Part shown: positions 1-64,000 of the stretch, piece by piece
Position numbering within the stretch: position 1 is the stretch's first letter
Layout of the letters: every line of letters begins with the position of its first letter
Assembly (NCBI GenBank): GCA_009885535.1
Contig: VFKL01000106.1
Coordinates: 83 to 64,082, forward strand
Direction of reading: 5' to 3'
DNA from: Chitinophagaceae bacterium
GTDB lineage: Bacteria > Bacteroidota > Bacteroidia > Chitinophagales > Chitinophagaceae
Length of the DNA: 64,000 nucleotides
The notes under the pieces: generated by a model
The model's database searches: none
What the model saw: only the letters and a program-made list of their open reading frames with translations
What the model was told of the DNA's origin: nothing
Translations under genes and position numbers: made by a program

Positions 1-31
1 ACCTCACAAACTTCACCTGATTTAATTAGAT

Positions 32-1168
32 TTGCACTCTATAAACCAACCAAGTATGAAATATAACCAATTTGTTGCCATGTGGGCTATAACTAGAGCC
101 AGTTTTCGGTCTATTACTAGAAATCCTTCTGCAGTTGTTTTCAGTTTTGTATTTCCATTTATTTTTATTTTAGTTTTTGGATTTATAGGAGAAAATGGGG
201 CAAAGCAATCTTATAAAATAGTGGTTGATAAAAATTCCGACACATCAAATGTGGTTTATAAAACTTTAATCCAAATGGAAGGGTTTAAAATTATTCGCTA
301 CAAAGATGAAACAAAAATGCAAATCGATTTAAATAAAGGAAGATTTGCAGGAATTGTAAAAATTGAAAAATCAGAGGCTAATGCCAAACAACCATTTCGT
401 TTAACATTAAAATCAACCTCATCAAGTAATGATCAATGGCCTCAAGCAAAATCAATGTTGGACGATATGCTGAATAAAATTAGCGACAAAATGTATGTAG
501 ATAGAAATAAATACACCTCTTTTGAATTTAATCCAATTACAGATGTAGCAAAAGTTAGAGCGTTTAAAACCATTGATTTTATCTTGCCTGGTCAACTAGG
601 ATTTTCATTGTTAAGTGCTGGTGTTTTTGGGGTGGCATTCATGTTCTACAATCTAAGAACTACAATGGTATTAAAACGTTTTTTTGCTACACCTATCCAA
701 CGCAGTTATATTATTTTAGGGGAGGGCTTGAGTAGGGTTATTTTTCAATTAATTACTGCAGTGGTAATTATTTTGGTAGGTTATTTTGCTTTTGGATTTA
801 CACTTATTCATGGCGTAGAAACATTTTTAAATATGATGATACTTAGTTTTATTGGGTTGGTTGTATTTATGGGATTTGGATTTGTGGTTAGCGGGATAGC
901 CACATCAGATAGCACCATTCCACCTTTTGCCAATTTAATAACATTGCCACAATTTTTACTAGGAGGTACATTTTTTTCAATTGATAACTTTCCCAAATGG
1001 CTGCAACCCATTTCTCAAGCACTGCCATTAACCCATATCAATGCTGCAATGCGTAAGATTGCATTCGAAGGTCAATCCTTATGGGATGTGAAATTTGAAA
1101 TTGGAATATTGATGATTTGGGGGATTATCGTTTATGCGCTAGCCGTAAAATTATTCAGATGGGAGTAA
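32..1168 (+). CDS. ABC-2 type transporter permease
   Basis: 378-aa ORF. It has one N-terminal helix, a large soluble loop and a cluster of hydrophobic helices in the C-terminal half, as in YadH/YhhJ-like ABC-2 permeases. The partner ATPase would lie upstream of the window. The start could be the second Met (MKYNQF). Confidence 0.7.
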   Translation: MHSINQPSMKYNQFVAMWAITRASFRSITRNPSAVVFSFVFPFIFILVFGFIGENGAKQSYKIVVDKNSDTSNVVYKTLIQMEGFKIIRYKDETKMQIDLNKGRFAGIVKIEKSEANAKQPFRLTLKSTSSSNDQWPQAKSMLDDMLNKISDKMYVDRNKYTSFEFNPITDVAKVRAFKTIDFILPGQLGFSLLSAGVFGVAFMFYNLRTTMVLKRFFATPIQRSYIILGEGLSRVIFQLITAVVIILVGYFAFGFTLIHGVETFLNMMILSFIGLVVFMGFGFVVSGIATSDSTIPPFANLITLPQFLLGGTFFSIDNFPKWLQPISQALPLTHINAAMRKIAFEGQSLWDVKFEIGILMIWGIIVYALAVKLFRWE

Positions 1169-1172
1169 TAAT

Positions 1173-1913
1173 TTAAGGGTTACTTACTTGTTTTAGATAA
1201 TCAGATTTCATACTCATTTGGCGCAATTTTAAAACGCCGAAAATACCTTCCTGAATAATGCCCTTGCTCATTTTACTAGCGCCAAGTTTTCTATCTGTAA
1301 AAGTGATAGGGACTTCTTTAACTTTAAATCCGAGTTTCCATGCGGTAAACTTCATATAAATTTGAAAAGCATAGCCGATAAATCGGATTGCATCTAAATT
1401 AATTTTTTCTAAAACAGATCTTTTATAACAAACGAAACCTGCAGTAGGGTCCATAATAGGCATCCAAGTAATAATTCTGGTGTACAGTGAAGCGCCTTTT
1501 GAAATGAAAATCCGATCGGCAGGCCAGTTCTTTAATGCACCACCTTTTATATACCTTGAGCCAACCGATACATCAGCGCCATCCAAACATGCTTGATGTA
1601 ACCGTATCAAATCAACAGGATTATGTGAAAAATCAGCATCCATCTCGAAAATAAATTGATACCCTTTTTGCAAACTCCATTTAAAACCATGAATGTAAGC
1701 GGTGCCTAAACCTAACTTACCTTTTCGTTCTTCTAAAAACAATTGACCAGGATATGTAGAAAAAAGACTTCTTACTATATTGCCTGTACCATCTGGAGAA
1801 CCGTCGTCGATAATTAGTACGTGATAATTTTGATGTAAATCTATAACCGCAGCAATAATTGCCTCGATGTTTTCTTTTTCGTTATAAGTCGGTATAATTA
1901 CAATTTTTTCCAA
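1173..1913 (-). CDS. GT2 polyprenol-phosphate mannosyltransferase (DPM1-like)
   Basis: 246 aa. Motifs 'IIPTYNEKENI', 'IIDDGSPDGT' and 'EMDADFSH' are typical of dolichyl/polyprenyl-phosphate mannose synthase-like family 2 glycosyltransferases. Confidence 0.8.
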   Translation of the reverse strand: MEKIVIIPTYNEKENIEAIIAAVIDLHQNYHVLIIDDGSPDGTGNIVRSLFSTYPGQLFLEERKGKLGLGTAYIHGFKWSLQKGYQFIFEMDADFSHNPVDLIRLHQACLDGADVSVGSRYIKGGALKNWPADRIFISKGASLYTRIITWMPIMDPTAGFVCYKRSVLEKINLDAIRFIGYAFQIYMKFTAWKLGFKVKEVPITFTDRKLGASKMSKGIIQEGIFGVLKLRQMSMKSDYLKQVSNP

Positions 1914-1986
1914 CGATTGAGTTTTGGTTGCTAAAATAACAAGATATTTTGAGCAATTTATTTTTAGTTAAAACTTTTCTTCTCTT

Positions 1987-2751
1987 TTATTTTAAAATAG
2001 AACGATTCATAATTTCAGTTAATTTTTGTTTGGTATGAAGTGGGAAATCTCCACGCATCATCCAATCATAATAATGTGGTTCACTTTTAAGGACATCACC
2101 AACAGATTTGCCTTTGTACTTTCCAAAATTAAATACTTCAACTCCTTTTTCATCAAAAGAAAAACGTCGAGCATAATCCACTATTTTTTCTTCACCAATT
2201 ACAGAAAGTATTGAATCTATGCTACTTCCAAGTTGATTGTAACGTTCTAATTGCGACATGAACACTTCAATTGTTGCGTTGATATCCACTTCTGCACTAT
2301 GTGCATTAATCAATTCTTTTTGACAATAAAATTTATAAGCAGCAGAAAGTGTACGAGGTTCCATAGAGTAAAATATATGTTGTACGTCAATCATTCTTCT
2401 GTTGCTCAAATCTACATCCATGCCTGCACGAAGAAATTCTTCCATTAGAATTGGAATATCAAATCGGTTGCTGTTGTATCCACCAAGATCACAATCTTGT
2501 AAAAATTGTTTGATTTCATTTCCAGCTTGTTTGAATGTTGGCGCATCTTTTACCATTTCATTGGATATACCATGAATATCGCTAGAAGCCATTGGAATTG
2601 GCATTTCGGGATTTAGTAATTTGCGTTTTACTTGTCTTGTTTGATCTGGTAAGATTTTTACAATAGCAATTTCTACAATTCTGTCGGTGGATAAATTTAC
2701 ACCAGTGGTTTCCAAATCAAGAAAGGCAATTGGGCGGATTAATGAAAGCAT
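1987..2751 (-). CDS. 3'-5' exonuclease, DnaQ/epsilon-like (DEDDh)
   Basis: 254 aa. Exo I 'FLDLETTG', Exo II 'YNSNRFDIPIL' and Exo III 'HSAEVDI' are present. Confidence 0.8.
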   Translation of the reverse strand: MLSLIRPIAFLDLETTGVNLSTDRIVEIAIVKILPDQTRQVKRKLLNPEMPIPMASSDIHGISNEMVKDAPTFKQAGNEIKQFLQDCDLGGYNSNRFDIPILMEEFLRAGMDVDLSNRRMIDVQHIFYSMEPRTLSAAYKFYCQKELINAHSAEVDINATIEVFMSQLERYNQLGSSIDSILSVIGEEKIVDYARRFSFDEKGVEVFNFGKYKGKSVGDVLKSEPHYYDWMMRGDFPLHTKQKLTEIMNRSILK

Positions 2752-2860
2752 ACATGGATATTAATGTGAATAAAAATTATTTATGTTCAAATGTAATAAA
2801 TAGAAATGAATTTCGTTCTTACAAATAAATCTTATATTTGACTTTGAAAAATCATACAAT

Positions 2861-2971
2861 ATGAAAAAAATCATTTTATTCGCTTTATTGTTATCTGTTT
2901 TCACAATTGCATTAACCTCATGTGGAAGCAGAAGAATCGGTTGTCCGGCACAACAAATGCTTTCTCGTTAA
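2861..2971 (+). CDS. small putative lipoprotein (36 aa), below the ORF-track cutoff
   Basis: Hand translation from ATG 2861 to TAA 2969-2971 gives MKKIILFALLLSVFTIALTSCGSRRIGCPAQQMLSR. It has a classic signal peptide and lipobox (L-T-S-C) and sits in an otherwise empty 230-nt gap upstream of ytxJ. Confidence 0.45.
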   Translation: MKKIILFALLLSVFTIALTSCGSRRIGCPAQQMLSR

Positions 2972-2980
2972 TTTATTTTT

Positions 2981-3310
2981 ATGAATTGGATTATATTAAA
3001 TGACCACAATCAATTACAACAATTGGTTGAGGCTTCGCATCACAAACCACAAGTAATATTCAAGCATAGCACTAGATGTTCGATAAGTATTATGGCTAAA
3101 AATAGACTTGAGAGAGTAACATTCCCAGATCAAATTCAATTTCATTATCTCGATTTACTTCAACACCGAGAAATTTCAAACAAAATAGCTGAGCAATTTG
3201 GTGTTTATCATCAATCCCCACAGGTATTGCTTATCAAAAATGGCGAATGTTTTTATGAAGAAACGCATTCTGCGATATCGATGGACGAGATAGTTGAACA
3301 GGCGATGTAA
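2981..3310 (+). CDS. ytxJ: bacillithiol-system monothiol thioredoxin-like protein YtxJ
   Basis: 109 aa. 'VIFKHSTRCSIS' is the single-Cys T-x-C-x-I-S motif of the YtxJ/DUF2847 family. The size also fits. Confidence 0.75.
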   Translation: MNWIILNDHNQLQQLVEASHHKPQVIFKHSTRCSISIMAKNRLERVTFPDQIQFHYLDLLQHREISNKIAEQFGVYHQSPQVLLIKNGECFYEETHSAISMDEIVEQAM

Positions 3311-3774
3311 GAGAGGTTTGAGATGTTTGAGACGTTTTTGAGGTTTAAGACGTTTAAGATGTTGAAGGGGTTGAATATTTTCAACCCTTACAAAAGGTTG
3401 GGGATTTTCGTCTGCCGATGTTGGTGTTTTCACCAATCATAAAAGGGAATGAGGTTTAAAACTTTCAAGTCGTTTAAGACGTTTAAGAGGTTGGAGTTCT
3501 TCGTCTGCCGATGTTGGTGTTCTCATCAATCATCAAAGAACTTCAACAGCTTCATGCATCAATATTCCTCCAAATGAATATACTTCCACCATTAAACCAT
3601 TAAACATTAAACCAGCGAAGCGAATTAAACCTACTAGTAACTAACATCTTGTATCTACCATCTATTAACCCACAATTGGAAAATACTTCCACCATTAAAC
3701 CAGTAAAGCGACTTAAACCTACGAAGTGCTTTAAACCAGCGCAGTGTTTTGGACCAGCGCAGCGAATAAACCTT
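3311..3774. repeat. structured intergenic repeat block between convergent genes
   Basis: The left part is built of degenerate 'gaggtttaag / gacgtttaag' units. The right part is built of the complementary 'cttaaacc / attaaacc' units. It contains the 66-nt element at 3364-3430 and a partial second copy at 3489-3533 ('ttcgtctgccgatgttggtgtt' occurs twice). ORFs 3176..3436 and 3600..3788 are translations of these repeats. Confidence 0.8.
3364..3430 (+). repeat. conserved ~66-nt hairpin-containing element, copy 1
   Basis: Sequence 'gaaggggttgaatattttcaacccttacaaaaggttggggattttcgtctgccgatgttggtgttt'. There is a perfect 8-bp stem, gggttgaa/ttcaaccc, at 3368-3387. A near-identical copy lies on the other strand at 11558-11623. 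Confidence 0.85.
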
Positions 3775-4476
3775 TTACTCCACCGCATCCAACTTATCCT
3801 TTTGATAATGCAGTTCTACTTTTTTTAATCCGCGTTTCCATAATGCGATTACCACAACAGTAAATGTTATCATTAATAGTATGACCAGTAATGGATTGTT
3901 TGCCGATTTTGATCCATACATCAAAGCAAAATCGTACAAGCCGTGTAGGATAGAAGGAACCAATAAGCATTTTATAATAAATTCAATTTTTTTAGGACCA
4001 TGGTGAAATTTTGCTAAAGAAAAATAATATCCCATCGCAACGGCAAAAAATCCATGCCCGGGAACCGCAAGCACAGCACGCATCATGGCTACGTTTAAGC
4101 CACCTTCATATACATACAATAAATTTTCAATCAACGCAAAACCCATCGACACAAAAACAGCGTAAATGATTCCATCAAAATGTTGATCGAAATCTTTATG
4201 TTTCCATATGATCCAATATAAAATAATCAACTTAGAAAGCTCTTCAGGGAAACCTGCTTGAAAAAATGCATCAAAAAATGAACTGGCGAAAGGTGAGGTA
4301 AATGATGCTCCCATAGGCTCAATGAGTTTTACAATGATTAAATCAATTATTACGGAAAGAAATCCACCAAAAAAACATTTCATCAACAACCCAAATGGCT
4401 CTTTGATACTGTCTTTATAATAAATTAAAAACATGAAAATAAGTACAGGCGTAATGGAGGAGATTAAAAATACCAT
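3775..4476 (-). CDS. prsW: PrsW-family intramembrane glutamic-type metalloprotease
   Basis: 233 aa and polytopic. The 'GFPEELSKL' (EExxK) and 'HGLYDF' motifs are characteristic of PrsW. Confidence 0.75.
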   Translation of the reverse strand: MVFLISSITPVLIFMFLIYYKDSIKEPFGLLMKCFFGGFLSVIIDLIIVKLIEPMGASFTSPFASSFFDAFFQAGFPEELSKLIILYWIIWKHKDFDQHFDGIIYAVFVSMGFALIENLLYVYEGGLNVAMMRAVLAVPGHGFFAVAMGYYFSLAKFHHGPKKIEFIIKCLLVPSILHGLYDFALMYGSKSANNPLLVILLMITFTVVVIALWKRGLKKVELHYQKDKLDAVE

Positions 4477-4723
4477 GAAAATTAATTTGAGTTAAGGTAT
4501 GAAAAATATATTGGTTATGAAATACCAAAACTTAGAACCATTATTAATACTGAAAAAAAATAAAAAGTTGATTTGTTTTTTTATAGAGATGTCAACATAG
4601 TTGTTTGTGAAATAAAACATTTATCGCTGAGAAAAAAGCGTATTAATACTGTTGTAATCATCTGATTTTTTTAAATCATAATTGACAAATTTGGCAGGTT
4701 GATTTTTAAGTAAAAACATATAA

Positions 4724-5857
4724 ATGAATTTTGAAAAATTAGTAGGCAATATTGAACAAACACATAAGCATTTTCAACAACAAGCTGCAAAAGCTGTGAA
4801 TGTATCCTTAACCATTCGAAATTGGTTGATAGGATTTTATATTGTAGAGTTTGAATTATTCGGAGAAGATCGCGCCATTTATGGACAAAAATTATTCGAT
4901 GAACTTGCATTACGACTTAAAAATATAAAAGGTATGGACCGACGATCTCTTTATCGGTTCAAAGATTTTTATAAACTTTACCCTTATATTTCTCAATATA
5001 TAGTTGAAAATAATATTTCATTGAGTATTTCTGAATTTAAGCGGATACTCACTTTTGACAAAAGAACCCCAAAATCTGAAACTTTAGAAAATGTGGGGAC
5101 GCCATCCCCACAATTGAAAAAACATGAAGTTTCTGCCCAAAATTTAGTCCTTAACCTTTCGTATAGTCATTTCGAATTGCTTTTGTCAATTGACGACAAT
5201 TTGAAACGCACATTTTACGAAATTGCCTGTATAAACGGTACTTGGTCGGTGAAGGAATTAAAGCGCCAAATAAATAGCCTTTATTTCGAACGTAGCGGAA
5301 TGAGTATAAAGCCGGAAAATCTTAATTTGATTATTAATACCCAAGCTGAAAAAATCAGTACTAATGATATTGTAAAATCGATGTATGTCTTCGAGTTTTT
5401 GGGATTAAAAGCCAAGGATGCTGTAGAAGAAAATGACCTAGAAACTGCGTTGCTCGATTATCTACAAGAATTTATGATAGAAATGGGACATGGCTTTTGT
5501 CTCGAAGCTCGGCAAAAGAAAATACTCATTGGGGAAGAATACTTTTTTATAGATCTTGTATTTTACCACCGCATTCTTAAATGTCATGTGTTATTTGATC
5601 TGAAAGTAGAAAATTTTAATCACCTAAACATTGGGCAGTTAAATACTTATGTAAATTATTACAAAGCCAAAGTAATGTTGCCAGACGATAATCCAACCAT
5701 AGGAATCCTCTTGGTTACCGATAAAAATAATGCATTGGTTGAATACGCCACCGCTGGTATGGACAATCAACTCTTTGTTTCAAAATATTTATTAGAGCTA
5801 CCTCAAAAAGAACAACTGGAAGCATTTATAAAAAACGAATTACAAAATTGGAAGTAA
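4724..5857 (+). CDS. YhcG-like PDDEXK nuclease (DUF1016 family)
   Basis: 377 aa. The C-terminal 'FFIDLVFYHRILKCHVLFDLKVENF' is a D...D-x-K PDDEXK core. The N-terminal helical region is like the DUF1016 N-domain. Confidence 0.7.
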   Translation: MNFEKLVGNIEQTHKHFQQQAAKAVNVSLTIRNWLIGFYIVEFELFGEDRAIYGQKLFDELALRLKNIKGMDRRSLYRFKDFYKLYPYISQYIVENNISLSISEFKRILTFDKRTPKSETLENVGTPSPQLKKHEVSAQNLVLNLSYSHFELLLSIDDNLKRTFYEIACINGTWSVKELKRQINSLYFERSGMSIKPENLNLIINTQAEKISTNDIVKSMYVFEFLGLKAKDAVEENDLETALLDYLQEFMIEMGHGFCLEARQKKILIGEEYFFIDLVFYHRILKCHVLFDLKVENFNHLNIGQLNTYVNYYKAKVMLPDDNPTIGILLVTDKNNALVEYATAGMDNQLFVSKYLLELPQKEQLEAFIKNELQNWK

Positions 5858-5983
5858 AAAAAATAATTGAAAATAATCGCTTACAATTTAATCCGTTTCA
5901 TTTTTGTAATCGTTCATTAATTGTCGTTGCAATTTGCTTTCAAATTTTGATTAGATTCGTTATGTCAACAAACTTAAACACCC

Positions 5984-6703
5984 ATGATCAAAAACGACAT
6001 TCAATTTCTCGATGGACCTCAAAGTCGTATTCAAGAATTTTTCTTTACCGTAAAAGTTCTTATTGAATTTATAAGGGGGTTTAGAAAACTGCATTTTGTT
6101 GGACCTTGCGTTACAATTTTCGGCTCCGCACGTTTTAATGAAAATCATCCTTACTATAAAAAAACAGAGAAGCTAGCTGAGGAAGTGGCTAAGTTGGGTT
6201 TTACAGTTATGACAGGTGGAGGCCCCGGCATAATGGAAGCGGCCAATAAAGGCGCAAGGCAAGTAGGCGGTAGGAGCGTGGGTTGTAATATTGTGCTTTC
6301 TTTCGAACAAAAAGAAAATGATTACTTAGATACATTTGTAAATATCAAATACTTTTTTGTACGAAAAACCTTACTTATAAAATACTCGTACGCTTTTATT
6401 GTAATGCCAGGTGGATTCGGTACTATGGATGAATACTTTGAAGCACTAACTTTGATACAAACACATATGCTTAAAGCATTTCCAATTATAGTTTTTGATA
6501 CCGAATATTATAAAGAATTGATTGAACATATTGATTTAATGAAAGTAAAAGGCACCATTTCTACAGAAGATTTATCGCTTTGCTTGTTTACCGATTCGGT
6601 TGAGGATGCCATTAATCACCTTAAAAAAAATGCCATCGAAAAATTTGATTTAAAATACAAAAAAGCTAGAAAACCATATTGGTGGTTGCTTGAAAAAAAA
6701 TAA
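5984..6703 (+). CDS. LOG-family (TIGR00730-type) Rossmann-fold nucleotide phosphoribohydrolase
   Basis: 239 aa. 'MTGGGPGIMEAANKGA' and 'PGGFGTMDEYFE' are the two LOG/lysine-decarboxylase-like signature motifs. Confidence 0.8.
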   Translation: MIKNDIQFLDGPQSRIQEFFFTVKVLIEFIRGFRKLHFVGPCVTIFGSARFNENHPYYKKTEKLAEEVAKLGFTVMTGGGPGIMEAANKGARQVGGRSVGCNIVLSFEQKENDYLDTFVNIKYFFVRKTLLIKYSYAFIVMPGGFGTMDEYFEALTLIQTHMLKAFPIIVFDTEYYKELIEHIDLMKVKGTISTEDLSLCLFTDSVEDAINHLKKNAIEKFDLKYKKARKPYWWLLEKK

Positions 6704-6753
6704 GCTCAAACATTTTTACTGCTATATTGTTAAATTAATAAACTATACTTTTT

Positions 6754-6918
6754 ATGAGCATAAAAAATCAATTGGCTGAATATCTATTTTTAAAAAAGAA
6801 AGATCCTAATGCCAAAAACACCCAATGGATGAAATACATGCATGGAATAAATCGGCTTTCTATTTTCCTTTTTATTTTTGCCATGATTGTTATTGTTGTA
6901 AAGTTGCTGATAAAATAA
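6754..6918 (+). CDS. small single-pass membrane protein (54 aa), below the ORF-track cutoff
   Basis: Hand translation from ATG 6754 to TAA 6916-6918 gives MSIKNQLAEYLFLKKKDPNAKNTQWMKYMHGINRLSIFLFIFAMIVIVVKLLIK. It has a basic N-terminal half and one C-terminal transmembrane helix, and it fills the gap between the LOG gene and lpxB. Confidence 0.4.
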   Translation: MSIKNQLAEYLFLKKKDPNAKNTQWMKYMHGINRLSIFLFIFAMIVIVVKLLIK

Positions 6919-6922
6919 CCAA

Positions 6923-8032
6923 CTATTTTAAAAAGTTGTAAATAATTGTTGCTGCATTATTGGAAGCATTCCCACCTGTTGCCAATAGCCTTTTTAGTGT
7001 GGCATAATCCTCAAAAATCTGATGCTGTTTTGAGGAATTTTCTAAAATAATCTTTAATTCAGATATGATGTTTTCGGTGGTTAAATCAGCTTGTATCAAT
7101 TCTCTCACTACGGGTTTATTCATGATTAAATTTACCAATCCTATGTATTTTATTTTGATAATCCGTTTTGCAATCTCATAAGAAATGGAGCTGCCTTTGT
7201 AACATATAATTTGAGGTACACCAAAAAGTGCCGTTTCTAACGTGGCGGTTCCGCTGGTAACCAAAGCTGCTTTCGCTTCGTAAAGCAAACTATACGTTTG
7301 ATTTTTTAAAGTGCTTACATTTTTCAAGTCTTTTAATAAACCAGTATAAAATGCGTCTTCAATTCCGGGTGCTTTGGCTACTATAAATTGATATTCAGGT
7401 AATTGTTTGGCTACCTCCAGCATAATCGGAAGTTTAATGTTGATTTCTTGTTTTCGGCTTCCAGGTAAGATGCCAATTACGGAACGATCTGCCCAGTTTT
7501 TTCTTGGAGATTCTTGATATTGGATAAAAGATTCGACCACTTCTACAAGTGGATGACCTACATAATCTACATTGTAATTCCATTTGTTATAAAATGCTGA
7601 TTCGAAGGGTAATATCACCAACATCTTATCAACACAGGATTTGATGGTTTTAATACGGCTTTCTTTCCATGCCCAAATTTGTGGAGAAATGTAATACACT
7701 ACTTTAATGCCTTTTGATTTAGCCCATTTTGCAATGCGCAAATTAAATCCAGGGTAATCAATCAATATCAATAGATCTGGGTTGAAATCTAAAATGTCTT
7801 TTTTACAAAATGAAATGTTTTTCAAAATCGTTCCAAGGTTTTTAATTACTTCAACAAAACCCATAAATGCCAAATCGCGATAATGCTTTATAATCTTAGC
7901 GCCTGCATCTTGCATCAAATCTCCTCCCCAAGCTCGCACTTCAATTTTATTATCCAATTGGCGTAATGAGTTAATTAAATTACTTCCATGTAAATCGCCA
8001 CTTGCTTCGCCTGCTATGATATAATATTTCAT
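6923..8032 (-). CDS. lpxB: lipid-A-disaccharide synthase
   Basis: 369 aa. The N-terminus 'MKYYIIAGEASGDLHGSNLI' and 'LPGSRKQEI' are LpxB hallmarks. Confidence 0.9.
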   Translation of the reverse strand: MKYYIIAGEASGDLHGSNLINSLRQLDNKIEVRAWGGDLMQDAGAKIIKHYRDLAFMGFVEVIKNLGTILKNISFCKKDILDFNPDLLILIDYPGFNLRIAKWAKSKGIKVVYYISPQIWAWKESRIKTIKSCVDKMLVILPFESAFYNKWNYNVDYVGHPLVEVVESFIQYQESPRKNWADRSVIGILPGSRKQEINIKLPIMLEVAKQLPEYQFIVAKAPGIEDAFYTGLLKDLKNVSTLKNQTYSLLYEAKAALVTSGTATLETALFGVPQIICYKGSSISYEIAKRIIKIKYIGLVNLIMNKPVVRELIQADLTTENIISELKIILENSSKQHQIFEDYATLKRLLATGGNASNNAATIIYNFLK

Positions 8033-8070
8033 TTTTTTAAATTAACTCAAAAGTATAAATAAAAACGGTT

Positions 8071-8200
8071 AAGAAGTTAAAGATGTTTGAGAGGTTGAAG
8101 GGGTTGGAGAGGTTTAAGAGGTTGAAGAGGTTTAAGTGGTTTGAGAGGTTTTAGAGGGTTGGTTCAAAAGGTTCAATGAGTTCAATGAGTTCAATGAGTT
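8071..8200. repeat. left arm of a composite inverted repeat
   Basis: Degenerate 'gaggtttaag/gaggttgaag' units are followed by 'ggttcaaaaggttcaatgag' and a 10-nt unit 'gttcaatgag' x3. It is approximately the reverse complement of 8811-8900. Confidence 0.8.
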
Positions 8201-8379
8201 AGCGCATTCTTAAGTTTATGATGTTCTATTTATTCAAAAGAATCAAAAAGACAAATTGGAAAATACTTCGAACCCTTAAACCAGCAAAGCGTTTTAAACC
8301 TTGCTTTTTTCACGCAAATCTCGCAAAGTAGAAAAGGCGCAAAGTTTTTATTCGCCCTTCGGGGAATAGTTTTTTTACA

Positions 8380-8800
8380 CGAAGACACAAAAACACGAAG
8401 AAAATCGATTTGATTGTCGCGTAGACGCGAAGGTTTTTGAAACACAAAGGCACAAAGACACGAAAACACGAAGAAAATCGATTTGACGGTCACGTAAACG
8501 CAAAGGTTTTTGAAACACGAACACAAAAACACGAAGAAAATCGATTTGACGGTCACGTAGACGCGAAGGTTTTTGAAACACAAAGACACGAAAACACGAA
8601 GAAAATCGATTTGACGGTCACGTAAACGCAAAGGTTTTTGAAACACGAACACAAAGACACGAAGAAAATCGATTTGACGGTCACGTAAACGCAAAGGTTT
8701 TTGAAACACGAACACAAAAACACTAAGAAAATCGATTTGATTGTCGCGTAGACGCGAAGGTTTTTGAAACACAAAGGCACAAAGACACGAAGAAGATAAT
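8380..8800. repeat. tandem repeat, six copies of a 63-73 bp unit
   Basis: The unit 'gaagaaaatcgatttgacggtcacgtaaacgcaaaggtttttgaaacacgaacacaaaaacac' starts at 8397, 8470, 8533, 8598, 8661 and 8724. The two outer copies share a variant core, 'gattgtcgcgtagacgcga'. Each unit carries a short palindrome (tgac-g-gtca or tcgcgt-ag-acgcga). Confidence 0.9.
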
Positions 8801-8810
8801 TTATGAAAAA

Positions 8811-8900
8811 ATACTTCCAACCTTTTGAACTCATTGAACGTATTGAACCTTTTGAACCACTCAAACTTCAAAAACCTCAAAAACCTCAAAAACCTCAAAA
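8811..8900. repeat. right arm of a composite inverted repeat
   Basis: Sequence 'ccttttgaactcattgaacgtattgaaccttttgaacc' plus 'aaaacctca' x3. It is the reverse complement of the motifs in the left arm at 8071-8200. Confidence 0.8.
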
Positions 8901-8963
8901 AATTATTATTTATTTGCCTAAATTGTTATCTGAAAATCCTCTCTTTCTTAACAATGCTTTTTT

Positions 8964-10664
8964 ATGCGTGTAATTTTTAAACCGAATTTGTTTTTTATGC
9001 TTGTTATTTGTTTTGCAATTGGATGCAACGCAAAAAAAAACAATGATTCAGAATCTAACAAAAAAGAATTGTCGGATTTTGGAAAAAAGGTAAAGCAAAG
9101 TGTGAAAAATCAACTTGGTTCTTCTAATGCTTCTTTTACTATTTTGGGCGATTCTGTTACTTTAAACTATGTTGATGTTGTTAATTCATTTTATTCAAAA
9201 TCAGGTTTTGTTCCAATATGGGTTGATGCGGATTCTCTTAGTCCCAAAGCTATTGAATTTGTTCATTTTCTAGATACGTCAATTTATATTGGACTTTTTA
9301 AAAATGACTACCAATTTGAATCATTAAAAAAATTATCCAATTTATTCCAACATAAATCAGAAAATGCTGACGCACTTATTTTTGCGAAAACTGATCTGCT
9401 ATTTACCAATGCTTTTATGCATGTTGTTAAAGATTTAAAACAAGGTAGAATTGTTGTGGATACTATTTCTTGGAAAAATATTCCTGCAAAACAAACTACA
9501 TTTTTTAATCCAATGATGAAACAATTTTTGCAATCTAAAAACTGCAATTTGTTTTTTAGTAAAATTCAACCCAATTGGAAGCCATACTCTGATTTAAGAA
9601 ATGCATTGCATGATTTTGTAAATAAAATGGATACCCAACAATTCACTTATCTAAACTATCCTTATAATAAAAATGTAGCTGTAGATTCATTTTTTTTTAT
9701 TAAACAGTTGTGTAAACGATTTTCAGAATCTAAATATATTTTACAGGATACGTTGAAAAGTATTGATTCTGCTGGATTAGCTTCTATTGTATCTAAATAT
9801 CAACAAGCCAATCATTTAGTAGTTGATGGTAAAATTGGCAAACAAATCATTGGTCATTTAAACCTAACGGACAAGCTTAAACTAAATAGAATTTTGTTAT
9901 CGTTGGATCGATATAAACTAGAGTCCGACTCATTGCCAGATGCATTTGTATGGGTGAATTTGCCTGCTTTTAAATTGGAAGCATGGGAAAATGATAGCAT
10001 TCGGTTTTTGTCAAAAATTGTTTGTGGAAGGCCTTATACGCCAACCCCATTGCTCAAAAGCAACATCAGTGAAATTGTATTATATCCAACATGGACAGTA
10101 CCAGTAAGCATCATAAAAAAAGAGATTTTACCAGGTCTCAAAAAGAACAATAATTATCTGGCTCGTAAAGGATTGCATTTGGTGGATTATAATGGCAATC
10201 GCGTTAACCCTATAAATATAAATTGGGGAGGATTCTTAAAAGGAATTCCTTATAAAGTTCGTCAATCAAGCGGTGAAAGAAATGCACTAGGGGTTATGAA
10301 GTTTAATTTTAAAAATGCGTTTGATGTGTATTTGCATGATACTAATTTACGCAGTTTATTTAAAAACAACAATCGAGCTTTAAGTCATGGTTGTGTTAGG
10401 GTTGAGTATTATGATCAATTGGCAAAATTTGTGGCTCAGTTTGATAGCAGTAAATATGTTGTTACGGATACGTTGAGATACACAAATGATTCAATTGTAA
10501 ATTGGTTGGCGGCAAAAAAAAGGAAACGCATATCAGTTAAAAATGAAATGCCATTATTTATTAATTACATAACTTGTGAGGCATCAAACGGAGAAATTGT
10601 TTTTCACGAAGACATGTATGAGTTGGATAAAAAAATGATTGAATTGTATTTTAATAAAATGTAG
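8964..10664 (+). CDS. L,D-transpeptidase family lipoprotein (YcbB-like)
   Basis: 566 aa. Lipoprotein signal 'ICFAIGC', peptidoglycan-binding-like 'VVDGKIGKQIIGHLN' and the YkuD catalytic motif 'HDTN...ALSHGCVRV'. Confidence 0.8.
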   Translation: MRVIFKPNLFFMLVICFAIGCNAKKNNDSESNKKELSDFGKKVKQSVKNQLGSSNASFTILGDSVTLNYVDVVNSFYSKSGFVPIWVDADSLSPKAIEFVHFLDTSIYIGLFKNDYQFESLKKLSNLFQHKSENADALIFAKTDLLFTNAFMHVVKDLKQGRIVVDTISWKNIPAKQTTFFNPMMKQFLQSKNCNLFFSKIQPNWKPYSDLRNALHDFVNKMDTQQFTYLNYPYNKNVAVDSFFFIKQLCKRFSESKYILQDTLKSIDSAGLASIVSKYQQANHLVVDGKIGKQIIGHLNLTDKLKLNRILLSLDRYKLESDSLPDAFVWVNLPAFKLEAWENDSIRFLSKIVCGRPYTPTPLLKSNISEIVLYPTWTVPVSIIKKEILPGLKKNNNYLARKGLHLVDYNGNRVNPININWGGFLKGIPYKVRQSSGERNALGVMKFNFKNAFDVYLHDTNLRSLFKNNNRALSHGCVRVEYYDQLAKFVAQFDSSKYVVTDTLRYTNDSIVNWLAAKKRKRISVKNEMPLFINYITCEASNGEIVFHEDMYELDKKMIELYFNKM

Positions 10665-10815
10665 AGGTTTAATAATTTAAACCCAATTACAGTAAAACCA
10701 ATTGTATCTTTCAAAAGTGAAAAATAAAAAGTGAAAAAGATTTACCGTCATTGCTGCAAAAAATTAATGTTTCGCTTTTTTAAATTTTATCTTTTAAATT
10801 TTAACTTTAAAATCA

Positions 10816-11247
10816 TTGAACAATAAAAAACGATATCAATTTTTTATTTTAAGTAAATTAACTTTACTGGGGTTGATTATATTGTTATGTTTGAATGTTT
10901 CTGCACAAAAGCATGTTTCAAAACAGAAGAGATCTACAAAAAAGGAGGTTCAAGCAAAAGTATTATATGGACAGGCGAGTTATTATAGCGATAAATTTAA
11001 TGGTCGTAAAACTGCCTCAGGAGAAATATTTAGTCAAAAAAAATTGACTGCTGCTTGTAATCAATTGCCTTTAGGTACAAAAGTAAAAGTAACTAATTTA
11101 AACAATGGAGATTCAGTATTTGTAACGATAAATGATAGACTCCATCCTAAAATGAAAAGGGTTGTAGACCTCTCTAAAGCTGCTGCAAAAAAAATCGGAC
11201 TTACTACTTCGGGTGTAACTAAGGTGAAGGTGGAGGTGGTGGAATAA
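10816..11247 (+). CDS. rlpA: septal-ring lytic transglycosylase RlpA-family protein (DPBB domain)
   Basis: 143 aa. A signal peptide is followed by 'GQASYYSDKFNGRKTASGEIF...LPLGTKVKVTNLNNGDSVFVTINDR'. The apparent start is TTG. Confidence 0.8.
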   Translation: MNNKKRYQFFILSKLTLLGLIILLCLNVSAQKHVSKQKRSTKKEVQAKVLYGQASYYSDKFNGRKTASGEIFSQKKLTAACNQLPLGTKVKVTNLNNGDSVFVTINDRLHPKMKRVVDLSKAAAKKIGLTTSGVTKVKVEVVE

Positions 11248-11248
11248 G

Positions 11249-11540
11249 TCAGAGTGAGAATGAAAACGAGAGCGGAAATTTTATTCTGACTTATTTCTTC
11301 ATTTTCGTTCTGTTTCACGCTCCTTAATAATTTCAGTGTGAAAATGAAAACGAGAGCGTAAATTTCATTCTGACTTATTTCTTCATTTTCGTTCTGTTTC
11401 ACGCTCCTTAATAATTTCAGTGTGAAAATGAAAACGAGAGCGGAAATTTCATTCTGACTTATTTCTTCATTTTCGTTCTGTTTCACGCTCTCTAATTATT
11501 TCAGCGTGAGCATGAAATCGAGAACGAAAATTTGACTATA
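11249..11540. repeat. 84-bp tandem repeat, about 3.4 copies
   Basis: Unit starts are at 11249, 11333, 11417 and 11501 (an exact 84-nt period). The unit is 'tcagtgtgaaaatgaaaacgagagcggaaatttcattctgacttatttcttcattttcgttctgtttcacgctccttaataatt'. Each unit carries imperfect internal inverted symmetry (gaaaatgaaaacga / tcattttcgttc). Confidence 0.9.
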
Positions 11541-11557
11541 CTTTTTTAACTGTTGTA

Positions 11558-11623
11558 AACACCCACATCGGCAGACGAAAATCCCCAACCTTTTGTAAGG
11601 GTTGAAGATTTTCAACCCCTTCT
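11558..11623 (-). repeat. conserved ~66-nt hairpin-containing element, copy 2 (inverted)
   Basis: Its reverse complement, 'gaaggggttgaaaatcttcaacccttacaaaaggttggggattttcgtctgccgatgtgggtgttt', matches 3364-3430. The differences are mostly in the hairpin loop. The stem is at 11599-11618. It is followed by 'cacaaacat' and 'ctcaaacct' short tandem units (11625-11675). Confidence 0.85.
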
Positions 11624-11675
11624 CAAACCTCACAAACATCACAAACATCACAAACCTCTCAAACCTCTCAAACCT

Positions 11676-12512
11676 CTACTTCCTCCTCTCATACGTATAC
11701 TCAAACTTCCCCGCCATTTCGCCTTTGTTTGAAAATATTTTTTCTGATTTTTTAAGTCCATTTTCGTATTCGTATTTCCAAATGAAATAATTCCCATTAT
11801 TGTCAGCCGAGGTATTCATTTGAATAATTTGATGGTTTTCATTGTACTCAAAAACATAATCTGGAACCATCGATTTTTTAAATTCGTTGAGATGTACGAT
11901 GTCACTTAATTGATTTACATCATCATAATAGTAATAATATTTTTCTCCCGTTTTGGTGTTTTTTTCTATGCCGACATTGTTTTTTTCATCTACAGAAAAA
12001 ACAATTAATGTAGTATCATTCGTATTTTTTATCCGTAACATTTGTGTTGGCAAATGGTTTTGATATTGATAAACATGTGCTTCAGTTATCTCATTTTGAA
12101 AATCATCGTCTTTTGAAATGGATTTCGATGTTGTGCTGATCAATTCATCATTTTCATTGTACAAAAAAATCGTCGTGGTTACTACATTTTCTGAGCTGTC
12201 GTATGTTCGAGTTATTCTGCCTTTTTCATCGAAATTACTTATCATCAATGAACGGCCAGTTAATCTATTCTTGGTATATAAACTGTATTTTTTAAAATCT
12301 TTTGAAACTTTTTTTTCACAATAAAAATCTTTACTAATCTCGCCATCAGGTTCAAAACTTTTTACTTGTATGTTTTTCACTTTTGCAAAAACATAGCCAC
12401 GCATTTCTTCAGCAGTTTGCTTGCAGTTGATGATGTCTTTAAAATAATATTGTGCAAATAAAAGGTTTGAAATGAATAAAGCTATCATTAAACTGAACGT
12501 AAACTTATACAT
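11676..12512 (-). CDS. hypothetical secreted protein
   Basis: 278 aa with an N-terminal signal peptide, 'MYKFTFSLMIALFISNLLFAQ'. I recognise no family. It is rich in N, E, K and Y. Confidence 0.5.
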   Translation of the reverse strand: MYKFTFSLMIALFISNLLFAQYYFKDIINCKQTAEEMRGYVFAKVKNIQVKSFEPDGEISKDFYCEKKVSKDFKKYSLYTKNRLTGRSLMISNFDEKGRITRTYDSSENVVTTTIFLYNENDELISTTSKSISKDDDFQNEITEAHVYQYQNHLPTQMLRIKNTNDTTLIVFSVDEKNNVGIEKNTKTGEKYYYYYDDVNQLSDIVHLNEFKKSMVPDYVFEYNENHQIIQMNTSADNNGNYFIWKYEYENGLKKSEKIFSNKGEMAGKFEYTYERRK

Positions 12513-12747
12513 GTTTGATTTTTTACAAAAAGTGAATTTAATTTGAACGAAAGTTATATCAATCCGTATTAATAGATGAACTTCGTTAATTTTATCAAAA
12601 ATACGAAAGCAATTGAATAGGGGATGATTTTTTGAAAAATGATTTTGGTAAAAGTAAAAAGTATAAAAGTATAATAGTAAAAAGTAAAATGTAAAAATTG
12701 TTGATTCGCGTTTTTTGATTTTTTACTTTTCAATTTTAATTTAAAAT

Positions 12748-13521
12748 ATGGACAATCTACTAGGTGACAAATTTCTGCGATTGGTAAATATTATGGATGA
12801 GCTTAGGGAGAAATGTCCTTGGGATAGAAAACAAACTATTGAATCGTTGAGGCAATTAACCATTGAAGAAACCTATGAGTTAGTAGATGCGATTACGGAA
12901 AATGATTGGAAAAATATAAAAGAGGAATTGGGTGATTTGATGTTACACCTCGTTTTCTATTCTAAGATAGCAGAGGAAAAAAGGGAGTTTAATATTGGAG
13001 AAGTGATAGACGGCGTTTGCGAAAAATTAATTACCAGACATCCGCATATTTACGGAGATATAAAATTAGATTCCGAAGAAGCGGTTAAACAAAATTGGGA
13101 AAAAATAAAACTTAAAGAAGGGAAGAAATCAGTTTTGTCCGGTGTTCCTAAATCTTTACCTGCTCTTGTAAAAGCCATTCGTATTCAAGAGAAATCCAAG
13201 CAAGTGGGTTTCGAATGGGAAAATGCTGATCAAGTATGGGAAAAAGTTACGGAAGAAATTAGCGAATTAAAATTGGCAGTTGAATCAAAAAATATTTCTG
13301 ATATAGAAGACGAAATGGGCGACGTTTTATTCTCAATGGTTAACTATGCGAGGTTCTTAAATGTGGATGCTGAAAATGCGCTTGAAAGAACCAATAAAAA
13401 ATTCATGCATCGGTTTGCTAAAATGGAAGCTCATGCCGCAAAAGAACAGAAATTATTACACGATATGGATTTGGAAACCTTAGACAAATTATGGAATTTG
13501 GCCAAAAATGATAAAATCTAA
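12748..13521 (+). CDS. mazG: nucleoside triphosphate pyrophosphohydrolase MazG
   Basis: 257 aa. Tandem MazG domains with 'EETYELVDAI...EELGDLMLHLVF' and 'EEISELKLAV...DEMGDVLFSMVNY'. Confidence 0.85.
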   Translation: MDNLLGDKFLRLVNIMDELREKCPWDRKQTIESLRQLTIEETYELVDAITENDWKNIKEELGDLMLHLVFYSKIAEEKREFNIGEVIDGVCEKLITRHPHIYGDIKLDSEEAVKQNWEKIKLKEGKKSVLSGVPKSLPALVKAIRIQEKSKQVGFEWENADQVWEKVTEEISELKLAVESKNISDIEDEMGDVLFSMVNYARFLNVDAENALERTNKKFMHRFAKMEAHAAKEQKLLHDMDLETLDKLWNLAKNDKI

Positions 13522-13530
13522 ATTTATTAT

Positions 13531-16500
13531 TTGAAAAAAGTATTTTCATTTTTATGGATTAAAAACCTTCGAATAACTTTACTCGTTATATCGGTTGTTT
13601 TATTTTGCTTTTCTTATTTGATAAATAATTTTAGAAGCACTACAACTTCCCCTCAAAAAATTCAAGCTGCGCTTTCAGAATCCATTCATCAACAAGAAAA
13701 AGATTTTGTTTCATTTTTAAAATCTGATGATATTTGGAACAAGATTGCTTTTAATCAATATGGCAATTCGTTTATGCAGTCTTGTATTGAGAAATCCTAT
13801 TTTTTATTTTTCTATTCTATTAATTCGGATGCGAGTGAAAAATTGATTTTTTGGAATACACAAAAAATTATTGCGCCTTCATATATTTTATACAGCAACG
13901 AAAATACAGGTTTTGTAATGCTTCAAAATGGTTATTATGTATGGAATAAAATTCAACATAATGACATCATTGCAATTGCGTTGATTCCTGTAAAATGGAA
14001 TTACTTTATTGAGAACGAACATTTGCAAAATCATTATGCGATAGATGCCAATTTATCAGACTATTACAATATATCTAAAGAGGGTAAAAATGGTAAATTA
14101 ATAAAATCTATTTCAGGTAAATCTTTATTTTATATTAATGAAAAAAGTTGGAGTGCTATTGAAAAAAATAATTCTTTGGCATTGTTTTTATATCTGTTGG
14201 GATTGTTGTTATTATTAATTGATACACATTATGTAGCATTGAATATTTCAAAAAAACATCAACCCATTAAAGGGATTTTATTTTTTGTTTTAAGCGTTTT
14301 TTTTCTTCGGGGAATTTGTTACTTCTTTAATCAGCCAATTAATTTTCGTGCCTATGATTTGTTTAATCCAGTTATTTATGCAAGTGGTCATGTATTCAAA
14401 TCTCTAGGCGATTTATTGATTAATAGTTTGCTATTTACATGGATTGTATTGTTTATTAGATTGCAGCTATTTTATATAGAGTTGCCAAAAAATATATTTT
14501 CTACTTGGCACAAATGGTCGGTTTTGATTTTGTTGGCAAGCACTATTTTCTGTATTAATTTATCAATCAGTAAGTTGATCAAATCATTAATTGTTGATGC
14601 TCAAATACCTTTTGATGTTATCGACTTTTTTTCTTTAAATATTTTTAGTGTAGTTGCTTTCGTAATTATTTGTTTACTTTCTTTAAGTTGTTTTTTTATT
14701 TGTAAGATAGGTGTGCATTTATACAACAGGATTTTTCCTGCTAATATAGCTCCGCTTTTATTTTCTGTTGTTTCTCTAGGTTTATTACTCATGAGCTTTG
14801 ATGTGATTCAAATGCAAAGTAGTTTTGAAATGTTTGTATTAGTGTGGACTATTTTTTTCTTATGGTTAATTCATGTATTTAAATCAAATGGTATTTCACA
14901 AAAAATTATAAGCTCGAAATTGATTTTTTGGTTGGCATTCTTTTCAATTTCCAATAGTTTTATAATTATTTCAGAAAACGAAAAGAAGGAATTGTCGCTT
15001 AGAAAACACTATGCCGAAACACTTGCTATAAAATCCAATCCAGCTAATGAAACACTTATCAATAGCATGTTGTTGGATTATCAACCCAATTTCATGTCTG
15101 CAAATTTTTATCGGTTTTCTAATCCGATTTCAAATGCAGCATTGAAAGATAGTTTTATAGGGATAAGCTATAGCGGCTATGCCAATAAATTCGATACTAG
15201 AATTTTCACTTTTTCTGCGGATGAAAAGTCATTGTTTAATAATGATTCATCAAGTTATAACGACATCAATACCATTTTAAATACACAAGCAAGGCCAACT
15301 GGATATTCTGGATTTTATTATTTTGATCAGGCATTAGATGAGTTTAGTTATTTAAACAAACAAATTATAAAAGATACTTCAGATCAATTGCTCGGTTATG
15401 TTTTTGTAATTTCAACACCAAAGCTTCAAAGGAAAGATGCATTATATCCAGAATTGTTTACAAAAGGTAAACCCATTGCCATTGAAAATTCAAACACTTA
15501 TGCATTTGCGTTATATACCAATGGACATTTAACCAGTAGTTACAACGATTATCCTTTTGCCTCTGTTGTAGACATTCAGAAAAATAAATTGCAAACATTT
15601 AACGTGGTTAAAAATGAAGATTATACCGAGTTGTGGTACTATGCCGGTGCAGGAAAAATGGTAGTTATTGCAAAGGAAAATAATTCATTCGTTGCTTTCA
15701 TAACTTTGTTTTCTTATCTGTTTTGTACGTTTTTGATTTTGTTTGTTTTGTTGTGGACAATTCAAAGTTTATCCAATCAAACCAATTTTAAGTATTTTAA
15801 ATTTTGGCAGATTTCTATTCGAAATCAAATACACGGCACCATATTCTTGGTAAGCATCATTTCGTTTTTGGTGATTGGAATTGCTACTGTTTTTTTCTTT
15901 GTAAATCGCTATGAATCCAACAACAGAGAGAAATTGAGTAGGGTAATTCGCATCATGGAAAAGGAAATTAAATCTACTTTTTTTAATGAGTCAATTACGC
16001 AAGATTCAAGTGATTTAGACATTTCTACCAACAAAATAAAATTAGAACAGCTTGTAGAAAAAGTATCAAATATTCATGGTGTAGATGTGAATTTGTATGA
16101 TTTAAATGGAAACTTACAGGTGTCGTCATTATCATTGCCATACAACAAAGGGATATTAAGTACGAAGATGAATCCTTTGGCATATTATCATCTACATAAA
16201 AAACGAGAAATACAATATTTTCAAAAAGAAAAAATTGGGAATTTGAAATATATCAGCAGTTATATTCCCATCAATAGTGTGAATGGCGAAAGCTACGGTT
16301 ATTTGAACATTCCTTTTTTTACTTCTCAAAATTTATTGCGACAAGAGATTTCGAATTTCTTAATTACGATAATTAATTTGAATGCGTTTATATTTTTATT
16401 AGCCGGCATCGTTTCATTGTTTATAACCAATCGAATTGCCAATTCTTTTTCCATCATCACTGAAAAAATGCAGAAGGTAAATTTGGGAAAAGTAAACGAG

Positions 16501-17274
16501 CCGATTAAATGGGATCGTAATGATGAAATTGGCGCGTTGGTTATTGAGTATAATAAAATGATGGCGAAATTGGAAGAAAGTGCAGCTATTTTGGCTAAAA
16601 CAGAAAGGGAAGGAGCGTGGAAGGAAATGGCCAGGCAAGTGGCGCATGAAATAAAAAATCCGCTTACGCCCATGAAATTAAGCATGCAATATTTGCAAAA
16701 GTCTATTGATAATGATTCACCAAATATTATTCCATTGGCAAAAAATGTATCAGAAACGTTGATTCAACAAATTGATCATTTAAGCAATATTGCCAGTGCA
16801 TTTAGTCAGTTTGCCAATATCAGCGAAGCCAAAAAAGAAACATTCGACATTAACGAAGTTTTAAAAAATGTAACGATGCTTCACGAATTAAACGAATCGC
16901 TTGAAATTAAAAAAATGTTGTTGGATACGCCCAAGATGGTGTTTGCTGATAAAACGCAAATCAATCGATTGTTTACCAATTTGATTTTAAATGCTATTCA
17001 ATCCATTCCGGAAGATAGGTTACCTCAAATAACAATTAATCAGCAAATAAAATCCGAAAAAATAATCATTGCTGTTTCGGATAATGGATTAGGCATATCT
17101 GAAGAGGTGAAGTATAATATTTTTGCGCCCAATTTCACTACAAAAACTTCTGGAACCGGGCTTGGTTTGGCAATGTGCAAACGAATCGTAGAACAATCTG
17201 ATGGCGAAATTTGGTTTGAAACGGAATTGGGTGTTGGAACTACTTTTTTTGTGGAGTTGCCGATGGTAAGTTAA
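13531..17274 (+). CDS. large multi-pass sensor histidine kinase (orphan)
   Basis: 1247 aa. The N-terminal region of about 950 aa has many hydrophobic helices and two large loops. It is followed by a HAMP-like segment, the H-box 'VAHEIKNPLTPM', the N-box 'NLILNAIQS' and the G-box 'GTGLGLAMCKRIV'. The apparent start is TTG, 10 nt after the mazG stop. No response regulator is in the window. Confidence 0.85.
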   Translation: MKKVFSFLWIKNLRITLLVISVVLFCFSYLINNFRSTTTSPQKIQAALSESIHQQEKDFVSFLKSDDIWNKIAFNQYGNSFMQSCIEKSYFLFFYSINSDASEKLIFWNTQKIIAPSYILYSNENTGFVMLQNGYYVWNKIQHNDIIAIALIPVKWNYFIENEHLQNHYAIDANLSDYYNISKEGKNGKLIKSISGKSLFYINEKSWSAIEKNNSLALFLYLLGLLLLLIDTHYVALNISKKHQPIKGILFFVLSVFFLRGICYFFNQPINFRAYDLFNPVIYASGHVFKSLGDLLINSLLFTWIVLFIRLQLFYIELPKNIFSTWHKWSVLILLASTIFCINLSISKLIKSLIVDAQIPFDVIDFFSLNIFSVVAFVIICLLSLSCFFICKIGVHLYNRIFPANIAPLLFSVVSLGLLLMSFDVIQMQSSFEMFVLVWTIFFLWLIHVFKSNGISQKIISSKLIFWLAFFSISNSFIIISENEKKELSLRKHYAETLAIKSNPANETLINSMLLDYQPNFMSANFYRFSNPISNAALKDSFIGISYSGYANKFDTRIFTFSADEKSLFNNDSSSYNDINTILNTQARPTGYSGFYYFDQALDEFSYLNKQIIKDTSDQLLGYVFVISTPKLQRKDALYPELFTKGKPIAIENSNTYAFALYTNGHLTSSYNDYPFASVVDIQKNKLQTFNVVKNEDYTELWYYAGAGKMVVIAKENNSFVAFITLFSYLFCTFLILFVLLWTIQSLSNQTNFKYFKFWQISIRNQIHGTIFLVSIISFLVIGIATVFFFVNRYESNNREKLSRVIRIMEKEIKSTFFNESITQDSSDLDISTNKIKLEQLVEKVSNIHGVDVNLYDLNGNLQVSSLSLPYNKGILSTKMNPLAYYHLHKKREIQYFQKEKIGNLKYISSYIPINSVNGESYGYLNIPFFTSQNLLRQEISNFLITIINLNAFIFLLAGIVSLFITNRIANSFSIITEKMQKVNLGKVNEPIKWDRNDEIGALVIEYNKMMAKLEESAAILAKTEREGAWKEMARQVAHEIKNPLTPMKLSMQYLQKSIDNDSPNIIPLAKNVSETLIQQIDHLSNIASAFSQFANISEAKKETFDINEVLKNVTMLHELNESLEIKKMLLDTPKMVFADKTQINRLFTNLILNAIQSIPEDRLPQITINQQIKSEKIIIAVSDNGLGISEEVKYNIFAPNFTTKTSGTGLGLAMCKRIVEQSDGEIWFETELGVGTTFFVELPMVS

Positions 17275-17409
17275 AAATTAAAAGTTAAAAGTGAAATTTC
17301 AAAATTCAAAAGCTTTCTCGCAGTTATGGATGAAAATTAAAAAAAATATCATTCTAAAATGTCTTTCAAAATGAGGGAATAAATGGTTAAAACCATTAGG
17401 CGACACAAA

Positions 17410-17547
17410 CCATTCCTTAACCCACGGTTTAAACCGTGGGCAATAGAAACTACAAATTCATAACAATCATTTCAATGGTTTCATTGAATGATGAACATAT
17501 TTGAAAAATAAGGCTGGGTAAAACTCAAAATTGATTTTCAAGGGAAT
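17410..17547 (+). repeat. ~140-nt direct repeat, copy 1, with a perfect 20-nt palindrome
   Basis: Sequence 'ccattccttaacccacggtttaaaccgtgggcaatagaaactacaaattcataacaatcatttcaatggtttcattgaatgatgaaca...'. The palindrome cccacggtttaaaccgtggg is at 17421-17440. Confidence 0.9.
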
Positions 17548-17568
17548 AAAAGTTATAATTCAAATTTT

Positions 17569-17706
17569 CCATTCCTTAACCCACGGTTTAAACCGTGGGC
17601 TATAGAAAATACAAATTCATAATAACCATTTCAATGGTTTGATTGAATGATGAACACATTTGGAAAATAAGGTTGATTTAAACCCAAAAATGAGTTTGAA
17701 AGGAAT
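17569..17706 (+). repeat. ~140-nt direct repeat, copy 2
   Basis: This is the same element 159 nt downstream, with a few substitutions. The palindrome is at 17580-17599. It is followed by the 7-mer 'ttcaaaa' x4 at 17710-17736. Confidence 0.9.
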
Positions 17707-18184
17707 TAATTCAAAATTCAAAATTCAAAATTCAAACGACAAACAATAACAAGCAAAGGTCAAATTCCTTCTTGGGGCATCGAATGGGCTTCAAACAAAA
17801 TAAATCAATTTCCCGAAACCGCTTTGTAAAAAACAAAAAATCACATGCATTTGTTTAATTAATTTTATTAGAATCCTTCTAAAATTTAAATATTTCAATT
17901 CGGTAAAAAATCGACTTTAAAACAATGTCTACATTTATATAAAAATGTTATAAAATAGTTATTATAATTCAACTTATAAATAGTAATTTTAACACTGTAT
18001 AAAGTTTTTTATTTAGAATTTCCGACCCCTATAAAAATAAAAACAAACCCAAATCCTATAAAACTGTTCTGAAACGCTGCTTAATTATACGTACGTATTG
18101 CAATATTGTTGATAATCCGTAACAATAAATCGTGCATTTGCTTCAGAGTTATCTAATGAAATTTATAAACTTAAAGTTTGATTT

Positions 18185-21100
18185 ATGCGTAAATTCTACC
18201 TTACTGCTGCAAGAAAAATGAATGTGACCAACAAGAATGCAGTAAAAAAGAAACTACATTCGTTTTTGATGTTATTGTTGTTTTTTGTAGCTATTGCGTT
18301 TACAACGAATACAAATGCCCAAACGGCTGCCCAATATAGCTTTAGTGCGAGTAATGGTGGATATTCAGAAATAAGTGGCGATCCAATTTTGATAGATAAT
18401 GGAAACAGTGATGATGGATTTGCCAATGGATTTCCAATTGGATTTGATTTTAATTTTGGAGGCGTAACATACAATGAGTTTAATGTTAGTACAAATGGAT
18501 GGATTACCCTTGGTAACAATGGGGATAATAACATAACCAATTCCGGACTTACAAATAATTTTGCTACTATTCCAAAAACACCACTTATTGCTGCTTTGTG
18601 GGATGATATAGAAATATCAGATATTGGTAGAGATATTTCATTCAAATCAGCAGGTGGTGTGTTAACCGTTCAATTTACCAATATTCAATGGAGATACCTC
18701 GCTACTGTTTCTGAAGCTGTAATTAATTTTCAAATTAAATTATACGAAGCTACCGGAGCAGTTGAGTTTGTGTATGATCCAATCCCCGGAGGTGTATTAA
18801 ATTCGCCTTCTGCTTCAATTGGTATTGCAACTGCAAGCGGAGTTTACTTATCCGTAAATGGTACTGGAGCTACACCAACAGCCAGTTCAACAACAAGCAC
18901 CAATAATTTATCTGCTTTACCGGTACGTGGACAAACATACACATTTCTTCCTCCACCGCCATGTTCGGGAACACCGGTACCTGGAAGAACTTTTGCATCT
19001 GTAAACTCCGTTTGTGCTTCATCGGGTGCAACAGTAAATTTATCATTCGAAACTTTTGCTTTAGCAACAACTTTTCAATGGGAGCAATCTATTAATGGTG
19101 GTGGTACTTGGTCAAATGTGCCTGGATTAGGAACCAATTCAACATATGTTGCTACACCAACAGCTACAACACAATACCGTTGTAGAGTAACTTGTACTTC
19201 AAGTGGTCAATCTGGGAATTCAACACCAGAAACAGTTGTATATGATAATACTTGTATCGTAATGCCTGTAAATGGAGATGTAACTACTTGCTCGGCAACT
19301 TTTTACGATGCCGGAGGACCAACAGCAAATTATGGAGCTTTTGAAGTAAGACAATTAACCATAAATCCTTCAACTACTGGCGCAAATGTAAAAGTGGTAT
19401 TTAATAGTTTTAATACAGAAAGTAGATATGATGGTTTGATGATTTATAACGGAAGAACGGTAAATCCGGCTAATTTAATAAGCTCAGGGTTGCCAGTTGG
19501 AATAGATCCAACAACAGCGCCTGCTGGTTCTTTTCATGGAACAACTTCACCTGGTACCATCACGTCAACAGATCCTACCGGGGCATTAACATTTGTTTTC
19601 AGATCTGATAATATTATTCAAAGTACAGGTTGGAATGCAACCATTTCTTGTATACTTCCATGTGATGCAACGCCAACGCCAGGCGCTACTTTAGCTACTT
19701 CAACTTTTGTATGTAATGGCTTCACAACTACTTTGTCATTGACCAATAATAATTTTGCTGGTGTTACATACCAATGGCAATCTTCAGTTGATAACAGTTC
19801 TTGGAGTGATATTTCCGGTGCTACTTCTTCAACTTTTACAGCAGCTCCTACTTCAAATACTTATTTTAGATGTGAAGTAATATGTTTGGCAGCTCCGACA
19901 ATTCCAGCTTTCAGTACCTCTATCCAAATAGAAACTTCTGCTTGCGATGAGGTTTTGATGCCTTCTGATGGCTCAACTTTGCCTGTAAATACTTGTTCTG
20001 CATTATTTACTGATGGTGGAGGTACAAGAGCTGATTATATAAATAACTCTAACGGAACGGTAACTTTCAGACCAGCAACTGCTGGAACGAAAATCCGTGC
20101 AACCTTTACATCATTCAGCACTGAAAACAATTATGATGGGTTGATGATTTACAATGGAAATAGTAGTGGTTCACCATTACTTTCTTCAGGTTTACCTGCT
20201 GGTTTTAATGCTACTACAGCACCTGCTGGTTCTTATTACGGCACCCTCTCACCAGGCGTTGTAAGTTCAACAGCTGCGGATGGCTCTTTAACTTTCGTAT
20301 TTAAATCAGATGGTACGCAAGTTTCGTCTGGTTGGGTGGCTACAATTTCTTGTTATGTAGATAATTCTTGTACGGGCACGCCAAATCCGGGAGCAACCTT
20401 AGCATCTAATACAACAGTATGCTATGGAGGTACAACCACACTTTCAACTGCCAATACCATAAATGCAACGAATATTTTGTATCAATGGCAAAGTTCTCCA
20501 AATGGACTTTCATGGACAGATATTACAGGAGCTACATCAACTACGTACGTGGTAAGCTCGTTAACGACATCTACTTATTATAGAGCAACGGTAAGATGTA
20601 CATCTGTTGGAGGAGGAGTTACATCTTCATCACCTAATGTTCAAGTAGTTGTTGATCCAACTTGTATAAACATGCCAACAAGTGCTACATTAGCAACTTG
20701 TAACGCAAGTTTCTATGATAATGGGGGAGCATCTGCGAATTATACAGAAAATCAAAACAGAACATTTACTGTGACACCAACAACTGCAGGTTCTGTGAAT
20801 GGTCCGTTTTCAAGGGTGGTTTTTTCTAGCTTTGCACTAGATCCATCAGATACATTAAAAGTATACGATGGTACGAATACTTCAGTTTTATTAGGCGCAT
20901 ATACAACAAACCCTGGTACAATAACTTCTTCTAATACAACAAATGGAGGTTTAACTTTTGTGTTCAAATCAAATTCAACTTTAAATGATGCAGGTTGGGC
21001 TGGAACAATAAGTTGCTATACACCTACATTGTGTAGTGGTGCACCACCATTAGGTGATGTACTTGCGAGTATTGATACCGTATGTGCAAATGGCTCTACC

Positions 21101-24100
21101 AACTTATCATTGTCAAATGCAGGTTCTTTACCTGGAGGCTTAACTTATCAATGGCAGAGCTCTAGTAATGGTACAACTTATAGTAATATACTTGGTGCTT
21201 CTAGTTTACCTACCTACTCTCAAACAAATATAACAGCTACAACTTGGTATCAATGTATTGCATCTTGTAGTGGAGTTCCAACTACATTTAATAATGTAAA
21301 AGTATTGGTTACCCCAAGACCAGTTATCACAGTTAGTTCAGCCACAAACATATGTGGATCGGGAGCTGTTGTATTAACTGCAAGTTCTTCGGTAGCAGGT
21401 GCTACAATCAGATGGTATTCAAATGCATCAGGTACAGCTTTAGTGTTTACCGGCGCCACATTTACAACACTAATTATTTCAACCAATACGACTTATTATG
21501 TAGAAGCTGTTTATGGTGATTGCGAAAGTGGCATATCGCCAATCGTTGCCATCGTAAATCCATTTCCTTCAAATATTGTTATCACTCCACAGGCAGATAC
21601 CATTTGCGTATCACCAAACATCGACAGTTTAAGAACAACCGGTGGTTTATTTGCAGATGGTTCGCAAGCACCAATAACTTGGAGTCCAATTACGCATTTG
21701 TATACAGATGTTGATGCTACAATTCCTTACACGGGTACCAGTGCAACAAAAGTTTATATTAAATCTACTGCAGCAAATAACACTGTTATAAACTATATCG
21801 CAACTGCCGGAACGGGATGTAACAAAATAGATACCTCTGTAATTACATTTAGAGATTTTACACCTACCGTATCCATTGCCATTGAGCGTCCTATTGGCGC
21901 AATTTGTCCAAGCGATACCATTAAATTTAGAGCTACTCCTGTAAATGGTGGTAATGTTGGTCAACCCGCAAGTTTCAAATTTTTCGTGAATGATAGTGCA
22001 ATTACTGCTAACTATAGTACAACTGATACCATACGATTCCCAGGAGCTTTAACTAGCTATAGATTAAACAATGGCGATATAGTAAAATGCGTAATGTTGG
22101 TTAATCCGTTTTATACAAATTGTGCTACTTCAAACCAGTTTGTAAGTAATGCTGTAACCATGTCCATTAATACAGTTGAGCGTGATAGCGTTTTATTAAG
22201 CACACCTTCTACAAGTATTTGTACAGGTACAAGTGTTACATTTACGGCAACACCTCAAGCAAATGGAGGTACAGCTCCTGAGTACGAATTTTTAGTGAAC
22301 GGAACTGTTGTAAGATCAAGATCTGCGGTTGCAACATTTACAACAACCCCAACCAATGGCCAAGTGGTAACAGTAAAAATGTATTCTAACAAACCTTGTG
22401 TAACGCCAGTACCTGCGGTTAGTTTGCCTATAACCATGACCGTTACACCAATAACAGCGATAAGTGTTGTATTAAATAGCTCTGTAGGTACTACATCTTG
22501 TACAGGTGTAAACGTTGAATATTTAGCAGTACCTTCTAATAGAACACCAACATCAACATATCAATTTTTCGTTAATAATATTTCTGTTCAAGGGCCTAAC
22601 ACAGACAGTACTTATGCTTATATTCCTGCGAATAATGATCAAATAAAAGTGGTTTTCAATTCAAACTTTTCGTCTTGTTTAACAGGTAATCCGGCTACAT
22701 CTAATATCATAACGATGACGGTTAGTAGCAGTACAGTTTCTTCAGTAACCCTTACACCTTCAACAGCAATTTGTAGTGGGGTATCTAAAACATTTACCGC
22801 AAATCCAACAGGTGGTGGTGTTGCGCCTTTGTATGAATTCTTGGTTGATGGAAGCAGCGTACAAGGCCCAAGTACAACAGCAACTTATTCTCGATCAGCA
22901 ACAGCCAATTATAGCATAGAAGTAAGAATGACGCCTGATGGTTGTGGTTTGCCTAATCCAGCTACTGCTACTTTAGCACAAGTCGTAAATCCAACCCCTC
23001 AAGGAAGTTTATCAGCAAATACAATTTGTACCGGAGGTACTGGCCAACTTACATACACATCAACAACAGGAACAGGGCCATTTAGTTTAGTGATTAATGG
23101 TGTTACATATAATAGTATCGCAAGTGGAACTCCGTTTAATGCAAGTGTGAATCCAACATCAACAACCCTTTATACATTGACATCAGTGACTGATGCAAAT
23201 GGTTGTAACCGTACAACAGGATTCACAACAGCAGCTGCAACTATTACAGTTAATACATCACCATCAGTATCAATAACGAATAATTCAAGTGGTGCAACAG
23301 TATTAACTTGTACACAAACTTCTATAAATTTAACGTCTACACCAAACGGAGCAGGATTCACCGTTTTGTGGAGTAATACATCAACTAATTCAACGCAATT
23401 TATTAATACTCCAGGTATTTACACAGCAACAGTTACCCAAACCAGCACAGGATGTTCGACAACTTCTGCAAATGTTGTTATCACACAAAATGCAAATGAA
23501 CCAACAGGGGCAGGATTGTCAGGAACTTATTTTGTTCCATCTGGTGGAGCATCTTGTAGAAACTTTGCAACTATCAGAAATGCAGTTGACACTTTAAATA
23601 AATATGGAGTTTCTGGTAATGTTATTATTAATGTTAATGGAGGATATACAGAAACTTTAATACGCAGATTGGATTTAGGAAGTGCTACTTTAAGTGCTAA
23701 CACTGCTTTGGGAAGAACAATTACTTTCGTTAAAAATGGAGTTGGTGCAAATCCGAAAATCACTGCTCATACAGGTGTATACACCAATCCTGGATCAACT
23801 ACAATTGATGGTATGTGGAGTTTAAGTGGTGTGGATAATGTAATTATTGATGGAATAGATTTACTTGATGGGAATACACTTAGTCCAACAACGATGATGG
23901 AATATGGTTATGGATTGTTTAAAGGTTATTCAACAAAATCAGCCACAGGTCCAAATGCAACTACAACAATAAATGTAACCGACACCGTTGGATTAAGGGT
24001 AGGATCAACTGTTTGGGTAATATCAGGAACAGGTTCATTTACATTGGGGACTACAATTTTAGCTTTTCCAAGTACAACAAGTTTTACAGTATCTGCAGCA

Positions 24101-27100
24101 CCATCAACATTGGCATCAAATACAGTGATTGGATATAGTGTGCCAAACGATGGTGCACAAAACAATACCATAAAAAATTGTGTGGTTACATTAAATAAAG
24201 CGAACAATGTAGGTGGTGCAATTCCTGTATTAACCGGATCTGTCGGAATCGCATCATATAATTCAACATCTACAGTTGCAAATACGGCATTAATACCAAC
24301 TGCAAAAGAAGGCGGAAACTCAAGAAACAAATTTCATACCAATACCATTTCAAACTGTAGCATAGGTATTGGATTGAGTGGATATACAGGTATAAATGCA
24401 GGACGTGATACGTTGAATGATGTAGGCGGTGCTTCCTTAGCTACTGGAAATACCATTACTAATTTTGGAGGTTCATTGTACGTAAATGAGGTAAATGGAA
24501 TTCGTTTAAGGGGACAGTTTGATGTGAATGCATCTTACAATACCATCAATAACAATAATGGTGCTACAGCTAATCCATCAGGTGGTGTTGTGAGAGGCAT
24601 TTATGGAGAATCTGGAGTTAGTGCCGATACAACAATTATTACATACAACAACATATCTATCAATAATGGAAGTGCTCAACAATCATTTGGAATAGATAAT
24701 ACAATTGGTAATGGAATTTCAAATGGCAATGGAGTAAATATAAGTTACAACACCGTTACAGGTACTAATAATTCTCAAACACTCGGTAATTTATATGCCA
24801 TTAATAATACTGCATCTGTTGCGAACTTAAACATAAGTAACAATAAAATTCAAGATTTCTCAATGAATGGTGCTGGAGAGTGGCGTGGTATTTATAATGG
24901 TGGTGCTTGTAATAATGTAATCATGAACTTTGATACCATACAGAACAATAATTTGAATAATATCGGCAACACTATAACAACTCAATTTATTTATTCTGCG
25001 GCTTTGACTGTCACATCTTTGAACGCTACATTTAATAATAATCAAATTCTTAATAATACAAAAGGTTGTGGAAATAATTCTTTGGTATATGGAATAAATT
25101 TCCAAGGAGCTTCATTGTGTAATGCAACAATGAATAATAATACAATCTCAAATAATACTTTAAACAATACAGGTACGGGAACAATAGATTATTCAGGATT
25201 TAATTTAGGTGGTGCATCAAGATATACGCTAGATAATAATACGGTATCCAATTTTGGTATTAATGTAAATGCCGCTTCTGCAGTTATTTTAAAAGTAAAT
25301 GGTATTAGATCTGAAGCTTCTTCTATATTGGATTCATTTGTGAACAACACCTTAACTCAATTGTATATCAAGGGATCTTCAACCTCAACAGGCCTAAATG
25401 AAATTAGAGGAATTAGTACAAATTCTGGTGCAGGGTCTAGATTTTATTTCAACAATAATATTAATACATTATACGCTAAAGCAGATTACACTGCTGTTAT
25501 TACAGGAATTAGAAATCAAGCTGGCTTAACTGTAAATATTTTAAAGAATAAAATTTATGGTTTATATCCAGGCCAAAGTGCAACAACCGGATCAACTGCA
25601 AAGGGTATAAATATTGTGAGTTTATCTGCTTCTTCAACAGCTAATATTTATAATAATTTCATTTCAATAGATTTAAGTACAGGTGCTCCTGCTGGGGCTT
25701 CAGGTACAGCTTTAAATAATTTAGATGGCATTAGAGGAATTGAATTGGCATCGACGATAATTAATGCTTCAAATATTAACGTGCATAACAACAGCATTCG
25801 TTTGGCTGGAAGTGGTACAACCAATTTTGGTTCAACGGGTATTTATCAAGCAAATAATGTATCATCCACAATTGGATTACTAAATTTAAAAGGTAATATC
25901 ATTAGCAACGAATGTACCAAACAAGGAACAGGATTAATAGCAGCGTTTAGAAGGAATTCATTGGCATTAAATAATTATTCAACCGCTTCAAATTACAATT
26001 CTTTTTATGCAGGTGCAGACACCACAGTTGGTAAATTATTTTTAGTAGATGGAACTACAAATTTCAATGGGAATATCGCTGGCTTACGTACACGCCTAGG
26101 TGCAGAATCGGGTTCAATTTCAGTGTTGCCAACATTTGTGGCTCCTGCAACTGGTGATTTACATATTACGCCTTGTGCGGGTAGTAATAGTAGTTTTGAA
26201 AATGCAGTAATTGGCACAGCTTTGTTTGCAACCGATTATGATGGAGATACTAGATTAGATCCATCCGACATTGGTGCTGATGAAATATCGAGTGGTGCGG
26301 GTAAAGTAAATGCAGATGCTAGTGTTTGTAGCGGAAGCAATGGAGCTACATTGACTTTAACTGGACAAGTTGGCGTTACGAGTATTACCAGATGGGAACA
26401 ATCTATTGATGGAGGAACTAACTGGACGACTATTGCAAATACAACTACAACTTACACGTATTCAAACTTAACTACAACCACTTTATTTAGAGCTATCGTA
26501 AATACAGCTTCATGCTCTAATGTAAGTTCTGGCGCGGCTACAATTACGGTTAACTCAGCTCCTTCAATAACTGCTCAGCCAAATACTGTTGCTCAAAGTA
26601 CTTGTTTGAATATTGCTTTTGCAACGCCAACCGTTTCGATAATTACATCAGCGGCTGGTCCTACATACCAATGGTTTAGCAATACAACAAACAGCAACGT
26701 TGGAGGAACATCAATTTCAAGTGCAAATACAGCATCTTACACATTACCAAACAATGTGGCTGGTATGGTTTATTATTATTGTACAGTTACTAGCGGTGTA
26801 TGTCCAAGTACAAGTAATGTATCAGCAGGAATGACGGTAAATGCATTGCCAACAATAACATTAACTGATAATATAGCTGATTCAGTTTGTTTTAGTAGCA
26901 TATCTCAAAATTCTGTTTTAGAATTTACAGGTACAACAAATGGTGCAAATCAATATAGCATTACTTGGAATGGTACTCCTACAAATACGTTTGCTGCTGT
27001 AACAAATGGAACTTTGGCAACATCACCAATCACAATAGTAGTGCCAGCAAGTGCTACTGCAAACACAACATTCACTGGAAATATTTCTGTAATAAATTCA

Positions 27101-30100
27101 GCAACGGGTTGTGTTAGTGTTGCTACAACACCATTTACTTTAAAAGTAAAATCATTGGTAAATATTGGAAATCCTATAACCACACCACAAACTACCTGTT
27201 TGGGTTCTACGTTTACGATTCCAACTTTAACGGTTTCTTCAACATCTCCAACACCAACATACCAATGGTATAGCAATACGGTAAATTCAAATATAGGAGG
27301 TGCAATTTTAGGGTCGACAAATGGGGCACAAACAGCCACCTATTCACCTCAATCAAATGTGGTGAGTACATTGTATTATTACAGCACAATTACAAGTAAT
27401 GGATGTATTGCAACAACAAATCCTTCAGGCTTATGGTCTGTAACAACTGGCCCTACTTCAGGAGCATTAAGTGGAACTTATTACATACCAACAACAGCTT
27501 TAAATGATTGCAAAGTATTCTTAACAATAGCAGCAGCCGTAAACTACTTAAATGTAAATGGTATTTCAGCTTCTGTAATATTTAAAGTAGCTCCAGGATA
27601 TACAGAAACTTTGAGCAGTACATTGGCATTAGGAAGTACAACTTTAAACAATACAACCTCTACAAAAACCATCCGTTTTGAAAAGAATGGAGCAGGTACA
27701 AATCCTTTGATTACGGGTTATACAGGTGGAACTACAACATCATCATCAACAATACCAGATGGTATATGGAGTTTGCGTGGCGTGGATTACGTTACCATCG
27801 ATGGTATTGACATTAGAGAAAATGCAAGTAACACAACTGCTGCTTCGCAAATGGAGTATGGATATGGTTTATTTAAATTAGGTGTGGCAGATGGTGCTCA
27901 AAATGATACGATTAAGAATTGTACCATCACGTTAAATAAAAACAACACTACTCCATCAACCAATTTCTTTAATGGTGCTACAGGTATTGCCATGACAAAC
28001 GCTACAGCTGATGCTGCAAATACTTTATTAACACCAAATAACGTTACAGGATCTAACTCCAATAATACATTTATATCAAACACAATCAGCAATGTAAACG
28101 TAGGAATTGGAATAATTGGTTTCGCGGCAAATGATCAAGTATCTTTTGCAGATGTAAACAATTTAGTAGGAGATACCATCACTTCAACAAAGGGGAATTC
28201 AATTACCAATTTGGGTGGAGGAACTACAGCAAACAATACAGAAGTTTCAGCAGGTGTTTTATTGAAAAATCAATTGAATGCTTTAGTGGGTTACAACACC
28301 ATTACAGGAGCTGGTCATAATGAAGATCAATATGGTGTTAAATCAGATAATTCGGTTGGTACGGGAAGTATTGTAATCAAACTAAACAACATCAGTATTA
28401 CAGGAGCTGGAGATAGAAAATATGCTGGTATTGAAAATAATACTGGAGGTGGAGCATCTTCTATAATCAACATTACAAACAATACGTTGAATGTAAAAAT
28501 TCCAAATGGGGTAACAACTACAGTTGCTGCATCAGTAACAGGAATTAAAAATGGCTCAACACTTACTCCAGGTACAATCAACATTAGTAACAATAGCTTT
28601 ACGAATAGTACAATAGCTGGAGTTGGGAAATGGGCAGGGATTTACAATACTACCAACACAACGGCTGTTACTGGTGTTATTAACATGAACAATAACACCA
28701 TAACTGGAAATACAATTTTAGCAACGGGTACATTTAATGGGTTACAATCTGATGCAAATACTTATGGTACTCAAACGATAAGTACCAACACAATTACCAA
28801 TAATTCAAAAACCATTTCTGGTGTTACTGAATTGAGTTGGTTGAGTCAGAAACCATCAAGTGTAACAAATTGCGGAACGTTAAATATTCAAAATAACTCC
28901 ATACAAAATAATGATGTTCTAGTTGCAAGTGGAAATGGAAGTAATGTGAATGTTTATGGAGTTTATTCTTTTGGTATAAAAACTGGATCTTTATTTAGTT
29001 TCAGTGCCAATAAAATTCGCAAACTGAGTTTGAAGGATATTAATTCTGATAAAACAGGTAAATTATGGGGCTTATTTACAAATTCTAACGTTGCAGCCAA
29101 CATAACAGAAACGGTAGTTGACAATAAAATAAGCAATTTGTATATTTCTGCTGCGGCTGGAAGTTCTGCCACACACACAATAATAGGGTTACAGCTTGGT
29201 AGTACATTACCTACAACAACTGCTAGAAATATAATCCAAAACAGAATCGATAGTTTTTATGTTAGAAACAACGGAGATGCTACACCTTTATATGCATCAA
29301 CAGTAACGGGTATTTACATTCCAACAGGAACTGGTAATCACGCGATTTATACAAATAAGATAGCCCATTTAGTTCCTTTTGGTTCTAATGGTATTGCACG
29401 TGGATTCTGGCTTGGAATAACTCCATCAAGTAGCTTACCAGTAAACATGTACAACAATATGATTGAATTGGATTTGACTCAAGCATTTGATGGAGCTTCT
29501 GCTACATCATTAAATAATACCGATGCCATAAGAGGTATTGATATAACTGGAGGTGTGGCAGGAACTCCTTATAATTTCACATTCAACACCATTAGAATTG
29601 GTGGTTCTGGTGGTGCTAACTTTGGTACCAGTGTTGTAGATATGAATGTAAATAATCCAACGTATACGTTTAAAAATAACGTGTTTGTAAATAAATCTAC
29701 TCCAGGTGCATCAGGAAATGTAGCGGTGTTAAGGGCTGTAGCTAGTCAATTAACAGTCGGCACTAAATATAGCACTTCATCAAGTAATAACGCATATTAC
29801 GCTGGAGTTGCATCATCATCTAATTATTTGTTTACTGATGGAACCAATAATTTACAAACATTGGCTTTATTACAATCAAGTTCTAGGGAATTACTTTCTG
29901 TAGAAAATGCAGATCCTATATTTATTCGTTCTTCAGATAACCAGGATAGTTTGCACATGAATACAAGTTCAAATTGTGCTTTCAATGGTACTGGTGCTGT
30001 TGGTACTGGTTATACAACCGATATTGATGGAACTACAAGATTATCGCCTCCAGATATGGGCGCTGATGAGTATAATACAACAGGTGGTGGAGTAGGTGAG

Positions 30101-32362
30101 TGGGCTGGTGTAAATACCAATTGGAATGATGCAGCAAACTGGTGTGGAGCTGTGCCAACTGCTAATACTGATGTTACCATACCAAATGGTAGATCAAGTT
30201 ATCCAATTATTACTTCAGCAAATCCTGCAGCTAATACAAAAAATTTAACCATTGGAAATACTACTGCATCGGTAACGATATCAAGCGGTGGTAAGTTGAA
30301 TATTTATGGCAATATCAGCAGTCCAAGTATAGGTAAATTGATTGCTACATTGGGTACAGTTGAAATGGCTGGTTCTACAGCTCAAACCATTCCAGCTAAT
30401 TTATTTGCCAACAACAATTTGAGAAATCTAGTGATAAATAATTCGAGTGTATCTCTTGGAGGTCAATTGAATTTATTGAATAAGTTATCATTCGTTGGTG
30501 GTAGTAAAACGTTTGCAACAGGTAATTTCTTAACCTTAAAATCAAACGATTCTTTAACGGCAAGTGTGGCGGATATCACTAATGGTGGTGTAAATACAGG
30601 AAATACAATTACCAATAGTGTAACCGTAGAAAGATATATTGATAATATCAAAAGTGGTACCCGTTCATTAAAAGCATGGCGTTTATTGTCGATGCCAACA
30701 ACGCATAATTTGCAAACAATCAAACAAGCATGGCAAGAAAATGGGGATCCATCTGGCGTGTTTAACCCAAATCCTGGATTTGGTGCACAAATCATTTCAA
30801 GATTTGGAGTAGATAATGCTGGAGCTCAAGCTTTAGGATTCGATTCTTACAATGCCAATGGCGGAACGTTGAAAACATTCAATATTGCTACGCAAGCTTG
30901 GGATGAGGTGCCTAATACAATTTCTAATTTTGATGCGCAGAAACCTTATATCGTATTCGTGAGAGGTAGTAGAGCGAAAACATTGTTTAGTGATACGCCA
31001 GATACAACGGTGTTGAGGGAGCGTGGCGCATTGAATTTGGGTGATTTTGTGGTGACGCCAAGTTTACCAACTACATCAAATAAATTTGCTTCAATTGTTA
31101 ATCCTTATGCAAGTGCTATAAGACTTCCAGCTACACGCATCGGGTTTACTGATTTCTATTATTTATACGACCCACGCTTAGGAGCAAGTGGTGGTTGGGT
31201 AACAATAAGTGGAGATGGCACAAGTGCTAATTTTACTGGAGGAAGTTATGGAAACAACAACTACAACATTCAATCTGGTCAAGGGTTCTTTATGCTAACC
31301 AATGCTGCAGGAGCTTCAATGACCATCAAAGAAACGGATAAAGTGGATGGAAGTGCTTCTGTTCAAAGAGAAAACAGAAATCAACAGAAATTCTACACCA
31401 GATTGTATAAAGTACAAAATGGTACAGCAGACTTGTATGATGGGGTGTTAAATAGATTTGATGAAGGCTACAGCAATGATGTAGATGATAACGATGCAAC
31501 GAAATTCACAAACACAACTGAGAATTTTGCAATAGTTAAAAACAACAAATTGATATCAATCGAATCAAGAAAAGCATTGACAGAAAACGATACCATTTTC
31601 TACAAAATGAATCAAATGCGTGTAGCCAATTATCGCTTCGAATTCATTCCTGAAAACATCGAAACATTTAATCTACAAGCTTACTTAGAAGATAAATACA
31701 CCAGTACGTTAACACCAGTAAGCATGTCGGAAAGGACTACATTTGATTTTGCAGTGAGTACTAACGTTGGTGCATATGCGTCTGATCGTTTCAGAATCAT
31801 ATTCAAACAACTTCGTCCATTGCCTGTAACTTTTGTAGATGTAAAAGCCATCAAACAAAAAGAGCAAATCAATGTTACTTGGAAAGTAGAAAACGAAATC
31901 AACATTCGTGAATATGCGGTAGAGAAATCTGCTAATGGTGTAAACTTTGCAAAAGTTGGAACCGTGATGGCAACAGGATTGAACGAATATGCACACATTG
32001 ATGAATCTCCTTTTGTTGGTAATAATTTCTACCGTATTCGCAGCGTTGGTGTAGCAGGAGAGATCAGTTACAGTAAAATTGTAAAAGTTGCTTTCGAAGC
32101 AGAACCAATGATTTCAATTTATCCAAACCCAATAAAATCGGATAGAAAAGCAACCATAAGTTTTAAAAACGTAACTGCTGGTCGTTATACTTTAAAACTA
32201 ACCAACAATTTGGGTCAAGTATTGATGCGTAAAGCGATACAGCATGATGGTATTACAACACAATATGATTTTACATTAAGCAAATCGATATTAAACGGCA
32301 GCTATACTTTAGAAATAATTGGGCAAGACAATAAAAAAACTAGCTTGAAGATTTTGTTTTAA
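18185..32362 (+). CDS. giant T9SS-secreted surface protein (adhesin-like; CUB-like, Ig-like and parallel beta-helix modules)
   Basis: This is a single uninterrupted 4725-aa ORF. The signal peptide is '...LLFFVAIAFTTNTNAQ'. Three CUB-like modules (e.g. 'CSATFYDAGGP...YDGLMIYNG...ISC') alternate with Ig-like 'YQWQSS..G.SW..I.GATS' modules. Next comes a run of ~95-aa Ig-like repeats. Two long Asn/Thr/Gly-rich beta-helix blocks carry 'NTISN..IGIG' type rungs. The C-terminal ~84 aa, 'ISIYPNPIKSDRKATISFKNV...YTLEIIGQDNKKTSLKILF', form a type-A T9SS sorting domain. The true start may be the second Met at 18218. Confidence 0.9.
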   Translation: MRKFYLTAARKMNVTNKNAVKKKLHSFLMLLLFFVAIAFTTNTNAQTAAQYSFSASNGGYSEISGDPILIDNGNSDDGFANGFPIGFDFNFGGVTYNEFNVSTNGWITLGNNGDNNITNSGLTNNFATIPKTPLIAALWDDIEISDIGRDISFKSAGGVLTVQFTNIQWRYLATVSEAVINFQIKLYEATGAVEFVYDPIPGGVLNSPSASIGIATASGVYLSVNGTGATPTASSTTSTNNLSALPVRGQTYTFLPPPPCSGTPVPGRTFASVNSVCASSGATVNLSFETFALATTFQWEQSINGGGTWSNVPGLGTNSTYVATPTATTQYRCRVTCTSSGQSGNSTPETVVYDNTCIVMPVNGDVTTCSATFYDAGGPTANYGAFEVRQLTINPSTTGANVKVVFNSFNTESRYDGLMIYNGRTVNPANLISSGLPVGIDPTTAPAGSFHGTTSPGTITSTDPTGALTFVFRSDNIIQSTGWNATISCILPCDATPTPGATLATSTFVCNGFTTTLSLTNNNFAGVTYQWQSSVDNSSWSDISGATSSTFTAAPTSNTYFRCEVICLAAPTIPAFSTSIQIETSACDEVLMPSDGSTLPVNTCSALFTDGGGTRADYINNSNGTVTFRPATAGTKIRATFTSFSTENNYDGLMIYNGNSSGSPLLSSGLPAGFNATTAPAGSYYGTLSPGVVSSTAADGSLTFVFKSDGTQVSSGWVATISCYVDNSCTGTPNPGATLASNTTVCYGGTTTLSTANTINATNILYQWQSSPNGLSWTDITGATSTTYVVSSLTTSTYYRATVRCTSVGGGVTSSSPNVQVVVDPTCINMPTSATLATCNASFYDNGGASANYTENQNRTFTVTPTTAGSVNGPFSRVVFSSFALDPSDTLKVYDGTNTSVLLGAYTTNPGTITSSNTTNGGLTFVFKSNSTLNDAGWAGTISCYTPTLCSGAPPLGDVLASIDTVCANGSTNLSLSNAGSLPGGLTYQWQSSSNGTTYSNILGASSLPTYSQTNITATTWYQCIASCSGVPTTFNNVKVLVTPRPVITVSSATNICGSGAVVLTASSSVAGATIRWYSNASGTALVFTGATFTTLIISTNTTYYVEAVYGDCESGISPIVAIVNPFPSNIVITPQADTICVSPNIDSLRTTGGLFADGSQAPITWSPITHLYTDVDATIPYTGTSATKVYIKSTAANNTVINYIATAGTGCNKIDTSVITFRDFTPTVSIAIERPIGAICPSDTIKFRATPVNGGNVGQPASFKFFVNDSAITANYSTTDTIRFPGALTSYRLNNGDIVKCVMLVNPFYTNCATSNQFVSNAVTMSINTVERDSVLLSTPSTSICTGTSVTFTATPQANGGTAPEYEFLVNGTVVRSRSAVATFTTTPTNGQVVTVKMYSNKPCVTPVPAVSLPITMTVTPITAISVVLNSSVGTTSCTGVNVEYLAVPSNRTPTSTYQFFVNNISVQGPNTDSTYAYIPANNDQIKVVFNSNFSSCLTGNPATSNIITMTVSSSTVSSVTLTPSTAICSGVSKTFTANPTGGGVAPLYEFLVDGSSVQGPSTTATYSRSATANYSIEVRMTPDGCGLPNPATATLAQVVNPTPQGSLSANTICTGGTGQLTYTSTTGTGPFSLVINGVTYNSIASGTPFNASVNPTSTTLYTLTSVTDANGCNRTTGFTTAAATITVNTSPSVSITNNSSGATVLTCTQTSINLTSTPNGAGFTVLWSNTSTNSTQFINTPGIYTATVTQTSTGCSTTSANVVITQNANEPTGAGLSGTYFVPSGGASCRNFATIRNAVDTLNKYGVSGNVIINVNGGYTETLIRRLDLGSATLSANTALGRTITFVKNGVGANPKITAHTGVYTNPGSTTIDGMWSLSGVDNVIIDGIDLLDGNTLSPTTMMEYGYGLFKGYSTKSATGPNATTTINVTDTVGLRVGSTVWVISGTGSFTLGTTILAFPSTTSFTVSAAPSTLASNTVIGYSVPNDGAQNNTIKNCVVTLNKANNVGGAIPVLTGSVGIASYNSTSTVANTALIPTAKEGGNSRNKFHTNTISNCSIGIGLSGYTGINAGRDTLNDVGGASLATGNTITNFGGSLYVNEVNGIRLRGQFDVNASYNTINNNNGATANPSGGVVRGIYGESGVSADTTIITYNNISINNGSAQQSFGIDNTIGNGISNGNGVNISYNTVTGTNNSQTLGNLYAINNTASVANLNISNNKIQDFSMNGAGEWRGIYNGGACNNVIMNFDTIQNNNLNNIGNTITTQFIYSAALTVTSLNATFNNNQILNNTKGCGNNSLVYGINFQGASLCNATMNNNTISNNTLNNTGTGTIDYSGFNLGGASRYTLDNNTVSNFGINVNAASAVILKVNGIRSEASSILDSFVNNTLTQLYIKGSSTSTGLNEIRGISTNSGAGSRFYFNNNINTLYAKADYTAVITGIRNQAGLTVNILKNKIYGLYPGQSATTGSTAKGINIVSLSASSTANIYNNFISIDLSTGAPAGASGTALNNLDGIRGIELASTIINASNINVHNNSIRLAGSGTTNFGSTGIYQANNVSSTIGLLNLKGNIISNECTKQGTGLIAAFRRNSLALNNYSTASNYNSFYAGADTTVGKLFLVDGTTNFNGNIAGLRTRLGAESGSISVLPTFVAPATGDLHITPCAGSNSSFENAVIGTALFATDYDGDTRLDPSDIGADEISSGAGKVNADASVCSGSNGATLTLTGQVGVTSITRWEQSIDGGTNWTTIANTTTTYTYSNLTTTTLFRAIVNTASCSNVSSGAATITVNSAPSITAQPNTVAQSTCLNIAFATPTVSIITSAAGPTYQWFSNTTNSNVGGTSISSANTASYTLPNNVAGMVYYYCTVTSGVCPSTSNVSAGMTVNALPTITLTDNIADSVCFSSISQNSVLEFTGTTNGANQYSITWNGTPTNTFAAVTNGTLATSPITIVVPASATANTTFTGNISVINSATGCVSVATTPFTLKVKSLVNIGNPITTPQTTCLGSTFTIPTLTVSSTSPTPTYQWYSNTVNSNIGGAILGSTNGAQTATYSPQSNVVSTLYYYSTITSNGCIATTNPSGLWSVTTGPTSGALSGTYYIPTTALNDCKVFLTIAAAVNYLNVNGISASVIFKVAPGYTETLSSTLALGSTTLNNTTSTKTIRFEKNGAGTNPLITGYTGGTTTSSSTIPDGIWSLRGVDYVTIDGIDIRENASNTTAASQMEYGYGLFKLGVADGAQNDTIKNCTITLNKNNTTPSTNFFNGATGIAMTNATADAANTLLTPNNVTGSNSNNTFISNTISNVNVGIGIIGFAANDQVSFADVNNLVGDTITSTKGNSITNLGGGTTANNTEVSAGVLLKNQLNALVGYNTITGAGHNEDQYGVKSDNSVGTGSIVIKLNNISITGAGDRKYAGIENNTGGGASSIINITNNTLNVKIPNGVTTTVAASVTGIKNGSTLTPGTINISNNSFTNSTIAGVGKWAGIYNTTNTTAVTGVINMNNNTITGNTILATGTFNGLQSDANTYGTQTISTNTITNNSKTISGVTELSWLSQKPSSVTNCGTLNIQNNSIQNNDVLVASGNGSNVNVYGVYSFGIKTGSLFSFSANKIRKLSLKDINSDKTGKLWGLFTNSNVAANITETVVDNKISNLYISAAAGSSATHTIIGLQLGSTLPTTTARNIIQNRIDSFYVRNNGDATPLYASTVTGIYIPTGTGNHAIYTNKIAHLVPFGSNGIARGFWLGITPSSSLPVNMYNNMIELDLTQAFDGASATSLNNTDAIRGIDITGGVAGTPYNFTFNTIRIGGSGGANFGTSVVDMNVNNPTYTFKNNVFVNKSTPGASGNVAVLRAVASQLTVGTKYSTSSSNNAYYAGVASSSNYLFTDGTNNLQTLALLQSSSRELLSVENADPIFIRSSDNQDSLHMNTSSNCAFNGTGAVGTGYTTDIDGTTRLSPPDMGADEYNTTGGGVGEWAGVNTNWNDAANWCGAVPTANTDVTIPNGRSSYPIITSANPAANTKNLTIGNTTASVTISSGGKLNIYGNISSPSIGKLIATLGTVEMAGSTAQTIPANLFANNNLRNLVINNSSVSLGGQLNLLNKLSFVGGSKTFATGNFLTLKSNDSLTASVADITNGGVNTGNTITNSVTVERYIDNIKSGTRSLKAWRLLSMPTTHNLQTIKQAWQENGDPSGVFNPNPGFGAQIISRFGVDNAGAQALGFDSYNANGGTLKTFNIATQAWDEVPNTISNFDAQKPYIVFVRGSRAKTLFSDTPDTTVLRERGALNLGDFVVTPSLPTTSNKFASIVNPYASAIRLPATRIGFTDFYYLYDPRLGASGGWVTISGDGTSANFTGGSYGNNNYNIQSGQGFFMLTNAAGASMTIKETDKVDGSASVQRENRNQQKFYTRLYKVQNGTADLYDGVLNRFDEGYSNDVDDNDATKFTNTTENFAIVKNNKLISIESRKALTENDTIFYKMNQMRVANYRFEFIPENIETFNLQAYLEDKYTSTLTPVSMSERTTFDFAVSTNVGAYASDRFRIIFKQLRPLPVTFVDVKAIKQKEQINVTWKVENEINIREYAVEKSANGVNFAKVGTVMATGLNEYAHIDESPFVGNNFYRIRSVGVAGEISYSKIVKVAFEAEPMISIYPNPIKSDRKATISFKNVTAGRYTLKLTNNLGQVLMRKAIQHDGITTQYDFTLSKSILNGSYTLEIIGQDNKKTSLKILF
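23522..26290 (+). repeat. internal protein-level duplication, beta-helix block 1 (aa 1780-2702)
   Basis: The block begins 'GTYFVPSGGASCRNFATIRNAVDTLNKYGVSGNVIINVNGGYTETL', continues through '...DGMWSLSGVDNVIIDGIDL...MEYGYGLFKG' and ends 'TDYDGDTRLDPSDIGADEIS'. It is collinear with block 2. Confidence 0.8.
27473..30076 (+). repeat. internal protein-level duplication, beta-helix block 2 (aa 3097-3964)
   Basis: The block begins 'GTYYIPTTALNDCKVFLTIAAAVNYLNVNGISASVIFKVAPGYTETL', continues through '...DGIWSLRGVDYVTIDGIDI...MEYGYGLFKLG' and ends 'TDIDGTTRLSPPDMGADEYN'. The two blocks are diverged at the DNA level, so the duplication is old. Confidence 0.8.
32108..32359 (+). other. T9SS C-terminal sorting domain (type A) of the giant protein
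   Basis: The last ~84 aa show the 'YPNP', 'ISF...' and 'G.Y.L.L.N..GQ....K' pattern and a terminal beta-strand, 'KTSLKILF'. Confidence 0.85.
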
Positions 32363-32392
32363 ATTAATAACACTTAAATTTGTGCACAAGTA

Positions 32393-32611
32393 ATGAAAAA
32401 TATGAAAATTAAATTAAGAACAGCATTTGTTGGAGTTGCTTTACTTGTGTTAACTATTGGTTTTAATTTCAATTCAATAGCTCAAGATCCGCCACCACCA
32501 GATGGCTGCATAGATCCATTAGATCCTGCTTGTCCTATAGACGGAGGTTTAGTTTTTCTAATAGCAGCAGGTGTTGGAATTGCTGCAAAAAATGCCAGAA
32601 GAAAAAATTAA
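32393..32611 (+). CDS. 72-aa mini-protein: signal peptide plus a PEP-CTERM-like tripartite sorting signal (PIDGG, TM helix, basic tail)
   Basis: Sequence MKNMKIKLRTAFVGVALLVLTIGFNFNSIAQ / DPPPPDGCIDPLDPAC / PIDGG-LVFLIAAGVGIAA-KNARRKN. The gene starts 30 nt after the giant gene's stop with no terminator between them. A strong terminator follows it. Confidence 0.6.
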   Translation: MKNMKIKLRTAFVGVALLVLTIGFNFNSIAQDPPPPDGCIDPLDPACPIDGGLVFLIAAGVGIAAKNARRKN

Positions 32612-32636
32612 GTAATTTCTAAAATAAGATTTAAAT

Positions 32637-32667
32637 AAAAGACATGGAGAAATTCATGTCTTTTTTT
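32637..32667 (+). terminator. Rho-independent terminator after the giant-gene/mini-gene pair
   Basis: The 10-bp stem aaaagacatg (32637-32646) / catgtctttt (32655-32664) encloses the loop gagaaatt and runs into a T-tract. Confidence 0.65.
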
Positions 32668-32738
32668 ATGAATTTAAAATCAAAAAATAATTGATCGTTT
32701 TTTATAAAACATTAAAAACATTTGTTTCAATACCTATA

Positions 32739-32806
32739 AACCGTTGAAACGGTTATGAAACAAACGATTTCCATAACCCACGTTTTAAACCGTGGGTTAT
32801 GGAAAT
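32739..32806. repeat. hairpin pair related to the 17.4-17.7 kb palindromic element
   Basis: A small hairpin, aaccgtt..aacggtt, lies at 32739-32754. A perfect 16-bp stem, atttccataacccacg (32767-32782) / cgtgggttatggaaat (32791-32806), has the loop ttttaaac. It shares the core 'aacccacg(g)ttt(t)aaaccgtggg' with the repeats upstream of the giant gene. Confidence 0.85.
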
Positions 32807-32934
32807 TTAATGGTTTAAACCCTTTATTTATTCATTTCAATTAACATAATCAAATGATTTAAAATTGGCAAAGTAGTTTTTTTTATTGAAATTTGTTTGT
32901 AATTGGCTGCTAATTTTAAGTACCCATAAATATT

Positions 32935-33744
32935 ATGACACAACCCCTTTTTTGTTTAAATTTCTTTTTTAAAAACAAACAGATTTTACTAATAATGTTT
33001 GTATGCTTTTTGATTGCGTTTACTCAATCTTGCACAGCACCAAAGAATACAACTTATTTTAATAAATTGGTAAGAGATACAATCATACAAACCAATTTAA
33101 TTAAATTCCCTGAAGTAATTATACAAAAAAAAGATTTACTAGGAATTTCTGTGAGTAGTTTAAATACTGAACTTGATGAGAAGTTCAATAAAATAGGCAT
33201 GATAAAATCTGATTTTCAATTTGGAGATGGATTTTTAGTAAATGAAAATGGCAGCATAAACATACATTTTTTAGGATTCGTTCAAGTAGAGGGATTAACC
33301 AGAAATCAGCTAAGAGAAAAACTTGAAAAAGAATTAACCCCGTTTCTTAAAGAGCCGATTGTAACCATACAATTTTTAAATAAAAAAGTAACAGTAATGG
33401 GGGAAGTAAAAGTACCTCAAGTGGTGTTTTTAACAGAAGAATACACGCCTTTAATTGATGTATTGGTAAAATGCGGTGATTTGGGAAAAGATGCATTTGT
33501 TAATGACATTATGGTAATTAGAGATTCATCTAATTTCAAACAAATAAAACATTTGAATCTTGAAGATCATAGTATAATTAGTTCTTCATGGTATTATGTA
33601 AAACCCAATGATGTGGTGTATGTTAAATCAGATATCAGTAAAACCTATAAAGAAGAAAGAATGCGATCTCTACAAATTTTGGTTTCTTTAGGTGTTTCTG
33701 TATTTTCATTAATTATTATCATTTTAAATTCCCTAATAAAATAA
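32935..33744 (+). CDS. wza: polysaccharide export outer-membrane protein (Wza-like, Poly_export + SLBB)
   Basis: 269 aa. Candidate lipobox 'LIAFTQSC' and 'GFLVNENGSINIHFLGFVQVEGLTRNQLREKLEKEL'. The start may be the internal Met at 32995. Confidence 0.8.
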   Translation: MTQPLFCLNFFFKNKQILLIMFVCFLIAFTQSCTAPKNTTYFNKLVRDTIIQTNLIKFPEVIIQKKDLLGISVSSLNTELDEKFNKIGMIKSDFQFGDGFLVNENGSINIHFLGFVQVEGLTRNQLREKLEKELTPFLKEPIVTIQFLNKKVTVMGEVKVPQVVFLTEEYTPLIDVLVKCGDLGKDAFVNDIMVIRDSSNFKQIKHLNLEDHSIISSSWYYVKPNDVVYVKSDISKTYKEERMRSLQILVSLGVSVFSLIIIILNSLIK

Positions 33745-33759
33745 TTTCAGTAAAGCGGC

Positions 33760-36192
33760 ATGAGCGAAGAATTTGAAAAAATACAGAAGAATAATGATGG
33801 GATTTTAACGCAAATTGTTTTTCGTTATTTACCTTTTTGGCCAGTTTTTGTTTTAATAGCTGCCGCAACTTTACTTATATCAATAGTGTCGCTTCGCTCT
33901 CAAACAAAAATCTATGTAGCCTCCTCTAAAGTTTTATTAAAAGATCCTCAAAAAGGTGGAGGTGATTCTAAAGTTTTAGAAGCTTTAAATATTTTCAGCG
34001 AAAAGAAAATTGTTGAAAATGAATTGGTGGTTCTTAAATCTTCTTCCCTAATGGAAGAGGTGGTAAGAGAAATAGATTTATATACATCAGTTTATAACGA
34101 AGGAAGGGTTCAAGTTGAAACTCTTTATGGAGATAATGCACCGCTATATTTCATTGCACAAAATAAAGATAGTATTGAATCTTCTGGGAAGTATTTTTTT
34201 CAAATAAATTGGAAAAAAAGTACCATAAACATTGATGGTAGAAATGTCTCTTTTAATGAGGATATTAAAATTGGAAAAACTCAATATAAAATTGTACCAA
34301 ACTTAAATTACAATAAAGACCTTTCTGGAAAAAATTATTTTGTTGTTTTTAATTCTATAAAATCTACGGCTTCAGGAATTATCGGTTCTATAAAAGCTGC
34401 TCCAATTAGCTATGCTTCTACGGTTATTGATGTTAAAATGGAAACACCAATTCCTCAAAAAGGGATTGATATTTTAAACAAGCTTTTTGAAGTGTACAAT
34501 AAAGCAGGGATTGATGATAAAAATCTAATTGCAACTAAGACTTTAAATTTTATTGAGGATCGATTAAACACAGTAATTAATCAGCTGGATAGCGTTGAGA
34601 AAAATATAGAACAATTTAAAACAAAAGAAGGCGGATTAGAATTGGGCACTCAAGCAACCACTTTTTTTGAAACAGTAAAAGAATTAGATAAGGCAAATAG
34701 CACATTGGATTTGCAATTGCAACTTTTAAAAGAAGTATCTAACTATATTAGTAGCAAAGGGAAAAAAACAGGAACCGTTCCATCGCTTATTTTACTAAAT
34801 GACGAAACACTGAGGGGATTATTGAATCAATTATATTCTGCCGAATTTGAATTGGATCAAGCAAATGCAACATCAGGAAAACAAAGTAATGTTGTATTAT
34901 TAGCAGTAGAAAAAATAGAAAAATTAAAAGGAAGCATTAGAGAAAGTATTGGAAATTTACAAAGCAACTTACTTACACAAAAGCGGATTAATGAACAGAA
35001 TATTGCAATGAACAAGCAATTGTACACTTCTGTTCCTCAAAAGGAACGAACACTTTTGGAAATTAGCCGACAACAAGCCATTAAAAATAATATTTACACA
35101 TACCTACTTCAAAAACGAGAAGAAACCGCTTTATCTTCAGCCTCAACAAGTGCTGATTTGAGGGTTTTAGAAAGAGGTTCTTTTAGTGGACCAATAAGCC
35201 CAATCGCAAGTACATATTATTGGGCTGGTTTTTTAATTGGGTTGATTATTTTTATTCTGTATGTTCAACTCTACGAACAATTGAACAATCGGATTATGTT
35301 TCGAGCTGAAATTGAAAAGAGAACAAACGTGCCCGTAATTGGAGAAATCGTACAATCAAAAAATAGAGAGACCATTGCCATTACTGAAGGAGTTAGGACT
35401 GTTATTGCAGAGCAGTTTAGGGCTCTAAGAACCAATCTTAACTTCATGGGTTATAATGAAAAAAACAATGTGTTGTTGGTTACTTCAAGTATTTCTGGAG
35501 AAGGGAAGAGTTTTGTTTCTTTGAACTTAGCCATTAGTTTAACATTAACCGGAAAAAAAGTGGCATTGCTAGAAATGGATTTAAGAAAACCCAAATTGAG
35601 CAAATTACTCGGAATGAAAAGGGATATTGGAATCTCTAGTCACCTAGTTAATAAATCAACTATTGAAGAAATTATAAAACCAACACAGTTTAATAATTTA
35701 TTTTTATTAGGAGCAGGCCCCATTCCCCCCAATCCTACAGAGTTAATTAGTAAGCCGGAATTCAAACAAATGATTGATACCCTCAAAGAAAAGTTTGATT
35801 ATGTAATCATTGATACAGCACCAGTAGGGCCAGTTACAGATGCCCAACTTTTGTCAGATTATGCAAACCTTACTTTGTTTATTATACGTCACAAACATAC
35901 ACCCGCTGTTTTTGTAAAAATGATTGAAGGATTTAATGCGGAGAAGAAATTCAATAACATGTGTATTGCCTTTAATGGTATTAAACCAAGAGGTGTATCA
36001 TTATTTAATTACGGTTTTGGAGGTTATGGTAACGGATATGGTTATGGGTATGGTTACGGGTATGGTTACGGGTATGGTTATGCGTATGGTAAAGCTGATA
36101 CAAGCTATTATTTAAATGACGATAATACACCTGGGTTTAAAAATATAAATGATATCAGCAAATTTCTCTTGAATTTATTCAAAAGAAAATAG
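33760..36192 (+). CDS. wzc: Wzc-type chain-length determinant / BY tyrosine kinase with a Gly-Tyr repeat tail
   Basis: 810 aa. An N-terminal Wzz-like domain has two TM helices and a coiled-coil periplasmic region. The P-loop is 'TSSISGEGKSF' and the Walker B-like motif is 'VIIDTAPVG'. The C-terminus reads 'YGNGYGYGYGYGYGYGYGYAYGKADTSYY'. Confidence 0.85.
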   Translation: MSEEFEKIQKNNDGILTQIVFRYLPFWPVFVLIAAATLLISIVSLRSQTKIYVASSKVLLKDPQKGGGDSKVLEALNIFSEKKIVENELVVLKSSSLMEEVVREIDLYTSVYNEGRVQVETLYGDNAPLYFIAQNKDSIESSGKYFFQINWKKSTINIDGRNVSFNEDIKIGKTQYKIVPNLNYNKDLSGKNYFVVFNSIKSTASGIIGSIKAAPISYASTVIDVKMETPIPQKGIDILNKLFEVYNKAGIDDKNLIATKTLNFIEDRLNTVINQLDSVEKNIEQFKTKEGGLELGTQATTFFETVKELDKANSTLDLQLQLLKEVSNYISSKGKKTGTVPSLILLNDETLRGLLNQLYSAEFELDQANATSGKQSNVVLLAVEKIEKLKGSIRESIGNLQSNLLTQKRINEQNIAMNKQLYTSVPQKERTLLEISRQQAIKNNIYTYLLQKREETALSSASTSADLRVLERGSFSGPISPIASTYYWAGFLIGLIIFILYVQLYEQLNNRIMFRAEIEKRTNVPVIGEIVQSKNRETIAITEGVRTVIAEQFRALRTNLNFMGYNEKNNVLLVTSSISGEGKSFVSLNLAISLTLTGKKVALLEMDLRKPKLSKLLGMKRDIGISSHLVNKSTIEEIIKPTQFNNLFLLGAGPIPPNPTELISKPEFKQMIDTLKEKFDYVIIDTAPVGPVTDAQLLSDYANLTLFIIRHKHTPAVFVKMIEGFNAEKKFNNMCIAFNGIKPRGVSLFNYGFGGYGNGYGYGYGYGYGYGYGYAYGKADTSYYLNDDNTPGFKNINDISKFLLNLFKRK

Positions 36193-36259
36193 TATTTCCT
36201 AACAATAAATAAATCGTCTTTGGTTACAGTTTATACTGTAACTGAGGACTAGCGAAGCT

Positions 36260-36766
36260 TTGTCTTATATACAAGAAAATATCAATTGGTACGTTGTGTA
36301 CACGCGCCCAAGATGGGAAAAAAAAATAGCCACTTTACTAGATAATCGTGGCATTGAAAATTATTTACCCTTGAACAAAGTGGTTAAACAATGGAGTGAT
36401 AGAAAAAAAATAGTTCAAGAGCCTTTATTTAAAGGATATTTATTTATTAAAATTGCAGAGAAAGAAAAATGGGACGTAAAGTTAGTTGATGGTATTTTGA
36501 ATTATGTACATTGGTTAGGTAAACCTGCAGTTGTTAAGGAATCCGATATTAAAAATATCAAAAAATTTTTACAAGAGTTTGACAATGTCCAGGTGGTTGA
36601 CAAATCACTCCAAAAAGGAGATGAAGTTATTGTTCAACAAGGAATAATGATGAATTACAAGGGAATAGTGTTAGAAGTGTTGCATAATAAAGCCATAGTA
36701 AATATTGACAGTATGGGCATTAAATTAAATGCAACATTTGATATAAATAAATTAGAAACGGTTTAA
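36260..36766 (+). CDS. UpxY-family transcription antiterminator (NusG paralog)
   Basis: 168 aa. NGN-like 'NWYVVYTRPRWEKKIATLL...ENYLPL' and KOW-like 'GDEVIVQQGIMMNYKGIVLEV'. The apparent start is TTG. Confidence 0.8.
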   Translation: MSYIQENINWYVVYTRPRWEKKIATLLDNRGIENYLPLNKVVKQWSDRKKIVQEPLFKGYLFIKIAEKEKWDVKLVDGILNYVHWLGKPAVVKESDIKNIKKFLQEFDNVQVVDKSLQKGDEVIVQQGIMMNYKGIVLEVLHNKAIVNIDSMGIKLNATFDINKLETV

Positions 36767-36822
36767 ATTTGTTTGGGTATCACTTCTCATTTTTGATTTT
36801 TCACTTTTCACTTATTAATTAA

Positions 36823-37791
36823 ATGAATCTATCAGATAAAATATATGTAGCAGGTCACAACGGCTTAGTAGGGAATTCAATTTTTAAATTCCTTCAAAAT
36901 GAAGGATTTATAAATATTATTACAAAAAGTTCCAAAGAACTAGACCTAAGAAATAAAGCTTTAGTGGATGAATTTTTTAGAATTGAAAAACCCCAGTTTG
37001 TATTTTTAGCTGCTGCAAAAGTTGGTGGAATTCATGCAAATAATACTTTCCCTGCAGATTTTTACTACGACAATATTTGCATTCAAAATAATGTAATTCA
37101 TGCAGCCTATGTCAATAAAGTTGAAAAACTATTATTTTTAGGAAGCAGTTGTATTTATCCCAAAAATTCACCACAACCCATTTGTGAATCCTATTTATTA
37201 AATGGATATTTAGAACCTACAAATGAAGCTTATGCCATTGCAAAATTAGCAGGAATAAAAATGTGTCAAGCTTATCGTCAGCAATATGGATGCAATTTCA
37301 TCAGTGTTATGCCCCCTAATTTATATGGGCCTGGAGATAATTATGATTTAGATAACGCTCATGTTTTACCCGCTTTATTGAGAAAGTTTCATGAGGCAAA
37401 AATAAATAATTCAGAAACCGTTACCGTTTGGGGATCGGGCACGCCCAAAAGAGAATTTTTATTTGTAGAAGATATGGCATTGGCTTGTTATTTTTTAATG
37501 GAAAATTATAATTCGAATGCCATCATAAATGTTGGTACAGGCATAGATCATACCATTTTACAACTGGCAGAAATTGCAAAAAAAGTTACCGGGTTTACTG
37601 GTCAAATTATTTTAGATGCCAATAAGCCAGATGGTACTCCACGCAAACTACTTATGGTAGATAAAATAAATGCTTTAGGTTGGTTTGCTAAAATGGATTT
37701 GGAAACGGGATTATCCAAAACGTATGAAGATTTTAAAACGAATTACGAATATTATATTTCAAAGAAACAATTTTCATCTCAAGGCGCATAA
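36823..37791 (+). CDS. fcl: GDP-L-fucose synthase
   Basis: 322 aa. 'IYVAGHNGLVGNSI', 'AAAKVGGIHANNTFPADFYYDN', 'LGSSCIYPK' and 'YAIAKLAG'. Confidence 0.85.
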   Translation: MNLSDKIYVAGHNGLVGNSIFKFLQNEGFINIITKSSKELDLRNKALVDEFFRIEKPQFVFLAAAKVGGIHANNTFPADFYYDNICIQNNVIHAAYVNKVEKLLFLGSSCIYPKNSPQPICESYLLNGYLEPTNEAYAIAKLAGIKMCQAYRQQYGCNFISVMPPNLYGPGDNYDLDNAHVLPALLRKFHEAKINNSETVTVWGSGTPKREFLFVEDMALACYFLMENYNSNAIINVGTGIDHTILQLAEIAKKVTGFTGQIILDANKPDGTPRKLLMVDKINALGWFAKMDLETGLSKTYEDFKTNYEYYISKKQFSSQGA

Positions 37792-39585
37792 ATGTGTAGA
37801 ATAGCCGGTATCGTTAATTTCAATTGGAGTTCTGAAAAGAATCAGCAAACAGTTGAAAATATGTGCAACTTTCTAAAGCATGGTGGCCCAGATGATGGTG
37901 GCATTTTCACCTCAGAAAGTGGTAATTTGGTTTTAGGCAACAGAAGATTGGCTTTAGTTGATTTATCTCAAGCAGGTCATCAACCCATGCATTATCAAAA
38001 TCAGTTTACCATTACGTATAATGGAGAATTGTATAATTATCTTGAATTAAAAAATCAACTGATTCAATTAGGACATCAGTTTTCAAATCATACCGATACA
38101 GAAGTTATACTTGCTGCATTTGCAGAATGGAATGTGCATGCTTTTGAAAAATTTAATGGCATGTATGCATTTGCGTTATATGACCAATCAAACGAGATGC
38201 TTTATGTGGTACGTGATGTGGTAGGTATAAAACCACTATATTATTCAGTTGATGATAATCAACTCGTTTTTGCTTCTGAAGTAAATGCGTTTAATGCGGT
38301 AGATTTTAATTGGACGAAAAACGAACATTGGCCTGTTTTTTTAATGGCTTATGGACATATCCCAGAACCATACACCACATTTAAAGAAGTTTCCACATTA
38401 CATAAAGGGAGTTTTATAAAGTATGATTTAAAGCATAGAAAACATTCGATACAATCTTATTCCTTTTATAGTTTTAGTCAAGATTTAAATGTTGGTGATA
38501 ATTTAAAAAGCACAATAAGAAATCAAATAGAAAATGGAGTAAAATCTCAACTTGTAGCAGATGCTCCAGTTGGTGTTTTTTTAAGTGGCGGAATTGATTC
38601 AAGCATCTTGGCATTAATTGCGGATCAACATAAAAAAGAAGGCATTCAATCATTATCCATCTACTTTAACGAAAACGAATATTCTGAAAAGAAATATCAG
38701 GATATTGTGATGTCGAAATTGAAAGGCGAAAAGCATCAGTTTTTATTATCAAAAAATGATTTTGAAAATCATCTTCCTCAAGTTTTACAATCTATGGATT
38801 TGCCAAGTTGTGATGGCATAAATACTTGGTTTATTAGCAAACATGCCAAAGCACTTGGATTGAAAGCCGTTTTATCTGGCATTGGTGCGGATGAATTATT
38901 TGGCGGTTATCCTTCTTTTCAGCGAATGAGTTTGGCGCGTAAATTATCTTTGACACCCAATTTTCTGCTAAATATTTTTAAGAAAAATACCAAAAAGCCA
39001 TTTAATAGAATTTCTTATTTAGGAATGGATGGGATAAAAGGAATGTATCTTTTTATGCGCGGGCATTACAACGTTCATGAAATTGCCAACTATTTAGAAG
39101 CTGAAGAACGTGAAATTTGGAACATCATTAATGATAATCCAATGATGGGAGATATAAAACAAATGCCCACTCAAAATCAAGCGAGTTGGATGGAGTTTAA
39201 CATGTACATGCAAAACCAGCTTTTGAAAGATGCTGACGTGATGAGTATGGCACATGGCGTTGAAATCAGGGTGCCGTTTTTAGATCAAGCGCTTGTAAAA
39301 ACAATGTTTAGTATAAACGCAAATGATAAGTTTTCAGGTAAGTTGCCCAAGCAATTGCTAATAGATTCATGTAAAGATATTTTGCCAGAACAAGTTTGGA
39401 ATCGACCAAAAATGGGATTCAGTTTTCCTTTCTCAACTTGGATGAAAAACAATAGTTATTTAGAGGACTTGATGCAATACAGCAATAAAAATACAAAGGC
39501 GTATTATAACGATTTCAAACAAGGAACTTTACATTGGTCTCAAATGATGTCGTTGATGATTATGAAAACGAGGAATGAAGCATAA
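37792..39585 (+). CDS. asparagine synthase-family glutamine amidotransferase, paralog 1
   Basis: 597 aa. Ntn nucleophile 'MCRIAGI', 'YNGELYNY' and PP-loop 'FLSGGIDSS'. The ATG abuts the fcl stop. Confidence 0.85.
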   Translation: MCRIAGIVNFNWSSEKNQQTVENMCNFLKHGGPDDGGIFTSESGNLVLGNRRLALVDLSQAGHQPMHYQNQFTITYNGELYNYLELKNQLIQLGHQFSNHTDTEVILAAFAEWNVHAFEKFNGMYAFALYDQSNEMLYVVRDVVGIKPLYYSVDDNQLVFASEVNAFNAVDFNWTKNEHWPVFLMAYGHIPEPYTTFKEVSTLHKGSFIKYDLKHRKHSIQSYSFYSFSQDLNVGDNLKSTIRNQIENGVKSQLVADAPVGVFLSGGIDSSILALIADQHKKEGIQSLSIYFNENEYSEKKYQDIVMSKLKGEKHQFLLSKNDFENHLPQVLQSMDLPSCDGINTWFISKHAKALGLKAVLSGIGADELFGGYPSFQRMSLARKLSLTPNFLLNIFKKNTKKPFNRISYLGMDGIKGMYLFMRGHYNVHEIANYLEAEEREIWNIINDNPMMGDIKQMPTQNQASWMEFNMYMQNQLLKDADVMSMAHGVEIRVPFLDQALVKTMFSINANDKFSGKLPKQLLIDSCKDILPEQVWNRPKMGFSFPFSTWMKNNSYLEDLMQYSNKNTKAYYNDFKQGTLHWSQMMSLMIMKTRNEA

Positions 39586-40687
39586 AAAAATTTTATTTTT
39601 AAGTTTAAGGATATTTTCTGCAACAGGTGGCATTGAAAAAGTTTGCAGGATTTTGGGAAAAGCATTATTTGAAACTACATTTAGTGGGAATTGTAGTTTG
39701 GAGATTTATTCATCTCATGATACAACGAATCAATCAAGTCATAATGTGTATTTTCCTTCAGATTATTTTTCGGGTTTTGGAAATAACAGATTCAAGTTTT
39801 TAAATGCAGCCTTTTTAAATGGAATAAAATCGGAAGTCGTGATATTGAGTCATATCAATCTATTGCCGATTGGTTGGTTGATTAAACGATTTTCTCCAAA
39901 AACAAAATTGGTTATGTTAGCACATGGAATTGAAGTGTGGTCATTACCGTTAGGGATAAAAAAAAAGATGCTCAATGCTTGCGATGAGATTTTATGTGTA
40001 AGTCAATTTACAAAAGATGAAATGATCAAATTGCATGGAGTTGTGGCAAAAAAATATTCGGTATTAAATAATTGTTTAGATCCATTTTTGCCAGTTTTAG
40101 CAAAACAAAATGACTCAATAGATTTAAGAAGCAAATACGGTTTTTCTCCATTTGGTAAGATACTTTTTACATTAACGCGAATGGATGCTACGGAACGGTA
40201 TAAGGGTTACGATAGGGTATTACAAGCCATGGCATTATTAATAAATGAAATGCCGGATTTGAAATACATCATTGGTGGTAGTTATGATAAAATAGAAAAA
40301 AACAAAATTGATGAATTGATTGCAGAATTGGGTTTAAAAGATAATGTAGTGATTACTGGGTTTATTCCTGATGAAGATTTGAATGATTATTTTTTGATGT
40401 CGGATTTATATGTAATGCCCAGTTACAATGAAGGGTTTGGGATTGTATTTATAGAAGCCATGTATTACGGACTTCCTGTAATTGCTGGGAATAAAGATGG
40501 TTCAGTGGATGCATTGCTAAATGGAAAACTTGGAACCCTTATAGATCCAATGGATATAGAATCTTTGAAAAATGCAATCAAAGACAATTTTGGAATTTCA
40601 AAAAATAAAAAAGTAGACAATGAGGTTTTGATGGGAAATTTTGGATACGATGTATACAAGGAAAAGCTAAGTGTAATTTTAAATTAA
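39575..40687 (+). CDS. glycosyltransferase family 4
   Basis: 370 aa. 'PSYNEGFGIVFIEAMYYGLPVIAGNKDGSVDAL' is the GT4 E-x7-E region. It overlaps the upstream gene by 11 nt. Confidence 0.8.
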   Translation: MKHKKILFLSLRIFSATGGIEKVCRILGKALFETTFSGNCSLEIYSSHDTTNQSSHNVYFPSDYFSGFGNNRFKFLNAAFLNGIKSEVVILSHINLLPIGWLIKRFSPKTKLVMLAHGIEVWSLPLGIKKKMLNACDEILCVSQFTKDEMIKLHGVVAKKYSVLNNCLDPFLPVLAKQNDSIDLRSKYGFSPFGKILFTLTRMDATERYKGYDRVLQAMALLINEMPDLKYIIGGSYDKIEKNKIDELIAELGLKDNVVITGFIPDEDLNDYFLMSDLYVMPSYNEGFGIVFIEAMYYGLPVIAGNKDGSVDALLNGKLGTLIDPMDIESLKNAIKDNFGISKNKKVDNEVLMGNFGYDVYKEKLSVILN

Positions 40688-40690
40688 CAA

Positions 40691-41533
40691 ATGAAGAATA
40701 CAAAATCTAATAATGAAGATTGGGATTTGGTTCTAGAATCAGGCAGAGCCGATAAACATTATTGGAAAGACTTATGGCGTTATAGAGAGTTATTTTATAT
40801 TCTCAGTTGGAGAGATATTAAAGTAAGATATAAACAAACCGTATTGGGTGCAGCATGGAGCATTATTAGGCCCTTACTTACAACAATTATATTTACAATA
40901 GTATTTAGTAAAATAGCCAAACTAGATAATCCAGGAAATGCACCATATGCATTAATGGTGTTTGCGGGGATGTTGCCTTGGCAGTTTTTTAGTAATGCAT
41001 TAAGTGAGTCAAGTAATAGCTTAATTGGCAATGCAAACCTTATCACTAAAGTATATTTCCCTAGACTCATTATTCCTGCAAGCTCAGTAATAACAAGCTT
41101 GGTCGATTTTGCCATTTCATTTTTGATATTAATTGTCATGATGTTTTGGTATCAATACATACCATCTTGGCATATTGTTTTTTTACCCATATTTATATTG
41201 CTTGCGTTTATGTGTGCTTTTGGCGTGGGATTATACCTCACTGCTGTAAATGTTAAGTATCGCGATTTTCGCTATATCATTCCTTTCATCATTCAATTCG
41301 GATTATATATTACACCAGTTGGTTTTAGCAGTTCGGTCATTGGAGAAAAGTGGAAATTTTTATATGCTTTAAATCCAATGGTAGGTATAATAGATGGTTT
41401 TAGATGGTGTATTTTAGGAGATCCAATGAAATGGAGTTCATTTATTTTTTCGTTTAGTGTGATAATTATTTTCTTAATGATAGGGATAACTTATTTTAGA
41501 AAAATGGAAAAGTCATTTGCAGATAACATTTAA
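40691..41533 (+). CDS. wzm: polysaccharide ABC exporter permease (Wzm, ABC-2 type)
   Basis: 280 aa with six hydrophobic helices. The N-terminal 'YRELFYILSWRDIKVRYKQTVLGAAWSIIRPLL' is typical of O-antigen/teichoic-acid export permeases. Confidence 0.8.
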   Translation: MKNTKSNNEDWDLVLESGRADKHYWKDLWRYRELFYILSWRDIKVRYKQTVLGAAWSIIRPLLTTIIFTIVFSKIAKLDNPGNAPYALMVFAGMLPWQFFSNALSESSNSLIGNANLITKVYFPRLIIPASSVITSLVDFAISFLILIVMMFWYQYIPSWHIVFLPIFILLAFMCAFGVGLYLTAVNVKYRDFRYIIPFIIQFGLYITPVGFSSSVIGEKWKFLYALNPMVGIIDGFRWCILGDPMKWSSFIFSFSVIIIFLMIGITYFRKMEKSFADNI

Positions 41534-41545
41534 TTTTTTAGTGCA

Positions 41546-42790
41546 TTGTCAAAAATTATAGAAGTTCGTGGGCTTTCAAAATCTTACATCATCAATCATG
41601 AAGGCAAAGAAAGTTATACCGCATTAAGAGATGTAATTGCTCAGAAAGCAAAAAAAATATTTTCTTTTCCCAATTGGAAATCAACAAATAAAACACAAGA
41701 AGAATTTTGGGCATTAAAAGATATTGATTTTGATATTGAACAAGGAGATAGGGTAGGGATTATTGGTAGGAATGGGGCAGGGAAAAGTACTCTATTGAAA
41801 ATTTTATCAAGGATTACAGAGCCAACAAATGGTTCCATTAAAATAAAAGGCCGAATAGCTTCATTGCTGGAAGTTGGAACTGGATTTCATCCTGAACTTT
41901 CTGGCAGAGAAAATATTTATTTAAATGGCGCGATATTGGGAATGAGCAGAACCGAAATAAAAAAGCATTTTGATGCTATTGTTGATTTTGCTGAAGTAGA
42001 AAGATTTTTAGATACACCCGTAAAAAGATATAGCAGTGGAATGTATGTGCGTTTAGCCTTTGCCGTTGCTGCTCACCTTGAACCGGAGATTTTAATTGTA
42101 GATGAAGTGTTGGCTGTTGGTGATGCACAGTTTCAAAAGAAATGCTTGGGTAAGATGGAAGACGTGAGTAAGAATGAAGGAAGGACAGTACTTTTTGTGA
42201 GTCATAACATGGGGGTGGTATCGCAGTTGTGTACAAGCGCAATTTTACTAAATAAAGGAAAAATTGATTTTAATGGTAAGGTTGCTTCTGTTGTTGATAA
42301 ATATTTAAGAAATCAATCTGCCACAAATGACTTTGCATACAATGAATCTATAAAAGGGTTAAAACCCAATTTTATTGATTCGATAAAAATAAAAAATACA
42401 GAACAACAATATATTTCTAGCTTTTCTTTTGATCAGCATATCGTGATTGAATTCTGTTGTAAAATAAATAATTATACGCCCGACTTGTTAATAGGAATTG
42501 GGATGCAAGACAAGTCAAATAGTAGGGTCTTTACGGTAGTTAAAGAAATTGATTTTTTTATGGATAATTCCACTGATCAATTTCGTGGAGAACTAACTTT
42601 ACCAAAATCTTTGTTTGCTCCAAATATGTATTCATTTGTTTTTGCCTTATGGACTAAAATGGGCGTTATACACGATGTTGCAGAAAATGTATGCATAATT
42701 AGTATTCATGATAATGGCACTTCTCTTGCAGCATTTGAAGGTGCTGATTATGGTTCTGTAATTATTAACCCAAATTGGAAATCAATTTGA
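41546..42790 (+). CDS. wzt: polysaccharide ABC exporter ATPase with C-terminal glycan-binding-type domain (Wzt)
   Basis: 414 aa. Walker A 'GRNGAGKST', signature 'YSSGM' and Walker B 'ILIVDEVL' are present. A further ~160-aa beta-rich C-terminal extension resembles Wzt_C. The apparent start is TTG. Confidence 0.85.
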
Positions 42791-43407
42791 AAAATATTTT
42801 AAAAAAGATTATACTACGTATTTTCCAAGTTGGTATGGATGAATACAAAAAAATGGAAACTATTTGTCAAAGAGAACAGTTTTCAGATAATTCAATTTTT
42901 GACAACAGTATCATTACAGGAAAAAATACTAGAATCATCAATAATGCTGGAATAAAAGAACGAATTGTGTTAGAAGGACAATCCATCATTTTAGGCGAAA
43001 TACAAACAATGCAGCATGGAGGAATTATTAAAATAGGGAAACACGTTTTTATTGGAGAAAATACAAGAATTTGGTCATCGGCTTCAATAACAATTGGTGA
43101 TCGCGTATTGATTTCTCACAACGTAAATATTCATGATAATAATTCCCATTTATTAGATAAGCATTTGCGTCATCAAGAATTTAAATACGTTTACGAAACG
43201 CATAAACCTTTTCCACACATTCAACTGCCTGAAAAGGAAATTATAATTGGAGATGACGTTTGGATTGGTTTTAATGCAACAATTTTAAAAGGTGTTACCA
43301 TTGGTAATGGTGCAATTATTGGCGCAAATTCAATCGTAACAAAAGATGTTCCAGCAGGTGCAGTAGTTGTTGGTGCAGATCAAAAAATCATCAAGTTTTT
43401 AGATTAA
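42775..43407 (+). CDS. hexapeptide-repeat (LbH) acyl/acetyltransferase
   Basis: 210 aa. '[43 protein letters not shown]'. The start is uncertain: TTG at 42775 or ATG at 42835. Confidence 0.75.
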
Positions 43408-43459
43408 ATAAATCATTTTTTTTAGTATAATCTATTAAAACATAAAATAAAAAATAATA

Positions 43460-44677
43460 ATGAAAATTGCTTTTGTTGACAATCTTCAAGTAGGTGGTGG
43501 ACTTTCACGATTTTCATTATTACTTTGTAAGAGTTTGGTACAATTGGATGAAACCATTCAAATTGATTATTTAATACATAGTCAAAACTTAAAGCTTGTC
43601 CCTGAATTATTGTCTATAAAAAAGGTCAACGTTATTGTTCTAAAATCAACATTGCCATTAAGTTTTTTGGGGAAAGTGTTATTTAAAATAAAATTTTTGT
43701 TAGGTAATAAATCTTTCCTTAATCCTGTCATTGCTGAAATAGAAAAAATTGTTGATGAAAAATATAATGTAGCATTCTTTCCTTCAGCGCACATGATGGA
43801 ACGGCCAGATTTAAGAATTCCAATTGTAGGAACATTGCATGATTTTAATTGGAAATATTTTTTTGGAAGACAAATCTTCTCAACTGATTTTGTAAAAAAA
43901 ATGGATGTTGAAATAGTTAAATGGATGCGAGGCGGTTATACCGTTTGCTCTGCTCAAGATGTTGTAGATGAAGCTAAGAAATTGTATCCTGAAGTTAAAC
44001 GATATCCCAAAGTGATCCATATCGCTCCTGTTGTTGTGAATACTACAGTTTCTGAAAATAAATCAACTGAAATACTAAATCAGTTAAACATCAATTATCC
44101 ATACATTATTTTTCCTGGAAATTTTTTCCCACATAAAAATCACTTAAATCTTTTTACCGCTTTTTACTTACTAAAACAAAGAGCTGGTTTTGATAAATAT
44201 AAATTGTTATTAACCGGCGTCAATTCCGAACAAGTAAATTATGGAGTAGCAGAATACAGAGGTGTAAGGCTTATTTCAGAAATTAAACATGAAACAGATT
44301 TCAATGTAAGAGGACTTGGTTATCAATCAAATGAAGTTATTGATGTGCTTATTGCCAATGCAAGATTACTTGTTTCCCCATCTATTTATGAAGCCATTTG
44401 TACCCCTGCAATGGATGCTTGGAATTTTGGCGTGCCCACTGCAATTTCTGATATTGCTCCATTTAGAGAACATGAAAAAGCTTGGGGTGTACAATCTGTA
44501 TATTTCGATCCAATGAATCCTTTAGATATAGCCGATAAACTTGAAGCATGTTTGAATGATTATGAAAACACAAAAAAACAAGGTCAAATTTCAAAAGATA
44601 AAATGAAGGAATATGGTTGGGAAAAAGTCGCAGCATCTTATTTTGAAGTTTTTAAAAATGCAGTTGAAAACAAATGA
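43460..44677 (+). CDS. glycosyltransferase (GT1/GT4 fold)
   Basis: 405 aa. 'LVSPSIYEAICTPAMDAWNFGVPTAISDIAPFREH' is a GT-B C-terminal domain motif. Confidence 0.65.
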   Translation: MKIAFVDNLQVGGGLSRFSLLLCKSLVQLDETIQIDYLIHSQNLKLVPELLSIKKVNVIVLKSTLPLSFLGKVLFKIKFLLGNKSFLNPVIAEIEKIVDEKYNVAFFPSAHMMERPDLRIPIVGTLHDFNWKYFFGRQIFSTDFVKKMDVEIVKWMRGGYTVCSAQDVVDEAKKLYPEVKRYPKVIHIAPVVVNTTVSENKSTEILNQLNINYPYIIFPGNFFPHKNHLNLFTAFYLLKQRAGFDKYKLLLTGVNSEQVNYGVAEYRGVRLISEIKHETDFNVRGLGYQSNEVIDVLIANARLLVSPSIYEAICTPAMDAWNFGVPTAISDIAPFREHEKAWGVQSVYFDPMNPLDIADKLEACLNDYENTKKQGQISKDKMKEYGWEKVAASYFEVFKNAVENK

Positions 44678-45573
44678 AAATTTTAATCATAGGCTCTGAA
44701 GGTTTTATTGGCAGTCATCTCATAAACTTTTACTTATTAAAAGGTTATGATGTAATTGGCGTGGATTTGTTTGAGCAATCACGTTCTAATATTACTTATC
44801 ACCAACTATTAATTAATCACGATACTTTGTCTAATGTTTTGAAGCAACATTCATTTGATTATTGTATAAATGCGGCAGGAAATGGAGACGTTAATCTTTC
44901 TGTTTCAAATCCGGAACTAGATTTCAAATCCAATACTTTTTTTACATTTCAAATTCTCGAAGGAATAAGATTGTATAATCCAACTTGCAAATTTTTATAT
45001 ATTTCAAGTGCAGCCGTTTATGGAAATCCAGAAAAATTACCTGTTTCAGAATCAGATCCGGTGAAACCAATTTCTCCATATGGTTGGCACAAATTATTAT
45101 CAGAAAATATATGCAAAGAATATTTTGAATTATATAATATTCAATCCGCAATTGTGAGACCATTTTCTGTATATGGACCAGGTTTGAAAAAACAAATCCT
45201 TTGGGATCTATTTAATAAGTCGTCTAATCAAAATGCAACTTTGGAATTATGGGGTGGTGGTCAAGAAGCTAGAGATTTTATTTACATCGACGATTTGGTA
45301 AAAGCAATTGACATTATTATCTCGCAACCAAATTTGAAAGCGGAGATTTACAATGTAGCCTCTGGTGAAATGACCCTTATCAAAGATATTTCGACTTTAC
45401 TACTCATTAATTTAAATAGAAAAATACACATTGTTTTCAATGGATTGATTCACAAGGGTAATCCAATTCAATGGAAAGCTGATGTTTCAAAGTTATTTGC
45501 GTTGGGATTTATACCAACTATACATATTGAAGAAGGCATTCCTAAATTAGCAACTTGGCTAAAAACGCAATAG
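44674..45573 (+). CDS. NAD-dependent sugar epimerase/dehydratase (extended SDR)
   Basis: 299 aa. 'ILIIGSEGFIGSHL' (GxxGxxG) and 'SPYGWHK' (YxxxK). It joins the upstream gene through an ATGA overlap. Confidence 0.8.
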   Translation: MKILIIGSEGFIGSHLINFYLLKGYDVIGVDLFEQSRSNITYHQLLINHDTLSNVLKQHSFDYCINAAGNGDVNLSVSNPELDFKSNTFFTFQILEGIRLYNPTCKFLYISSAAVYGNPEKLPVSESDPVKPISPYGWHKLLSENICKEYFELYNIQSAIVRPFSVYGPGLKKQILWDLFNKSSNQNATLELWGGGQEARDFIYIDDLVKAIDIIISQPNLKAEIYNVASGEMTLIKDISTLLLINLNRKIHIVFNGLIHKGNPIQWKADVSKLFALGFIPTIHIEEGIPKLATWLKTQ

Positions 45574-45584
45574 AATCCAGTGTT

Positions 45585-46730
45585 TTGAAAAAAATAACTT
45601 ATTTAATTGATGACAAATTGGGCGGAGTTAGTTCGCTTAACCTTAATCTAATAAATCAAGCACCAATTGGTTTTTTACAAACAGTAATTAATATTTCGGA
45701 ATTAAATGCATCTTATACTAAAGCCGGAATAAAATATCCTGTTCATAAACAAATTGAATTTGTGGTTGATAACAAATGCAATGCATATACTATTTTAAAA
45801 AAATTAAGGTCGTTAATTCCAGAAGAAGAAGGAGTTTTGATTTTAAATTACGGGACAGAAATGGCAATGCTTGATCATTATTCTGTTTTGCAAACTACAT
45901 TTCAATTGGTGCATGATGAATATAATCTTCGATTGGCAAAAGAATTTGGTCATGTTGTGGATGTATTTATTTGTCATAATGCTTTTATAGAAGAACAGTT
46001 ATTAAGCATGTATCCTAAAAGAAAAAAAGACATTTTTTTCTTGTCGCATGGCGTAGAAATTCCTGGTTTTTACAGAAATCACCTTCCTAAAAATATGCCA
46101 CTTCGTTTATTATTTTTAGGAAGGTTTTCAAAGTCAAAAGGAATTTTTGATTTGCCTAAAATAGCTGAAATATTAAGATTGAAAAATGTTCCTGTAACCT
46201 GGACTTGTATTGGCGCAGGGCCTGAGGAATATGATTTTAAAACAAGTTGGCATAAACTTGATGAAGTGGAATTTTTATCTCCAAGAACAAATGCAGAAGT
46301 AATTCACATTGCATCGCAACATGATGTATTTGTTTTGCCTACTAAATTTGAAGGCACACCTGTTTCTTTATTGGAAACAATGAGTGTTGGTTTGGTGCCT
46401 GTAATTACTTCATTAAACGGAGGCATTCAAGAAATTGTAACAGAAGATATTGGTTTTGCATTGCAAATAGACGATAATGAATCTTTTGCCAACTCAATTG
46501 AAAAGCTGCATCACAATCGTGAACTTCTAGAAATGATGAGTATTTCATGTAGAAATAAAATCATCTATCAATTCAATCTTGAAAATACTTCAAAATCATA
46601 CTTTTCCGTTTTTTCGAATCATTCGACTTTTAAAAAAGAAAAAAAAATACAGAAGAGAAAATTAGGTTCAACTTTAGATCAGCCGTTTTTACCTAATATG
46701 GTTACTCGATTTATTAGAAACTTAAAATGA
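45585..46730 (+). CDS. glycosyltransferase family 4
   Basis: 'LFLGRFSKSKGIFDL' and 'LPTKFEGTPVSLLETMSVGLVPVITSLNGGIQEIV'. The ORF is open from 45555. I place the start at TTG 45585 ('MKKITYLIDDKLGG'), just past the upstream stop. Start confidence is low. Confidence 0.7.
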   Translation: MKKITYLIDDKLGGVSSLNLNLINQAPIGFLQTVINISELNASYTKAGIKYPVHKQIEFVVDNKCNAYTILKKLRSLIPEEEGVLILNYGTEMAMLDHYSVLQTTFQLVHDEYNLRLAKEFGHVVDVFICHNAFIEEQLLSMYPKRKKDIFFLSHGVEIPGFYRNHLPKNMPLRLLFLGRFSKSKGIFDLPKIAEILRLKNVPVTWTCIGAGPEEYDFKTSWHKLDEVEFLSPRTNAEVIHIASQHDVFVLPTKFEGTPVSLLETMSVGLVPVITSLNGGIQEIVTEDIGFALQIDDNESFANSIEKLHHNRELLEMMSISCRNKIIYQFNLENTSKSYFSVFSNHSTFKKEKKIQKRKLGSTLDQPFLPNMVTRFIRNLK

Positions 46731-46790
46731 TTTTTCTTTAGCTTGATTTTTTTGGAGCGTGAAAAAAATGTATAAATATTATCAGTTATC

Positions 46791-47705
46791 ATGGAATCAC
46801 CGTTAGTTTCGGTTTGTGTATTCACCTACAATTACGAAAAATATTTACATCAAACTATTGATAGCATTGTTTCACAGCAATGTGATTTCGATTTTGAAAT
46901 ATTAATTTGTGATGATTGTAGCACAGATAATACTTTAAAAATTGCGAACCAATTTCAAAAAAAACATCCAGAACTTATTCGAGTTTTAGAACATGCCGAA
47001 AATCTTGGTGGGACAAAAAATTGGATTAGAGCAATACAATCTTGTAAAGGAAAGTACATTGCATTAATGGATGGCGATGACTATTTTTCGGATTCAACTA
47101 AATTAAAGAAGCAAGTTGAAATCATGGAACGTGACAATACATTGGTTTTATGCTTTCATTCTGTAGATGAAATTTATGATGATGCTCCAGAGTTAAATAA
47201 AACAGTCTCTTTTGAAAAAGAATATTACGATCTTGGAGACTTTATAAAAAATGGTTGGTTTGTAAGAACATCATCTACATTTTTCAGAAACAATGTAATC
47301 TCAAATGAAATACCACAATGGGTTCATGAATATCCTTACCGATTTGATACGATTTTACATGTAATGCTTTGTCAACATGGAAAAGCATACAATTTGAAAG
47401 AAAGTTTAAGTGTTTGGCGAAAACATAAACAAGGCATGTCAAATTGGTTAATGCGAAATCAGGTGGAGAATGCACAAAAAAAAATCGATTTGGCAAATAG
47501 ATTAAATGCGTTTACTCAATTTGAATTCAAAAAAGAGTCAGCGTATTTTATTGCTCAAGAAAAAACAATGTTGTTTTTCTATTTCTTGAGAAATGTTGTG
47601 TTTTGGAAACACCCTGTTTTATTTGTGAATTGTTTTTTAAAAATTGACTACAAACTCTTGTTTAAACTATTAAAAGGGAAAAGGCATGGAATTAAAAATG
47701 CTTGA
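46791..47705 (+). CDS. glycosyltransferase family 2
   Basis: 304 aa. 'LVSVCVFTYNYEKYLHQTIDSI...ILICDDCSTDNT' and 'MDGDDY'. Confidence 0.8.
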   Translation: MESPLVSVCVFTYNYEKYLHQTIDSIVSQQCDFDFEILICDDCSTDNTLKIANQFQKKHPELIRVLEHAENLGGTKNWIRAIQSCKGKYIALMDGDDYFSDSTKLKKQVEIMERDNTLVLCFHSVDEIYDDAPELNKTVSFEKEYYDLGDFIKNGWFVRTSSTFFRNNVISNEIPQWVHEYPYRFDTILHVMLCQHGKAYNLKESLSVWRKHKQGMSNWLMRNQVENAQKKIDLANRLNAFTQFEFKKESAYFIAQEKTMLFFYFLRNVVFWKHPVLFVNCFLKIDYKLLFKLLKGKRHGIKNA

Positions 47706-48390
47706 TTGGGATAGTGCGTTTTTTGAAAAAAAAATATTTTCAGTACAATTAAATAATTATGATAATATTGATGAAGTAGAATTTCAATTACAAAATGAAA
47801 ATGCTGATTTAGCTTATATATTCATTCCAGTAAATTCAGAAATTGAAAATAAAGTTGCAGAAAAATCAAACTTAGTTTTGTTCGATCACAAACTAACATA
47901 CAAAATGATACTGTCTGAAAAGGTTTTTCAAACTGTCGAAAATGTTGAAGAAACAGATGCAGATCCTGATGACGATTTTATTTCTTTAGCAATTTCATCG
48001 GGAGTTCATTCTCGTTTTGCATTAGACCCATCATTAAATCATAAGTTCGAAGAATTGTATGGGCTTTGGCTTCGAAATTCTCTTAATAAAAAATTGGCTG
48101 ATAAAGTTTTTGTAACGAAATCTAATGATTTTATTACATCGTTTATTACATGTAAAATTAAAAATGAAATAGGCAACATAGGGTTAATTGCTACCCATGC
48201 AGATTATAGAGGTAAATCTTTGGGAAGAAATCTAATTAACCATGTTCATCATTGGTATTTGCAGAATAACATAAATGTTTCAGAAGTAGTAACTCAACAA
48301 TCAAATGCAATTGCTTGTGCTTTTTATGGAAATTATGGTTTTGAAATTTCACAAGAAGATTTGGTGTATCATTGGCATTTTAAAAAATAA
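47686..48390 (+). CDS. wecD: GNAT acetyltransferase, WecD-like (dTDP-4-amino-4,6-dideoxygalactose N-acetyltransferase)
   Basis: 234 aa. The N-terminal 'LDWDSAFFEKKIFSV' resembles the WecD N-terminus. The C-terminal GNAT core is 'IATHADYRGKSLGRNLI'. It lies directly upstream of wecE. Confidence 0.6.
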   Translation: MELKMLDWDSAFFEKKIFSVQLNNYDNIDEVEFQLQNENADLAYIFIPVNSEIENKVAEKSNLVLFDHKLTYKMILSEKVFQTVENVEETDADPDDDFISLAISSGVHSRFALDPSLNHKFEELYGLWLRNSLNKKLADKVFVTKSNDFITSFITCKIKNEIGNIGLIATHADYRGKSLGRNLINHVHHWYLQNNINVSEVVTQQSNAIACAFYGNYGFEISQEDLVYHWHFKK

Positions 48391-48393
48391 TTA

Positions 48394-49542
48394 ATGACAA
48401 TTCCTTTTAATAAGCCATTTATCAGTGGCAATGAATTAAAATATATTGAACTTGCTGTTCATAGTGGAAAGATTTCTGGCGATGGCATGTACACGAAAAA
48501 ATGTCATTCTTTTTTTCAGACACAATATGGCTTTAAAAATTGCTTGCTTACCACTTCATGTACTGATGCTTTAGAGATGTCTGCAATTTTGCTTGATATC
48601 CAACCCGGAGATGAAGTAATTATGCCATCTTTTACATTTGTGTCAACTGCTAATGCTTTTGAATTACGCGGCGCTAAAATAATATTTGCGGATAGTCGCC
48701 CTGATCATCCTGGTATGGACGAATCAATTTTAAAAAAGCTAATCACTTCAAAAACAAAAGCAATTGTAGTGGTACATTATGCAGGTGTTGCTACAGATAT
48801 GGATTTGATCATGAATTTGGCAAATGACCATGGGATTTTTGTTGTAGAAGATGCGGCGCATTGTATCGATAGTTTTTATAAAGGAAAAGCACTTGGTAGC
48901 ATCGGTCATCTTGCAGCCTTCTCTTTTCATGAAACAAAAAACATCCAGTGTGGAGAAGGGGGCATGTTGGTTATTAATGATGAACAATTTTTTACTCGCG
49001 CTGAAATTATAAGAGAAAAGGGTACCAATAGGTCATCGTTTTTCAGAGGTGAAGTAGATAAATATGGCTGGGTTGATATCGGGTCTTCTTTTTTACCTTC
49101 AGAAATAACGGCAGCATTTTTGTTTGCCCAACTAGAAAATTTAAATAAAATCCAAGAAAAAAGAAAAGCAATTTGGAATGTTTATAACGAAACGTTTTCA
49201 AAAAGCGATTTGGTGGAAAATATAAAACTTCCTTTTATTCCTGATTTTGCAACTCAAAACGGACATATGTTTTATGTAACCTGTCGAAATTTAACAGAAC
49301 GTCAATTTCTCATAAATAATTTAAAACAGGAAGGTGTTTACGCCGCATTTCATTATCAATCTCTTCATCAATCAACTTATTTTAAACAAAAGCACGATGG
49401 AAGAAAGTTGGAATGGTCTGACTATTATACGGATACACTTTTAAGATTGCCACTTTATTTTGAACTTGAATTATCACAAGCAGCTATAATTGCTCAATCG
49501 ATTATAACGTCAATTCACCAAATTAATAATCAACTTGTATAA
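48394..49542 (+). CDS. wecE: dTDP-4-amino-4,6-dideoxygalactose transaminase
   Basis: 382 aa. 'IPFNKPFISGNELKYIELAVHSGKISGDG...LLTTSCTDALEMSAILLDIQPGDEVIMPSFTFVSTANAF' is nearly collinear with E. coli WecE/RffA as I remember it. Confidence 0.85.
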   Translation: MTIPFNKPFISGNELKYIELAVHSGKISGDGMYTKKCHSFFQTQYGFKNCLLTTSCTDALEMSAILLDIQPGDEVIMPSFTFVSTANAFELRGAKIIFADSRPDHPGMDESILKKLITSKTKAIVVVHYAGVATDMDLIMNLANDHGIFVVEDAAHCIDSFYKGKALGSIGHLAAFSFHETKNIQCGEGGMLVINDEQFFTRAEIIREKGTNRSSFFRGEVDKYGWVDIGSSFLPSEITAAFLFAQLENLNKIQEKRKAIWNVYNETFSKSDLVENIKLPFIPDFATQNGHMFYVTCRNLTERQFLINNLKQEGVYAAFHYQSLHQSTYFKQKHDGRKLEWSDYYTDTLLRLPLYFELELSQAAIIAQSIITSIHQINNQLV

Positions 49543-49547
49543 ATAAA

Positions 49548-50402
49548 ATGCTACAAGAAAAAATCCCTTTGGTTAGTGTATTAATGACTTCTTTCAACAG
49601 AGAAAAATTTATTGAAGAATCGATGTATAGCGTTTTGAATTCTACGTTTGTTGATTTAGAACTTATAATTTCTGATGATTGTTCATCAGATAATACGATA
49701 AATATTGTAAAAAAAATGGCTCAACTTGATTCAAGGGTAAGGTTACACATAAATGATAAAAATCTTGGCGATTATCCCAATAGAAATAAAGTAGCAAGTA
49801 TTGCCAATGGTAAATATATCATGTATGTTGACTCTGATGATACGATTAAAAAAGATGCAATTGAATATGCTGTAAAGCATTTGAATGTAAACCCTAATGC
49901 TAAATTTAGTGTGATTTATCCTTTTGAAGATATTGAAATTCCAATAGTTTTGACTCCGGCAGAAAGTTTTAAAAAGCATTTTTATCATAAAAGCTTTTTA
50001 AATCTAGGTCCGGGTGGTGTTGTTTTTAATCGAGATTTTTTCTTATCAAATTCAAGTTATAATATACAGTATGGACCTGCAAATGATTTATATAGTCATT
50101 TGAAATTTGCTTCAAAAGGAGATGTGCTATTATTGCCGTATCGGTATTTGAATTATAGAATTCATGATGGACAAGAATCGACTAATAAATATGTTTATTT
50201 ATATTTAAATCAGTTGGTGATTAGAAATGCATTGAAAGAAATTGAATTGCCATTTAACAAAATGGAAAAAAAAAGAATTTTACAAAAAAAAAGCATCTCA
50301 AACTTGTTATCTATAATTCGTTACGGGATAAAATATAAAAATATCAAACAAGCGTTTATTGCTTTTAAAAAATCTGCTTTTAAAATAAGTGATTTTATAT
50401 AA
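49548..50402 (+). CDS. glycosyltransferase family 2
   Basis: 284 aa. 'LVSVLMTSFNREKFIEESMYSV...LIISDDCSSDNT' and 'VDSDD'. Confidence 0.8.
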   Translation: MLQEKIPLVSVLMTSFNREKFIEESMYSVLNSTFVDLELIISDDCSSDNTINIVKKMAQLDSRVRLHINDKNLGDYPNRNKVASIANGKYIMYVDSDDTIKKDAIEYAVKHLNVNPNAKFSVIYPFEDIEIPIVLTPAESFKKHFYHKSFLNLGPGGVVFNRDFFLSNSSYNIQYGPANDLYSHLKFASKGDVLLLPYRYLNYRIHDGQESTNKYVYLYLNQLVIRNALKEIELPFNKMEKKRILQKKSISNLLSIIRYGIKYKNIKQAFIAFKKSAFKISDFI

Positions 50403-50446
50403 ATTAATACTTTCTTTCCTTCCAATATCCAAAAAATCCATAAACC

Positions 50447-52270
50447 ATGTGCGGAATAGCGGGCATTATTGGCCCAAATAATAATCAATTTTCCATCACC
50501 TCCATGCTCGAAAGAATTAAGCACCGAGGTCCTGACGGATTATTTTACTGGAATAGCAATAACATCGATTTGGCACATGCACGATTGAGTATTATCGACT
50601 TAAGTGCCAATGCCAATCAACCAATGATTGATGAGGAAACGGGTAATGTAATCGTGTTCAACGGTGAGATTTATAATTACATCGAATTAAAAGAACAATT
50701 AAAAAATAAATACAACTTCAAAACGCAATCGGATACAGAAGTATTACTCGCCACTTATCGAATTTACGGCTTGGAAATGTTTTCGAAACTAAGGGGAATG
50801 TTTGCTTTTTCTTTATTTGATCCTAAATTAAACAAGGTGTTAATTGCCCGCGATCGTTTGGGCATCAAACCCTTGATTTATCGTAAAATTGGTAACACAT
50901 TTTTATTTGCTTCAGAAATAAAATCTTTAATTAATCAAGGGATTTCGGATAAAGTAAATGAACTAAAAGTATACGAATTTTTGGCTGATGCAAGAATGGA
51001 TGCAGATGAACATACTTTATTTGACGGCGTGAAACACTTGTTGCCAGCGCATTACATGTGGGTTGGTTTAAATGGTGAAAGCTCGGTTCCAAAAACATTT
51101 TGGGATTTTCCAGAATTGGGAAATAGGAAATTTGATGAAAATGCACGACTTGAATTGATTGAAACAATGGATGAAAATATAAAAATCCATTTGCGTTCTG
51201 ATGTTCCTGTTGGTACTTTTTTATCCGGAGGTTTAGATTCTTCTACTGCAACTGTTTTTGCTTTGAAAAACATGAAACAAGATAATCTAAATGTATTCTC
51301 CGCTATTCTTCCTTACTTCCATCCAGAGAACTCGCTTATTAATGAAATTGCAGATTCTGATAAACGGATTATTAAAAATGAGCTGCTATTATCTGGCGAT
51401 CATTTTTTTGAAGATATTCCAAAAGTAATTTACCAAAACGGAAGTCCAATTCTTGATGGTTCTATGTATACCCATTATAAATTATGTAAGCTGGCTAAAG
51501 ATAAAAATATTAAAGTGTTGCTTTCCGGTTCTGGTGGAGATGAATTATTTGGTGGTTACGAATCTATGGTAAATGCACAACATGCTAGATTGCTATATCA
51601 AGGGAAATTTTTAAAGTATTTCACAGAACTTTTAAATTTTAGAAAAGCAAGAGAAAATAACACATACTCACATCTGTTTTTAAGAAGCAGTTATGAATAT
51701 CTACCGGTATCGGTTAGACGCTTTGTAAAAAATACACAATTACACCTGAAGTTTAAACATATAACCATTCATCCGGATGTGCAACATTATTACTATAATC
51801 ATCCAGATCCGTATGTTGCCAATATGCTTAATAATTACAAAAGCTGGACCGCGCCTCATTTTTTACATTATGAAGATCGAAACTCTATGAATTTTGGAAT
51901 TGAAATTAGGGTGCCATTTTTTGATCATAAACTCATCGAATTTGTACTTCAGTTTAATACGGATGATATCATTAGTGGAAACAGTAAAAGCATCATGCGA
52001 AAAACATTTAGGGGAATTGTTCCTGATAAAATTCTAAATCAAAAAGGAAAATACGGATTCCCATCCCCTTTAGATCATACACTTCGTACTAATGAAATTG
52101 GAAAAGAAATTTTTTTTGATAGAGCAGAAAAAACATTTTTATTAGATCCAAAGAAAACGAAAAAATTAGGCATGGATTTTTATAACGGGAAAGCCGATTT
52201 GAGCACTTTTTGGCGAACATTGAGCTATATGATTTGGTATCAATTGTATTTTGAAAACAAAAATCAGTAA
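50447..52270 (+). CDS. asparagine synthase-family glutamine amidotransferase, paralog 2
   Basis: 607 aa. 'MCGIAGII', 'FNGEIYNY' and PP-loop 'FLSGGLDSS'. Confidence 0.85.
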   Translation: MCGIAGIIGPNNNQFSITSMLERIKHRGPDGLFYWNSNNIDLAHARLSIIDLSANANQPMIDEETGNVIVFNGEIYNYIELKEQLKNKYNFKTQSDTEVLLATYRIYGLEMFSKLRGMFAFSLFDPKLNKVLIARDRLGIKPLIYRKIGNTFLFASEIKSLINQGISDKVNELKVYEFLADARMDADEHTLFDGVKHLLPAHYMWVGLNGESSVPKTFWDFPELGNRKFDENARLELIETMDENIKIHLRSDVPVGTFLSGGLDSSTATVFALKNMKQDNLNVFSAILPYFHPENSLINEIADSDKRIIKNELLLSGDHFFEDIPKVIYQNGSPILDGSMYTHYKLCKLAKDKNIKVLLSGSGGDELFGGYESMVNAQHARLLYQGKFLKYFTELLNFRKARENNTYSHLFLRSSYEYLPVSVRRFVKNTQLHLKFKHITIHPDVQHYYYNHPDPYVANMLNNYKSWTAPHFLHYEDRNSMNFGIEIRVPFFDHKLIEFVLQFNTDDIISGNSKSIMRKTFRGIVPDKILNQKGKYGFPSPLDHTLRTNEIGKEIFFDRAEKTFLLDPKKTKKLGMDFYNGKADLSTFWRTLSYMIWYQLYFENKNQ

Positions 52271-52281
52271 TAATTATTGCT

Positions 52282-54495
52282 TTGTCTACAATAAAAAACA
52301 TATTATATATCGGCAGTTTAGATACTTTATCTAATTCTTACATGCGGTTTAAAACCTTAAATAATATGGGTTTTAATGTAGTTGGAATTGATATAGACCA
52401 ATATGTTTTTGGGAGCGTATGGATGCGTTTTCATTTCCATCTTTGCACTGGTCCTGGTATCGTTTCTTTAAATCAAGAAATCAAAAAACAAGTTGATGAT
52501 TTTAAACCTGATTTAATTTGGGTGGATAATAAGCCCTATGTAAAATCATCAACTTTAAAGCAAATAAAAAACCAATATCCCCAAATAAAAATCATCAATG
52601 TAATAACCGATGATCCATTTGGCAAATTCCATTATGCATGGAGGGCAATTTATAAGACATTTAAATTTTACGATTGCCATTTTGTGCAACGAGAAGAAAA
52701 TATTTCAGAGTTAAAAAATTGGGGCGCCAACAGAGTTGAAACTTGTTTTCGCTCATTTGATCCTAATTTTCATCGAATTTTAAATGATCAAGAATTCGAC
52801 TTAAATAATTATAAAACAGAAGTTGGTTTTATTGGTTCTTATGAGGAAGATAGAGAAGAATACATCGCGTATCTCGTTCAAAATGGAATTAAGCTAACCA
52901 TTACAGGTGATGGTTGGTCTGATGGAAAACATTGGAATATCTTAAAAGAATTTTACACCGGCCCTTCTGTTTATGGGGATGAATACATCAAAAGGATAAA
53001 CGGCATGGAAATCGCATTGCACTTTTTGCGAAAAGCGAATAGAGATCAACAAGACAGTAGAACATTTGAAATTCCTGCTTGTGGAACGTTTATGCTTGCC
53101 GAAAGAAGTCATCTACATCTGAATTTTTTTAAAGAAGGAGATGAGGCAGATTACTTTACGTCTAAAGAAGAACTTTTAAAAAAAGTGAAGTATTATCTAA
53201 ACATCAAAATAGATCGAGCTAAAATTGCATTAGCAGGTTACAGGAAATGTTATTCTTCAGGTTATGATCATCAAAGTCGATTAACCCATATAATTGATTG
53301 TATCAAAACAAATGATATTGTTATAAAAAAAATCAAAAGAATTGTTGCCTGTATTTATATCGATCCAGATTTTTATCCACCCACAATTAACGCGATAATT
53401 AATTTATCTGAAATTTGCGAAGAGCTTGTTGTTGTTACAAGAAATCATGCGAAACTTGATTTTCCTTTTCCTGGAAATGTTAAATTAGTAAAATTAGGGA
53501 ATCAAATGTCGGTGCTTGAAACCGAAAAAGCAAGCTTGATAAAAAAAGTATTTTCATTTTTAAATTTCACAGCCAATACTTTAAAATATGGGTTGAAAAA
53601 TTCAACAAATGTGATGGTTTTTTATGATGCCATACCATTGCTTTCATTTTTTATTTTAAAGCAATTTTATTATAAACAGTTGAAAGATAAAACCATTTGG
53701 TACCATAATCATGATATGCCCAATACACATAATGTAAGAAAGTATTCTGTAGGCTGGTTTGCAAGCAAGTACGAACATCGAGCCATGAAGGATATCAATT
53801 TGTTTACTTTACCATCTGATGACAGACTTGATTTTTATCCTGAATGGAAATCAATGAATAAATATATTTCAATACCCAATTATCCCTCATTAAATGTTTA
53901 TAAAACAAGTACTTTAGGTAAAATTCCATCAGATGAAATTCGAATTATTTTCCAAGGTACTATTGGCGAAGAACATGCTTTAGAAGCATTGATTGAATTG
54001 TTAAATGATAAAATTGAAGGGAAAAGTTTACGATTGGTACTAAAAGGAAGCGTACGGCCAAACTATAAAAAAACATTATCTGAACTAGCCGAAATGAAAG
54101 GTGTTTCAGATCGAGTTGATTGGGTTGGGCTTGGCCCATATTGTGAATTGCCTGCGCTTACAACCACATGCCACATTGGTATAGCTATATACATGGGTAA
54201 TGACAACGTAAGAAAAACTTTAGGTACAGCATCAAACAAAATTTACGAATATGCCGCATCTGGCTTACCTGTAATTCTTTATGACAACGCACAATTTAGA
54301 AAGTATTTGGATAAATACAATTGGACATTTTTTACTGATGGTTCTGCGTCTTCTTTAAATGAAATTATTCGAAAAATTGTTTTGAATTATAATGAGATAT
54401 CTGGTTCCTCAAGAAATAGTTTTGAATCAGAATTGAATTTTGAAAATAAATTCAATCAAGTTTTAAGTTATATAAATGCATCAAAAAAATGCTAA
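52282..54495 (+). CDS. two-domain protein: CgeB-like glycosyltransferase domain fused to a GT-B (GT4-like) domain
   Basis: 737 aa. The N-terminal half carries 'FEIPACGTFMLAERSHLHLNFFKEGDEADYFTSKEELLKKVKYYL', a Glyco_trans_1_2/CgeB-type motif. The C-terminal half carries 'IFQGTIGEEHALEALI...NKIYEYAASGLPVILYD'. The apparent start is TTG. Confidence 0.65.
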   Translation: MSTIKNILYIGSLDTLSNSYMRFKTLNNMGFNVVGIDIDQYVFGSVWMRFHFHLCTGPGIVSLNQEIKKQVDDFKPDLIWVDNKPYVKSSTLKQIKNQYPQIKIINVITDDPFGKFHYAWRAIYKTFKFYDCHFVQREENISELKNWGANRVETCFRSFDPNFHRILNDQEFDLNNYKTEVGFIGSYEEDREEYIAYLVQNGIKLTITGDGWSDGKHWNILKEFYTGPSVYGDEYIKRINGMEIALHFLRKANRDQQDSRTFEIPACGTFMLAERSHLHLNFFKEGDEADYFTSKEELLKKVKYYLNIKIDRAKIALAGYRKCYSSGYDHQSRLTHIIDCIKTNDIVIKKIKRIVACIYIDPDFYPPTINAIINLSEICEELVVVTRNHAKLDFPFPGNVKLVKLGNQMSVLETEKASLIKKVFSFLNFTANTLKYGLKNSTNVMVFYDAIPLLSFFILKQFYYKQLKDKTIWYHNHDMPNTHNVRKYSVGWFASKYEHRAMKDINLFTLPSDDRLDFYPEWKSMNKYISIPNYPSLNVYKTSTLGKIPSDEIRIIFQGTIGEEHALEALIELLNDKIEGKSLRLVLKGSVRPNYKKTLSELAEMKGVSDRVDWVGLGPYCELPALTTTCHIGIAIYMGNDNVRKTLGTASNKIYEYAASGLPVILYDNAQFRKYLDKYNWTFFTDGSASSLNEIIRKIVLNYNEISGSSRNSFESELNFENKFNQVLSYINASKKC

Positions 54496-55670
54496 AAAAA
54501 AGACTTGCAATAGTTACTTCACATCCAATTCAATATAATGCGCCTTTGTTCGAATTATTAACACAAAGAGGCGTAGTTGAGGTTAAGGTTTTTTATACTT
54601 GGGGTAAATCCGTTTTGTTAAATAAATTTGATCCTGGTTTTGGTAAAGTAATCAATTGGGATATAGATTTATTAAAAGGATATGCTTATACATTTATTCA
54701 CAACATTTCTGCAAATCCAGGGTCGCATCATTTTAATGGAATTGATAATCCAACACTTAATCATGAAATAGAATTATGGAAAGCAGATGCCGTTTTGATT
54801 TATGGTTGGAGCTTTAAAAGTCACCTAAATTGTATGCGCTATTTTAAAGGTAAATTGCCCGTTTGTTTTAGAGGGGATTCAACTTTATTGGATAAAAAAA
54901 ATACATTCAAATCTATTTTTCGAAAATTATTTCTTAAATGGGTTTATCATTATATTGATTATGCCTTTTATGTAGGTGATAGTAATTTGGATTATTACAA
55001 AAAAAACGGCGTAAAGAAACATAAACTGATTTTTGCCCCTCATGCAATTGATAACAATCGTTTTGCTTCTAGTGAAAAAACAAAATACCAAGCTATTGAA
55101 TTCCGAAATTCATTAAACATAAATGAATCGGATTTTGTTTTTCTATTTGCGGGTAAACTAGAACCCAAAAAGAATCCCGAATTATTATTGGAAGCATTTA
55201 TTTTAGCATCATTTGACAAAAATATACACCTCGTTTTTGTTGGAAATGGCGAATTGGAAAAATCTTTAAAATCCCAATCATTTTCAAATAAAAACATCCA
55301 TTTTTTAAATTTTCAAAACCAATCGAATATGCCAGGCATATACGAAATGGCTGATTTTTTTGTACTCCCATCTGCAGGTCCTGGTGAATCTTGGGGACTA
55401 TCCGTAAATGAGGCAATGGCTAATGGTAAATCAATTTTGGTAAGTGATAAATGTGGTTGTGCCCGCAATTTAGTTGTACAAGGTTTAAATGGATTTATTT
55501 TTCAATCACAAAATGGAAATCAATTAAAATCAATACTTGCACAAGTTGTTGAAAATAAATCAATAGACAATAAAATGGGAAAAGCTTCTCTTGAAATAAT
55601 TAAAGATTTCACTTTCGAAAAATTAGCCAAAGCAATTGAAAATAAATTGAATTTAAGTCGTTTAAATTAA
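54489..55670 (+). CDS. glycosyltransferase family 4
   Basis: 393 aa. 'FLFAGKLEPKKNPELLLEAF' and 'LPSAGPGESWGLSVNEAMANGKSILVSDKCG'. Confidence 0.8.
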   Translation: MLKKRLAIVTSHPIQYNAPLFELLTQRGVVEVKVFYTWGKSVLLNKFDPGFGKVINWDIDLLKGYAYTFIHNISANPGSHHFNGIDNPTLNHEIELWKADAVLIYGWSFKSHLNCMRYFKGKLPVCFRGDSTLLDKKNTFKSIFRKLFLKWVYHYIDYAFYVGDSNLDYYKKNGVKKHKLIFAPHAIDNNRFASSEKTKYQAIEFRNSLNINESDFVFLFAGKLEPKKNPELLLEAFILASFDKNIHLVFVGNGELEKSLKSQSFSNKNIHFLNFQNQSNMPGIYEMADFFVLPSAGPGESWGLSVNEAMANGKSILVSDKCGCARNLVVQGLNGFIFQSQNGNQLKSILAQVVENKSIDNKMGKASLEIIKDFTFEKLAKAIENKLNLSRLN

Positions 55671-55678
55671 AGAAATTA

Positions 55679-56569
55679 ATGTCTGAAGTTATTTGCAAAT
55701 TGCCTAAAGCCGGATTGGGTAATCAATTGTTTCCATTGATGCACGCTGCAGTATTTGCCAAAATAAATAATTTGCCTTTATTAATAATTGGGTATCATCA
55801 ATTTAAAGTTGGGCCTTATCTAAGAGGCGAAAAATCAAAACGTAAATACACCGGTTTTTTCAAGTTTGAAAAAAATATATTTTTTGCTTTTTATGATGAA
55901 TTGAAAGTGAAAAATATTTTGAAAAATAATGAAGTCGTTTATGAGCCGCAACTTTTAAAACTAACTTCTACTCAAAAAAATAACAAGGTATTTTTTTTTG
56001 AAAAAATGCCAACTTATCATGATTATTTCATTCATCTAAAACCTCATCGTAATCTGGTAATTGAATTAATGAATGAAATGATATCGGAAAAGATTGTCGA
56101 AAAACAAACAACTACTACTCATCAAGAAATAGGCGTACATATTAGGATGGGTGATTTTAGAAAATTAAATGTTGGAGAGGAATTTAAAGGAGGCCATGTT
56201 AGAACACCTGAAAGTTATTTTGTAAATATTATAAATGGAATTAGAATTGTACTTGATCTTGAAATGAAGGTTGATATTTTTACTGATGGGTATAAAAATG
56301 AATTCGAAAGTATTTTTAATTTGAAAAATATTGATTTTGTAGAAGGTAAAAATGATTTATTGGATATGTTATTATTGAGTAAAAGTAAAATCATTGTTAT
56401 TTCAACTGGAAGTACGTTTTCATATTGGGCAGGATTTTTATCAAATGCGCCTATAATCTTGCATCCGGATCATATTCACTCACGTATAAGAGATGTGGAT
56501 GAAAATGGGTTGCATTTTGAGGGCGGTTTTGAACAAGCTGTGAATTGGCTAAAAATAAATAGGATATGA
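55679..56569 (+). CDS. GT11-like alpha-1,2-fucosyltransferase (putative)
   Basis: 296 aa. The N-terminal 'AGLGNQLFPLMHAAVFA' and 'GVHIRMGDF' resemble GT11 motifs I and II. This fits the presence of fcl in the locus. Confidence 0.55.
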   Translation: MSEVICKLPKAGLGNQLFPLMHAAVFAKINNLPLLIIGYHQFKVGPYLRGEKSKRKYTGFFKFEKNIFFAFYDELKVKNILKNNEVVYEPQLLKLTSTQKNNKVFFFEKMPTYHDYFIHLKPHRNLVIELMNEMISEKIVEKQTTTTHQEIGVHIRMGDFRKLNVGEEFKGGHVRTPESYFVNIINGIRIVLDLEMKVDIFTDGYKNEFESIFNLKNIDFVEGKNDLLDMLLLSKSKIIVISTGSTFSYWAGFLSNAPIILHPDHIHSRIRDVDENGLHFEGGFEQAVNWLKINRI

Positions 56570-57303
56570 AAAAAGAAACAATAAACAAAGTGCTTCGTCG
56601 ATTTGGGGTTGAATTACATGGATTAGGATTTATACAATCGCTAAAAAAAGTAGAATTTCAACAAAATGCATTTGATGTTCAAAAAGAATTATTGTTGAGT
56701 ACGCCGAAAGTGATTTTTGACATTGGTGCTAACAGAGGAGATACCGCAATAAAATATTCAATTCTATTTCCTTTAGCATCTATTTATGCTTTTGAACCTT
56801 TTTTAGAAACCTTTCAAAAGCTTAATGATAATGTAAATGAAATGCCTAAAATCAGTACATATCAAATCGCTATTTCTGATAAAAAAGGAGAAACTGTTTT
56901 TTTTAGCAATAAAAATGAAGACACCAATTCTTTATTATCATCTTCAAAAATCGGATTGTCGTCCGACGAACAAGTGAAAACTATAGGGCAAACAAATGTA
57001 AATACAGAAACCATAGATGCATTTTGTTCCGACCATAAAATCGAAGGCATTGATATACTCAAAATGGATATTCAAGGCGCCGAGCTTTTAGCATTAAAAG
57101 GGGCAACTGGTTTACTTTCAGAAAAAAAAATAAAGGCAATATATACAGAAACATATTTTAGAAGACAATATAATAATCAACCATTATTTCATGAAATCTC
57201 AGCATTTCTTGCTCTGTATGGATATTATTTACAAGATATTTATTCGCCCATTTATGGTAACGGGAAAATCGCTTGGTGCGATGCGATTTTTTTACCAGAA
57301 TAA
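56566..57303 (+). CDS. FkbM-family methyltransferase
   Basis: 245 aa. 'VIFDIGANRGDTAI...IYAFEP' and 'IDILKMDIQGAELLALKGA'. It joins the upstream gene through an ATGA overlap. Confidence 0.8.
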   Translation: MKKETINKVLRRFGVELHGLGFIQSLKKVEFQQNAFDVQKELLLSTPKVIFDIGANRGDTAIKYSILFPLASIYAFEPFLETFQKLNDNVNEMPKISTYQIAISDKKGETVFFSNKNEDTNSLLSSSKIGLSSDEQVKTIGQTNVNTETIDAFCSDHKIEGIDILKMDIQGAELLALKGATGLLSEKKIKAIYTETYFRRQYNNQPLFHEISAFLALYGYYLQDIYSPIYGNGKIAWCDAIFLPE

Positions 57304-57323
57304 AATTTAATACTAAGTTTTTA

Positions 57324-58700
57324 ATGACTGATTTATTCAAAAAAGATGTACCAATTGATTGGCGAATTTATTTTGGAATCATAATTTTCACCAAATTGTT
57401 TTTTCCAGATCTCAGCTTATATAGTTTTTTTGCATTAATGATTGCGGCTTATCAATTTATGCTGTTGTTTTACTCCATTGGATTTATTTTGCCGGTTAGA
57501 TATTTAGCTGGTTCTCTAATGTGTGTGCAAATGCTTGTGGGACCAGCGTTTGCATATAATGGATTAGATGAATATCAATTGGGTTTTTTAAAAATGCAAG
57601 TGGAAGAAACAATATATTTCAGCTATGTTATTCCTGCTACAATTATGTTTTTGATAGGATTACGAATAAAATTCAATCAAAATGTTTCAGACGAATTTAT
57701 TAATATCAATCAATTAAAAGCATATGTGAAAAATAATCAACAAACCATGTATACGTTTATTGTAATTGGTTTTATTTCAAGTTTGGTTTCTCCATTTTTT
57801 AGTTCTGAGATAGGATTTGTCTTTACCTTATTAGGTTCATTTAAATTTGTAGGGTTATTTATGATTATTCTAGGGGATAATAAATTAAAACCCATTTCAT
57901 TATTTGTAGTATTGTCATCAATAATTTTAAGTTCTTTAGGTCAAGCCATGTTTCATGACTTGATAATTTGGATGTTATTTATGGGATCTGTATTTTCTAT
58001 AAAATATAAGCCATCTAATTATTTGAAATTTGTGTTAGCCGTTTTTTTTATTGCTATTGCCATTTTTATTCAAATGCTAAAAGGGGATTATCGAGAAGCC
58101 ACTTGGAAAGAAGGGAAGGAAGGGAACGTAACCAATTTTGCTGCAACTACAAAAACGAAAAGTGATCAAAACCAATTATTTACTTTTGAAAAACTTAAAC
58201 AAAGTAACATCAGAATTAATCAAGGATTTATTATTACAAATATCATGAATAATGTTCCCGAAAAAGAAAATTATTCAAATGGAAAAGAGTTAATGCAAAT
58301 ACTTGAAGCTGCTGTATTACCCAGGGTAATTGCGCCCAATAAATTAAATGCTGGTGATCGCTTTTTTTTCATGAAATGGGCAGGATTTCCAATTGCTGCA
58401 GGTACTTCAATGGGTTTGAGTTCTGTTGGAGATGGGTATGTGAATTTTGGTAAATTTGGCGGAATGGTATTTATGTTTTTTTTAGGCCTCTTATTTAGTT
58501 ATGTAGTTTCTATTTTTTATAAACACAGTTTCGTATACCCAATTTTGTACTTATTTCCAACTTTGGTTTTTTATTATCCAATGCGTGCCGACTGTGAACT
58601 TCAAACAATACTAGGCCATCTGGTGAAATCTTGCTTTTTGATATTTGTACTATTAAAAGTTTGGAAAAGTTATTTTGTTTTGAAAACAACATCGAATTGA
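57324..58700 (+). CDS. polytopic Wzy / O-antigen-ligase-like membrane protein
   Basis: It has about 10 hydrophobic helices and a large hydrophilic loop, 'KGDYREATWKEGKEG...RVIAPNKLNAGDRFFF'. It shows no Wzx/MATE-like pattern. The ORF is open from 57273. I chose ATG 57324 ('MTDLFKKD') because it avoids overlap with the upstream gene. Confidence 0.5.
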   Translation: MTDLFKKDVPIDWRIYFGIIIFTKLFFPDLSLYSFFALMIAAYQFMLLFYSIGFILPVRYLAGSLMCVQMLVGPAFAYNGLDEYQLGFLKMQVEETIYFSYVIPATIMFLIGLRIKFNQNVSDEFININQLKAYVKNNQQTMYTFIVIGFISSLVSPFFSSEIGFVFTLLGSFKFVGLFMIILGDNKLKPISLFVVLSSIILSSLGQAMFHDLIIWMLFMGSVFSIKYKPSNYLKFVLAVFFIAIAIFIQMLKGDYREATWKEGKEGNVTNFAATTKTKSDQNQLFTFEKLKQSNIRINQGFIITNIMNNVPEKENYSNGKELMQILEAAVLPRVIAPNKLNAGDRFFFMKWAGFPIAAGTSMGLSSVGDGYVNFGKFGGMVFMFFLGLLFSYVVSIFYKHSFVYPILYLFPTLVFYYPMRADCELQTILGHLVKSCFLIFVLLKVWKSYFVLKTTSN

Positions 58701-59812
58701 CCACCCTCATCTCCATACCTTGGTTTACACCCGCTTATCTTGCTGGAGGTCCTATTCAATCCGTTTTTACCATGGTAAACAATTGCGATGAGTTGGATTT
58801 TAAAATAATTACCAGTAACTCAGATATGAATTATGTGCCATTAAAAAATATCTCGGTGAATGAATGGACTGATTTCAATAACCAAACTAAAGTTTTTTAT
58901 GGAGATAAGCAGTTGTCTTTATTTAAACACATACAATTAATAAAATCTATAAAAGCCAATGCCGTTTTCTTAATTGGCATTTATTCTTTAAGGTTTACCA
59001 TTTTACCAATTTTGTTTTCACGCTCCGCAAACATCATCCTCTCCGCTAGAGGCATGCTTCATCCGCCTGCGCTCCGTCAAAAAGCATTTAAAAAGAAACT
59101 TTATCTTGCTTTTTTAAAACCTATTTTGAAATGGAAAAAAGTTTCATTTCATGCTACCGACGAAATTGAAAAAAAACATATTCTTGCTGTAATGGGAAAC
59201 AAAGCTAAAGTTTGGGTGGCTCAAAATATTCCAAACATTCGAAAATCAAATGTTTTATTTAAGTCAGAAGGCGTTATCAATTTATTAACTGTAGCCCTTA
59301 TTGGCCCGATGAAAAATCATTTGCAAATTTTAAAAGCGTTAAAAGATTGCAAGTATAATATTCAATATGATATTTGCGGCCCTATTTATTTTCCAGATTA
59401 TTGGAATGAATGTTTAGATGTAATTAAACAATTACCATCCAATGTTAAAGTTGTTTATCATGGGCCAATACCTCCAAATGAATTGGATTCTTTTTATACC
59501 AATGCACATGTTTTCATTTGTCCGAGTCAAAGTGAAAACTTTGGTCACGCTTTATTCGAAGGGCTCAGTGCTGGAAAACCACTTATAACCAGCAACAATA
59601 CACCGTGGAACGATTTGAAAAAAAATAATGCAGGATTGAATGTAGATCCAATTGCTGAGCAGTTAAAAGCCGCTATTGATTTTTTTGCAGAAATGAATGA
59701 AACGGAGTATTCAAAATGTAGTGTCGCAGCTAATAAATATGCAACAAACGCAATTGACATAACACAAATTAAAAAATCCTATCATCAAATGTTCCATCAT
59801 AATGAAGGATAA
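58697..59812 (+). CDS. glycosyltransferase family 4
   Basis: 'ISIPWFTPAYLAGGPIQSV' is a GT4 N-terminus, and 'CPSQSENFGHALFEGLSAGKPLITSNNTPW' is also present. The ORF is open from 58631. TTG 58697 overlaps the upstream stop (ATTGA). Start confidence is low. Confidence 0.7.
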   Translation: MTTLISIPWFTPAYLAGGPIQSVFTMVNNCDELDFKIITSNSDMNYVPLKNISVNEWTDFNNQTKVFYGDKQLSLFKHIQLIKSIKANAVFLIGIYSLRFTILPILFSRSANIILSARGMLHPPALRQKAFKKKLYLAFLKPILKWKKVSFHATDEIEKKHILAVMGNKAKVWVAQNIPNIRKSNVLFKSEGVINLLTVALIGPMKNHLQILKALKDCKYNIQYDICGPIYFPDYWNECLDVIKQLPSNVKVVYHGPIPPNELDSFYTNAHVFICPSQSENFGHALFEGLSAGKPLITSNNTPWNDLKKNNAGLNVDPIAEQLKAAIDFFAEMNETEYSKCSVAANKYATNAIDITQIKKSYHQMFHHNEG

Positions 59813-60392
59813 TCTTTTATTTAAAAATTCAGATTTTAAGCAATTTATCATTAAGTTTTTTGCTGTGTTTGCTTTTCTGTATTTTGGAACATACTTCTGG
59901 ATTGGCTTTGTTGCGCCTGGTGGATATTATAGTGAGTTTGCTGCAAAATATTTAGATTATGTAAGCGCTATTAAAACATCACTTTTGATTGGAACCAAAA
60001 CATTGCTTTCATTTTTTGATATTCAAACTGCTCAATTCAATAATCATGTTATTCGATTTGTAAATGGAAAAGGCGTTCGAATTGCCTATGATTGTGTTGG
60101 TTATGGGGTATATAGTTTTTGGATTGCTTTTGTTGTTGCCAATAAATCGTCATTTACTCGAAAACTAGTTTGGACAATAATCGGATTGTTTTTGCTTTGG
60201 AGCGTAAATGTTATCAGAATAAGTCTCTTTTTAGTTTCCGTAAATAAAAATTGGGAAATGCCTTTAGGTATCAATCATCATGATTGGTTTACAATTGTTG
60301 CTTATCTAGTTATTTTTTTAATGATATTTGCATTCGATAAAAACAATAACAATCAAAAAAGAAATAAATCAGTTTACGAAAACCCTATTTAA
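59802..60392 (+). CDS. exosortase-family protein (short, XrtF-like)
   Basis: 196 aa and polytopic. 'RIAYDCVGYG' (Cys98, nt 60093-60095), 'SVNVIRISLFL' (Arg139) and 'GINHHDWF' (His159/160) occur in the order and approximate spacing of the exosortase/archaeosortase catalytic Cys-Arg-His. It overlaps the upstream GT4 gene by 11 nt. Confidence 0.6.
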   Translation: MKDNLLFKNSDFKQFIIKFFAVFAFLYFGTYFWIGFVAPGGYYSEFAAKYLDYVSAIKTSLLIGTKTLLSFFDIQTAQFNNHVIRFVNGKGVRIAYDCVGYGVYSFWIAFVVANKSSFTRKLVWTIIGLFLLWSVNVIRISLFLVSVNKNWEMPLGINHHDWFTIVAYLVIFLMIFAFDKNNNNQKRNKSVYENPI

Positions 60393-60413
60393 AATTAAAT
60401 CGTTTCTCATTAA

Positions 60414-62141
60414 ATGAATATTATAGGAATAAACGCTTTTCACGCCGATGCATCTGCAGCCATTTTTGTAAATGGAAAAATGATTGCAGCAATTGAAGAA
60501 GAACGTTTTAGAAGAGTAAAACATTGGGCAGGATTTCCAGAATTAGCGATTAAATTTTGCTTAAATGAAGCTGGGATTGGCATTGAAGAAGTTGATTATT
60601 TTGCTATTGGTAGAAATACAAACGTAAAACTATTTAAGAAATTAATTTACGTAGCTAAAAATCCTTTTGGAAATTTTAGCGCCATTAAAGAAAGATTCAT
60701 CAATCGTAAAAAAGTATCTTCCATTGAAGAACAATTGGCTCAAGCATTTGGCATGTCGGCTTCTGATTTTTCTGGCAAAGTAATTAATGTTGAACATCAT
60801 AGAAGTCATTTGGCCTCTGCTTTTTTTCCTTCACCTTTTAAAGAAGCCGCTTGTTTATCCATTGATGGCTCTGGTGATTTTTCTACCGCCATGACTGCCA
60901 TTGGAAAAGGCAATAAAATTGAAGTCCTTCAATCTATTGATTTCCCACATTCTATTGGGTTGTGTTATACCGCATTTACCCAACTACTTGGATTTCCACA
61001 TTATGGCGATGAATACAAAGTAATGGGCATGGCGCCTTATGGATCACCAACATTTATGGACAAGTTACATGATGTGGTGAAACTTACCGATGATGGTTTA
61101 TTCAAATTGAATTTAAAATATTTCAGAAGCGCAACCTCTGGTATTATTGATTATGGGGAAGATTTCATTCCCGTTGTAGCGCCAATGTTCAGTGATTACA
61201 TGATTGAAAAGTTTGGACAACCACGCAAAAAAGATGAGCCATTAACTCAAGCACATAAAGATCTAGCAGCATCTGTTCAAAGAATGACGGAACAGGTTCT
61301 TTTTCACATGCTCAATCATCTACATAAAAAAACCGGATTAGAGAGTGTATGCATTGCCGGTGGTGTGGCGCAAAATAGTGTAGCCAATGGTAAGATTACC
61401 AGAAACACGCCATTTAAAAATGTATATATTCCTTCTGCAGGTCATGATGCGGGAATATCAATGGGCGCAGGGATGTACACGCATCATCAACATTTAAATT
61501 TACCTAGAATTGAACCTATTTTTTCTGCATACACAGGAAGCCATTTTTCAAATTCAGAAATAAAAGAAATTTTAATCGCAAAGAATATCAATTTCAATTT
61601 TGTTGAAGATGTTGATTTGTATGATCAGGTTTCGGATTGTATGATAAATGGTGGGGTAGTAGGATGGATGAGTGGACGTGCAGAATTTGGCCCTCGTGCT
61701 TTAGGTGGGAGGTCAATTTTAGCCGATCCAAGAAGACAAGACGCCAAAGAATTGTTGAATTCGAAAATTAAAAGAAGAGAAAGCTTCAGACCATTTGCAC
61801 CATCAATTTTAAAAGAATATGTTTCCGAGTTTTTTGAATTGGATGAACCCGTGCCATTTATGGAAAAAGTGTTTCCAATTAAAAAAGATAAACAGCATTT
61901 AATTCCTGCAGTTACCCATGTTGATGGCACTGGAAGATTACAGACTGTAGACAAATTAATCGCCCCAAGATATTATCAATTGATAGACACATTCAGAAAG
62001 AAAACGGGTATTCCGATTTTGTTAAATACGTCATTCAACGAAAACGAACCAATAGTCAATACACCCGAAGAAGCCCTAAATTGTTTTTTAAGAACCAATA
62101 TGGATATGCTTGTTCTTGAAAATTATATCATCACAAAATAA
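60414..62141 (+). CDS. carbamoyltransferase (NodU/CmcH family)
   Basis: 575 aa. 'IIGINAFHADASAAIFVNGKMIAAIEEERFRRVKHWAGFP' and 'GPRALGGRSILADP'. Confidence 0.85.
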   Translation: MNIIGINAFHADASAAIFVNGKMIAAIEEERFRRVKHWAGFPELAIKFCLNEAGIGIEEVDYFAIGRNTNVKLFKKLIYVAKNPFGNFSAIKERFINRKKVSSIEEQLAQAFGMSASDFSGKVINVEHHRSHLASAFFPSPFKEAACLSIDGSGDFSTAMTAIGKGNKIEVLQSIDFPHSIGLCYTAFTQLLGFPHYGDEYKVMGMAPYGSPTFMDKLHDVVKLTDDGLFKLNLKYFRSATSGIIDYGEDFIPVVAPMFSDYMIEKFGQPRKKDEPLTQAHKDLAASVQRMTEQVLFHMLNHLHKKTGLESVCIAGGVAQNSVANGKITRNTPFKNVYIPSAGHDAGISMGAGMYTHHQHLNLPRIEPIFSAYTGSHFSNSEIKEILIAKNINFNFVEDVDLYDQVSDCMINGGVVGWMSGRAEFGPRALGGRSILADPRRQDAKELLNSKIKRRESFRPFAPSILKEYVSEFFELDEPVPFMEKVFPIKKDKQHLIPAVTHVDGTGRLQTVDKLIAPRYYQLIDTFRKKTGIPILLNTSFNENEPIVNTPEEALNCFLRTNMDMLVLENYIITK

Positions 62142-62160
62142 AGCAGTTTATCATTAAGAA

Positions 62161-62910
62161 ATGAAAATTACCATTATAACGGTTACGTATAACTGCGAAA
62201 AATATTTGGAACAATGTATTCAATCTGTACTCAATCAAAGCTATAAAAATGTTGAATATATAATTGTAGATGGCGGATCTAACGAACACACAATCAATAT
62301 TATAAAGAAATACGAAAATCGAATTTCAAAATGGATTTCTGAGCCAGATAATGGTATGTTTGATGCTTTAAACAAAGGAATGAAAATGGCAAAAGGCGAT
62401 GTGGTTGGTGTGTTGCATAGCGACGATGTTTTTGCCTCGGATGATGTATTGGAAACGATAGCCAATACGTTTCAAACCAAAAATGTTGATACGCTTTATG
62501 GTGATTTAAATTATGTTTACGAAGACGATATTTTTAAAATTTTCAGAAAGTGGGAAAGTAAACCATTTGATAGAAATTTATTTAAAACAGGTTGGATGCC
62601 CGCACATCCTGCATTTTATTTCAAAAGAACATTACTTGAAAAATATGGTGATTATAAGATTGAATTTTATTCAGCGTCGGATTATGAATTCATGGCGAGG
62701 TATTTATATAAACACAACTTAAGTACCATTTATCTTCCTAAGCTGATTATTAGAATGCGTAAGGGAGGTTTGAGTAATAATAATTTCTTAAAGAGAATAG
62801 AAGCAAACCGAAATGATTATAAAGCGATGAAAGCAAATGGAATACCGTTTCCATTATTTGTTTCTATATTAAAACCTTTGAGTAAATTACACCAATACTA
62901 TAAAAAATAA
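62161..62910 (+). CDS. glycosyltransferase family 2
   Basis: 249 aa. 'ITIITVTYNCEKYLEQCIQSVLNQSY...IVDGGSNE' and 'HSDD'. Confidence 0.8.
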   Translation: MKITIITVTYNCEKYLEQCIQSVLNQSYKNVEYIIVDGGSNEHTINIIKKYENRISKWISEPDNGMFDALNKGMKMAKGDVVGVLHSDDVFASDDVLETIANTFQTKNVDTLYGDLNYVYEDDIFKIFRKWESKPFDRNLFKTGWMPAHPAFYFKRTLLEKYGDYKIEFYSASDYEFMARYLYKHNLSTIYLPKLIIRMRKGGLSNNNFLKRIEANRNDYKAMKANGIPFPLFVSILKPLSKLHQYYKK

Positions 62911-62918
62911 TTTTTAAG

Positions 62919-63656
62919 ATGTTCAGTTTTTTCAAGAAAAAAGAAGTGGTAGATATTAAGTTTTTTCCGATTAAAACGGATATGCATTCTCATATTCTTC
63001 CAGGAATTGATGATGGATCGCCTAATTTGGAAACTTCTATTTTTTTGATAAAAGGATTGATGGAAATGGGAGTGACAAAATCAATAGCCACACCTCATGT
63101 TATCAGCGATTTGTATAGAAATACACCAACTACAATTAATGCAGCTTTAAATAGTTTGAAAAAAGAATTGAAAAATCAATCCATCAATTTTGAAGTTCAT
63201 GCAGCAGCGGAATATATGTTGGATAGTTATTTTTTAGAGATTTTAAATAAAGAAGAGAAATTACTCACGATAAAAGACAATATTATTTTAACGGAGTTCT
63301 CTTATGCATCAATGCCAAATGAACCAGAGCAATATTCTTTTGAAATTCAAAATGTAGGCTATTCGCCGATTTTAGCGCATCCAGAAAGGTATCCATATTA
63401 CCACAACAATTACAAAATGTATCATCGCTTTATTGATTTGGGCTTTATGTTGCAAATCAATCTGCTTTCTCTAACTGGATATTATGGTAAAGAAGCCGCA
63501 AAAGCTGCAGAATATATGATAAAGAATGGTATGGTTTCTTTTGTTGGGACGGATTTGCACCACGAAAGGCATTTGAATATGCTTCAAGATTCACGAAATC
63601 AAAAGTTATTTAAATCGTTTCTTGAGCACCAAACTTGGAATGATTTTCTGGAATAA
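62919..63656 (+). CDS. cpsB: CpsB/CapC-type PHP-domain protein-tyrosine phosphatase
   Basis: 245 aa. 'TDMHSHILPGIDDGS', 'IATPH' and 'AHPERY'. It is the expected partner of the Wzc BY-kinase. Confidence 0.85.
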   Translation: MFSFFKKKEVVDIKFFPIKTDMHSHILPGIDDGSPNLETSIFLIKGLMEMGVTKSIATPHVISDLYRNTPTTINAALNSLKKELKNQSINFEVHAAAEYMLDSYFLEILNKEEKLLTIKDNIILTEFSYASMPNEPEQYSFEIQNVGYSPILAHPERYPYYHNNYKMYHRFIDLGFMLQINLLSLTGYYGKEAAKAAEYMIKNGMVSFVGTDLHHERHLNMLQDSRNQKLFKSFLEHQTWNDFLE

Positions 63657-63688
63657 ATAATTTGATTTTTAAAATCTATAAAAAAAAG

Positions 63689-64000
63689 TTACACGTTAAA
63701 TCTAAAGTGCATCACATCTCCATCTTGCACTAAGTACTCTTTTCCTTCAATTCTTAGTTTTCCATTATCTCTACAAGCTGCTTCAGAACCCAAAGCAACA
63801 AAATCATCATAGGCAATTACTTCAGCCTTAATAAATCCCTTTTCAAAATCAGTGTGAATAACACTAGCCGCTTGAGGAGCTTTCCATCCTTGTTGTATTG
63901 TCCAAGCCCTAACTTCTTGTACGCCTGCTGTAAAATAGGTAGATAAATTCAAAAGCTTATAGGTTGAATGAATCAAACGATCTAAAGCCGGCTCCACCAT
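63689..64000 (-). CDS. ychF: redox-regulated ATPase YchF, C-terminal fragment (truncated by the window edge)
   Basis: '[37 protein letters not shown]...[18 protein letters not shown]' is the conserved YchF C-terminal TGS-like domain. The 5' part lies beyond position 64000. Confidence 0.85.

Follow-up and report, generated by a model that had tools for sequence, protein, structure and literature searches.

A PID-CTERM mini-protein paired with a T9SS cargo gene at a Chitinophagaceae polysaccharide locus: a probable dedicated substrate of a co-located exosortase

Analysis of a 64,000-nucleotide stretch of DNA from a Chitinophagaceae bacterium (hereafter the window; AT-rich, 32.6% GC) identifies at positions 32393..32611 an open reading frame for a mini-protein of 72 aa, with an ATG start and a stop codon at 32609-32611; like all features given below with coordinates, it lies on the + strand. 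The ATG is located 30 nt past the stop of a 4,725-aa ORF (18185..32362), exactly where a first-pass annotation of the same DNA had placed it, 30 nt after a giant T9SS gene. The protein begins with a signal peptide (residues 1–30, 32393..32482), whose predicted signal peptidase I cleavage site, SIA|Q, was read from the sequence by heuristic rules (n-region, h-region, SIA|Q) rather than by a trained predictor. This is followed by an exposed, Pro/Asp-rich linker of 17 residues, QDPPPPDGCIDPLDPAC (residues 31–47, 32483..32533), with the cysteines C38 and C47 that form a probable disulfide loop, and by the signature motif PIDGG (residues 48–52, 32534..32548), presumed by analogy to be the site of exosortase recognition and cleavage. 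The transmembrane segment LVFLIAAGVGIAA (residues 53–65) and a cytoplasmic basic tail KNARRKN (residues 66–72), assigned from hydropathy, complete the protein (32549..32608); the hydrophobic stretch L53–A65 is Gly/Ala-rich, and the hydropathy maximum lies at residues 46–64. Signal peptide, cysteine pair, motif, hydrophobic helix and tail had all been described in that annotation and are confirmed in the sequence. Gln is the predicted +1 residue in most members of the family described below, so that the predicted SIA|Q cleavage agrees with the Q-rule for Bacteroidetes signal peptidase I sites (PMC5837995). The mini-protein was rejected as a lipoprotein, there being no lipobox Cys in the sequence, and as an O-glycosylation acceptor, the mature part containing no D-S/T-hydrophobic sequon. 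A sequence search among solved structures found no relative.

A very short frame that follows a huge gene at a short distance, in AT-rich DNA, might be a chance ORF, or the region might act only as RNA, for instance as the giant gene's 3' UTR or terminator. The pattern of conservation speaks against both. In the alignment of homologs (A1) all five residues of the motif (P48, I49, D50, G51, G52) are invariant, as are D41, P42, L43, P45, A46 and C47 of the linker and L56, A58 and A59 of the helix; G60, G62 and A65 are almost invariant. Comparison of two distant loci (L001 and L003) reveals that 22 of 28 core codons differ synonymously and 2 of 28 non-synonymously, an excess that indicates strong purifying selection on the core. 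Moreover, thousands of homologs exist, all with a signal peptide and the invariant motif, the Rfam search of the window returned no matching family, and the gene has a promoter box and a terminator of its own. A chance or RNA-only origin is effectively refuted by this conservation, and we give it almost no weight.

The putative promoter is suggested by TAAATTTG (32375..32382), a match inside the 30-nt gap to TAnnTTTG, the Bacteroidota sigma-A −7 box (consensus position −12 to −5; PMC9723704), which begins 18 nt 5' of the ATG. A possible −33 TTTG is present at 32353-32356. Of 73 unique mini genes, 54 have a TAnnTTTG box in the 60 nt before the gene, the expectation being 2.5%, and its position peaks at −25 to −28. 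On the 3' side, a terminator-like hairpin with a T-run extends over 32634..32671 (inverted repeat with arms 32634-32646 and 32655-32667); its folding energy of −16.3 kcal/mol (z = −3.5 versus shuffles) bears out the strong terminator previously noted after the ORF. A simple consensus terminator scanner did not flag it. Comparable hairpins follow 54 of the 73 unique mini genes versus 6% of control windows, and in related loci their position is conserved whereas their stem sequences differ. To judge from these motifs, most mini genes are equipped with a promoter box and a terminator of their own. A palindrome common to two intergenic regions was considered as a part of the system and rejected, since it is conserved in no related locus.

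The mini-protein is a real, conserved member of the already curated, apparently unpublished PID-CTERM family. The whole protein scores 30.8 bits, and the tail alone 34.1 bits, against the NCBIfam model NF046080 ("PID-CTERM"; cut-off 26), with PIDGG aligned to model positions 2–6; the 'PID-CTERM' model tentatively named in the first-pass annotation does exist. The Pfam entry PF28310 ('PID_CTERM') is precomputed on every homolog of the mini-protein, and relatives already bear the NCBI name 'PID-CTERM protein-sorting domain-containing protein'. A sub-threshold match to Pfam CD20, obtained with a Pfam set that lacked PF28310, was discarded as meaningless. Membership is supported by the HMM score, the C-terminal tripartite layout, the signal peptide and the co-occurrence of a cognate enzyme. 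The PEP-CTERM-type layout previously recognised in the window protein is kept after the signal peptide throughout the family, and conservation of the mini-ORF in relatives, on which that reading had been made to depend, is evident from 152 close homologs and 1,827 cluster representatives (50% identity). No relevant paper on PID-CTERM, XrtX or XrtY ('exosortase X/Y') was found in the literature searched.

PIDGG is present in 116 of 147 family representatives, and the linker consists family-wide of 27% P and 24% D, with K, R, S and Y each at about 1% or less. Most members carry a conserved charged tail, KKAYDxRKK, of 12–20 residues after a very conserved GxGxG-type helix, and genomes carry one copy or a few. 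Compared with this core, the window protein stands in a divergent branch, characterised by a Cys pair (C-x7-C before PID) and the short tail KNARRKN; its 30.8 bits compare with 47–51 bits for the core Cys-less members, and the Cys pair is missing in about half of the wider family. All of the best 150 of the 1,827 representatives are 53–117 aa in length. A large protein with a PID tail was found neither in the window, nor in about 1 Mb of related loci, nor among these best 150, in a search in which short tails on long proteins would score sub-threshold. Further PID-type tails, which the first-pass annotation proposed to count, did not appear in the window: its six-frame scan found one, the mini-protein's own. 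The near-absence of a passenger domain is the rule across the whole PID-CTERM family and not a peculiarity of the window gene.

The giant gene immediately upstream (18185..32362) encodes a secreted protein of 4,725 aa in which Pfam recognises Ig_7 and CUB-like domains and which ends in a T9SS type A sorting domain. The latter was missed by a Pfam scan of the whole protein and is detected in the last 130 aa by TIGR04183 (34.7 bits, cut-off 23), in line with the T9SS assignment made earlier. A homologous giant is found upstream of the mini gene in related loci as well, and the gene directly upstream of the mini gene is TIGR04183-positive in 53 of 60 unique cases versus 12 of 556 other ORFs. The pairing of T9SS cargo and mini gene holds across several different locus architectures, and one locus (L086) contains tandem cargo-mini pairs. 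Previously cited as a mere landmark, the upstream gene turned out to be one half of a constant pairing. It is the most constant feature of the PID-CTERM family, and no earlier report of it was found in the literature searched, where a search for T9SS together with exosortases yielded general papers alone. Whereas the curated family was already known, the T9SS cargo pairing and the gene's own promoter box and terminator are new here.

Downstream of the mini gene, NCBIfam matches identify a Wza-type export protein (32935-33744), a Wzc-type tyrosine autokinase with a GY-repeat tail (33760-36192) and an UpxY/NusG-type antiterminator (36260-36766), an order that recurs behind the mini gene in 48 of the 60 related loci that could be evaluated. 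The region 36823..58700 contains sugar-nucleotide, glycosyltransferase and export genes, among them a GDP-fucose-synthase-like gene, two AsnB-type amidotransferases (second-best match: the XrtA/PEP-CTERM amidotransferase), a Wzm/Wzt ABC transporter, a WecE-type aminotransferase, acetyl- and methyltransferases and several glycosyltransferases. A 475-aa protein of this region has about 10 TM segments and no family match. A GT4 glycosyltransferase gene (58631..59812) is located immediately upstream of the exosortase gene (59802..60392) and overlaps it, and at the distal end (60414..63656) are found a NodU-like carbamoyltransferase, a GT2 and a CpsB-type PHP tyrosine phosphatase, the last being the likely partner of the Wzc kinase. 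In four related loci (L006, L007, L079 and L080) both the GT4-then-exosortase arrangement and the NodU-like/GT2/CpsB trio 3' of the exosortase are kept. From the giant adhesin gene to cpsB, over about 45 kb, the genes make up a single conserved system.

We propose that the mini-protein is processed by the exosortase-family protein, which has 196 aa. The exosortase/archaeosortase signature TIGR04178 scores 34.5 bits on it (cut-off 23), which secures the family assignment made at first pass. Its residues C98, R139, H159 and H160 are invariant in 21 homologs and match the Cys/Arg/His triad that a preprint proposed for the exosortase family, which supports catalytic competence. On the other hand, it cannot be given any of the existing names tried. 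XrtY (NF046083, cut-off 160) was rejected at 108.5 bits for the window enzyme and 97–128 bits for nine other PID-linked enzymes, XrtX (NF046081, cut-off 170) at 59.6 and 43–65 bits, respectively, and XrtF (TIGR04128, cut-off 90) at 30.4 bits for the window enzyme. The protein thus falls into an unnamed clade nearest XrtY, and, as this clade lies below every named NCBIfam exosortase cut-off, no curated rule joins it to PID-CTERM. A fold search with an AF2 model of the enzyme (pLDDT 82.6) retrieved no solved structure (best Foldseek E 1.3). The upstream GT4 has as its best match, a weak one, the XrtY-associated glycosyltransferase XYAG1 (NF046085; 73 bits, cut-off 400).

Mini gene and exosortase gene share contig and strand in the window (27.2 kb apart) and in four other long contigs, namely contig_1629 (39.5 kb), k141_57363 (27.3 kb), CANFUJ010000002.1 (33.5 kb) and that of Ferruginibacter sp. 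HRS2-29 (31.6 kb), the range being 27–40 kb; they are the opposite ends of one conserved locus, with the exosortase downstream. In a compact locus type (L084/L085) the exosortase is the next gene after a 102-nt gap, and that of L084 belongs to the same clade as the window's enzyme. This co-occurrence, counted over six contig types, gives good support to the proposal, already made in the first-pass annotation, that the product of 59802-60392 is the partner of the mini-protein. Moreover, the identity tiers of the mini-protein homologs and of the exosortase homologs are parallel, and about 1.3 Mb of related loci revealed no second candidate substrate for the exosortase that shares the locus. Nevertheless, the mini-protein might be cut by another sortase of the same genome, such as a true XrtX, in which case the 59802-60392 enzyme would serve another purpose in polysaccharide assembly. 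In two loci (L082 and L086) no exosortase gene is found at less than 10 kb from the mini gene, the window enzyme scores below the XrtX and XrtY cut-offs, and the number of the PID_CTERM model, NF046080, directly precedes that of XrtX, NF046081, a hint at a curators' pairing that consists of the accession numbers alone. Against this, all PID-linked exosortases examined, the adjacent one included, belong to the same sub-threshold clade nearest XrtY, and the parallel identity tiers speak against a foreign enzyme. We regard cleavage by another sortase as quite improbable.

We consider it probable that the mini-protein is a translated PID-CTERM member and a dedicated, passenger-less exosortase substrate, which would be processed as follows. 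The mini gene, to judge from its motifs, would be transcribed from its own promoter up to its own terminator. After Sec export, signal peptidase I would cut at SIA|Q, as the Q-rule suggests, and the resulting N-terminal Gln would probably cyclise. The C-terminal helix would hold the 42-residue product in the inner membrane, leaving KNARRKN in the cytoplasm and about 22 acidic, Pro-rich residues in the periplasm, probably with a Cys38–Cys47 disulfide. The exosortase 59802-60392, a pairing supported by synteny, may then recognise PIDGG and the conserved helix and cut near PID, and the new C-terminus of the peptide of about 17–20 residues may, by analogy with archaeosortase A and rhombosortase, be transferred to an amine-bearing acceptor. 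Since the linker is almost without Ser, Thr, Lys and Tyr, any attachment of the peptide, which the first-pass annotation had suggested as a possible glycan or lipid acceptor, would have to be via this new C-terminus. The leading candidate for the acceptor would be the locus's own amino-sugar-containing polysaccharide, or a lipid. The mini-protein system is tied genetically to the giant T9SS adhesin encoded just before it, and all three probably build one surface or matrix structure.

The same features of the family may also be read differently. The conserved charged tail of 12–20 residues in most members and the GxGxG helix exceed the needs of a disposable signal, so that a stable membrane subunit fits as well: the mini-protein could remain uncleaved as a single-pass inner-membrane subunit or regulator acting via its helix and cytoplasmic tail, for example on the exosortase, on the Wza/Wzc export machine or on the handling of the upstream T9SS cargo. 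Such a role would suit the extreme conservation of the helix with its small-xxx-small packing motifs (LIAAGxGxGA), the lack of a passenger domain in a family of at least 1,827 clusters (best 150 inspected) and the copy number of one or a few per genome, and a dedicated small 'system-associated' partner protein has been described for XrtF, another Bacteroidota exosortase (PMC10936215). On the other hand, the invariant P-I-D-G-G before the helix mirrors the cleavage-site motifs PEP, PGF and GlyGly, the curated models class PID-CTERM as a sorting domain, and the 1.3 Mb or so of related loci offer no alternative substrate for the co-located exosortase. We therefore hold a stable subunit to be unlikely, and favour the processed substrate.

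If the mini-protein is indeed processed, peptide, XrtY-like exosortase and T9SS cargo might even constitute one anchoring pathway, in which the exosortase joins the tiny acidic peptide to a lipid or to the locus's amino-sugar polysaccharide and the conjugate anchors, links or docks the adhesin, as a gene-encoded counterpart of the Porphyromonas A-LPS linking sugar. This speculative suggestion, which we regard as unlikely, is based on the gene pairing; if true, it would explain why each cargo gene has its own mini gene, including the tandem pairs of L086. The likely pyroglutamate N-terminus and the linker without Lys argue against the peptide itself being the amine acceptor of PorU.

Exosortases are widespread, but next to nothing is known of what they cut in Bacteroidota and by which chemistry; for Flavobacterium johnsoniae, a 2024 study says that the substrates of its exosortase are still to be found (PMC10936215). 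Herein lies the value of PID-CTERM, a probable minimal substrate (about 40 residues after the signal peptide, no passenger) that suits the identification of cleavage site and attached moiety by mass spectrometry; the locus is present in at least two Ferruginibacter isolates in culture, HRS2-29 and SUN002 among them. The pairing of mini gene and T9SS cargo is a possible bridge between exosortase and T9SS/PorU sorting, which have so far been studied apart. As to annotation, the mini ORF is real and should be called, and the partner exosortase clade has no named model.

Compared with systems already described, it resembles the PEP-CTERM/XrtA (EpsH) exopolysaccharide (EPS) loci (Haft et al. 2006, PMC1569441) in the tripartite signal that accompanies a Sec signal peptide, in an exosortase embedded among polysaccharide genes (Wza, Wzc, AsnB-type amidotransferases, numerous glycosyltransferases), and in the cut near the motif with joining of the new C-terminus to an unidentified compound, which is a proposal in both cases. 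It differs by the PID(GG) motif, by one or a few passenger-less substrates per genome versus many for PEP-CTERM, and by a short exosortase of about 190 aa, found in Bacteroidota and linked to a T9SS cargo gene. Indeed, none of the PEP-CTERM models matches the mini-protein, NF046080 being the sole hit at E up to 10, and it does not belong to that class. XrtY and XYAG1 are the best-scoring named relatives of the exosortase and of the upstream glycosyltransferase, and the order of the two genes is the same, whereas scores of 97–128 versus 160 and 73–89 versus 400 bits in every PID-linked locus tested point to a sister clade.

The arrangement of motif, helix and basic tail is also that of PGF-CTERM/archaeosortase A and GlyGly-CTERM/rhombosortase, for which experiments demonstrate that the helix is removed and that the new C-terminus receives a moiety containing lipid or ethanolamine (PMC7157517; PMC6219818). 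Those signals, however, are borne by large passengers (S-layer glycoprotein, VesB protease), whereas the PID system is known from sequence alone, and rhombosortase is a serine protease unrelated to exosortase. With the T9SS/PorU/A-LPS system the locus shares the type A CTD of the upstream giant. According to Veith et al. (2020, PMC7468200), the PorU sortase of P. gingivalis removes the CTD and attaches the cargo to a linking sugar modified with an amino acid, and AsnB-like and related genes are common to the A-LPS pathway and to exosortase loci. The mini-protein, unlike T9SS cargo, lacks a CTD and is itself no substrate of the T9SS; its link to the cargo is the pairing of their genes.

The open reading frame of 72 codons described in the first-pass annotation (32393–32611, forward strand) was confirmed in coordinates and layout. 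In a window with a GC content of 32.6%, it starts 30 nt past the stop of the giant gene (18185–32362; 4,725 aa) and encodes a protein that reads MKNMKIKLRTAFVGVALLVLTIGFNFNSIA up to the predicted signal-peptide cut and QDPPPPDGCIDPLDPAC-PIDGG-LVFLIAAGVGIAA-KNARRKN beyond it. The 'PID-CTERM' model that the annotation had mentioned does exist: in a search of the whole protein against sorting-signal HMMs of the kind that it had recommended, NCBIfam NF046080 ('PID-CTERM protein-sorting domain') covers residues 48–71 at 30.8 bits (cut-off 26), and PF28310, named PID_CTERM, is precomputed on all 120 homologs listed from the first homolog search. In every feature that can be tested the mini-protein is a PID-CTERM member, and a six-frame scan of the window revealed no second PID-type tail. 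Since no mention of PID-CTERM, XrtX or XrtY was found in the papers of the literature searched, the family is curated yet apparently unpublished.

Orthologous mini-genes are present in related genomes, with 152 close homologs of 47–99 aa and 70 loci recovered by a single scan of 185,579 species genomes. An exhaustive HMMER search over 1.84 billion cluster representatives yielded 1,827 matches at E ≤ 0.001, the best 150 of which are all 53–117 aa long, and a profile of members lacking the cysteine pair retrieved 7,256 or more clusters (90% identity), the matches listed being without exception 66–102 aa long. Among the members listed, the family consists of mini-proteins only, without a passenger domain. 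The Cys pair is absent from about half of the representatives of the wider family; NCBI already gives some Cys-less members the name 'PID-CTERM protein-sorting domain-containing protein', and the Cys-less scores of 47–51 bits on NF046080 place these members, by profile, at the core of that model, the Cys-pair, short-tail form of the window being a divergent branch. In this branch residues D41, P42, L43, P45, A46, C47, P48, I49, D50, G51, G52, L56, A58 and A59 are invariant; the constant part of the wider family is P-[IVLF]-D-G-G followed by a helix, LSLLIAAGVGYGxKK, and a charged tail. The unusual conservation of this helix, and the long cytoplasmic tail that is conserved in most members, would also suit a stable small membrane subunit that is left uncleaved, a reading we regard as unlikely. 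The exposed linker has a family-wide median of 13 residues, rich in Pro (27%), Asp (24%) and Gly (10%), with Lys, Arg, Ser and Tyr each at about 1% or less. Gln is the commonest predicted +1 residue after the signal peptide, which fits the Q-rule of Bacteroidetes (PMC5837995). Between the distant loci L001 and L003, comparison of 28 core codons gives 22 synonymous vs. 2 non-synonymous differences, a codon pattern that shows purifying selection on the core.

The 30-nt gap before the mini gene contains a match, TAAATTTG (32375–32382, forward strand), to TAnnTTTG, the sigma-A −7 box of Bacteroidota that spans −12 to −5 (PMC9723704). Of the 73 unique mini genes, 54 have this box no more than 60 nt before the ATG (2.5% expected), its positions peaking at −25 to −28. 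On the 3' side of the ORF, a 13-bp hairpin followed by a T-run (32634–32671, forward strand; −16.3 kcal/mol, z = −3.5) was not flagged by a simple consensus terminator scanner, and no Rfam family matched; a hairpin that folds at −8 kcal/mol or below just before a T-run follows 54/73 mini genes vs. 6% of control windows, with stem sequences that vary among loci. With a promoter box and a terminator hairpin of its own, the mini gene looks, from these motifs, like a self-contained transcription unit behind the cargo gene, and the ORF is a real gene with the signals of an expressed one. A palindrome (CCCACGGTTT/AAACCGTGGG) occurs at 17421–17440, 17572–17607 and 32771–32802, with two copies in the stretch of about 900 nt that precedes the giant gene and a third between the mini-gene terminator and wza (4 arm matches vs. 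0.04 expected by chance); it was found in none of the 87 related loci and may be either a small REP-like element or a lineage-specific operator that the two transcription units share. The long intergenic region before the giant gene is itself directly preceded by a gene for a 1,247-aa histidine kinase (13531–17274), a possible regulator of the locus.

The loci from the genome scan belong nearly all to Chitinophagaceae/Chitinophagales, e.g. Ferruginibacter, Niastella and Ginsengibacter, including one cultured isolate (Ferruginibacter sp. HRS2-29), the others being two Sphingobacteriales MAGs and one Flavobacteriia MAG; by this distribution the window most likely comes from a low-GC bacterium of the Chitinophagaceae. 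Gene order is that of the window: giant, mini, Wza, Wzc-like (808–810 aa), UpxY/NusG, epimerase, AsnB, GT4, Wzm and Wzt. A giant homolog precedes the mini gene in 49 of 62 evaluable loci and Wza follows it in 48 of 60, several of the misses being artefacts of the ORF boundaries used. The conserved distal block comprises a polytopic membrane protein of about 470 aa, GT4, exosortase, carbamoyltransferase, GT2 and CpsB phosphatase. In the window the polytopic protein (57273–58700, 475 aa, about 10 hydrophobic segments) has no Pfam or NCBIfam match; in related loci it keeps its place as the second gene before the exosortase, an MBOAT label is attached to one ortholog, and it could act in the system as a polymerase, a ligase or an acyltransferase. 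The Wzc-type tyrosine autokinase (33760–36192), which has a terminal GYGYGYGYGYGYGYAYG tail, is probably partnered by a CpsB-type PHP phosphatase (62919–63656) whose gene closes the locus some 27 kb further on, so that the genes of the two enzymes flank the entire cluster.

The gene at 59802–60392, taken for an exosortase in the first-pass annotation, scores 34.5 bits (cut-off 23) on TIGR04178, the signature model for exosortases and archaeosortases, and its homologs fall in the same two identity tiers as those of the mini-protein. It lies 27.2 kb downstream of the mini gene on the same strand, an arrangement repeated on contig_1629 (39.5 kb), k141_57363 (27.3 kb), CANFUJ010000002.1 (33.5 kb) and RJUB01000125.1 from isolate HRS2-29 (31.6 kb). 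In a different, compact locus type (L084/L085), a T9SS cargo gene (1,199 aa) is followed by the mini gene and, 102 nt further on, by an exosortase; this neighbouring enzyme shares 32% identity with that of the window and shows the same pattern of NCBIfam matches. Mini gene and exosortase gene thus belong to one conserved unit. Ten PID-linked exosortases scored 97–128 bits on XrtY (cut-off 160) and 43–65 bits on XrtX (cut-off 170), and form an unnamed clade nearest XrtY; assignment to XrtY, XrtX or XrtF is ruled out by the curated cut-offs. NCBIfam release 20 holds no curated equivalog model for this clade, NCBI and JGI call its members no more than 'exosortase/archaeosortase family protein', and a Pfam label is missing from many clusters. 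Cys98, Arg139 and His159/160 are invariant, corresponding to the Cys/Arg/His triad proposed for the exosortase/archaeosortase protease family in a preprint. No related solved structure was found by sequence or by fold.

The most constant partner of the mini gene is a T9SS cargo gene. Pfam detects only Ig_7 and CUB in the whole giant protein, the last 130 residues of which pass TIGR04183 (T9SS type A sorting domain; 34.7 bits, cut-off 23). For each mini gene we examined the C-terminal 110 residues encoded by the gene that ends shortly before it, the intervening gap having a mode of 36–47 nt. TIGR04183 was matched at E ≤ 0.001 by 53 of 60 unique C-termini, most of them from one orthologous locus type and hence not independent, vs. 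12 of 556 other gene-like ORFs of the same loci in a control with a local HMM, several of the 12 being upstream neighbours overlooked by the gap filter. The pairing recurs in locus architectures that differ clearly from one another: the EPS-locus type, which includes the isolate Ferruginibacter sp. SUN002; loci L082, L041 and L059, with cargo and mini gene but no polysaccharide genes; L084, with cargo, mini gene and exosortase; and L086, with two tandem pairs. In the latter, two T9SS-tail proteins are each followed by a PID_CTERM mini gene (L086:642–863 and 4261–4467; gaps of 18 and 12 nt), which suggests that each cargo gene has its own mini gene. A further reading, to which we assign a low probability, is that the processed peptide acts as an anchor or linker dedicated to its cognate T9SS adhesin. 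One exception to the pairing is the Flavobacteriia MAG JABXHW010000004.1 (L078:9932–10105), an outlier in taxonomy and context, where a 57-aa Cys-less mini-protein (40.6 bits on PID_CTERM) has neither a CTD-bearing gene upstream nor polysaccharide genes nearby. The others are second PID-type copies beside the canonical locus of the same genomes (L062:9935–10159, L067:10001–10228, L012:3560–3829, L050:9641–9898), set among runs of lipoprotein paralogs of about 600 aa with CarboxypepD_reg and Ig-like domains and a conserved C-terminal NITEYG...AGNF...FRxxR. The cores of these second copies are degenerate (PIDDG, LLIATGIYIG); of the two scored on NF046080, that of L062 fails (19.2 bits) and that of L067 passes narrowly (29.3 bits).

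We consider it fairly likely that the mini-protein is a dedicated exosortase substrate. It would be exported by Sec and cleaved between SIA and Q, leaving an acidic Pro/Asp peptide with a Cys38–Cys47 loop facing the periplasm; the exosortase would then recognise PIDGG and the helix, cut near PID and pass the new C-terminus via a thioester intermediate to an amine-bearing acceptor. Such a transfer has been proposed for archaeosortase A (PMC7157517) and shown in outline for rhombosortase. Ser, Thr, Lys and Tyr are nearly absent from the exposed peptide, the N-terminus of which is probably blocked; the peptide should therefore be a poor side-chain acceptor, and any linkage would be expected through the C-terminus. 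The locus encodes a WecE-type 4-amino-sugar transaminase, above its cut-off, and two AsnB-type amidotransferases whose second-best match is the XrtA/PEP-CTERM amidotransferase; by analogy, the XrtA-like locus and the transaminase make an amino-sugar polysaccharide a plausible acceptor, and Veith et al. (PMC7468200) have speculated similarly for exosortase systems in general.

The interpretation of the first-pass annotation is thus largely supported; its novelty is lower than assumed because the mini-protein is a new member of a family already curated. The literature searched contained neither the family-wide absence of a passenger domain, nor the coupling of mini genes to T9SS cargo genes, nor the namelessness of the partner exosortase clade, and the PID-CTERM/exosortase/T9SS cargo system is a tractable and under-studied one. 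With XrtA-type EPS loci the locus of the window shares Wza, Wzc and the pair of AsnB-type amidotransferases, and the mini-protein system would work like the PEP-CTERM/exosortase EPS system, yet is not a member of it.

Follow-up and report, generated by a model that had tools for sequence, protein, structure and literature searches.

A probable PID-CTERM/exosortase sorting system within a surface-polysaccharide locus of a Chitinophagaceae bacterium

An exosortase-like gene set among polysaccharide genes raises the question of what such an enzyme sorts, and whether its surroundings are a counterpart of the proteobacterial PEP-CTERM/EpsH systems, as was originally predicted from the parts list. 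The window analyzed here is a 64,000-nt stretch from Chitinophagaceae bacterium (assembly GCA_009885535.1, contig VFKL01000106.1, positions 83 to 64,082, forward strand). We consider it probable that positions 32393-63656, together with a giant gene at 18185-32362, form a surface-polysaccharide synthesis and export locus containing a PID-CTERM/exosortase sorting system, with a mini-protein as its dedicated, essentially cargo-less substrate.

Organization and conservation of the locus

Twenty-eight genes on one strand were found within 32393-63656. As predicted, the genes run in one direction, with every ORF that is 100 aa or longer between 32935 and 63656 on the + strand, and many overlap slightly (e.g., 39585/39575, 44677/44674, 54495/54489, 56569/56566, and 59812/59802). 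The gene after cpsB is on the opposite strand. The features are listed below, with scores given against model cutoffs where these apply.

18185-32362, +, cell-surface protein of 4,725 aa with a type IX secretion (T9SS) type A C-terminal sorting domain (TIGR04183, Pfam)
32393-32611, +, PID-CTERM mini-protein of 72 aa, predicted dedicated exosortase substrate (NF046080 PID_CTERM, homologs, codon variation)
32638-32671, +, intrinsic-terminator-like hairpin and T-run 3' of the mini-ORF (AAAGACATGGAGAAATTCATGTCTTT then TTTTATGA, -11.7 kcal/mol)
32935-33744, +, Wza-like outer-membrane polysaccharide export lipoprotein (Poly_export 53 bits, SLBB_2 29.8 bits)
33760-36192, +, Wzc-type co-polymerase and tyrosine autokinase (TIGR01007 155.3 bits, cutoff 108)
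36260-36766, +, UpxY-family (NusG-like) transcription antiterminator (NF033644 137.5 bits, cutoff 100)
36823-37791, +, GDP-L-fucose synthase-like epimerase/reductase (NF047922 468.7 bits, cutoff 500)
37792-39585, +, AsnB-family glutamine amidotransferase 1 (TIGR01536 422 bits, cutoff 267)
39575-40687, +, GT4 glycosyltransferase (many sub-threshold GT4 family matches)
40691-41533, +, Wzm permease (ABC2_membrane 80 bits)
41546-42790, +, Wzt ATPase of an ABC-type glycan exporter, TagH-like (Wzt/RfbE-like 204 bits)
42775-50402, +, sugar-modification and transferase block (family-model matches)
50447-52270, +, AsnB-family glutamine amidotransferase 2 (TIGR01536 392.8 bits, cutoff 267)
52282-57303, +, variable block of a 737-aa two-domain glycosyltransferase, a GT4, a GT11-like transferase, and an FkbM methyltransferase (family-model matches)
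57273-58700, +, polytopic membrane protein, distantly Wzy (repeat-unit polymerase)-like (ortholog matches; likely true start 57321)
58631-59812, +, GT4 glycosyltransferase overlapping the exosortase gene (best match XrtY-associated glycosyltransferase XYAG1)
59802-60392, +, short exosortase of 196 aa, sister clade of XrtY (TIGR04178, XrtY/XrtX scores, residues)
60414-62141, +, NodU/CmcH-type carbamoyltransferase (Carbam_trans_N 218 bits, Carbam_trans_C 234 bits)
62161-62910, +, GT2 glycosyltransferase (WcaE-like 78.9 bits)
62919-63656, +, CpsB/CapC-type PHP tyrosine phosphatase, final gene of the locus (PF19567 151.9 bits)

Family models recovered the predicted sorting-signal mini-protein, Wza-like exporter, Wzc BY-kinase with its CpsB phosphatase, and two AsnB-family amidotransferases. 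About ten glycosyltransferases had been expected, and 10 were counted by Pfam/NCBIfam assignment (starts 39575, 43460, 45555, 46791, 49548, 52282, 54489, 55679, 58631, and 62161). The locus also holds a Wzm/Wzt ABC exporter, an UpxY antiterminator, a GDP-fucose synthase, WecE/WecD-type enzymes, an FkbM methyltransferase, and a NodU-type carbamoyltransferase, none of which had been named before. The exporter has a lipoprotein-type N-terminus, Wzc carries a Walker A motif (GEGKS) and a C-terminal tyrosine cluster (YGYGYGYGY), and Wzt orthologs contain a Wzt_C domain. The block at 42775-50402 encodes a hexapeptide acetyltransferase, a GT4, an NDP-sugar epimerase/dehydratase, a GT4, a GT2, a WecD-like acyltransferase, a WecE-type 4-aminotransferase (546.5 bits, NF008687 cutoff 375), and a GT2. 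The two amidotransferases are 30% identical and both begin Met-Cys. Gene content of the block at 52282-57303 varies among close relatives.

Judging from these assignments, the ten or so glycosyltransferases and the sugar-modifying enzymes could make a fucose- and amino-sugar-containing glycan, for which the modifying enzymes would be the fucose synthase, the WecE/WecD-type enzymes, the two AsnB proteins, and the acetyl-, methyl-, and carbamoyltransferases. Export and tyrosine-phosphorylation control would be provided by Wzm/Wzt, the Wzy-like membrane protein, Wza, Wzc, and CpsB. Neither a Wzx flippase nor an initiating phosphoglycosyltransferase is present in the locus and, thus, the glycan pathway is incompletely defined.

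The membrane protein at 57273-58700, originally described as Wzy/O-antigen-ligase-like, has approximately 10 hydrophobic segments and itself matched nothing in Pfam and NCBIfam. Its orthologs lend weak support to the Wzy half of that description: 8 of 19 weakly matched PF14296 (O-ag_pol_Wzy; best E 2.4e-5) and 3 of 30 weakly matched the repeat-unit polymerase model TIGR04370. The ligase half is unsupported, since no ortholog matched an O-antigen ligase model.

The exosortase neighborhood is conserved across Chitinophagaceae, with relatives in 213 species genomes. The conserved core consists of the Wzy-like protein (gene at most 3.2 kb upstream of the exosortase in 40 of 53 loci), a GT4 (upstream in 52 of 53), the exosortase, a carbamoyltransferase or a hexapeptide acetyltransferase replacing it (48 of 55), a GT2 (downstream in 51 of 55), and CpsB (51 of 55). 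In the window, the exosortase gene sits between those for the GT4 and the carbamoyltransferase. The first AsnB gene occupies an equivalent position in 12 of the 15 loci with enough flank, the UpxY gene is kept 3' of wzc in related loci, and in almost every locus wza is found 3' of the mini-ORF. Related loci again have a tail-bearing mini-ORF at their 5' edge; in the window and in the four relatives whose contigs permit the check, it shares contig and strand with the exosortase gene and precedes it by 27-40 kb.

Exosortase, mini-protein, and T9SS cargo gene

The 59802-60392 product is a true exosortase-family protein, as it scored 34.5 bits against the exosortase/archaeosortase signature TIGR04178 (cutoff 23). 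The original prediction survived all three tests that were run, namely exosortase identity, neighborhood conservation, and mini-ORF recurrence. Scores short of the cutoff were obtained with the models for XrtY (108.5 bits, cutoff 160), XrtX (59.6 bits, cutoff 170), and XrtF (TIGR04128, 30 bits, cutoff 90), and the XrtH model was also matched. Cys98, Arg139, and His159/160 are invariant in about 15 aligned relatives, down to 49% identity, and an AF2 model of the protein is helical (pLDDT 83). The system had been suggested to be convergent or distantly related; since these models were matched and the Cys/Arg/His residues kept, it is homologous rather than convergent. The window protein and 14 aligned relatives (15 of over 400 homolog clusters) all fall below the XrtY cutoff of 160 bits, the best relative reaching ~128 bits as estimated from an E-value of 3.9e-37. 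Because the clade scores below this cutoff, public annotation reads only "exosortase/archaeosortase family protein." No XrtA/EpsH or PEP-CTERM family model was among the matches at E of 0.01 or better.

The mini-protein scored 30.8 bits with NF046080 PID_CTERM (cutoff 26). It consists of a signal peptide (ending in NSIA, before Q), a Pro/Asp/Cys-rich mature segment of ~17 aa (QDPPPPDGCIDPLDPAC), PIDGG, a hydrophobic membrane helix, and an RRKN tail. Its homologs form 152 clusters, every one 47-99 aa long and flagged PF28310; at 50% identity there are 1,444 clusters of relatives, and the best 150 of these are all 52-117 aa. The core DPLDPACPIDGG is invariant among PID-CTERM proteins and the helix is highly conserved. 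Across 33 distinct DNA versions of the mini-ORF from other loci, all synonymous codons are used for invariant residues and, thus, the mini-ORF is a translated gene under protein-level selection. Only one PID tail occurs in the 64-kb window, and none was closer than 10 kb to the exosortase in any of 80 loci. Ser, Thr, Asn, and Lys are missing from the mature peptide in most family members; therefore, it offers no canonical glycosylation site and, after pyroglutamate formation, no free amine.

The giant gene lies outside the region first described, yet it is linked to the mini-ORF. The last 220 aa of its product scored 34.3 bits with TIGR04183 (cutoff 23), and Ig-like (Pfam Ig_7) and CUB domains were detected in it. 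A T9SS-tailed gene stops 2-72 nt 5' of the mini-ORF in ~30 of 36 evaluable loci and 148-218 nt 5' in three further loci. Equivalents of the hairpin at 32638-32671, differing from it in sequence, were found 3' of the mini-ORF in 32 of 37 distinct loci. The mini-ORF is thus predicted to be the last gene of the giant T9SS-cargo operon, which is its most conserved linkage, and the giant-plus-mini transcription unit would end at the hairpin, a putative terminator separating it from wza. The boundary originally drawn at the mini-ORF hid this link to the upstream gene. Two compact loci are arranged differently: L123 has the giant gene, the mini-ORF, and the exosortase directly adjoining, with no polysaccharide genes on its 8.7-kb contig, and L120 has XrtX (bona fide, 183 bits, cutoff 170), a membrane protein, the giant gene, and the mini-ORF. 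In loci L115-L118, the mini-ORF precedes wza and the upstream T9SS gene is absent.

Comparison with known sorting systems

The class had been called uncharacterized. Curators already model it, in NCBIfam (NF046080 PID_CTERM, NF046081 XrtX, NF046082 XrtX-associated membrane protein, NF046083 XrtY, and NF046085 XrtY-associated glycosyltransferase) and in Pfam (PF28310 PID_CTERM), but no publication or experiment on PID-CTERM, XrtX, or XrtY was found. The window mini-protein passes the PID-CTERM cutoff, the exosortase best matches XrtY and then XrtX, and the adjoining GT4 best matches the XrtY-associated glycosyltransferase (NF046085, 73 bits, cutoff 400). A bona fide XrtX from a metagenomic locus likewise accompanies a T9SS giant gene paired with a PID mini-ORF. 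Unlike XrtY itself, the window exosortase and its 14 aligned relatives score below the XrtY cutoff.

XrtA is roughly 300-500 aa long, whereas the window exosortase has 196 residues. The motif is PID rather than PEP, apparently one tiny substrate takes the place of dozens of proteins, and a T9SS cargo gene is tied to the window system. The accessory genes, claimed as PEP-CTERM hallmarks, were all far under the cutoffs of the XrtA-system models: the amidotransferases scored 342 and 326.6 bits (AsnB 1 and 2; TIGR03108 cutoff 817), the exporter 57 (cutoff 180), and the kinase 126 (cutoff 231). By these scores, they are generic polysaccharide-locus parts. Likenesses to XrtA/PEP-CTERM/EpsH of Proteobacteria include an exosortase within an exopolysaccharide locus with GT4s, a chain-length determinant/kinase, and an exporter, a tripartite C-terminal signal (motif, helix, and basic tail), and nearby AsnB-type amidotransferases (Haft et al. 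2006, PMC1569441).

Archaeosortase A/PGF-CTERM of Haloferax shares the superfamily signature and the signal architecture, but it belongs to archaea, acts on large S-layer glycoproteins, and is not known to come with polysaccharide export machinery. With archaeosortase A there is precedent for a protein being cleaved and then covalently attached to a membrane lipid. XrtF of Flavobacterium johnsoniae (TIGR04128) is, like the window enzyme, a short Bacteroidota exosortase and is the only one with phenotype data: deletion of xrtF or its partner gene lowers surface colonization and biofilm (PMC10936215). XrtF has no recognized sorting signal or substrate (PMC10936215), and its context is a partner membrane protein rather than a polysaccharide locus. 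The PorU system is a Bacteroidota example in which a sortase-like step couples a secreted protein to a glycan, anchoring T9SS cargo to A-LPS via a Wbp/Vim linking sugar (Veith et al. 2020, PMC7468200). An AsnB-like gene, PGN_1234, adjoins the vim genes, and those authors themselves pointed out the parallel with PEP-CTERM loci (PMC7468200). Exosortase and mini-protein are absent from the PorU system, and in the window the link between T9SS cargo and exosortase is known from gene order alone.

Proposed mechanism and alternatives

Sortases, archaeosortase A, and the PEP-CTERM model suggest by analogy that the mini-protein is exported by Sec and its signal peptide removed. This would expose Gln, whose cyclization to pyroglutamate, the usual course in Bacteroidota (PMC5837995, PMC10653852), is probable. 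The mini-protein would be held in the inner membrane by its C-terminal helix and basic tail while the exosortase cysteine cleaved at or near PIDGG. An acidic peptide of ~17-20 residues with two cysteines could then be handed to an acceptor, for which our best guess is the glycan made by the locus or its lipid carrier. The outcome would be a peptide-capped surface polymer working with the giant adhesin. The exosortase model, as outlined in a passage of PMC7468200 citing Haft et al. (2006, PMC1569441), is that the protein is cut near the motif and joined to an unidentified compound.

Another possible explanation, which we regard as unlikely, is that exosortase and mini-protein work for the giant T9SS-secreted protein, with the polysaccharide genes as mere neighbors. 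The processed peptide would be joined to the giant adhesin or link it to the cell surface, with inner-membrane exosortase and outer-membrane T9SS cooperating. The tight spacing of T9SS-tailed gene, mini-ORF, and terminator fits this idea, as do the direct links in L123 and L120, the former without polysaccharide genes; a common operon suggests one-to-one stoichiometry, and PorU joins Porphyromonas T9SS cargo to an amino-acid-modified sugar (PMC7468200). It is harder to reconcile with an exosortase gene that lies just 3' of a GT4 in 52 of 53 loci, far inside the polysaccharide locus and separated from the giant gene by 27-40 kb, or with L115-L118. A peptide without Lys and with a probably blocked N-terminus would also offer no amine for PorU-type transpeptidation (PMC5837995). 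Less likely still, the mini-protein could be a small membrane regulator or subunit (e.g., of the exosortase, Wzc, or the exporter), its PID-CTERM-like tail docking a membrane complex. Near absence of cargo, a single copy per locus, and a helix (LSLLIAAGIGIGA-KK) conserved far beyond the need of a generic anchor would suit such a role, but motif, helix, and basic tail co-occurring with three exosortase subfamilies are traits of a sorting signal, and the invariance of the short periplasmic segment as well (DPLDPAC) argues for a functional product. A plain capsule or O-antigen locus, in which exosortase-like gene and mini-ORF are inactive relics or chance ORFs, would agree with the generic accessory genes, none of which reaches an XrtA-system-specific model. 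This reading is very improbable and already contradicted by the conservation data, given the invariant catalytic residues, the over 400 homolog clusters, the 213 species genomes, and a mini-ORF that is under clear protein-level selection and passes a curated cutoff.

We therefore favor the polysaccharide-associated sorting system. A point against it is that the primary partner may be the T9SS protein instead of the polysaccharide, because the mini-ORF goes with the giant gene, the terminator isolates it from wza, and L123 is without polysaccharide genes on its contig. Two features of the family are newly described. One is that PID-CTERM proteins are mini-proteins that carry almost no cargo and share an invariant DPLDPACPIDGG core; the other is that their genes are nearly always 3' of a giant T9SS cargo gene and 5' of a terminator. 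Rather than many sorted proteins, there appears to be one tiny PID-CTERM substrate.

Layout and gene content of the polysaccharide locus

The main features of the window are as follows:

18185-32362, + strand: giant gene encoding a 4,725-aa T9SS cargo protein
32393-32611, + strand: mini-ORF encoding a 72-aa PID-CTERM protein
32393-63656, + strand: polysaccharide locus of 28 genes
57273-58700, + strand: 475-aa membrane protein, second gene before the exosortase
59802-60392, + strand: 196-aa exosortase

All ORFs of at least 100 aa between 32935 and 63656 lay on the + strand and many adjacent pairs overlapped by 4-20 nt, as the original prediction of a one-strand locus with overlapping genes had described. 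According to family scans, the 5' part reads Wza-like exporter, Wzc, UpxY, GDP-fucose synthase-like protein, AsnB 1, GT4, Wzm and Wzt. These are followed by a hexapeptide acetyltransferase, GT4, NDP-sugar epimerase, GT4, GT2, a WecD-like acyltransferase, a WecE-type aminotransferase, GT2 and AsnB 2, and then by a two-domain glycosyltransferase, GT4, a GT11-like transferase, an FkbM methyltransferase and the 475-aa membrane protein. The 3' end consists of a GT4, the exosortase, a carbamoyltransferase, GT2 and the CpsB phosphatase. Ten glycosyltransferases were counted, agreeing with the predicted number of about ten. The classes of genes named in the prediction were found, but its parts list had left out the ABC exporter, UpxY, the carbamoyltransferase and the methyltransferase.

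The Wza/Wzc/CpsB module was complete, with a Poly_export and SLBB exporter that has a lipoprotein-type N-terminus, a BY-kinase with a Walker A motif and a tyrosine cluster (YGYGYGY tail), and a PHP phosphatase. Both AsnB proteins begin with Met-Cys. The permease Wzm scored 80 bits with ABC2_membrane and the ATPase scored 204 bits as Wzt/RfbE-like, identifying an ABC-dependent exporter; Wzt orthologs carry Wzt_C. This exporter coexists with Wza, Wzc and the Wzy-like protein in 32935-63656. Neither a Wzx flippase nor an initiating phosphoglycosyltransferase was found in family scans of the 28 locus genes. Glycan assembly at the locus may follow a hybrid route or depend on genes elsewhere. Overall, the genes predicted here support a role of the locus in making and exporting a modified glycan.

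The UpxY antiterminator is usually the first gene in Bacteroides capsule loci. Here, the UpxY-family antiterminator (36260-36766) comes after wza-wzc, and related loci keep it in the same place. An Rfam scan of the whole 64-kb window gave no match.

The 475-aa membrane protein, with about ten hydrophobic segments, had been labeled Wzy/O-antigen-ligase-like, and the ligase part of this label was not supported. The protein itself matched no Pfam or NCBIfam family, and O-antigen ligase models found no match in scans of 19 (Pfam) or 30 (NCBIfam) orthologs. A PDB profile search returned nothing, and neither did a PDB fold search with the AF2 model (pLDDT 79) at E ≤0.001. Only weak matches to PF14296 O-ag_pol_Wzy (8 of 19 orthologs) and to the TIGR04370 repeat-unit polymerase (3 of 30) were seen, so that "Wzy-like" seems a fair description.

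The exosortase and its neighborhood

Whether the 59802-60392 gene encodes an exosortase at all had been posed as a test of the original prediction. The protein scored 34.5 bits with the superfamily signature TIGR04178 (cut-off 23), and all 15 aligned relatives matched this model too. C98 (DCVGYG), R139 (NVIRI) and H159-H160 (DHHxWF), the Cys, Arg and His of the proposed active site, were invariant in 15 sequences with identities down to 49%. Since the superfamily signature and the catalytic residues are shared, the protein is homologous to known exosortases, and the suggestion of convergence was rejected. The AF2 model (pLDDT 83; helices 10-37, 53-71, 101-113, 118-149 and 159-193) and hydropathy predict a polytopic helical membrane protein; a fold search with the model found no similar solved structure. 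A cognate tripartite C-terminal signal is present in the PID-CTERM mini-protein, whose gene shares the strand of the exosortase gene and lies 27.4 kb before it. The enzyme appears to be catalytically intact.

The best specific match was XrtY (NF046083), at 108.5 bits, below the cut-off of 160, followed by XrtX (NF046081) at 59.6 bits, below the cut-off of 170; XrtF and XrtH matched more weakly. These curated cut-offs rule out membership in XrtY or XrtX. All 15 clade sequences fell under the XrtY cut-off (best E 3.9e-37). More than 400 homolog clusters were found, each of 180-217 aa, and their source annotation is "exosortase/archaeosortase family protein" and nothing narrower. The GT4 overlapping the exosortase gene had XYAG1 (NF046085) as its top match at 73 bits, far from the cut-off of 400. 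The enzyme is a genuine exosortase and belongs to an unnamed clade beside XrtY, a new subfamily.

Relatives of the exosortase were found in 213 genomes, scanning one genome per species. The 80 retrieved belong to Chitinophagaceae (Ferruginibacter, Ginsengibacter, Hanamia, Niastella), to other Chitinophagales, or to MAGs labeled no more finely than Bacteroidota or bacteria. Cultured relatives with the exosortase include Ferruginibacter sp. HRS2-29, Ginsengibacter hankyongi BR5-29 and Hanamia caeni BO-59. Loss of the neighborhood in relatives would have spoken against the original prediction; instead, the neighbors recurred in 40/53 to 52/53 loci upstream and 48/55 to 51/55 loci downstream.

Neighbors of the exosortase gene in related loci with enough flank (53 upstream, 55 downstream)
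Upstream, XYAG1-like GT4: 52/53
Upstream, 475-aa membrane protein: 40/53
Downstream, carbamoyltransferase or hexapeptide acetyltransferase: 48/55
Downstream, GT2: 51/55
Downstream, CpsB: 51/55

The upstream glycosyltransferase block changes even among close relatives. The GT/GT11/FkbM block at 46791-57303 differs from those of three related loci (L001, L002 and L004) whose exosortases are 81-90% identical to that of the window, and the flanks, a 5' wza-wzt block and a 3' Wzy-like-cpsB block, are kept. The middle glycosyltransferase block is thus a serotype-like variable cassette.

The PID-CTERM mini-protein and the giant T9SS gene

The mini-protein scored 30.8 bits with NF046080 PID_CTERM (cut-off 26) over residues 48-71 of 72, at its C-terminus, and its PID tail is the only one in the 64-kb window. 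Its homologs formed 152 clusters, all of 47-99 aa and all with Pfam PF28310 PID_CTERM. Among 1.84 billion representatives, a profile search gave 1,444 clusters at E ≤0.001, with sizes of 52-117 aa in the best 150 of these. The alignment runs from a signal peptide ending in ...A|Q through about 13-20 residues to an invariant DPLDPACPIDGG, and from there to a helix (LSLLIAAGIGIGA) that is strongly conserved and a tail rich in Lys. Two cysteines lie at most 12 residues from PID in 174 of 242 sequences. Because the invariant residues vary over all synonymous codons among 33 DNA versions, the mini-ORF is translated and under selection. The mini-protein thus looks like a single, nearly cargo-less carrier of the exosortase signal.

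The original prediction also depended on the mini-ORF occurring in related loci, where it does recur on the same strand. Loci with homologs of the mini-protein nearly always read mini, Wza, Wzc, UpxY, (fucose synthase), AsnB, GT4, Wzm, Wzt. The mini-ORF and exosortase were on the same strand in 5/5 contigs spanning both, the window and four relatives. In the 80 related loci, the 10 kb on either side of the exosortase contained no PID tail.

Distance from mini-ORF to exosortase
Window: 27.4 kb
CAVZYY010000001.1: 39.8 kb
JBBJMM010000023.1: about 27 kb
k141_57363: 27.3 kb
CANFUJ010000002.1: 33.7 kb

By setting the boundary of the locus at the mini-ORF, the prediction had overlooked the giant gene upstream and its link to the mini-ORF, which starts only 30 nt past the end of the 4,725-aa ORF. 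The giant protein contains Ig-like and CUB domains and a C-terminal T9SS type A sorting domain (TIGR04183, 34.3 bits, cut-off 23). Of 36 evaluable loci, about 30 have a T9SS-tailed gene that ends 2-72 nt before the mini-ORF, and three more have one that ends 148-218 nt before it. A strong hairpin and T-run followed the mini-ORF stop in 32 of 37 distinct loci, with a different sequence each time and, in most, a start 17-27 nt past the stop. Such hairpins were found across loci by a custom fold-based scan, whereas the terminator rule of the promoter scan missed the hairpin. With the giant gene close before it and the hairpin after it, the mini-ORF therefore closes the transcription unit of the giant gene, and wza is predicted to open a new one. 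The sigma-70 promoter scan did no better than shuffled controls and is unsuited to Bacteroidota.

Two compact metagenomic loci have the same partners. L123 (2016-6483) encodes a giant protein, a mini-protein and, directly after the mini-ORF, an XrtY-like exosortase (134 bits, below 160); there are no polysaccharide genes on its 8.7-kb contig. L120 (4470-10216) encodes a bona fide XrtX (183.1 bits, cut-off 170), a weakly XrtX-associated membrane protein, a giant T9SS protein and a PID-CTERM mini-protein, and this unit adjoins a divergent wzc-wzm-wzt. In one lineage (L115-L118), the mini-ORF precedes wza and no T9SS-tailed gene lies upstream of it; L115 has divergently oriented genes on that side. 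The giant-mini link is thus frequent, not obligatory.

A 1,247-aa sensor histidine kinase (sCache, HisKA, HATPase; 13531-17274) is encoded immediately ahead of the giant gene, in the same orientation. A palindrome of about 36 nt, TTCC(T/A)TAACCCACG(G/T)TTTAAACCGTGGG...GAAA, has two copies ahead of the giant gene (17413-17448 and 17572-17607), within a 159-nt tandem duplication (17410-17706), and one ahead of wza (32769-32804). Its half-sites gave 6 matches versus 1.0 expected by chance, and it was found in 0 of 124 related loci. The palindrome could be an operator that the two operons share, or else a REP-like element specific to the lineage.

Proposed fate of the peptide and relation to known systems

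Sortases, archaeosortase A and the PEP-CTERM model (summarized in PMC7468200 and PMC1569441) suggest, by analogy, a pathway for the mini-protein. The mini-protein would be exported by Sec and cleaved by signal peptidase, after which its N-terminal Gln would cyclize. It would then be held in the inner membrane by its C-terminal helix, cut near PIDGG by the exosortase, and its short acidic peptide passed to an acceptor. The Gln directly after the signal peptide fits the Q-rule of Bacteroidota, so an N-terminal pyroglutamate is likely (PMC5837995, PMC10653852) and the mature peptide probably has no free N-terminal amine. Ser, Thr, Asn and Lys are also missing from the mature peptide in most family members. 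The N-terminal amine of the peptide as an acceptor for PorU was disfavored, given the mature Gln, likely pyroglutamate, and the lack of Lys.

The favored acceptor is the glycan of the locus or its lipid carrier, because the exosortase gene lies inside the locus just downstream of a glycosyltransferase gene in 52/53 loci. In the chief competing view, which is supported by the shared operon of the giant gene and mini-ORF and by compact loci L120 and L123, the peptide would serve the giant T9SS protein. The composition of the peptide and its probable lack of a free amine count against any simple attachment chemistry. A further idea would combine the two partners: the mini-protein would be a covalent adaptor whose peptide, short, acidic and with two conserved cysteines, is clipped from the inner membrane by the exosortase, is joined to the polysaccharide or lipid carrier, and tethers or organizes the giant adhesin of the same operon. 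We consider this adaptor unlikely, though if it is true, the exosortase and type IX secretion, otherwise separate, would act as one surface-assembly pathway.

The likeness to proteobacterial PEP-CTERM/EpsH loci that was originally proposed extends to generic parts and a homologous enzyme, but no further, because no XrtA-specific model reached its cut-off. XrtA/EpsH and PEP-CTERM models were also absent among the matches at E ≤0.01 for the exosortase and mini-protein.

XrtA accessory models: score at the locus versus cut-off
Amidotransferase TIGR03108: 342 and 327 bits (the two AsnB proteins) versus 817
Exporter TIGR03027: 57 bits versus 180
Kinase TIGR03018: 126 bits versus 231
Chain-length determinant TIGR03007: 49 bits versus 279
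GT4s TIGR03088/TIGR04063: at most 69 bits versus 409

The closest kin of the system are the NCBIfam/Pfam families PID_CTERM, XrtX, XrtY and XYAG1, so the class has already been recognized by curators. The system had been called uncharacterized; this stands for papers, since a literature search for PID-CTERM, XrtX and XrtY turned up these strings in unrelated senses only, but not for databases, where curated models exist. XrtF of Flavobacterium johnsoniae has biofilm phenotypes (PMC10936215), and our literature search found no experimental data on other Bacteroidota exosortases. The finding is real and conserved; what is new is the exosortase subfamily within a database-known class, a substrate without cargo, and the operon shared with a T9SS gene.

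Exosortases were predicted twenty years ago, and to our knowledge their acceptor is still not known. With the dozens of large substrates of classical systems, the attachment chemistry is hard to trace. Here the substrate is apparently one peptide of about 20 residues, invariant in sequence and encoded beside its likely partners. Such a system may be tractable enough for the acceptor to be found by mass spectrometry. Both this substrate and the operon shared with a T9SS gene go beyond the original prediction and make the locus worth an experiment. The carrier organisms are often met in biofilms of freshwater, soil and activated sludge, and the conserved operon with its giant T9SS cargo gene offers a testable tie between two surface-sorting systems of Bacteroidota.

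Follow-up and report, generated by a model that had tools for sequence, protein, structure and literature searches.

The window, by which we mean the whole 64-kb stretch of Chitinophagaceae DNA that was analysed, contains a polysaccharide locus of about 31 kb, with the gene for a small PID-CTERM protein at its head. An exosortase gene is embedded in it. The features on which our argument draws are as follows.

18185..32362, +: giant surface protein of 4725 aa with a T9SS type A C-terminal domain (TIGR04183, Por_Secre_tail)
32393..32611, +: PID-CTERM mini-protein of 72 aa, probable dedicated substrate (NF046080 above cutoff)
32638..32667, +: terminator-like hairpin and U-run, immediately 3' of the PID-CTERM gene (-13.6 kcal/mol, z = -4.3)
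32935..36766, +: head of the polysaccharide operon, with a Wza-like exporter, a Wzc-like tyrosine autokinase and an UpxY-family antiterminator (Poly_export/SLBB, TIGR01007, UpxY)
36823..57303, +: polysaccharide biosynthesis genes (Pfam and NCBIfam scans)
57273..58700, +: polytopic membrane protein of 475 aa, conserved, with no assigned family (orthologues in related loci)
58631..59812, +: GT4 glycosyltransferase, a conserved partner whose start codon is uncertain (XYAG1 best match, Glycos_transf_1)
59802..60392, +: XrtY-like exosortase of 196 aa (TIGR04178 above cutoff, conserved residues, AlphaFold2 model)
60414..62141, +: carbamoyltransferase of the NodU/CmcH type (Carbam_trans_N, 218 bits; Carbam_trans_C, 234 bits)
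62161..63656, +: GT2 glycosyltransferase and CpsB-like PHP phosphatase, end of the locus (WcaE-like GT2, Cps4B, CpsB_CapC)

At the head of the operon, the autokinase scores 155 with TIGR01007 (cutoff, 108) and the antiterminator 137.5 with UpxY (cutoff, 100). The same order of exporter, autokinase and antiterminator is also found 3' of the PID-CTERM gene in the related loci L081, L082, L084, L088, and L090. The biosynthesis genes encode several glycosyltransferases of families GT4, GT2, and GT11, two each of epimerases and AsnB-type amidotransferases, an ABC-2 permease with its ATPase, acetyltransferases, an aminotransferase (DegT), and a methyltransferase (FkbM). The 475-aa membrane protein has no match in Pfam, NCBIfam, or the PDB, and an orthologue precedes the exosortase in no fewer than 27 of the 49 loci that could be tested; a polymerase-like role for it is a guess. 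The GT4 gene ends at 59812 and thus overlaps the exosortase start by 11 nt. Its product scores 76 bits with Glycos_transf_1, and its best NCBIfam match is XYAG1 (NF046085, the XrtY-associated glycosyltransferase), with 73 bits where the cutoff is 400. In 60 of 64 loci (94% of those testable), an orthologue directly precedes the exosortase on the same strand. On the other side, the carbamoyltransferase is present in 33 of 67 exosortase loci and also adjoins the near-XrtY protein P0229, while 54 of 56 loci have the downstream GT2 and 52 of 54 the phosphatase (CpsB_CapC, 152 bits), each 96% of those testable. Several of these features had been put forward in a preliminary description of the locus, and our ORF coordinates and our Pfam and NCBIfam scans of the neighbors bear them out: the overlap with the GT4 gene, the carbamoyltransferase as the next gene downstream, and the embedding of the exosortase in a polysaccharide operon. 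The same description held that such a context is unusual for the phylum. Here, our results point the other way. Matches to the exosortase clade come from 226 or more reference species, the majority of them Chitinophagaceae, and the polysaccharide arrangement is kept in all 80 of the reference-species loci compared from among them. Since, in addition, curated models are already on record for XrtY (NF046083), XYAG1, and PID-CTERM (NF046080, PF28310), the context is not unusual for this phylum.

The exosortase ORF itself (59802 to 60392, + strand) starts with ATG, includes its stop codon within these coordinates, and encodes 196 aa, as had been described. The HMM searches proposed at that stage assign the product to the exosortase/archaeosortase superfamily, with TIGR04178 (exo_archaeo, NCBIfam) aligning residues 92 to 177 to profile positions 1 to 90 of 97 at 34.5 bits (cutoff, 23). 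The protein carries the motifs YDCVGYG (Cys98), NVIRISL (Arg139), and NHHDW (His159/His160). Our homology search retrieved 424 homologues at E ≤ 1e-3, and among 121 divergent representatives, down to 24% identity, Arg139 is kept in all 121, Cys98 and His160 in 120 each, and His159 in 105, with Asn136 invariant or nearly so; in the homologue alignment A1, Cys98, Asn136, Arg139, His159, and His160 are all invariant. The anticipated conservation of Cys98, Arg139, and His160 is thus confirmed. The spacing from Cys98 to Arg139, put at roughly 40 residues in the preliminary description, is 41, identical to that between C173 and R214 of archaeosortase A (ArtA), a member of the same superfamily that acts with PGF-CTERM and whose activity requires Cys173 and Arg214 (PMC9263693). 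[quoted passage not shown] Cys98, Asn136/Arg139, and His159/His160 are putative active-site residues, and the full conservation of the Cys/Arg/His set argues for peptidase chemistry.

The AlphaFold2 model of the protein (pLDDT 87, pTM 0.81) presents four hydrophobic helices, spanning residues 10 to 37, 96 to 113, 118 to 149, and 159 to 193. Family-wide, the side inferred to be cytoplasmic has a K plus R content of about 0.25 per residue and the outer side one of 0.09, a heuristic test that favors an N-in/C-in topology with residues 38 to 95 outside. This distribution would place Cys98, Arg139, and His159/160 at the outer leaflet, the location that the topology check suggested in the preliminary description was meant to probe. 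A sequence search with the family profile returned no PDB match below E = 0.4, and a Foldseek search with the model returned no PDB structure at E ≤ 0.001; as far as sequence and predicted fold can tell, no solved relative exists.

Judged by its sequence, the gene encodes a genuine membrane exosortase. The absence of any significant Pfam-A match, with PF09721 giving none at E ≤ 10, might suggest a chance resemblance of the motifs in an unrelated membrane protein, but the NCBIfam matches reach E = 3e-31 and 2e-8, some homologues carry a precomputed PF09721 (Exosortase_EpsH) assignment, and the residues are invariant; the probability of such a coincidence is negligible, and we rejected it on the basis of the curated-model matches and the invariant residues. 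As for the subfamily, the best match is exosortase Y (NF046083), which is aligned end to end (profile positions 5 to 167 of 168) at 108.5 bits (E = 3.2e-31), below the cutoff of 160. XrtY is likewise the best subfamily for all ten sampled relatives, at 95 to 158 bits, none of which passes the cutoff. The Exosortase X model (NF046081) gives 59.6 bits for our protein against a cutoff of 170. An XrtF-class enzyme deprived of its usual partner and unusually recruited into a Bacteroidota polysaccharide operon, the class resemblance that had been noted before, would fit the small size (196 aa), the Bacteroidota source, and a weak TIGR04128 match (E = 4e-7). That match, however, amounts to 30.4 bits where 90 are required, XrtF reaches at most 57 bits among the ten relatives, and the polysaccharide context is found in 94 to 96% of related loci (at least 80 species) and is shared by near-XrtY proteins. 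We consider this explanation very improbable and rejected XrtF membership on the subfamily scores and the conserved context. The NCBIfam scan also revealed no exosortase F system-associated partner among the ten neighboring genes, which is expected if the enzyme is not XrtF-like. The earlier remark that no partner adjoins the gene is therefore right for the XrtF partner but not for partners in general, the conserved one being the overlapping GT4 gene.

By these sequence comparisons, the exosortase is XrtY-like, not XrtF, and the curated family closest to its Chitinophagaceae clade is exosortase Y. The likeness to the XrtY system extends to gene order: around P0229, a near-threshold XrtY, the order GT4, GT2, exosortase, carbamoyltransferase, GT2 is the same as at our locus, although the two exosortases fall into separate clades of a star-like radiation and both our enzyme and its GT4 partner score too low for the curated models (108.5 where XrtY requires 160, 73 where XYAG1 requires 400). 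A homology search seeded with P0229 found five proteins only, one of them named "exosortase Y," so the comparison with true XrtY rests on few examples. Our literature search on XrtY, XrtX, exosortase Y/X, and PID-CTERM, experimental work included, returned nothing relevant. The system is thus of a catalogued, database-curated, but unpublished kind, of which this exosortase is a typical member.

A candidate substrate in the same region had been predicted, and we find one at 32393 to 32611, at the head of the locus. The 72-aa mini-protein matches the PID_CTERM model NF046080 at 30.8 bits (cutoff, 26), its residues 48 to 71 aligning to profile positions 2 to 25 of 25. A signal peptide comes first, followed by some 20 residues of mature sequence (QDPPPPDGCIDPLDPACPIDGG), a hydrophobic helix, and the basic tail KNARRKN; the C-terminal signal reads PIDGG, then LVFLIAAGVGIAA, then KNARRKN. 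The motif DPLDPACPIDGG is invariant among its homologues, which carry Pfam PF28310 (PID_CTERM); the mini-protein itself had no match in a Pfam-A copy that does not include PF28310. It holds the sole PID-CTERM-type signal of the 64-kb window, just as the product of 59802 to 60392 is the sole exosortase, and it was the only sorting-signal candidate from the tripartite-signal and PID-CTERM profile scans of the window. Only 30 nt separate its gene from the upstream giant gene, with which it looks co-transcribed, judging from the arrangement of the sequence. The hairpin on its 3' side recurs at the same position, with a different sequence, in L081, L082, and L088, and an Rfam scan from the PID-CTERM gene to wza gave sub-threshold chance matches only.

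Enzyme and mini-protein are encoded in the same order and on the same strand on four contigs: the exosortase lies 27.4 kb downstream of the mini-protein gene in the window, 27.2 kb on JBBJMM010000023.1, 27.3 kb on k141_57363, and 39.8 kb on CAVZYY010000001.1. For two further pairs, the contigs of enzyme and mini-protein agree in length. No PID-like tail was found by a strict regular expression within 10 kb on either side of the 80 exosortase loci, and a profile search likewise yielded no PID-CTERM-type signal in them, as would be the case if the target sits further upstream. One-to-one sorting systems with nearby genes are a recognized pattern (Haft preprint), and the window offers one enzyme and one target. 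We thus lean toward the view that this small, presumably active exosortase with a four-helix core is a sorting enzyme dedicated to a single target, the 72-aa PID-CTERM mini-protein of the same polysaccharide locus. In a possible pathway, Sec would export the mini-protein, and removal of the signal peptide after ..SIA would leave an N-terminal Gln. The C-terminal helix and basic tail would then hold the invariant DPLDPAC-PID-GG at the outer face of the inner membrane, where Cys98, together with Arg139 and His160 in the same leaflet, could cleave at the PID motif. The resulting peptide of about 20 residues, with its Cys-x8-Cys arrangement, would be either released or moved to an acceptor that the locus produces, perhaps a lipid or a glycan.

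Several observations sit uneasily with the pairing: the two genes are 27 to 40 kb apart rather than adjacent, a conserved terminator-like hairpin stands between the mini-protein gene and the polysaccharide operon, the exosortase scores below the XrtY cutoff, and the PID-CTERM motif includes an invariant Cys, which in other sorting signals marks processing by glutamic-type myxosortases (Haft preprint).

Two other assignments of enzyme and substrate have to be weighed. The giant protein resides in the exosortase's region and is conserved beside the PID-CTERM gene, with large proteins at the matching upstream position in L081, L082, L084, and L088, so that it might be taken for the substrate. Its C terminus, however, forms a sorting domain of the T9SS type A kind (TIGR04183, 33.4 with the cutoff at 23; Por_Secre_tail, 25.5), it ends in ...KTSLKILF with neither a terminal helix nor a basic cluster, and the tripartite-signal scan did not pick it. 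This assignment is extremely improbable and was rejected; by its sequence, the giant neighbor is type IX secretion cargo and not an exosortase substrate. Alternatively, the exosortase may serve the polysaccharide pathway in some other way or act on targets encoded elsewhere, the mini-protein being cut by a different enzyme from outside the window, for instance one of the XrtX or CPBP/myxosortase type. Besides the distance, the conserved terminator, and the invariant Cys, this would agree with glycosyltransferases being the partners most tightly conserved beside the exosortase and with the accession of PID-CTERM, NF046080, coming just before that of XrtX, NF046081, and not XrtY's. Nevertheless, enzyme and target share a locus on four independent contigs with strand and order kept, the window encodes neither a second exosortase nor a CPBP/Rce1-type protease, and the fully conserved Cys/Arg/His set speaks for a peptidase. 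We regard this alternative as rather unlikely, though it deserves to be taken seriously.

Other known systems share some features with this one and differ in others. As with XrtA/EpsH of Proteobacteria, the exosortase resides in an exopolysaccharide locus with Wza/Wzc-type export, a tyrosine kinase, and an AsnB-type amidotransferase, its neighbors give weak matches to XrtA-system models (NCBIfam), and the tripartite sorting signal is common to PEP-CTERM and PID-CTERM. XrtA is much larger and has many PEP-CTERM targets, whereas the enzyme described here has 196 aa, a PID motif, and apparently one target; with no PF09721 match at E ≤ 10 and PID-CTERM as the sole signal candidate of the window scans, it is not assigned to XrtA/EpsH by these searches. 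Like the MYXO-CTERM and JDVT-CTERM signals of the myxosortases, which are CPBP/Rce1-type glutamic endopeptidases, the PID-CTERM signal has an invariant Cys by the motif, with a second Cys nearby, but the exosortase is the only sorting-type enzyme of the locus. ArtA couples removal of the C-terminal helix to lipid attachment (Haft preprint); it is archaeal, recognizes another signal, and acts on S-layer glycoproteins, and by this analogy lipid attachment in the exosortase/PID-CTERM system is only a possibility. In a bolder version, which we hold to be quite improbable, the mini-protein would be no ordinary cargo but a peptide payload of about 20 residues with an N-terminal pyroglutamate and a disulfide loop, its functional part being the invariant DPLDPAC core. 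The exosortase would join its new C terminus covalently to the polysaccharide or lipid carrier of the locus, giving a peptide-capped or peptide-anchored glycan. If so, the glycan could organize or anchor the giant T9SS adhesin.

The locus bears on the question of what the small Bacteroidota exosortases act on. [quoted passage not shown] The locus offers a clean, testable candidate enzyme-target pair, in which a lone exosortase and a single 72-aa PID-CTERM protein share a polysaccharide locus that is conserved, and knowing the attachment partner of the cleaved peptide would inform the chemistry of exosortases in bacteria. For annotation, the locus draws attention to a widespread Chitinophagaceae clade under the XrtY cutoff, which RefSeq and other sources at present name only generically, as "exosortase/archaeosortase family protein." Its cultured carriers include Ferruginibacter sp. 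HRS2-29, Ginsengibacter hankyongi, and Hanamia caeni.

The exosortase gene of the preliminary description was confirmed, with its three motifs (YDCVGYG, Cys98; NVIRISL, Arg139; NHHDW, His159/160), the 11-nt overlap of its start with the end of the GT4 ORF before it, and a carbamoyltransferase gene (Carbam_trans_N 218 bits, Carbam_trans_C 234 bits) beginning 22 nt 3' of it.

57273-58700, +, 475-aa polytopic membrane protein, conserved two genes upstream of the exosortase
58631-59812, +, GT4, directly upstream of the exosortase
59802-60392, +, exosortase, ATG start, 196 aa
60414-62141, +, carbamoyltransferase

The protein passes TIGR04178, the general exosortase/archaeosortase signature of NCBIfam (34.5 bits, cutoff 23), as its proposed family membership predicted; this score and the Exosortase Y match lead us to reject a chance occurrence of the motifs. 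A Pfam search of the protein returned nothing significant; several homologues have a precomputed Exosortase_EpsH match.

Scores of the window exosortase against NCBIfam subfamily models
Exosortase Y (NF046083): 108.5 bits, E = 3e-31, profile positions 5-167 of 168, curated cutoff 160
XrtX: 59.6 bits, curated cutoff 170
XrtF: 30.4 bits, curated cutoff 90
XrtH: 30.3 bits, curated cutoff 86

The XrtF class suggested earlier is thus rejected, Exosortase Y scoring higher, and on these scores the protein is classified as an exosortase that is neither XrtF nor, by the curated criterion, XrtY. A phylogeny had been advised to separate it from XrtF: ten representatives chosen to span the score range all have XrtY as their top match (95-158 bits), so that the best subfamily is not XrtF, but none reaches the XrtY cutoff and the neighbour-joining tree is star-like. 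There, the window exosortase clusters with relatives P0121, P0124 and P0130-P0132, and P0229, a near-threshold XrtY protein, falls in a different clade. The gene orders around P0229 (GT4, GT2, exosortase, carbamoyltransferase, GT2), P0393, named "exosortase Y" (exosortase, then hexapeptide acyltransferase), and the Flavobacterium relative P0392 (GT2, exosortase, then hexapeptide acyltransferase) agree with variants among the window exosortase's own relatives. Its clade stays under the XrtY cutoff and carries only generic annotation; the 424 homologues found by database search, nearly all from Chitinophagaceae genomes and metagenomes, bear only the name "exosortase/archaeosortase family protein".

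The conservation foreseen for Cys98, Arg139 and His159/160 was observed at both short and long range. These residues and Asn136 are invariant in 31 homologues (47-90% identity). Searching 1.8 billion cluster representatives with a profile returned 777 relatives; in 121 full-length sequences (24-45% identity), Asn136 and Arg139 are conserved in all, Cys98 and His160 in 120 each, and His159 in 105. [quoted passage not shown] The AlphaFold2 model, run with the 31-sequence alignment, is confident (pLDDT 87.3, pTM 0.81), with helices at 10-37, 45-50, 53-71, 96-113, 118-149 and 159-193 and a small beta unit at 76-93; the PDB holds neither a sequence nor a fold relative. Across the family, Lys and Arg are frequent in the N-terminus, the 114-122 loop and the C-terminus, and scarce in 38-95 and 148-158. 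This heuristic therefore favors cytoplasmic N- and C-termini (N-in/C-in) and four transmembrane helices, which would in turn place Cys98, Arg139 and His159/160 in the outer leaflet, the membrane face anticipated for them.

The exosortase lies in one large polysaccharide locus (32935-63656), with all genes on the same strand:

Start: Wza-like exporter, Wzc-like tyrosine autokinase, UpxY antiterminator, in this order
Middle: epimerases, two AsnB-type glutamine amidotransferases (37792-39585, +; 50447-52270, +), many glycosyltransferases, ABC-2 transporter, acetyltransferases, aminotransferase, methyltransferase
End: unclassified membrane protein, GT4, exosortase, carbamoyltransferase, GT2, CpsB-like phosphatase, in this order

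Scanning one genome per GTDB species yielded at least 226 loci with an exosortase relative, 80 of which were analysed, nearly all from Chitinophagaceae (Ginsengibacter, Ferruginibacter, Hanamia, Niastella); the closest relative among them, from a Chitinophagaceae MAG, shares 90% identity. Counted over loci with enough flanking sequence, and always on the exosortase's strand, orthologues occur for the GT4, directly upstream (60/64), the downstream GT2 (54/56), CpsB-like phosphatase (52/54) and carbamoyltransferase (33/67), and the upstream 475-aa membrane protein (at least 27/49). Embedding in an exopolysaccharide operon, as first described, stands; its supposed rarity in the phylum does not, since the recurring neighbors indicate that the polysaccharide context is the norm for this clade and not an oddity. 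In one locus (L079), the exosortase profile matches two ORFs, perhaps because the gene is duplicated or frameshifted.

Among curated models, the GT4 fits that of the XrtY-associated glycosyltransferase XYAG1 best (NF046085; 73 bits, cutoff 400). Since its listed TTG start lies 70 nt inside the preceding gene (58631-58700) and XYAG1 aligns from residue 32 onward, translation probably begins further downstream. The 475-aa membrane protein has no counterpart in Pfam, NCBIfam or, by sequence, the PDB; because no Wzy or Wzx gene is recognisable elsewhere in the locus, it may, as a guess, be the polymerase. Its orthologue in a close relative (L004, 7427-8896; 82% identity) has an in-frame stop, which may mark a pseudogene or stem from faulty assembly. 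The amidotransferase at 50447-52270 scores 327 bits (cutoff 817) against the XrtA/PEP-CTERM system model; amidated or amino sugars could serve as acceptor for a transpeptidase.

Scanning all window ORFs for a C-terminal hydrophobic helix plus basic tail returned, among its matches, a mini-protein that gives substance to the candidate substrate reported in the same region:

18185-32362, +, giant protein, 4725 aa, C-terminal T9SS type A sorting domain
32393-32611, +, PID-CTERM mini-protein, 72 aa
32638-32667, +, terminator-like hairpin with flanking A and T runs, directly 3' of the PID-CTERM gene (-13.6 kcal/mol, z = -4.3)

The mini-protein, MKNMKIKLRTAFVGVALLVLTIGFNFNSIAQ / DPPPPDGCIDPLDPACPIDGG / LVFLIAAGVGIAA / KNARRKN in segments, passes the curated PID-CTERM protein-sorting domain NF046080 (30.8 bits, cutoff 26), and the 152 homologues found for it in databases, each 47-99 aa long, have Pfam PF28310 (PID_CTERM). 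The block DPLDPACPIDGG is invariant in 35 aligned members, 33 of which have a second Cys 7-8 residues N-terminal to the motif Cys. A nearly invariant Ala-Gln (residues 30-31) ends the predicted signal peptide; the mature part comprises only ~20 residues. In Bacteroidetes, proteins cleaved by signal peptidase I begin with a Gln that then becomes cyclised; the Ala-Gln fits this rule and suggests a mature N-terminal Gln, possibly pyroglutamate.

By profile search, the window contains exactly one PID-CTERM ORF and exactly one exosortase. On contigs with both genes, the exosortase lies downstream of the PID-CTERM gene on the same strand. In two further exosortase/PID-CTERM pairs, the contigs of the two genes are equal in length.

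Distance from PID-CTERM gene to exosortase
Window: 27.4 kb
JBBJMM010000023.1: 27.2 kb
k141_57363: 27.3 kb
CAVZYY010000001.1: 39.8 kb

This linkage fits the dedicated one-to-one systems described previously (Haft preprint), but here the genes bracket the locus instead of being adjacent. We regard a dedicated PID-CTERM/XrtY-like system as the best reading and a fairly probable one: the exosortase would cleave the membrane-held mini-protein at the PID motif, at the outer face of the inner membrane, and the short Cys-loop peptide would then be released or transferred to a lipid or glycan acceptor. The chief alternative, that an enzyme encoded elsewhere processes the mini-protein and the exosortase has other targets, seems to us rather unlikely. 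The distance between the genes speaks for it, as do the invariant Cys of the signal, which recalls myxosortase-type signals (Haft preprint), and a PID-CTERM model accession adjoining that of XrtX, not XrtY; the window, however, yielded neither a CPBP-type protease nor a second exosortase. Database curators already recognise a system of this kind, with models for XrtY, XYAG1 and PID-CTERM; our literature search found no paper on any of the three. The PID-CTERM/XrtY-like system offers a clean candidate enzyme-target pair for studying exosortase chemistry in bacteria and its targets in Bacteroidota.

The giant protein was rejected as an exosortase substrate: with a T9SS domain (TIGR04183, 33.4 bits, cutoff 23) and neither a terminal helix nor a basic cluster at its C-terminus, it is a predicted T9SS cargo. 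Every context examined (L081, L082/L083, L084/L085, L088, L090) shows the gene order giant protein, PID-CTERM, Wza, Wzc, NusG-like. All related loci examined have a large surface-protein gene directly before the PID-CTERM gene, with varying domain content (Ig_7/CUB, LTD/GEVED, Cadherin-like). Given that the PID-CTERM gene starts 30 nt past the giant gene's stop codon and is followed by a hairpin, it appears to close the giant gene's transcription unit, separate from the wza operon. This hairpin is conserved in position, not in sequence, in three related loci (L081, 10240-10265; L082, 10239-10270; L088, 10227-10250).

Upstream of the Wza-like gene, the intergenic region contains a perfect 17-bp hairpin (32766-32807; -26.6 kcal/mol, z = -5.75) that has no counterpart at that position in four related loci and no match in Rfam. 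Genes upstream of the giant gene encode a PrsW-family intramembrane protease (3775-4476, -) and a 1247-aa sensor histidine kinase (13531-17274, +); the kinase resembles the XrtA-system protein PrsK only generically (78 bits, cutoff 300).
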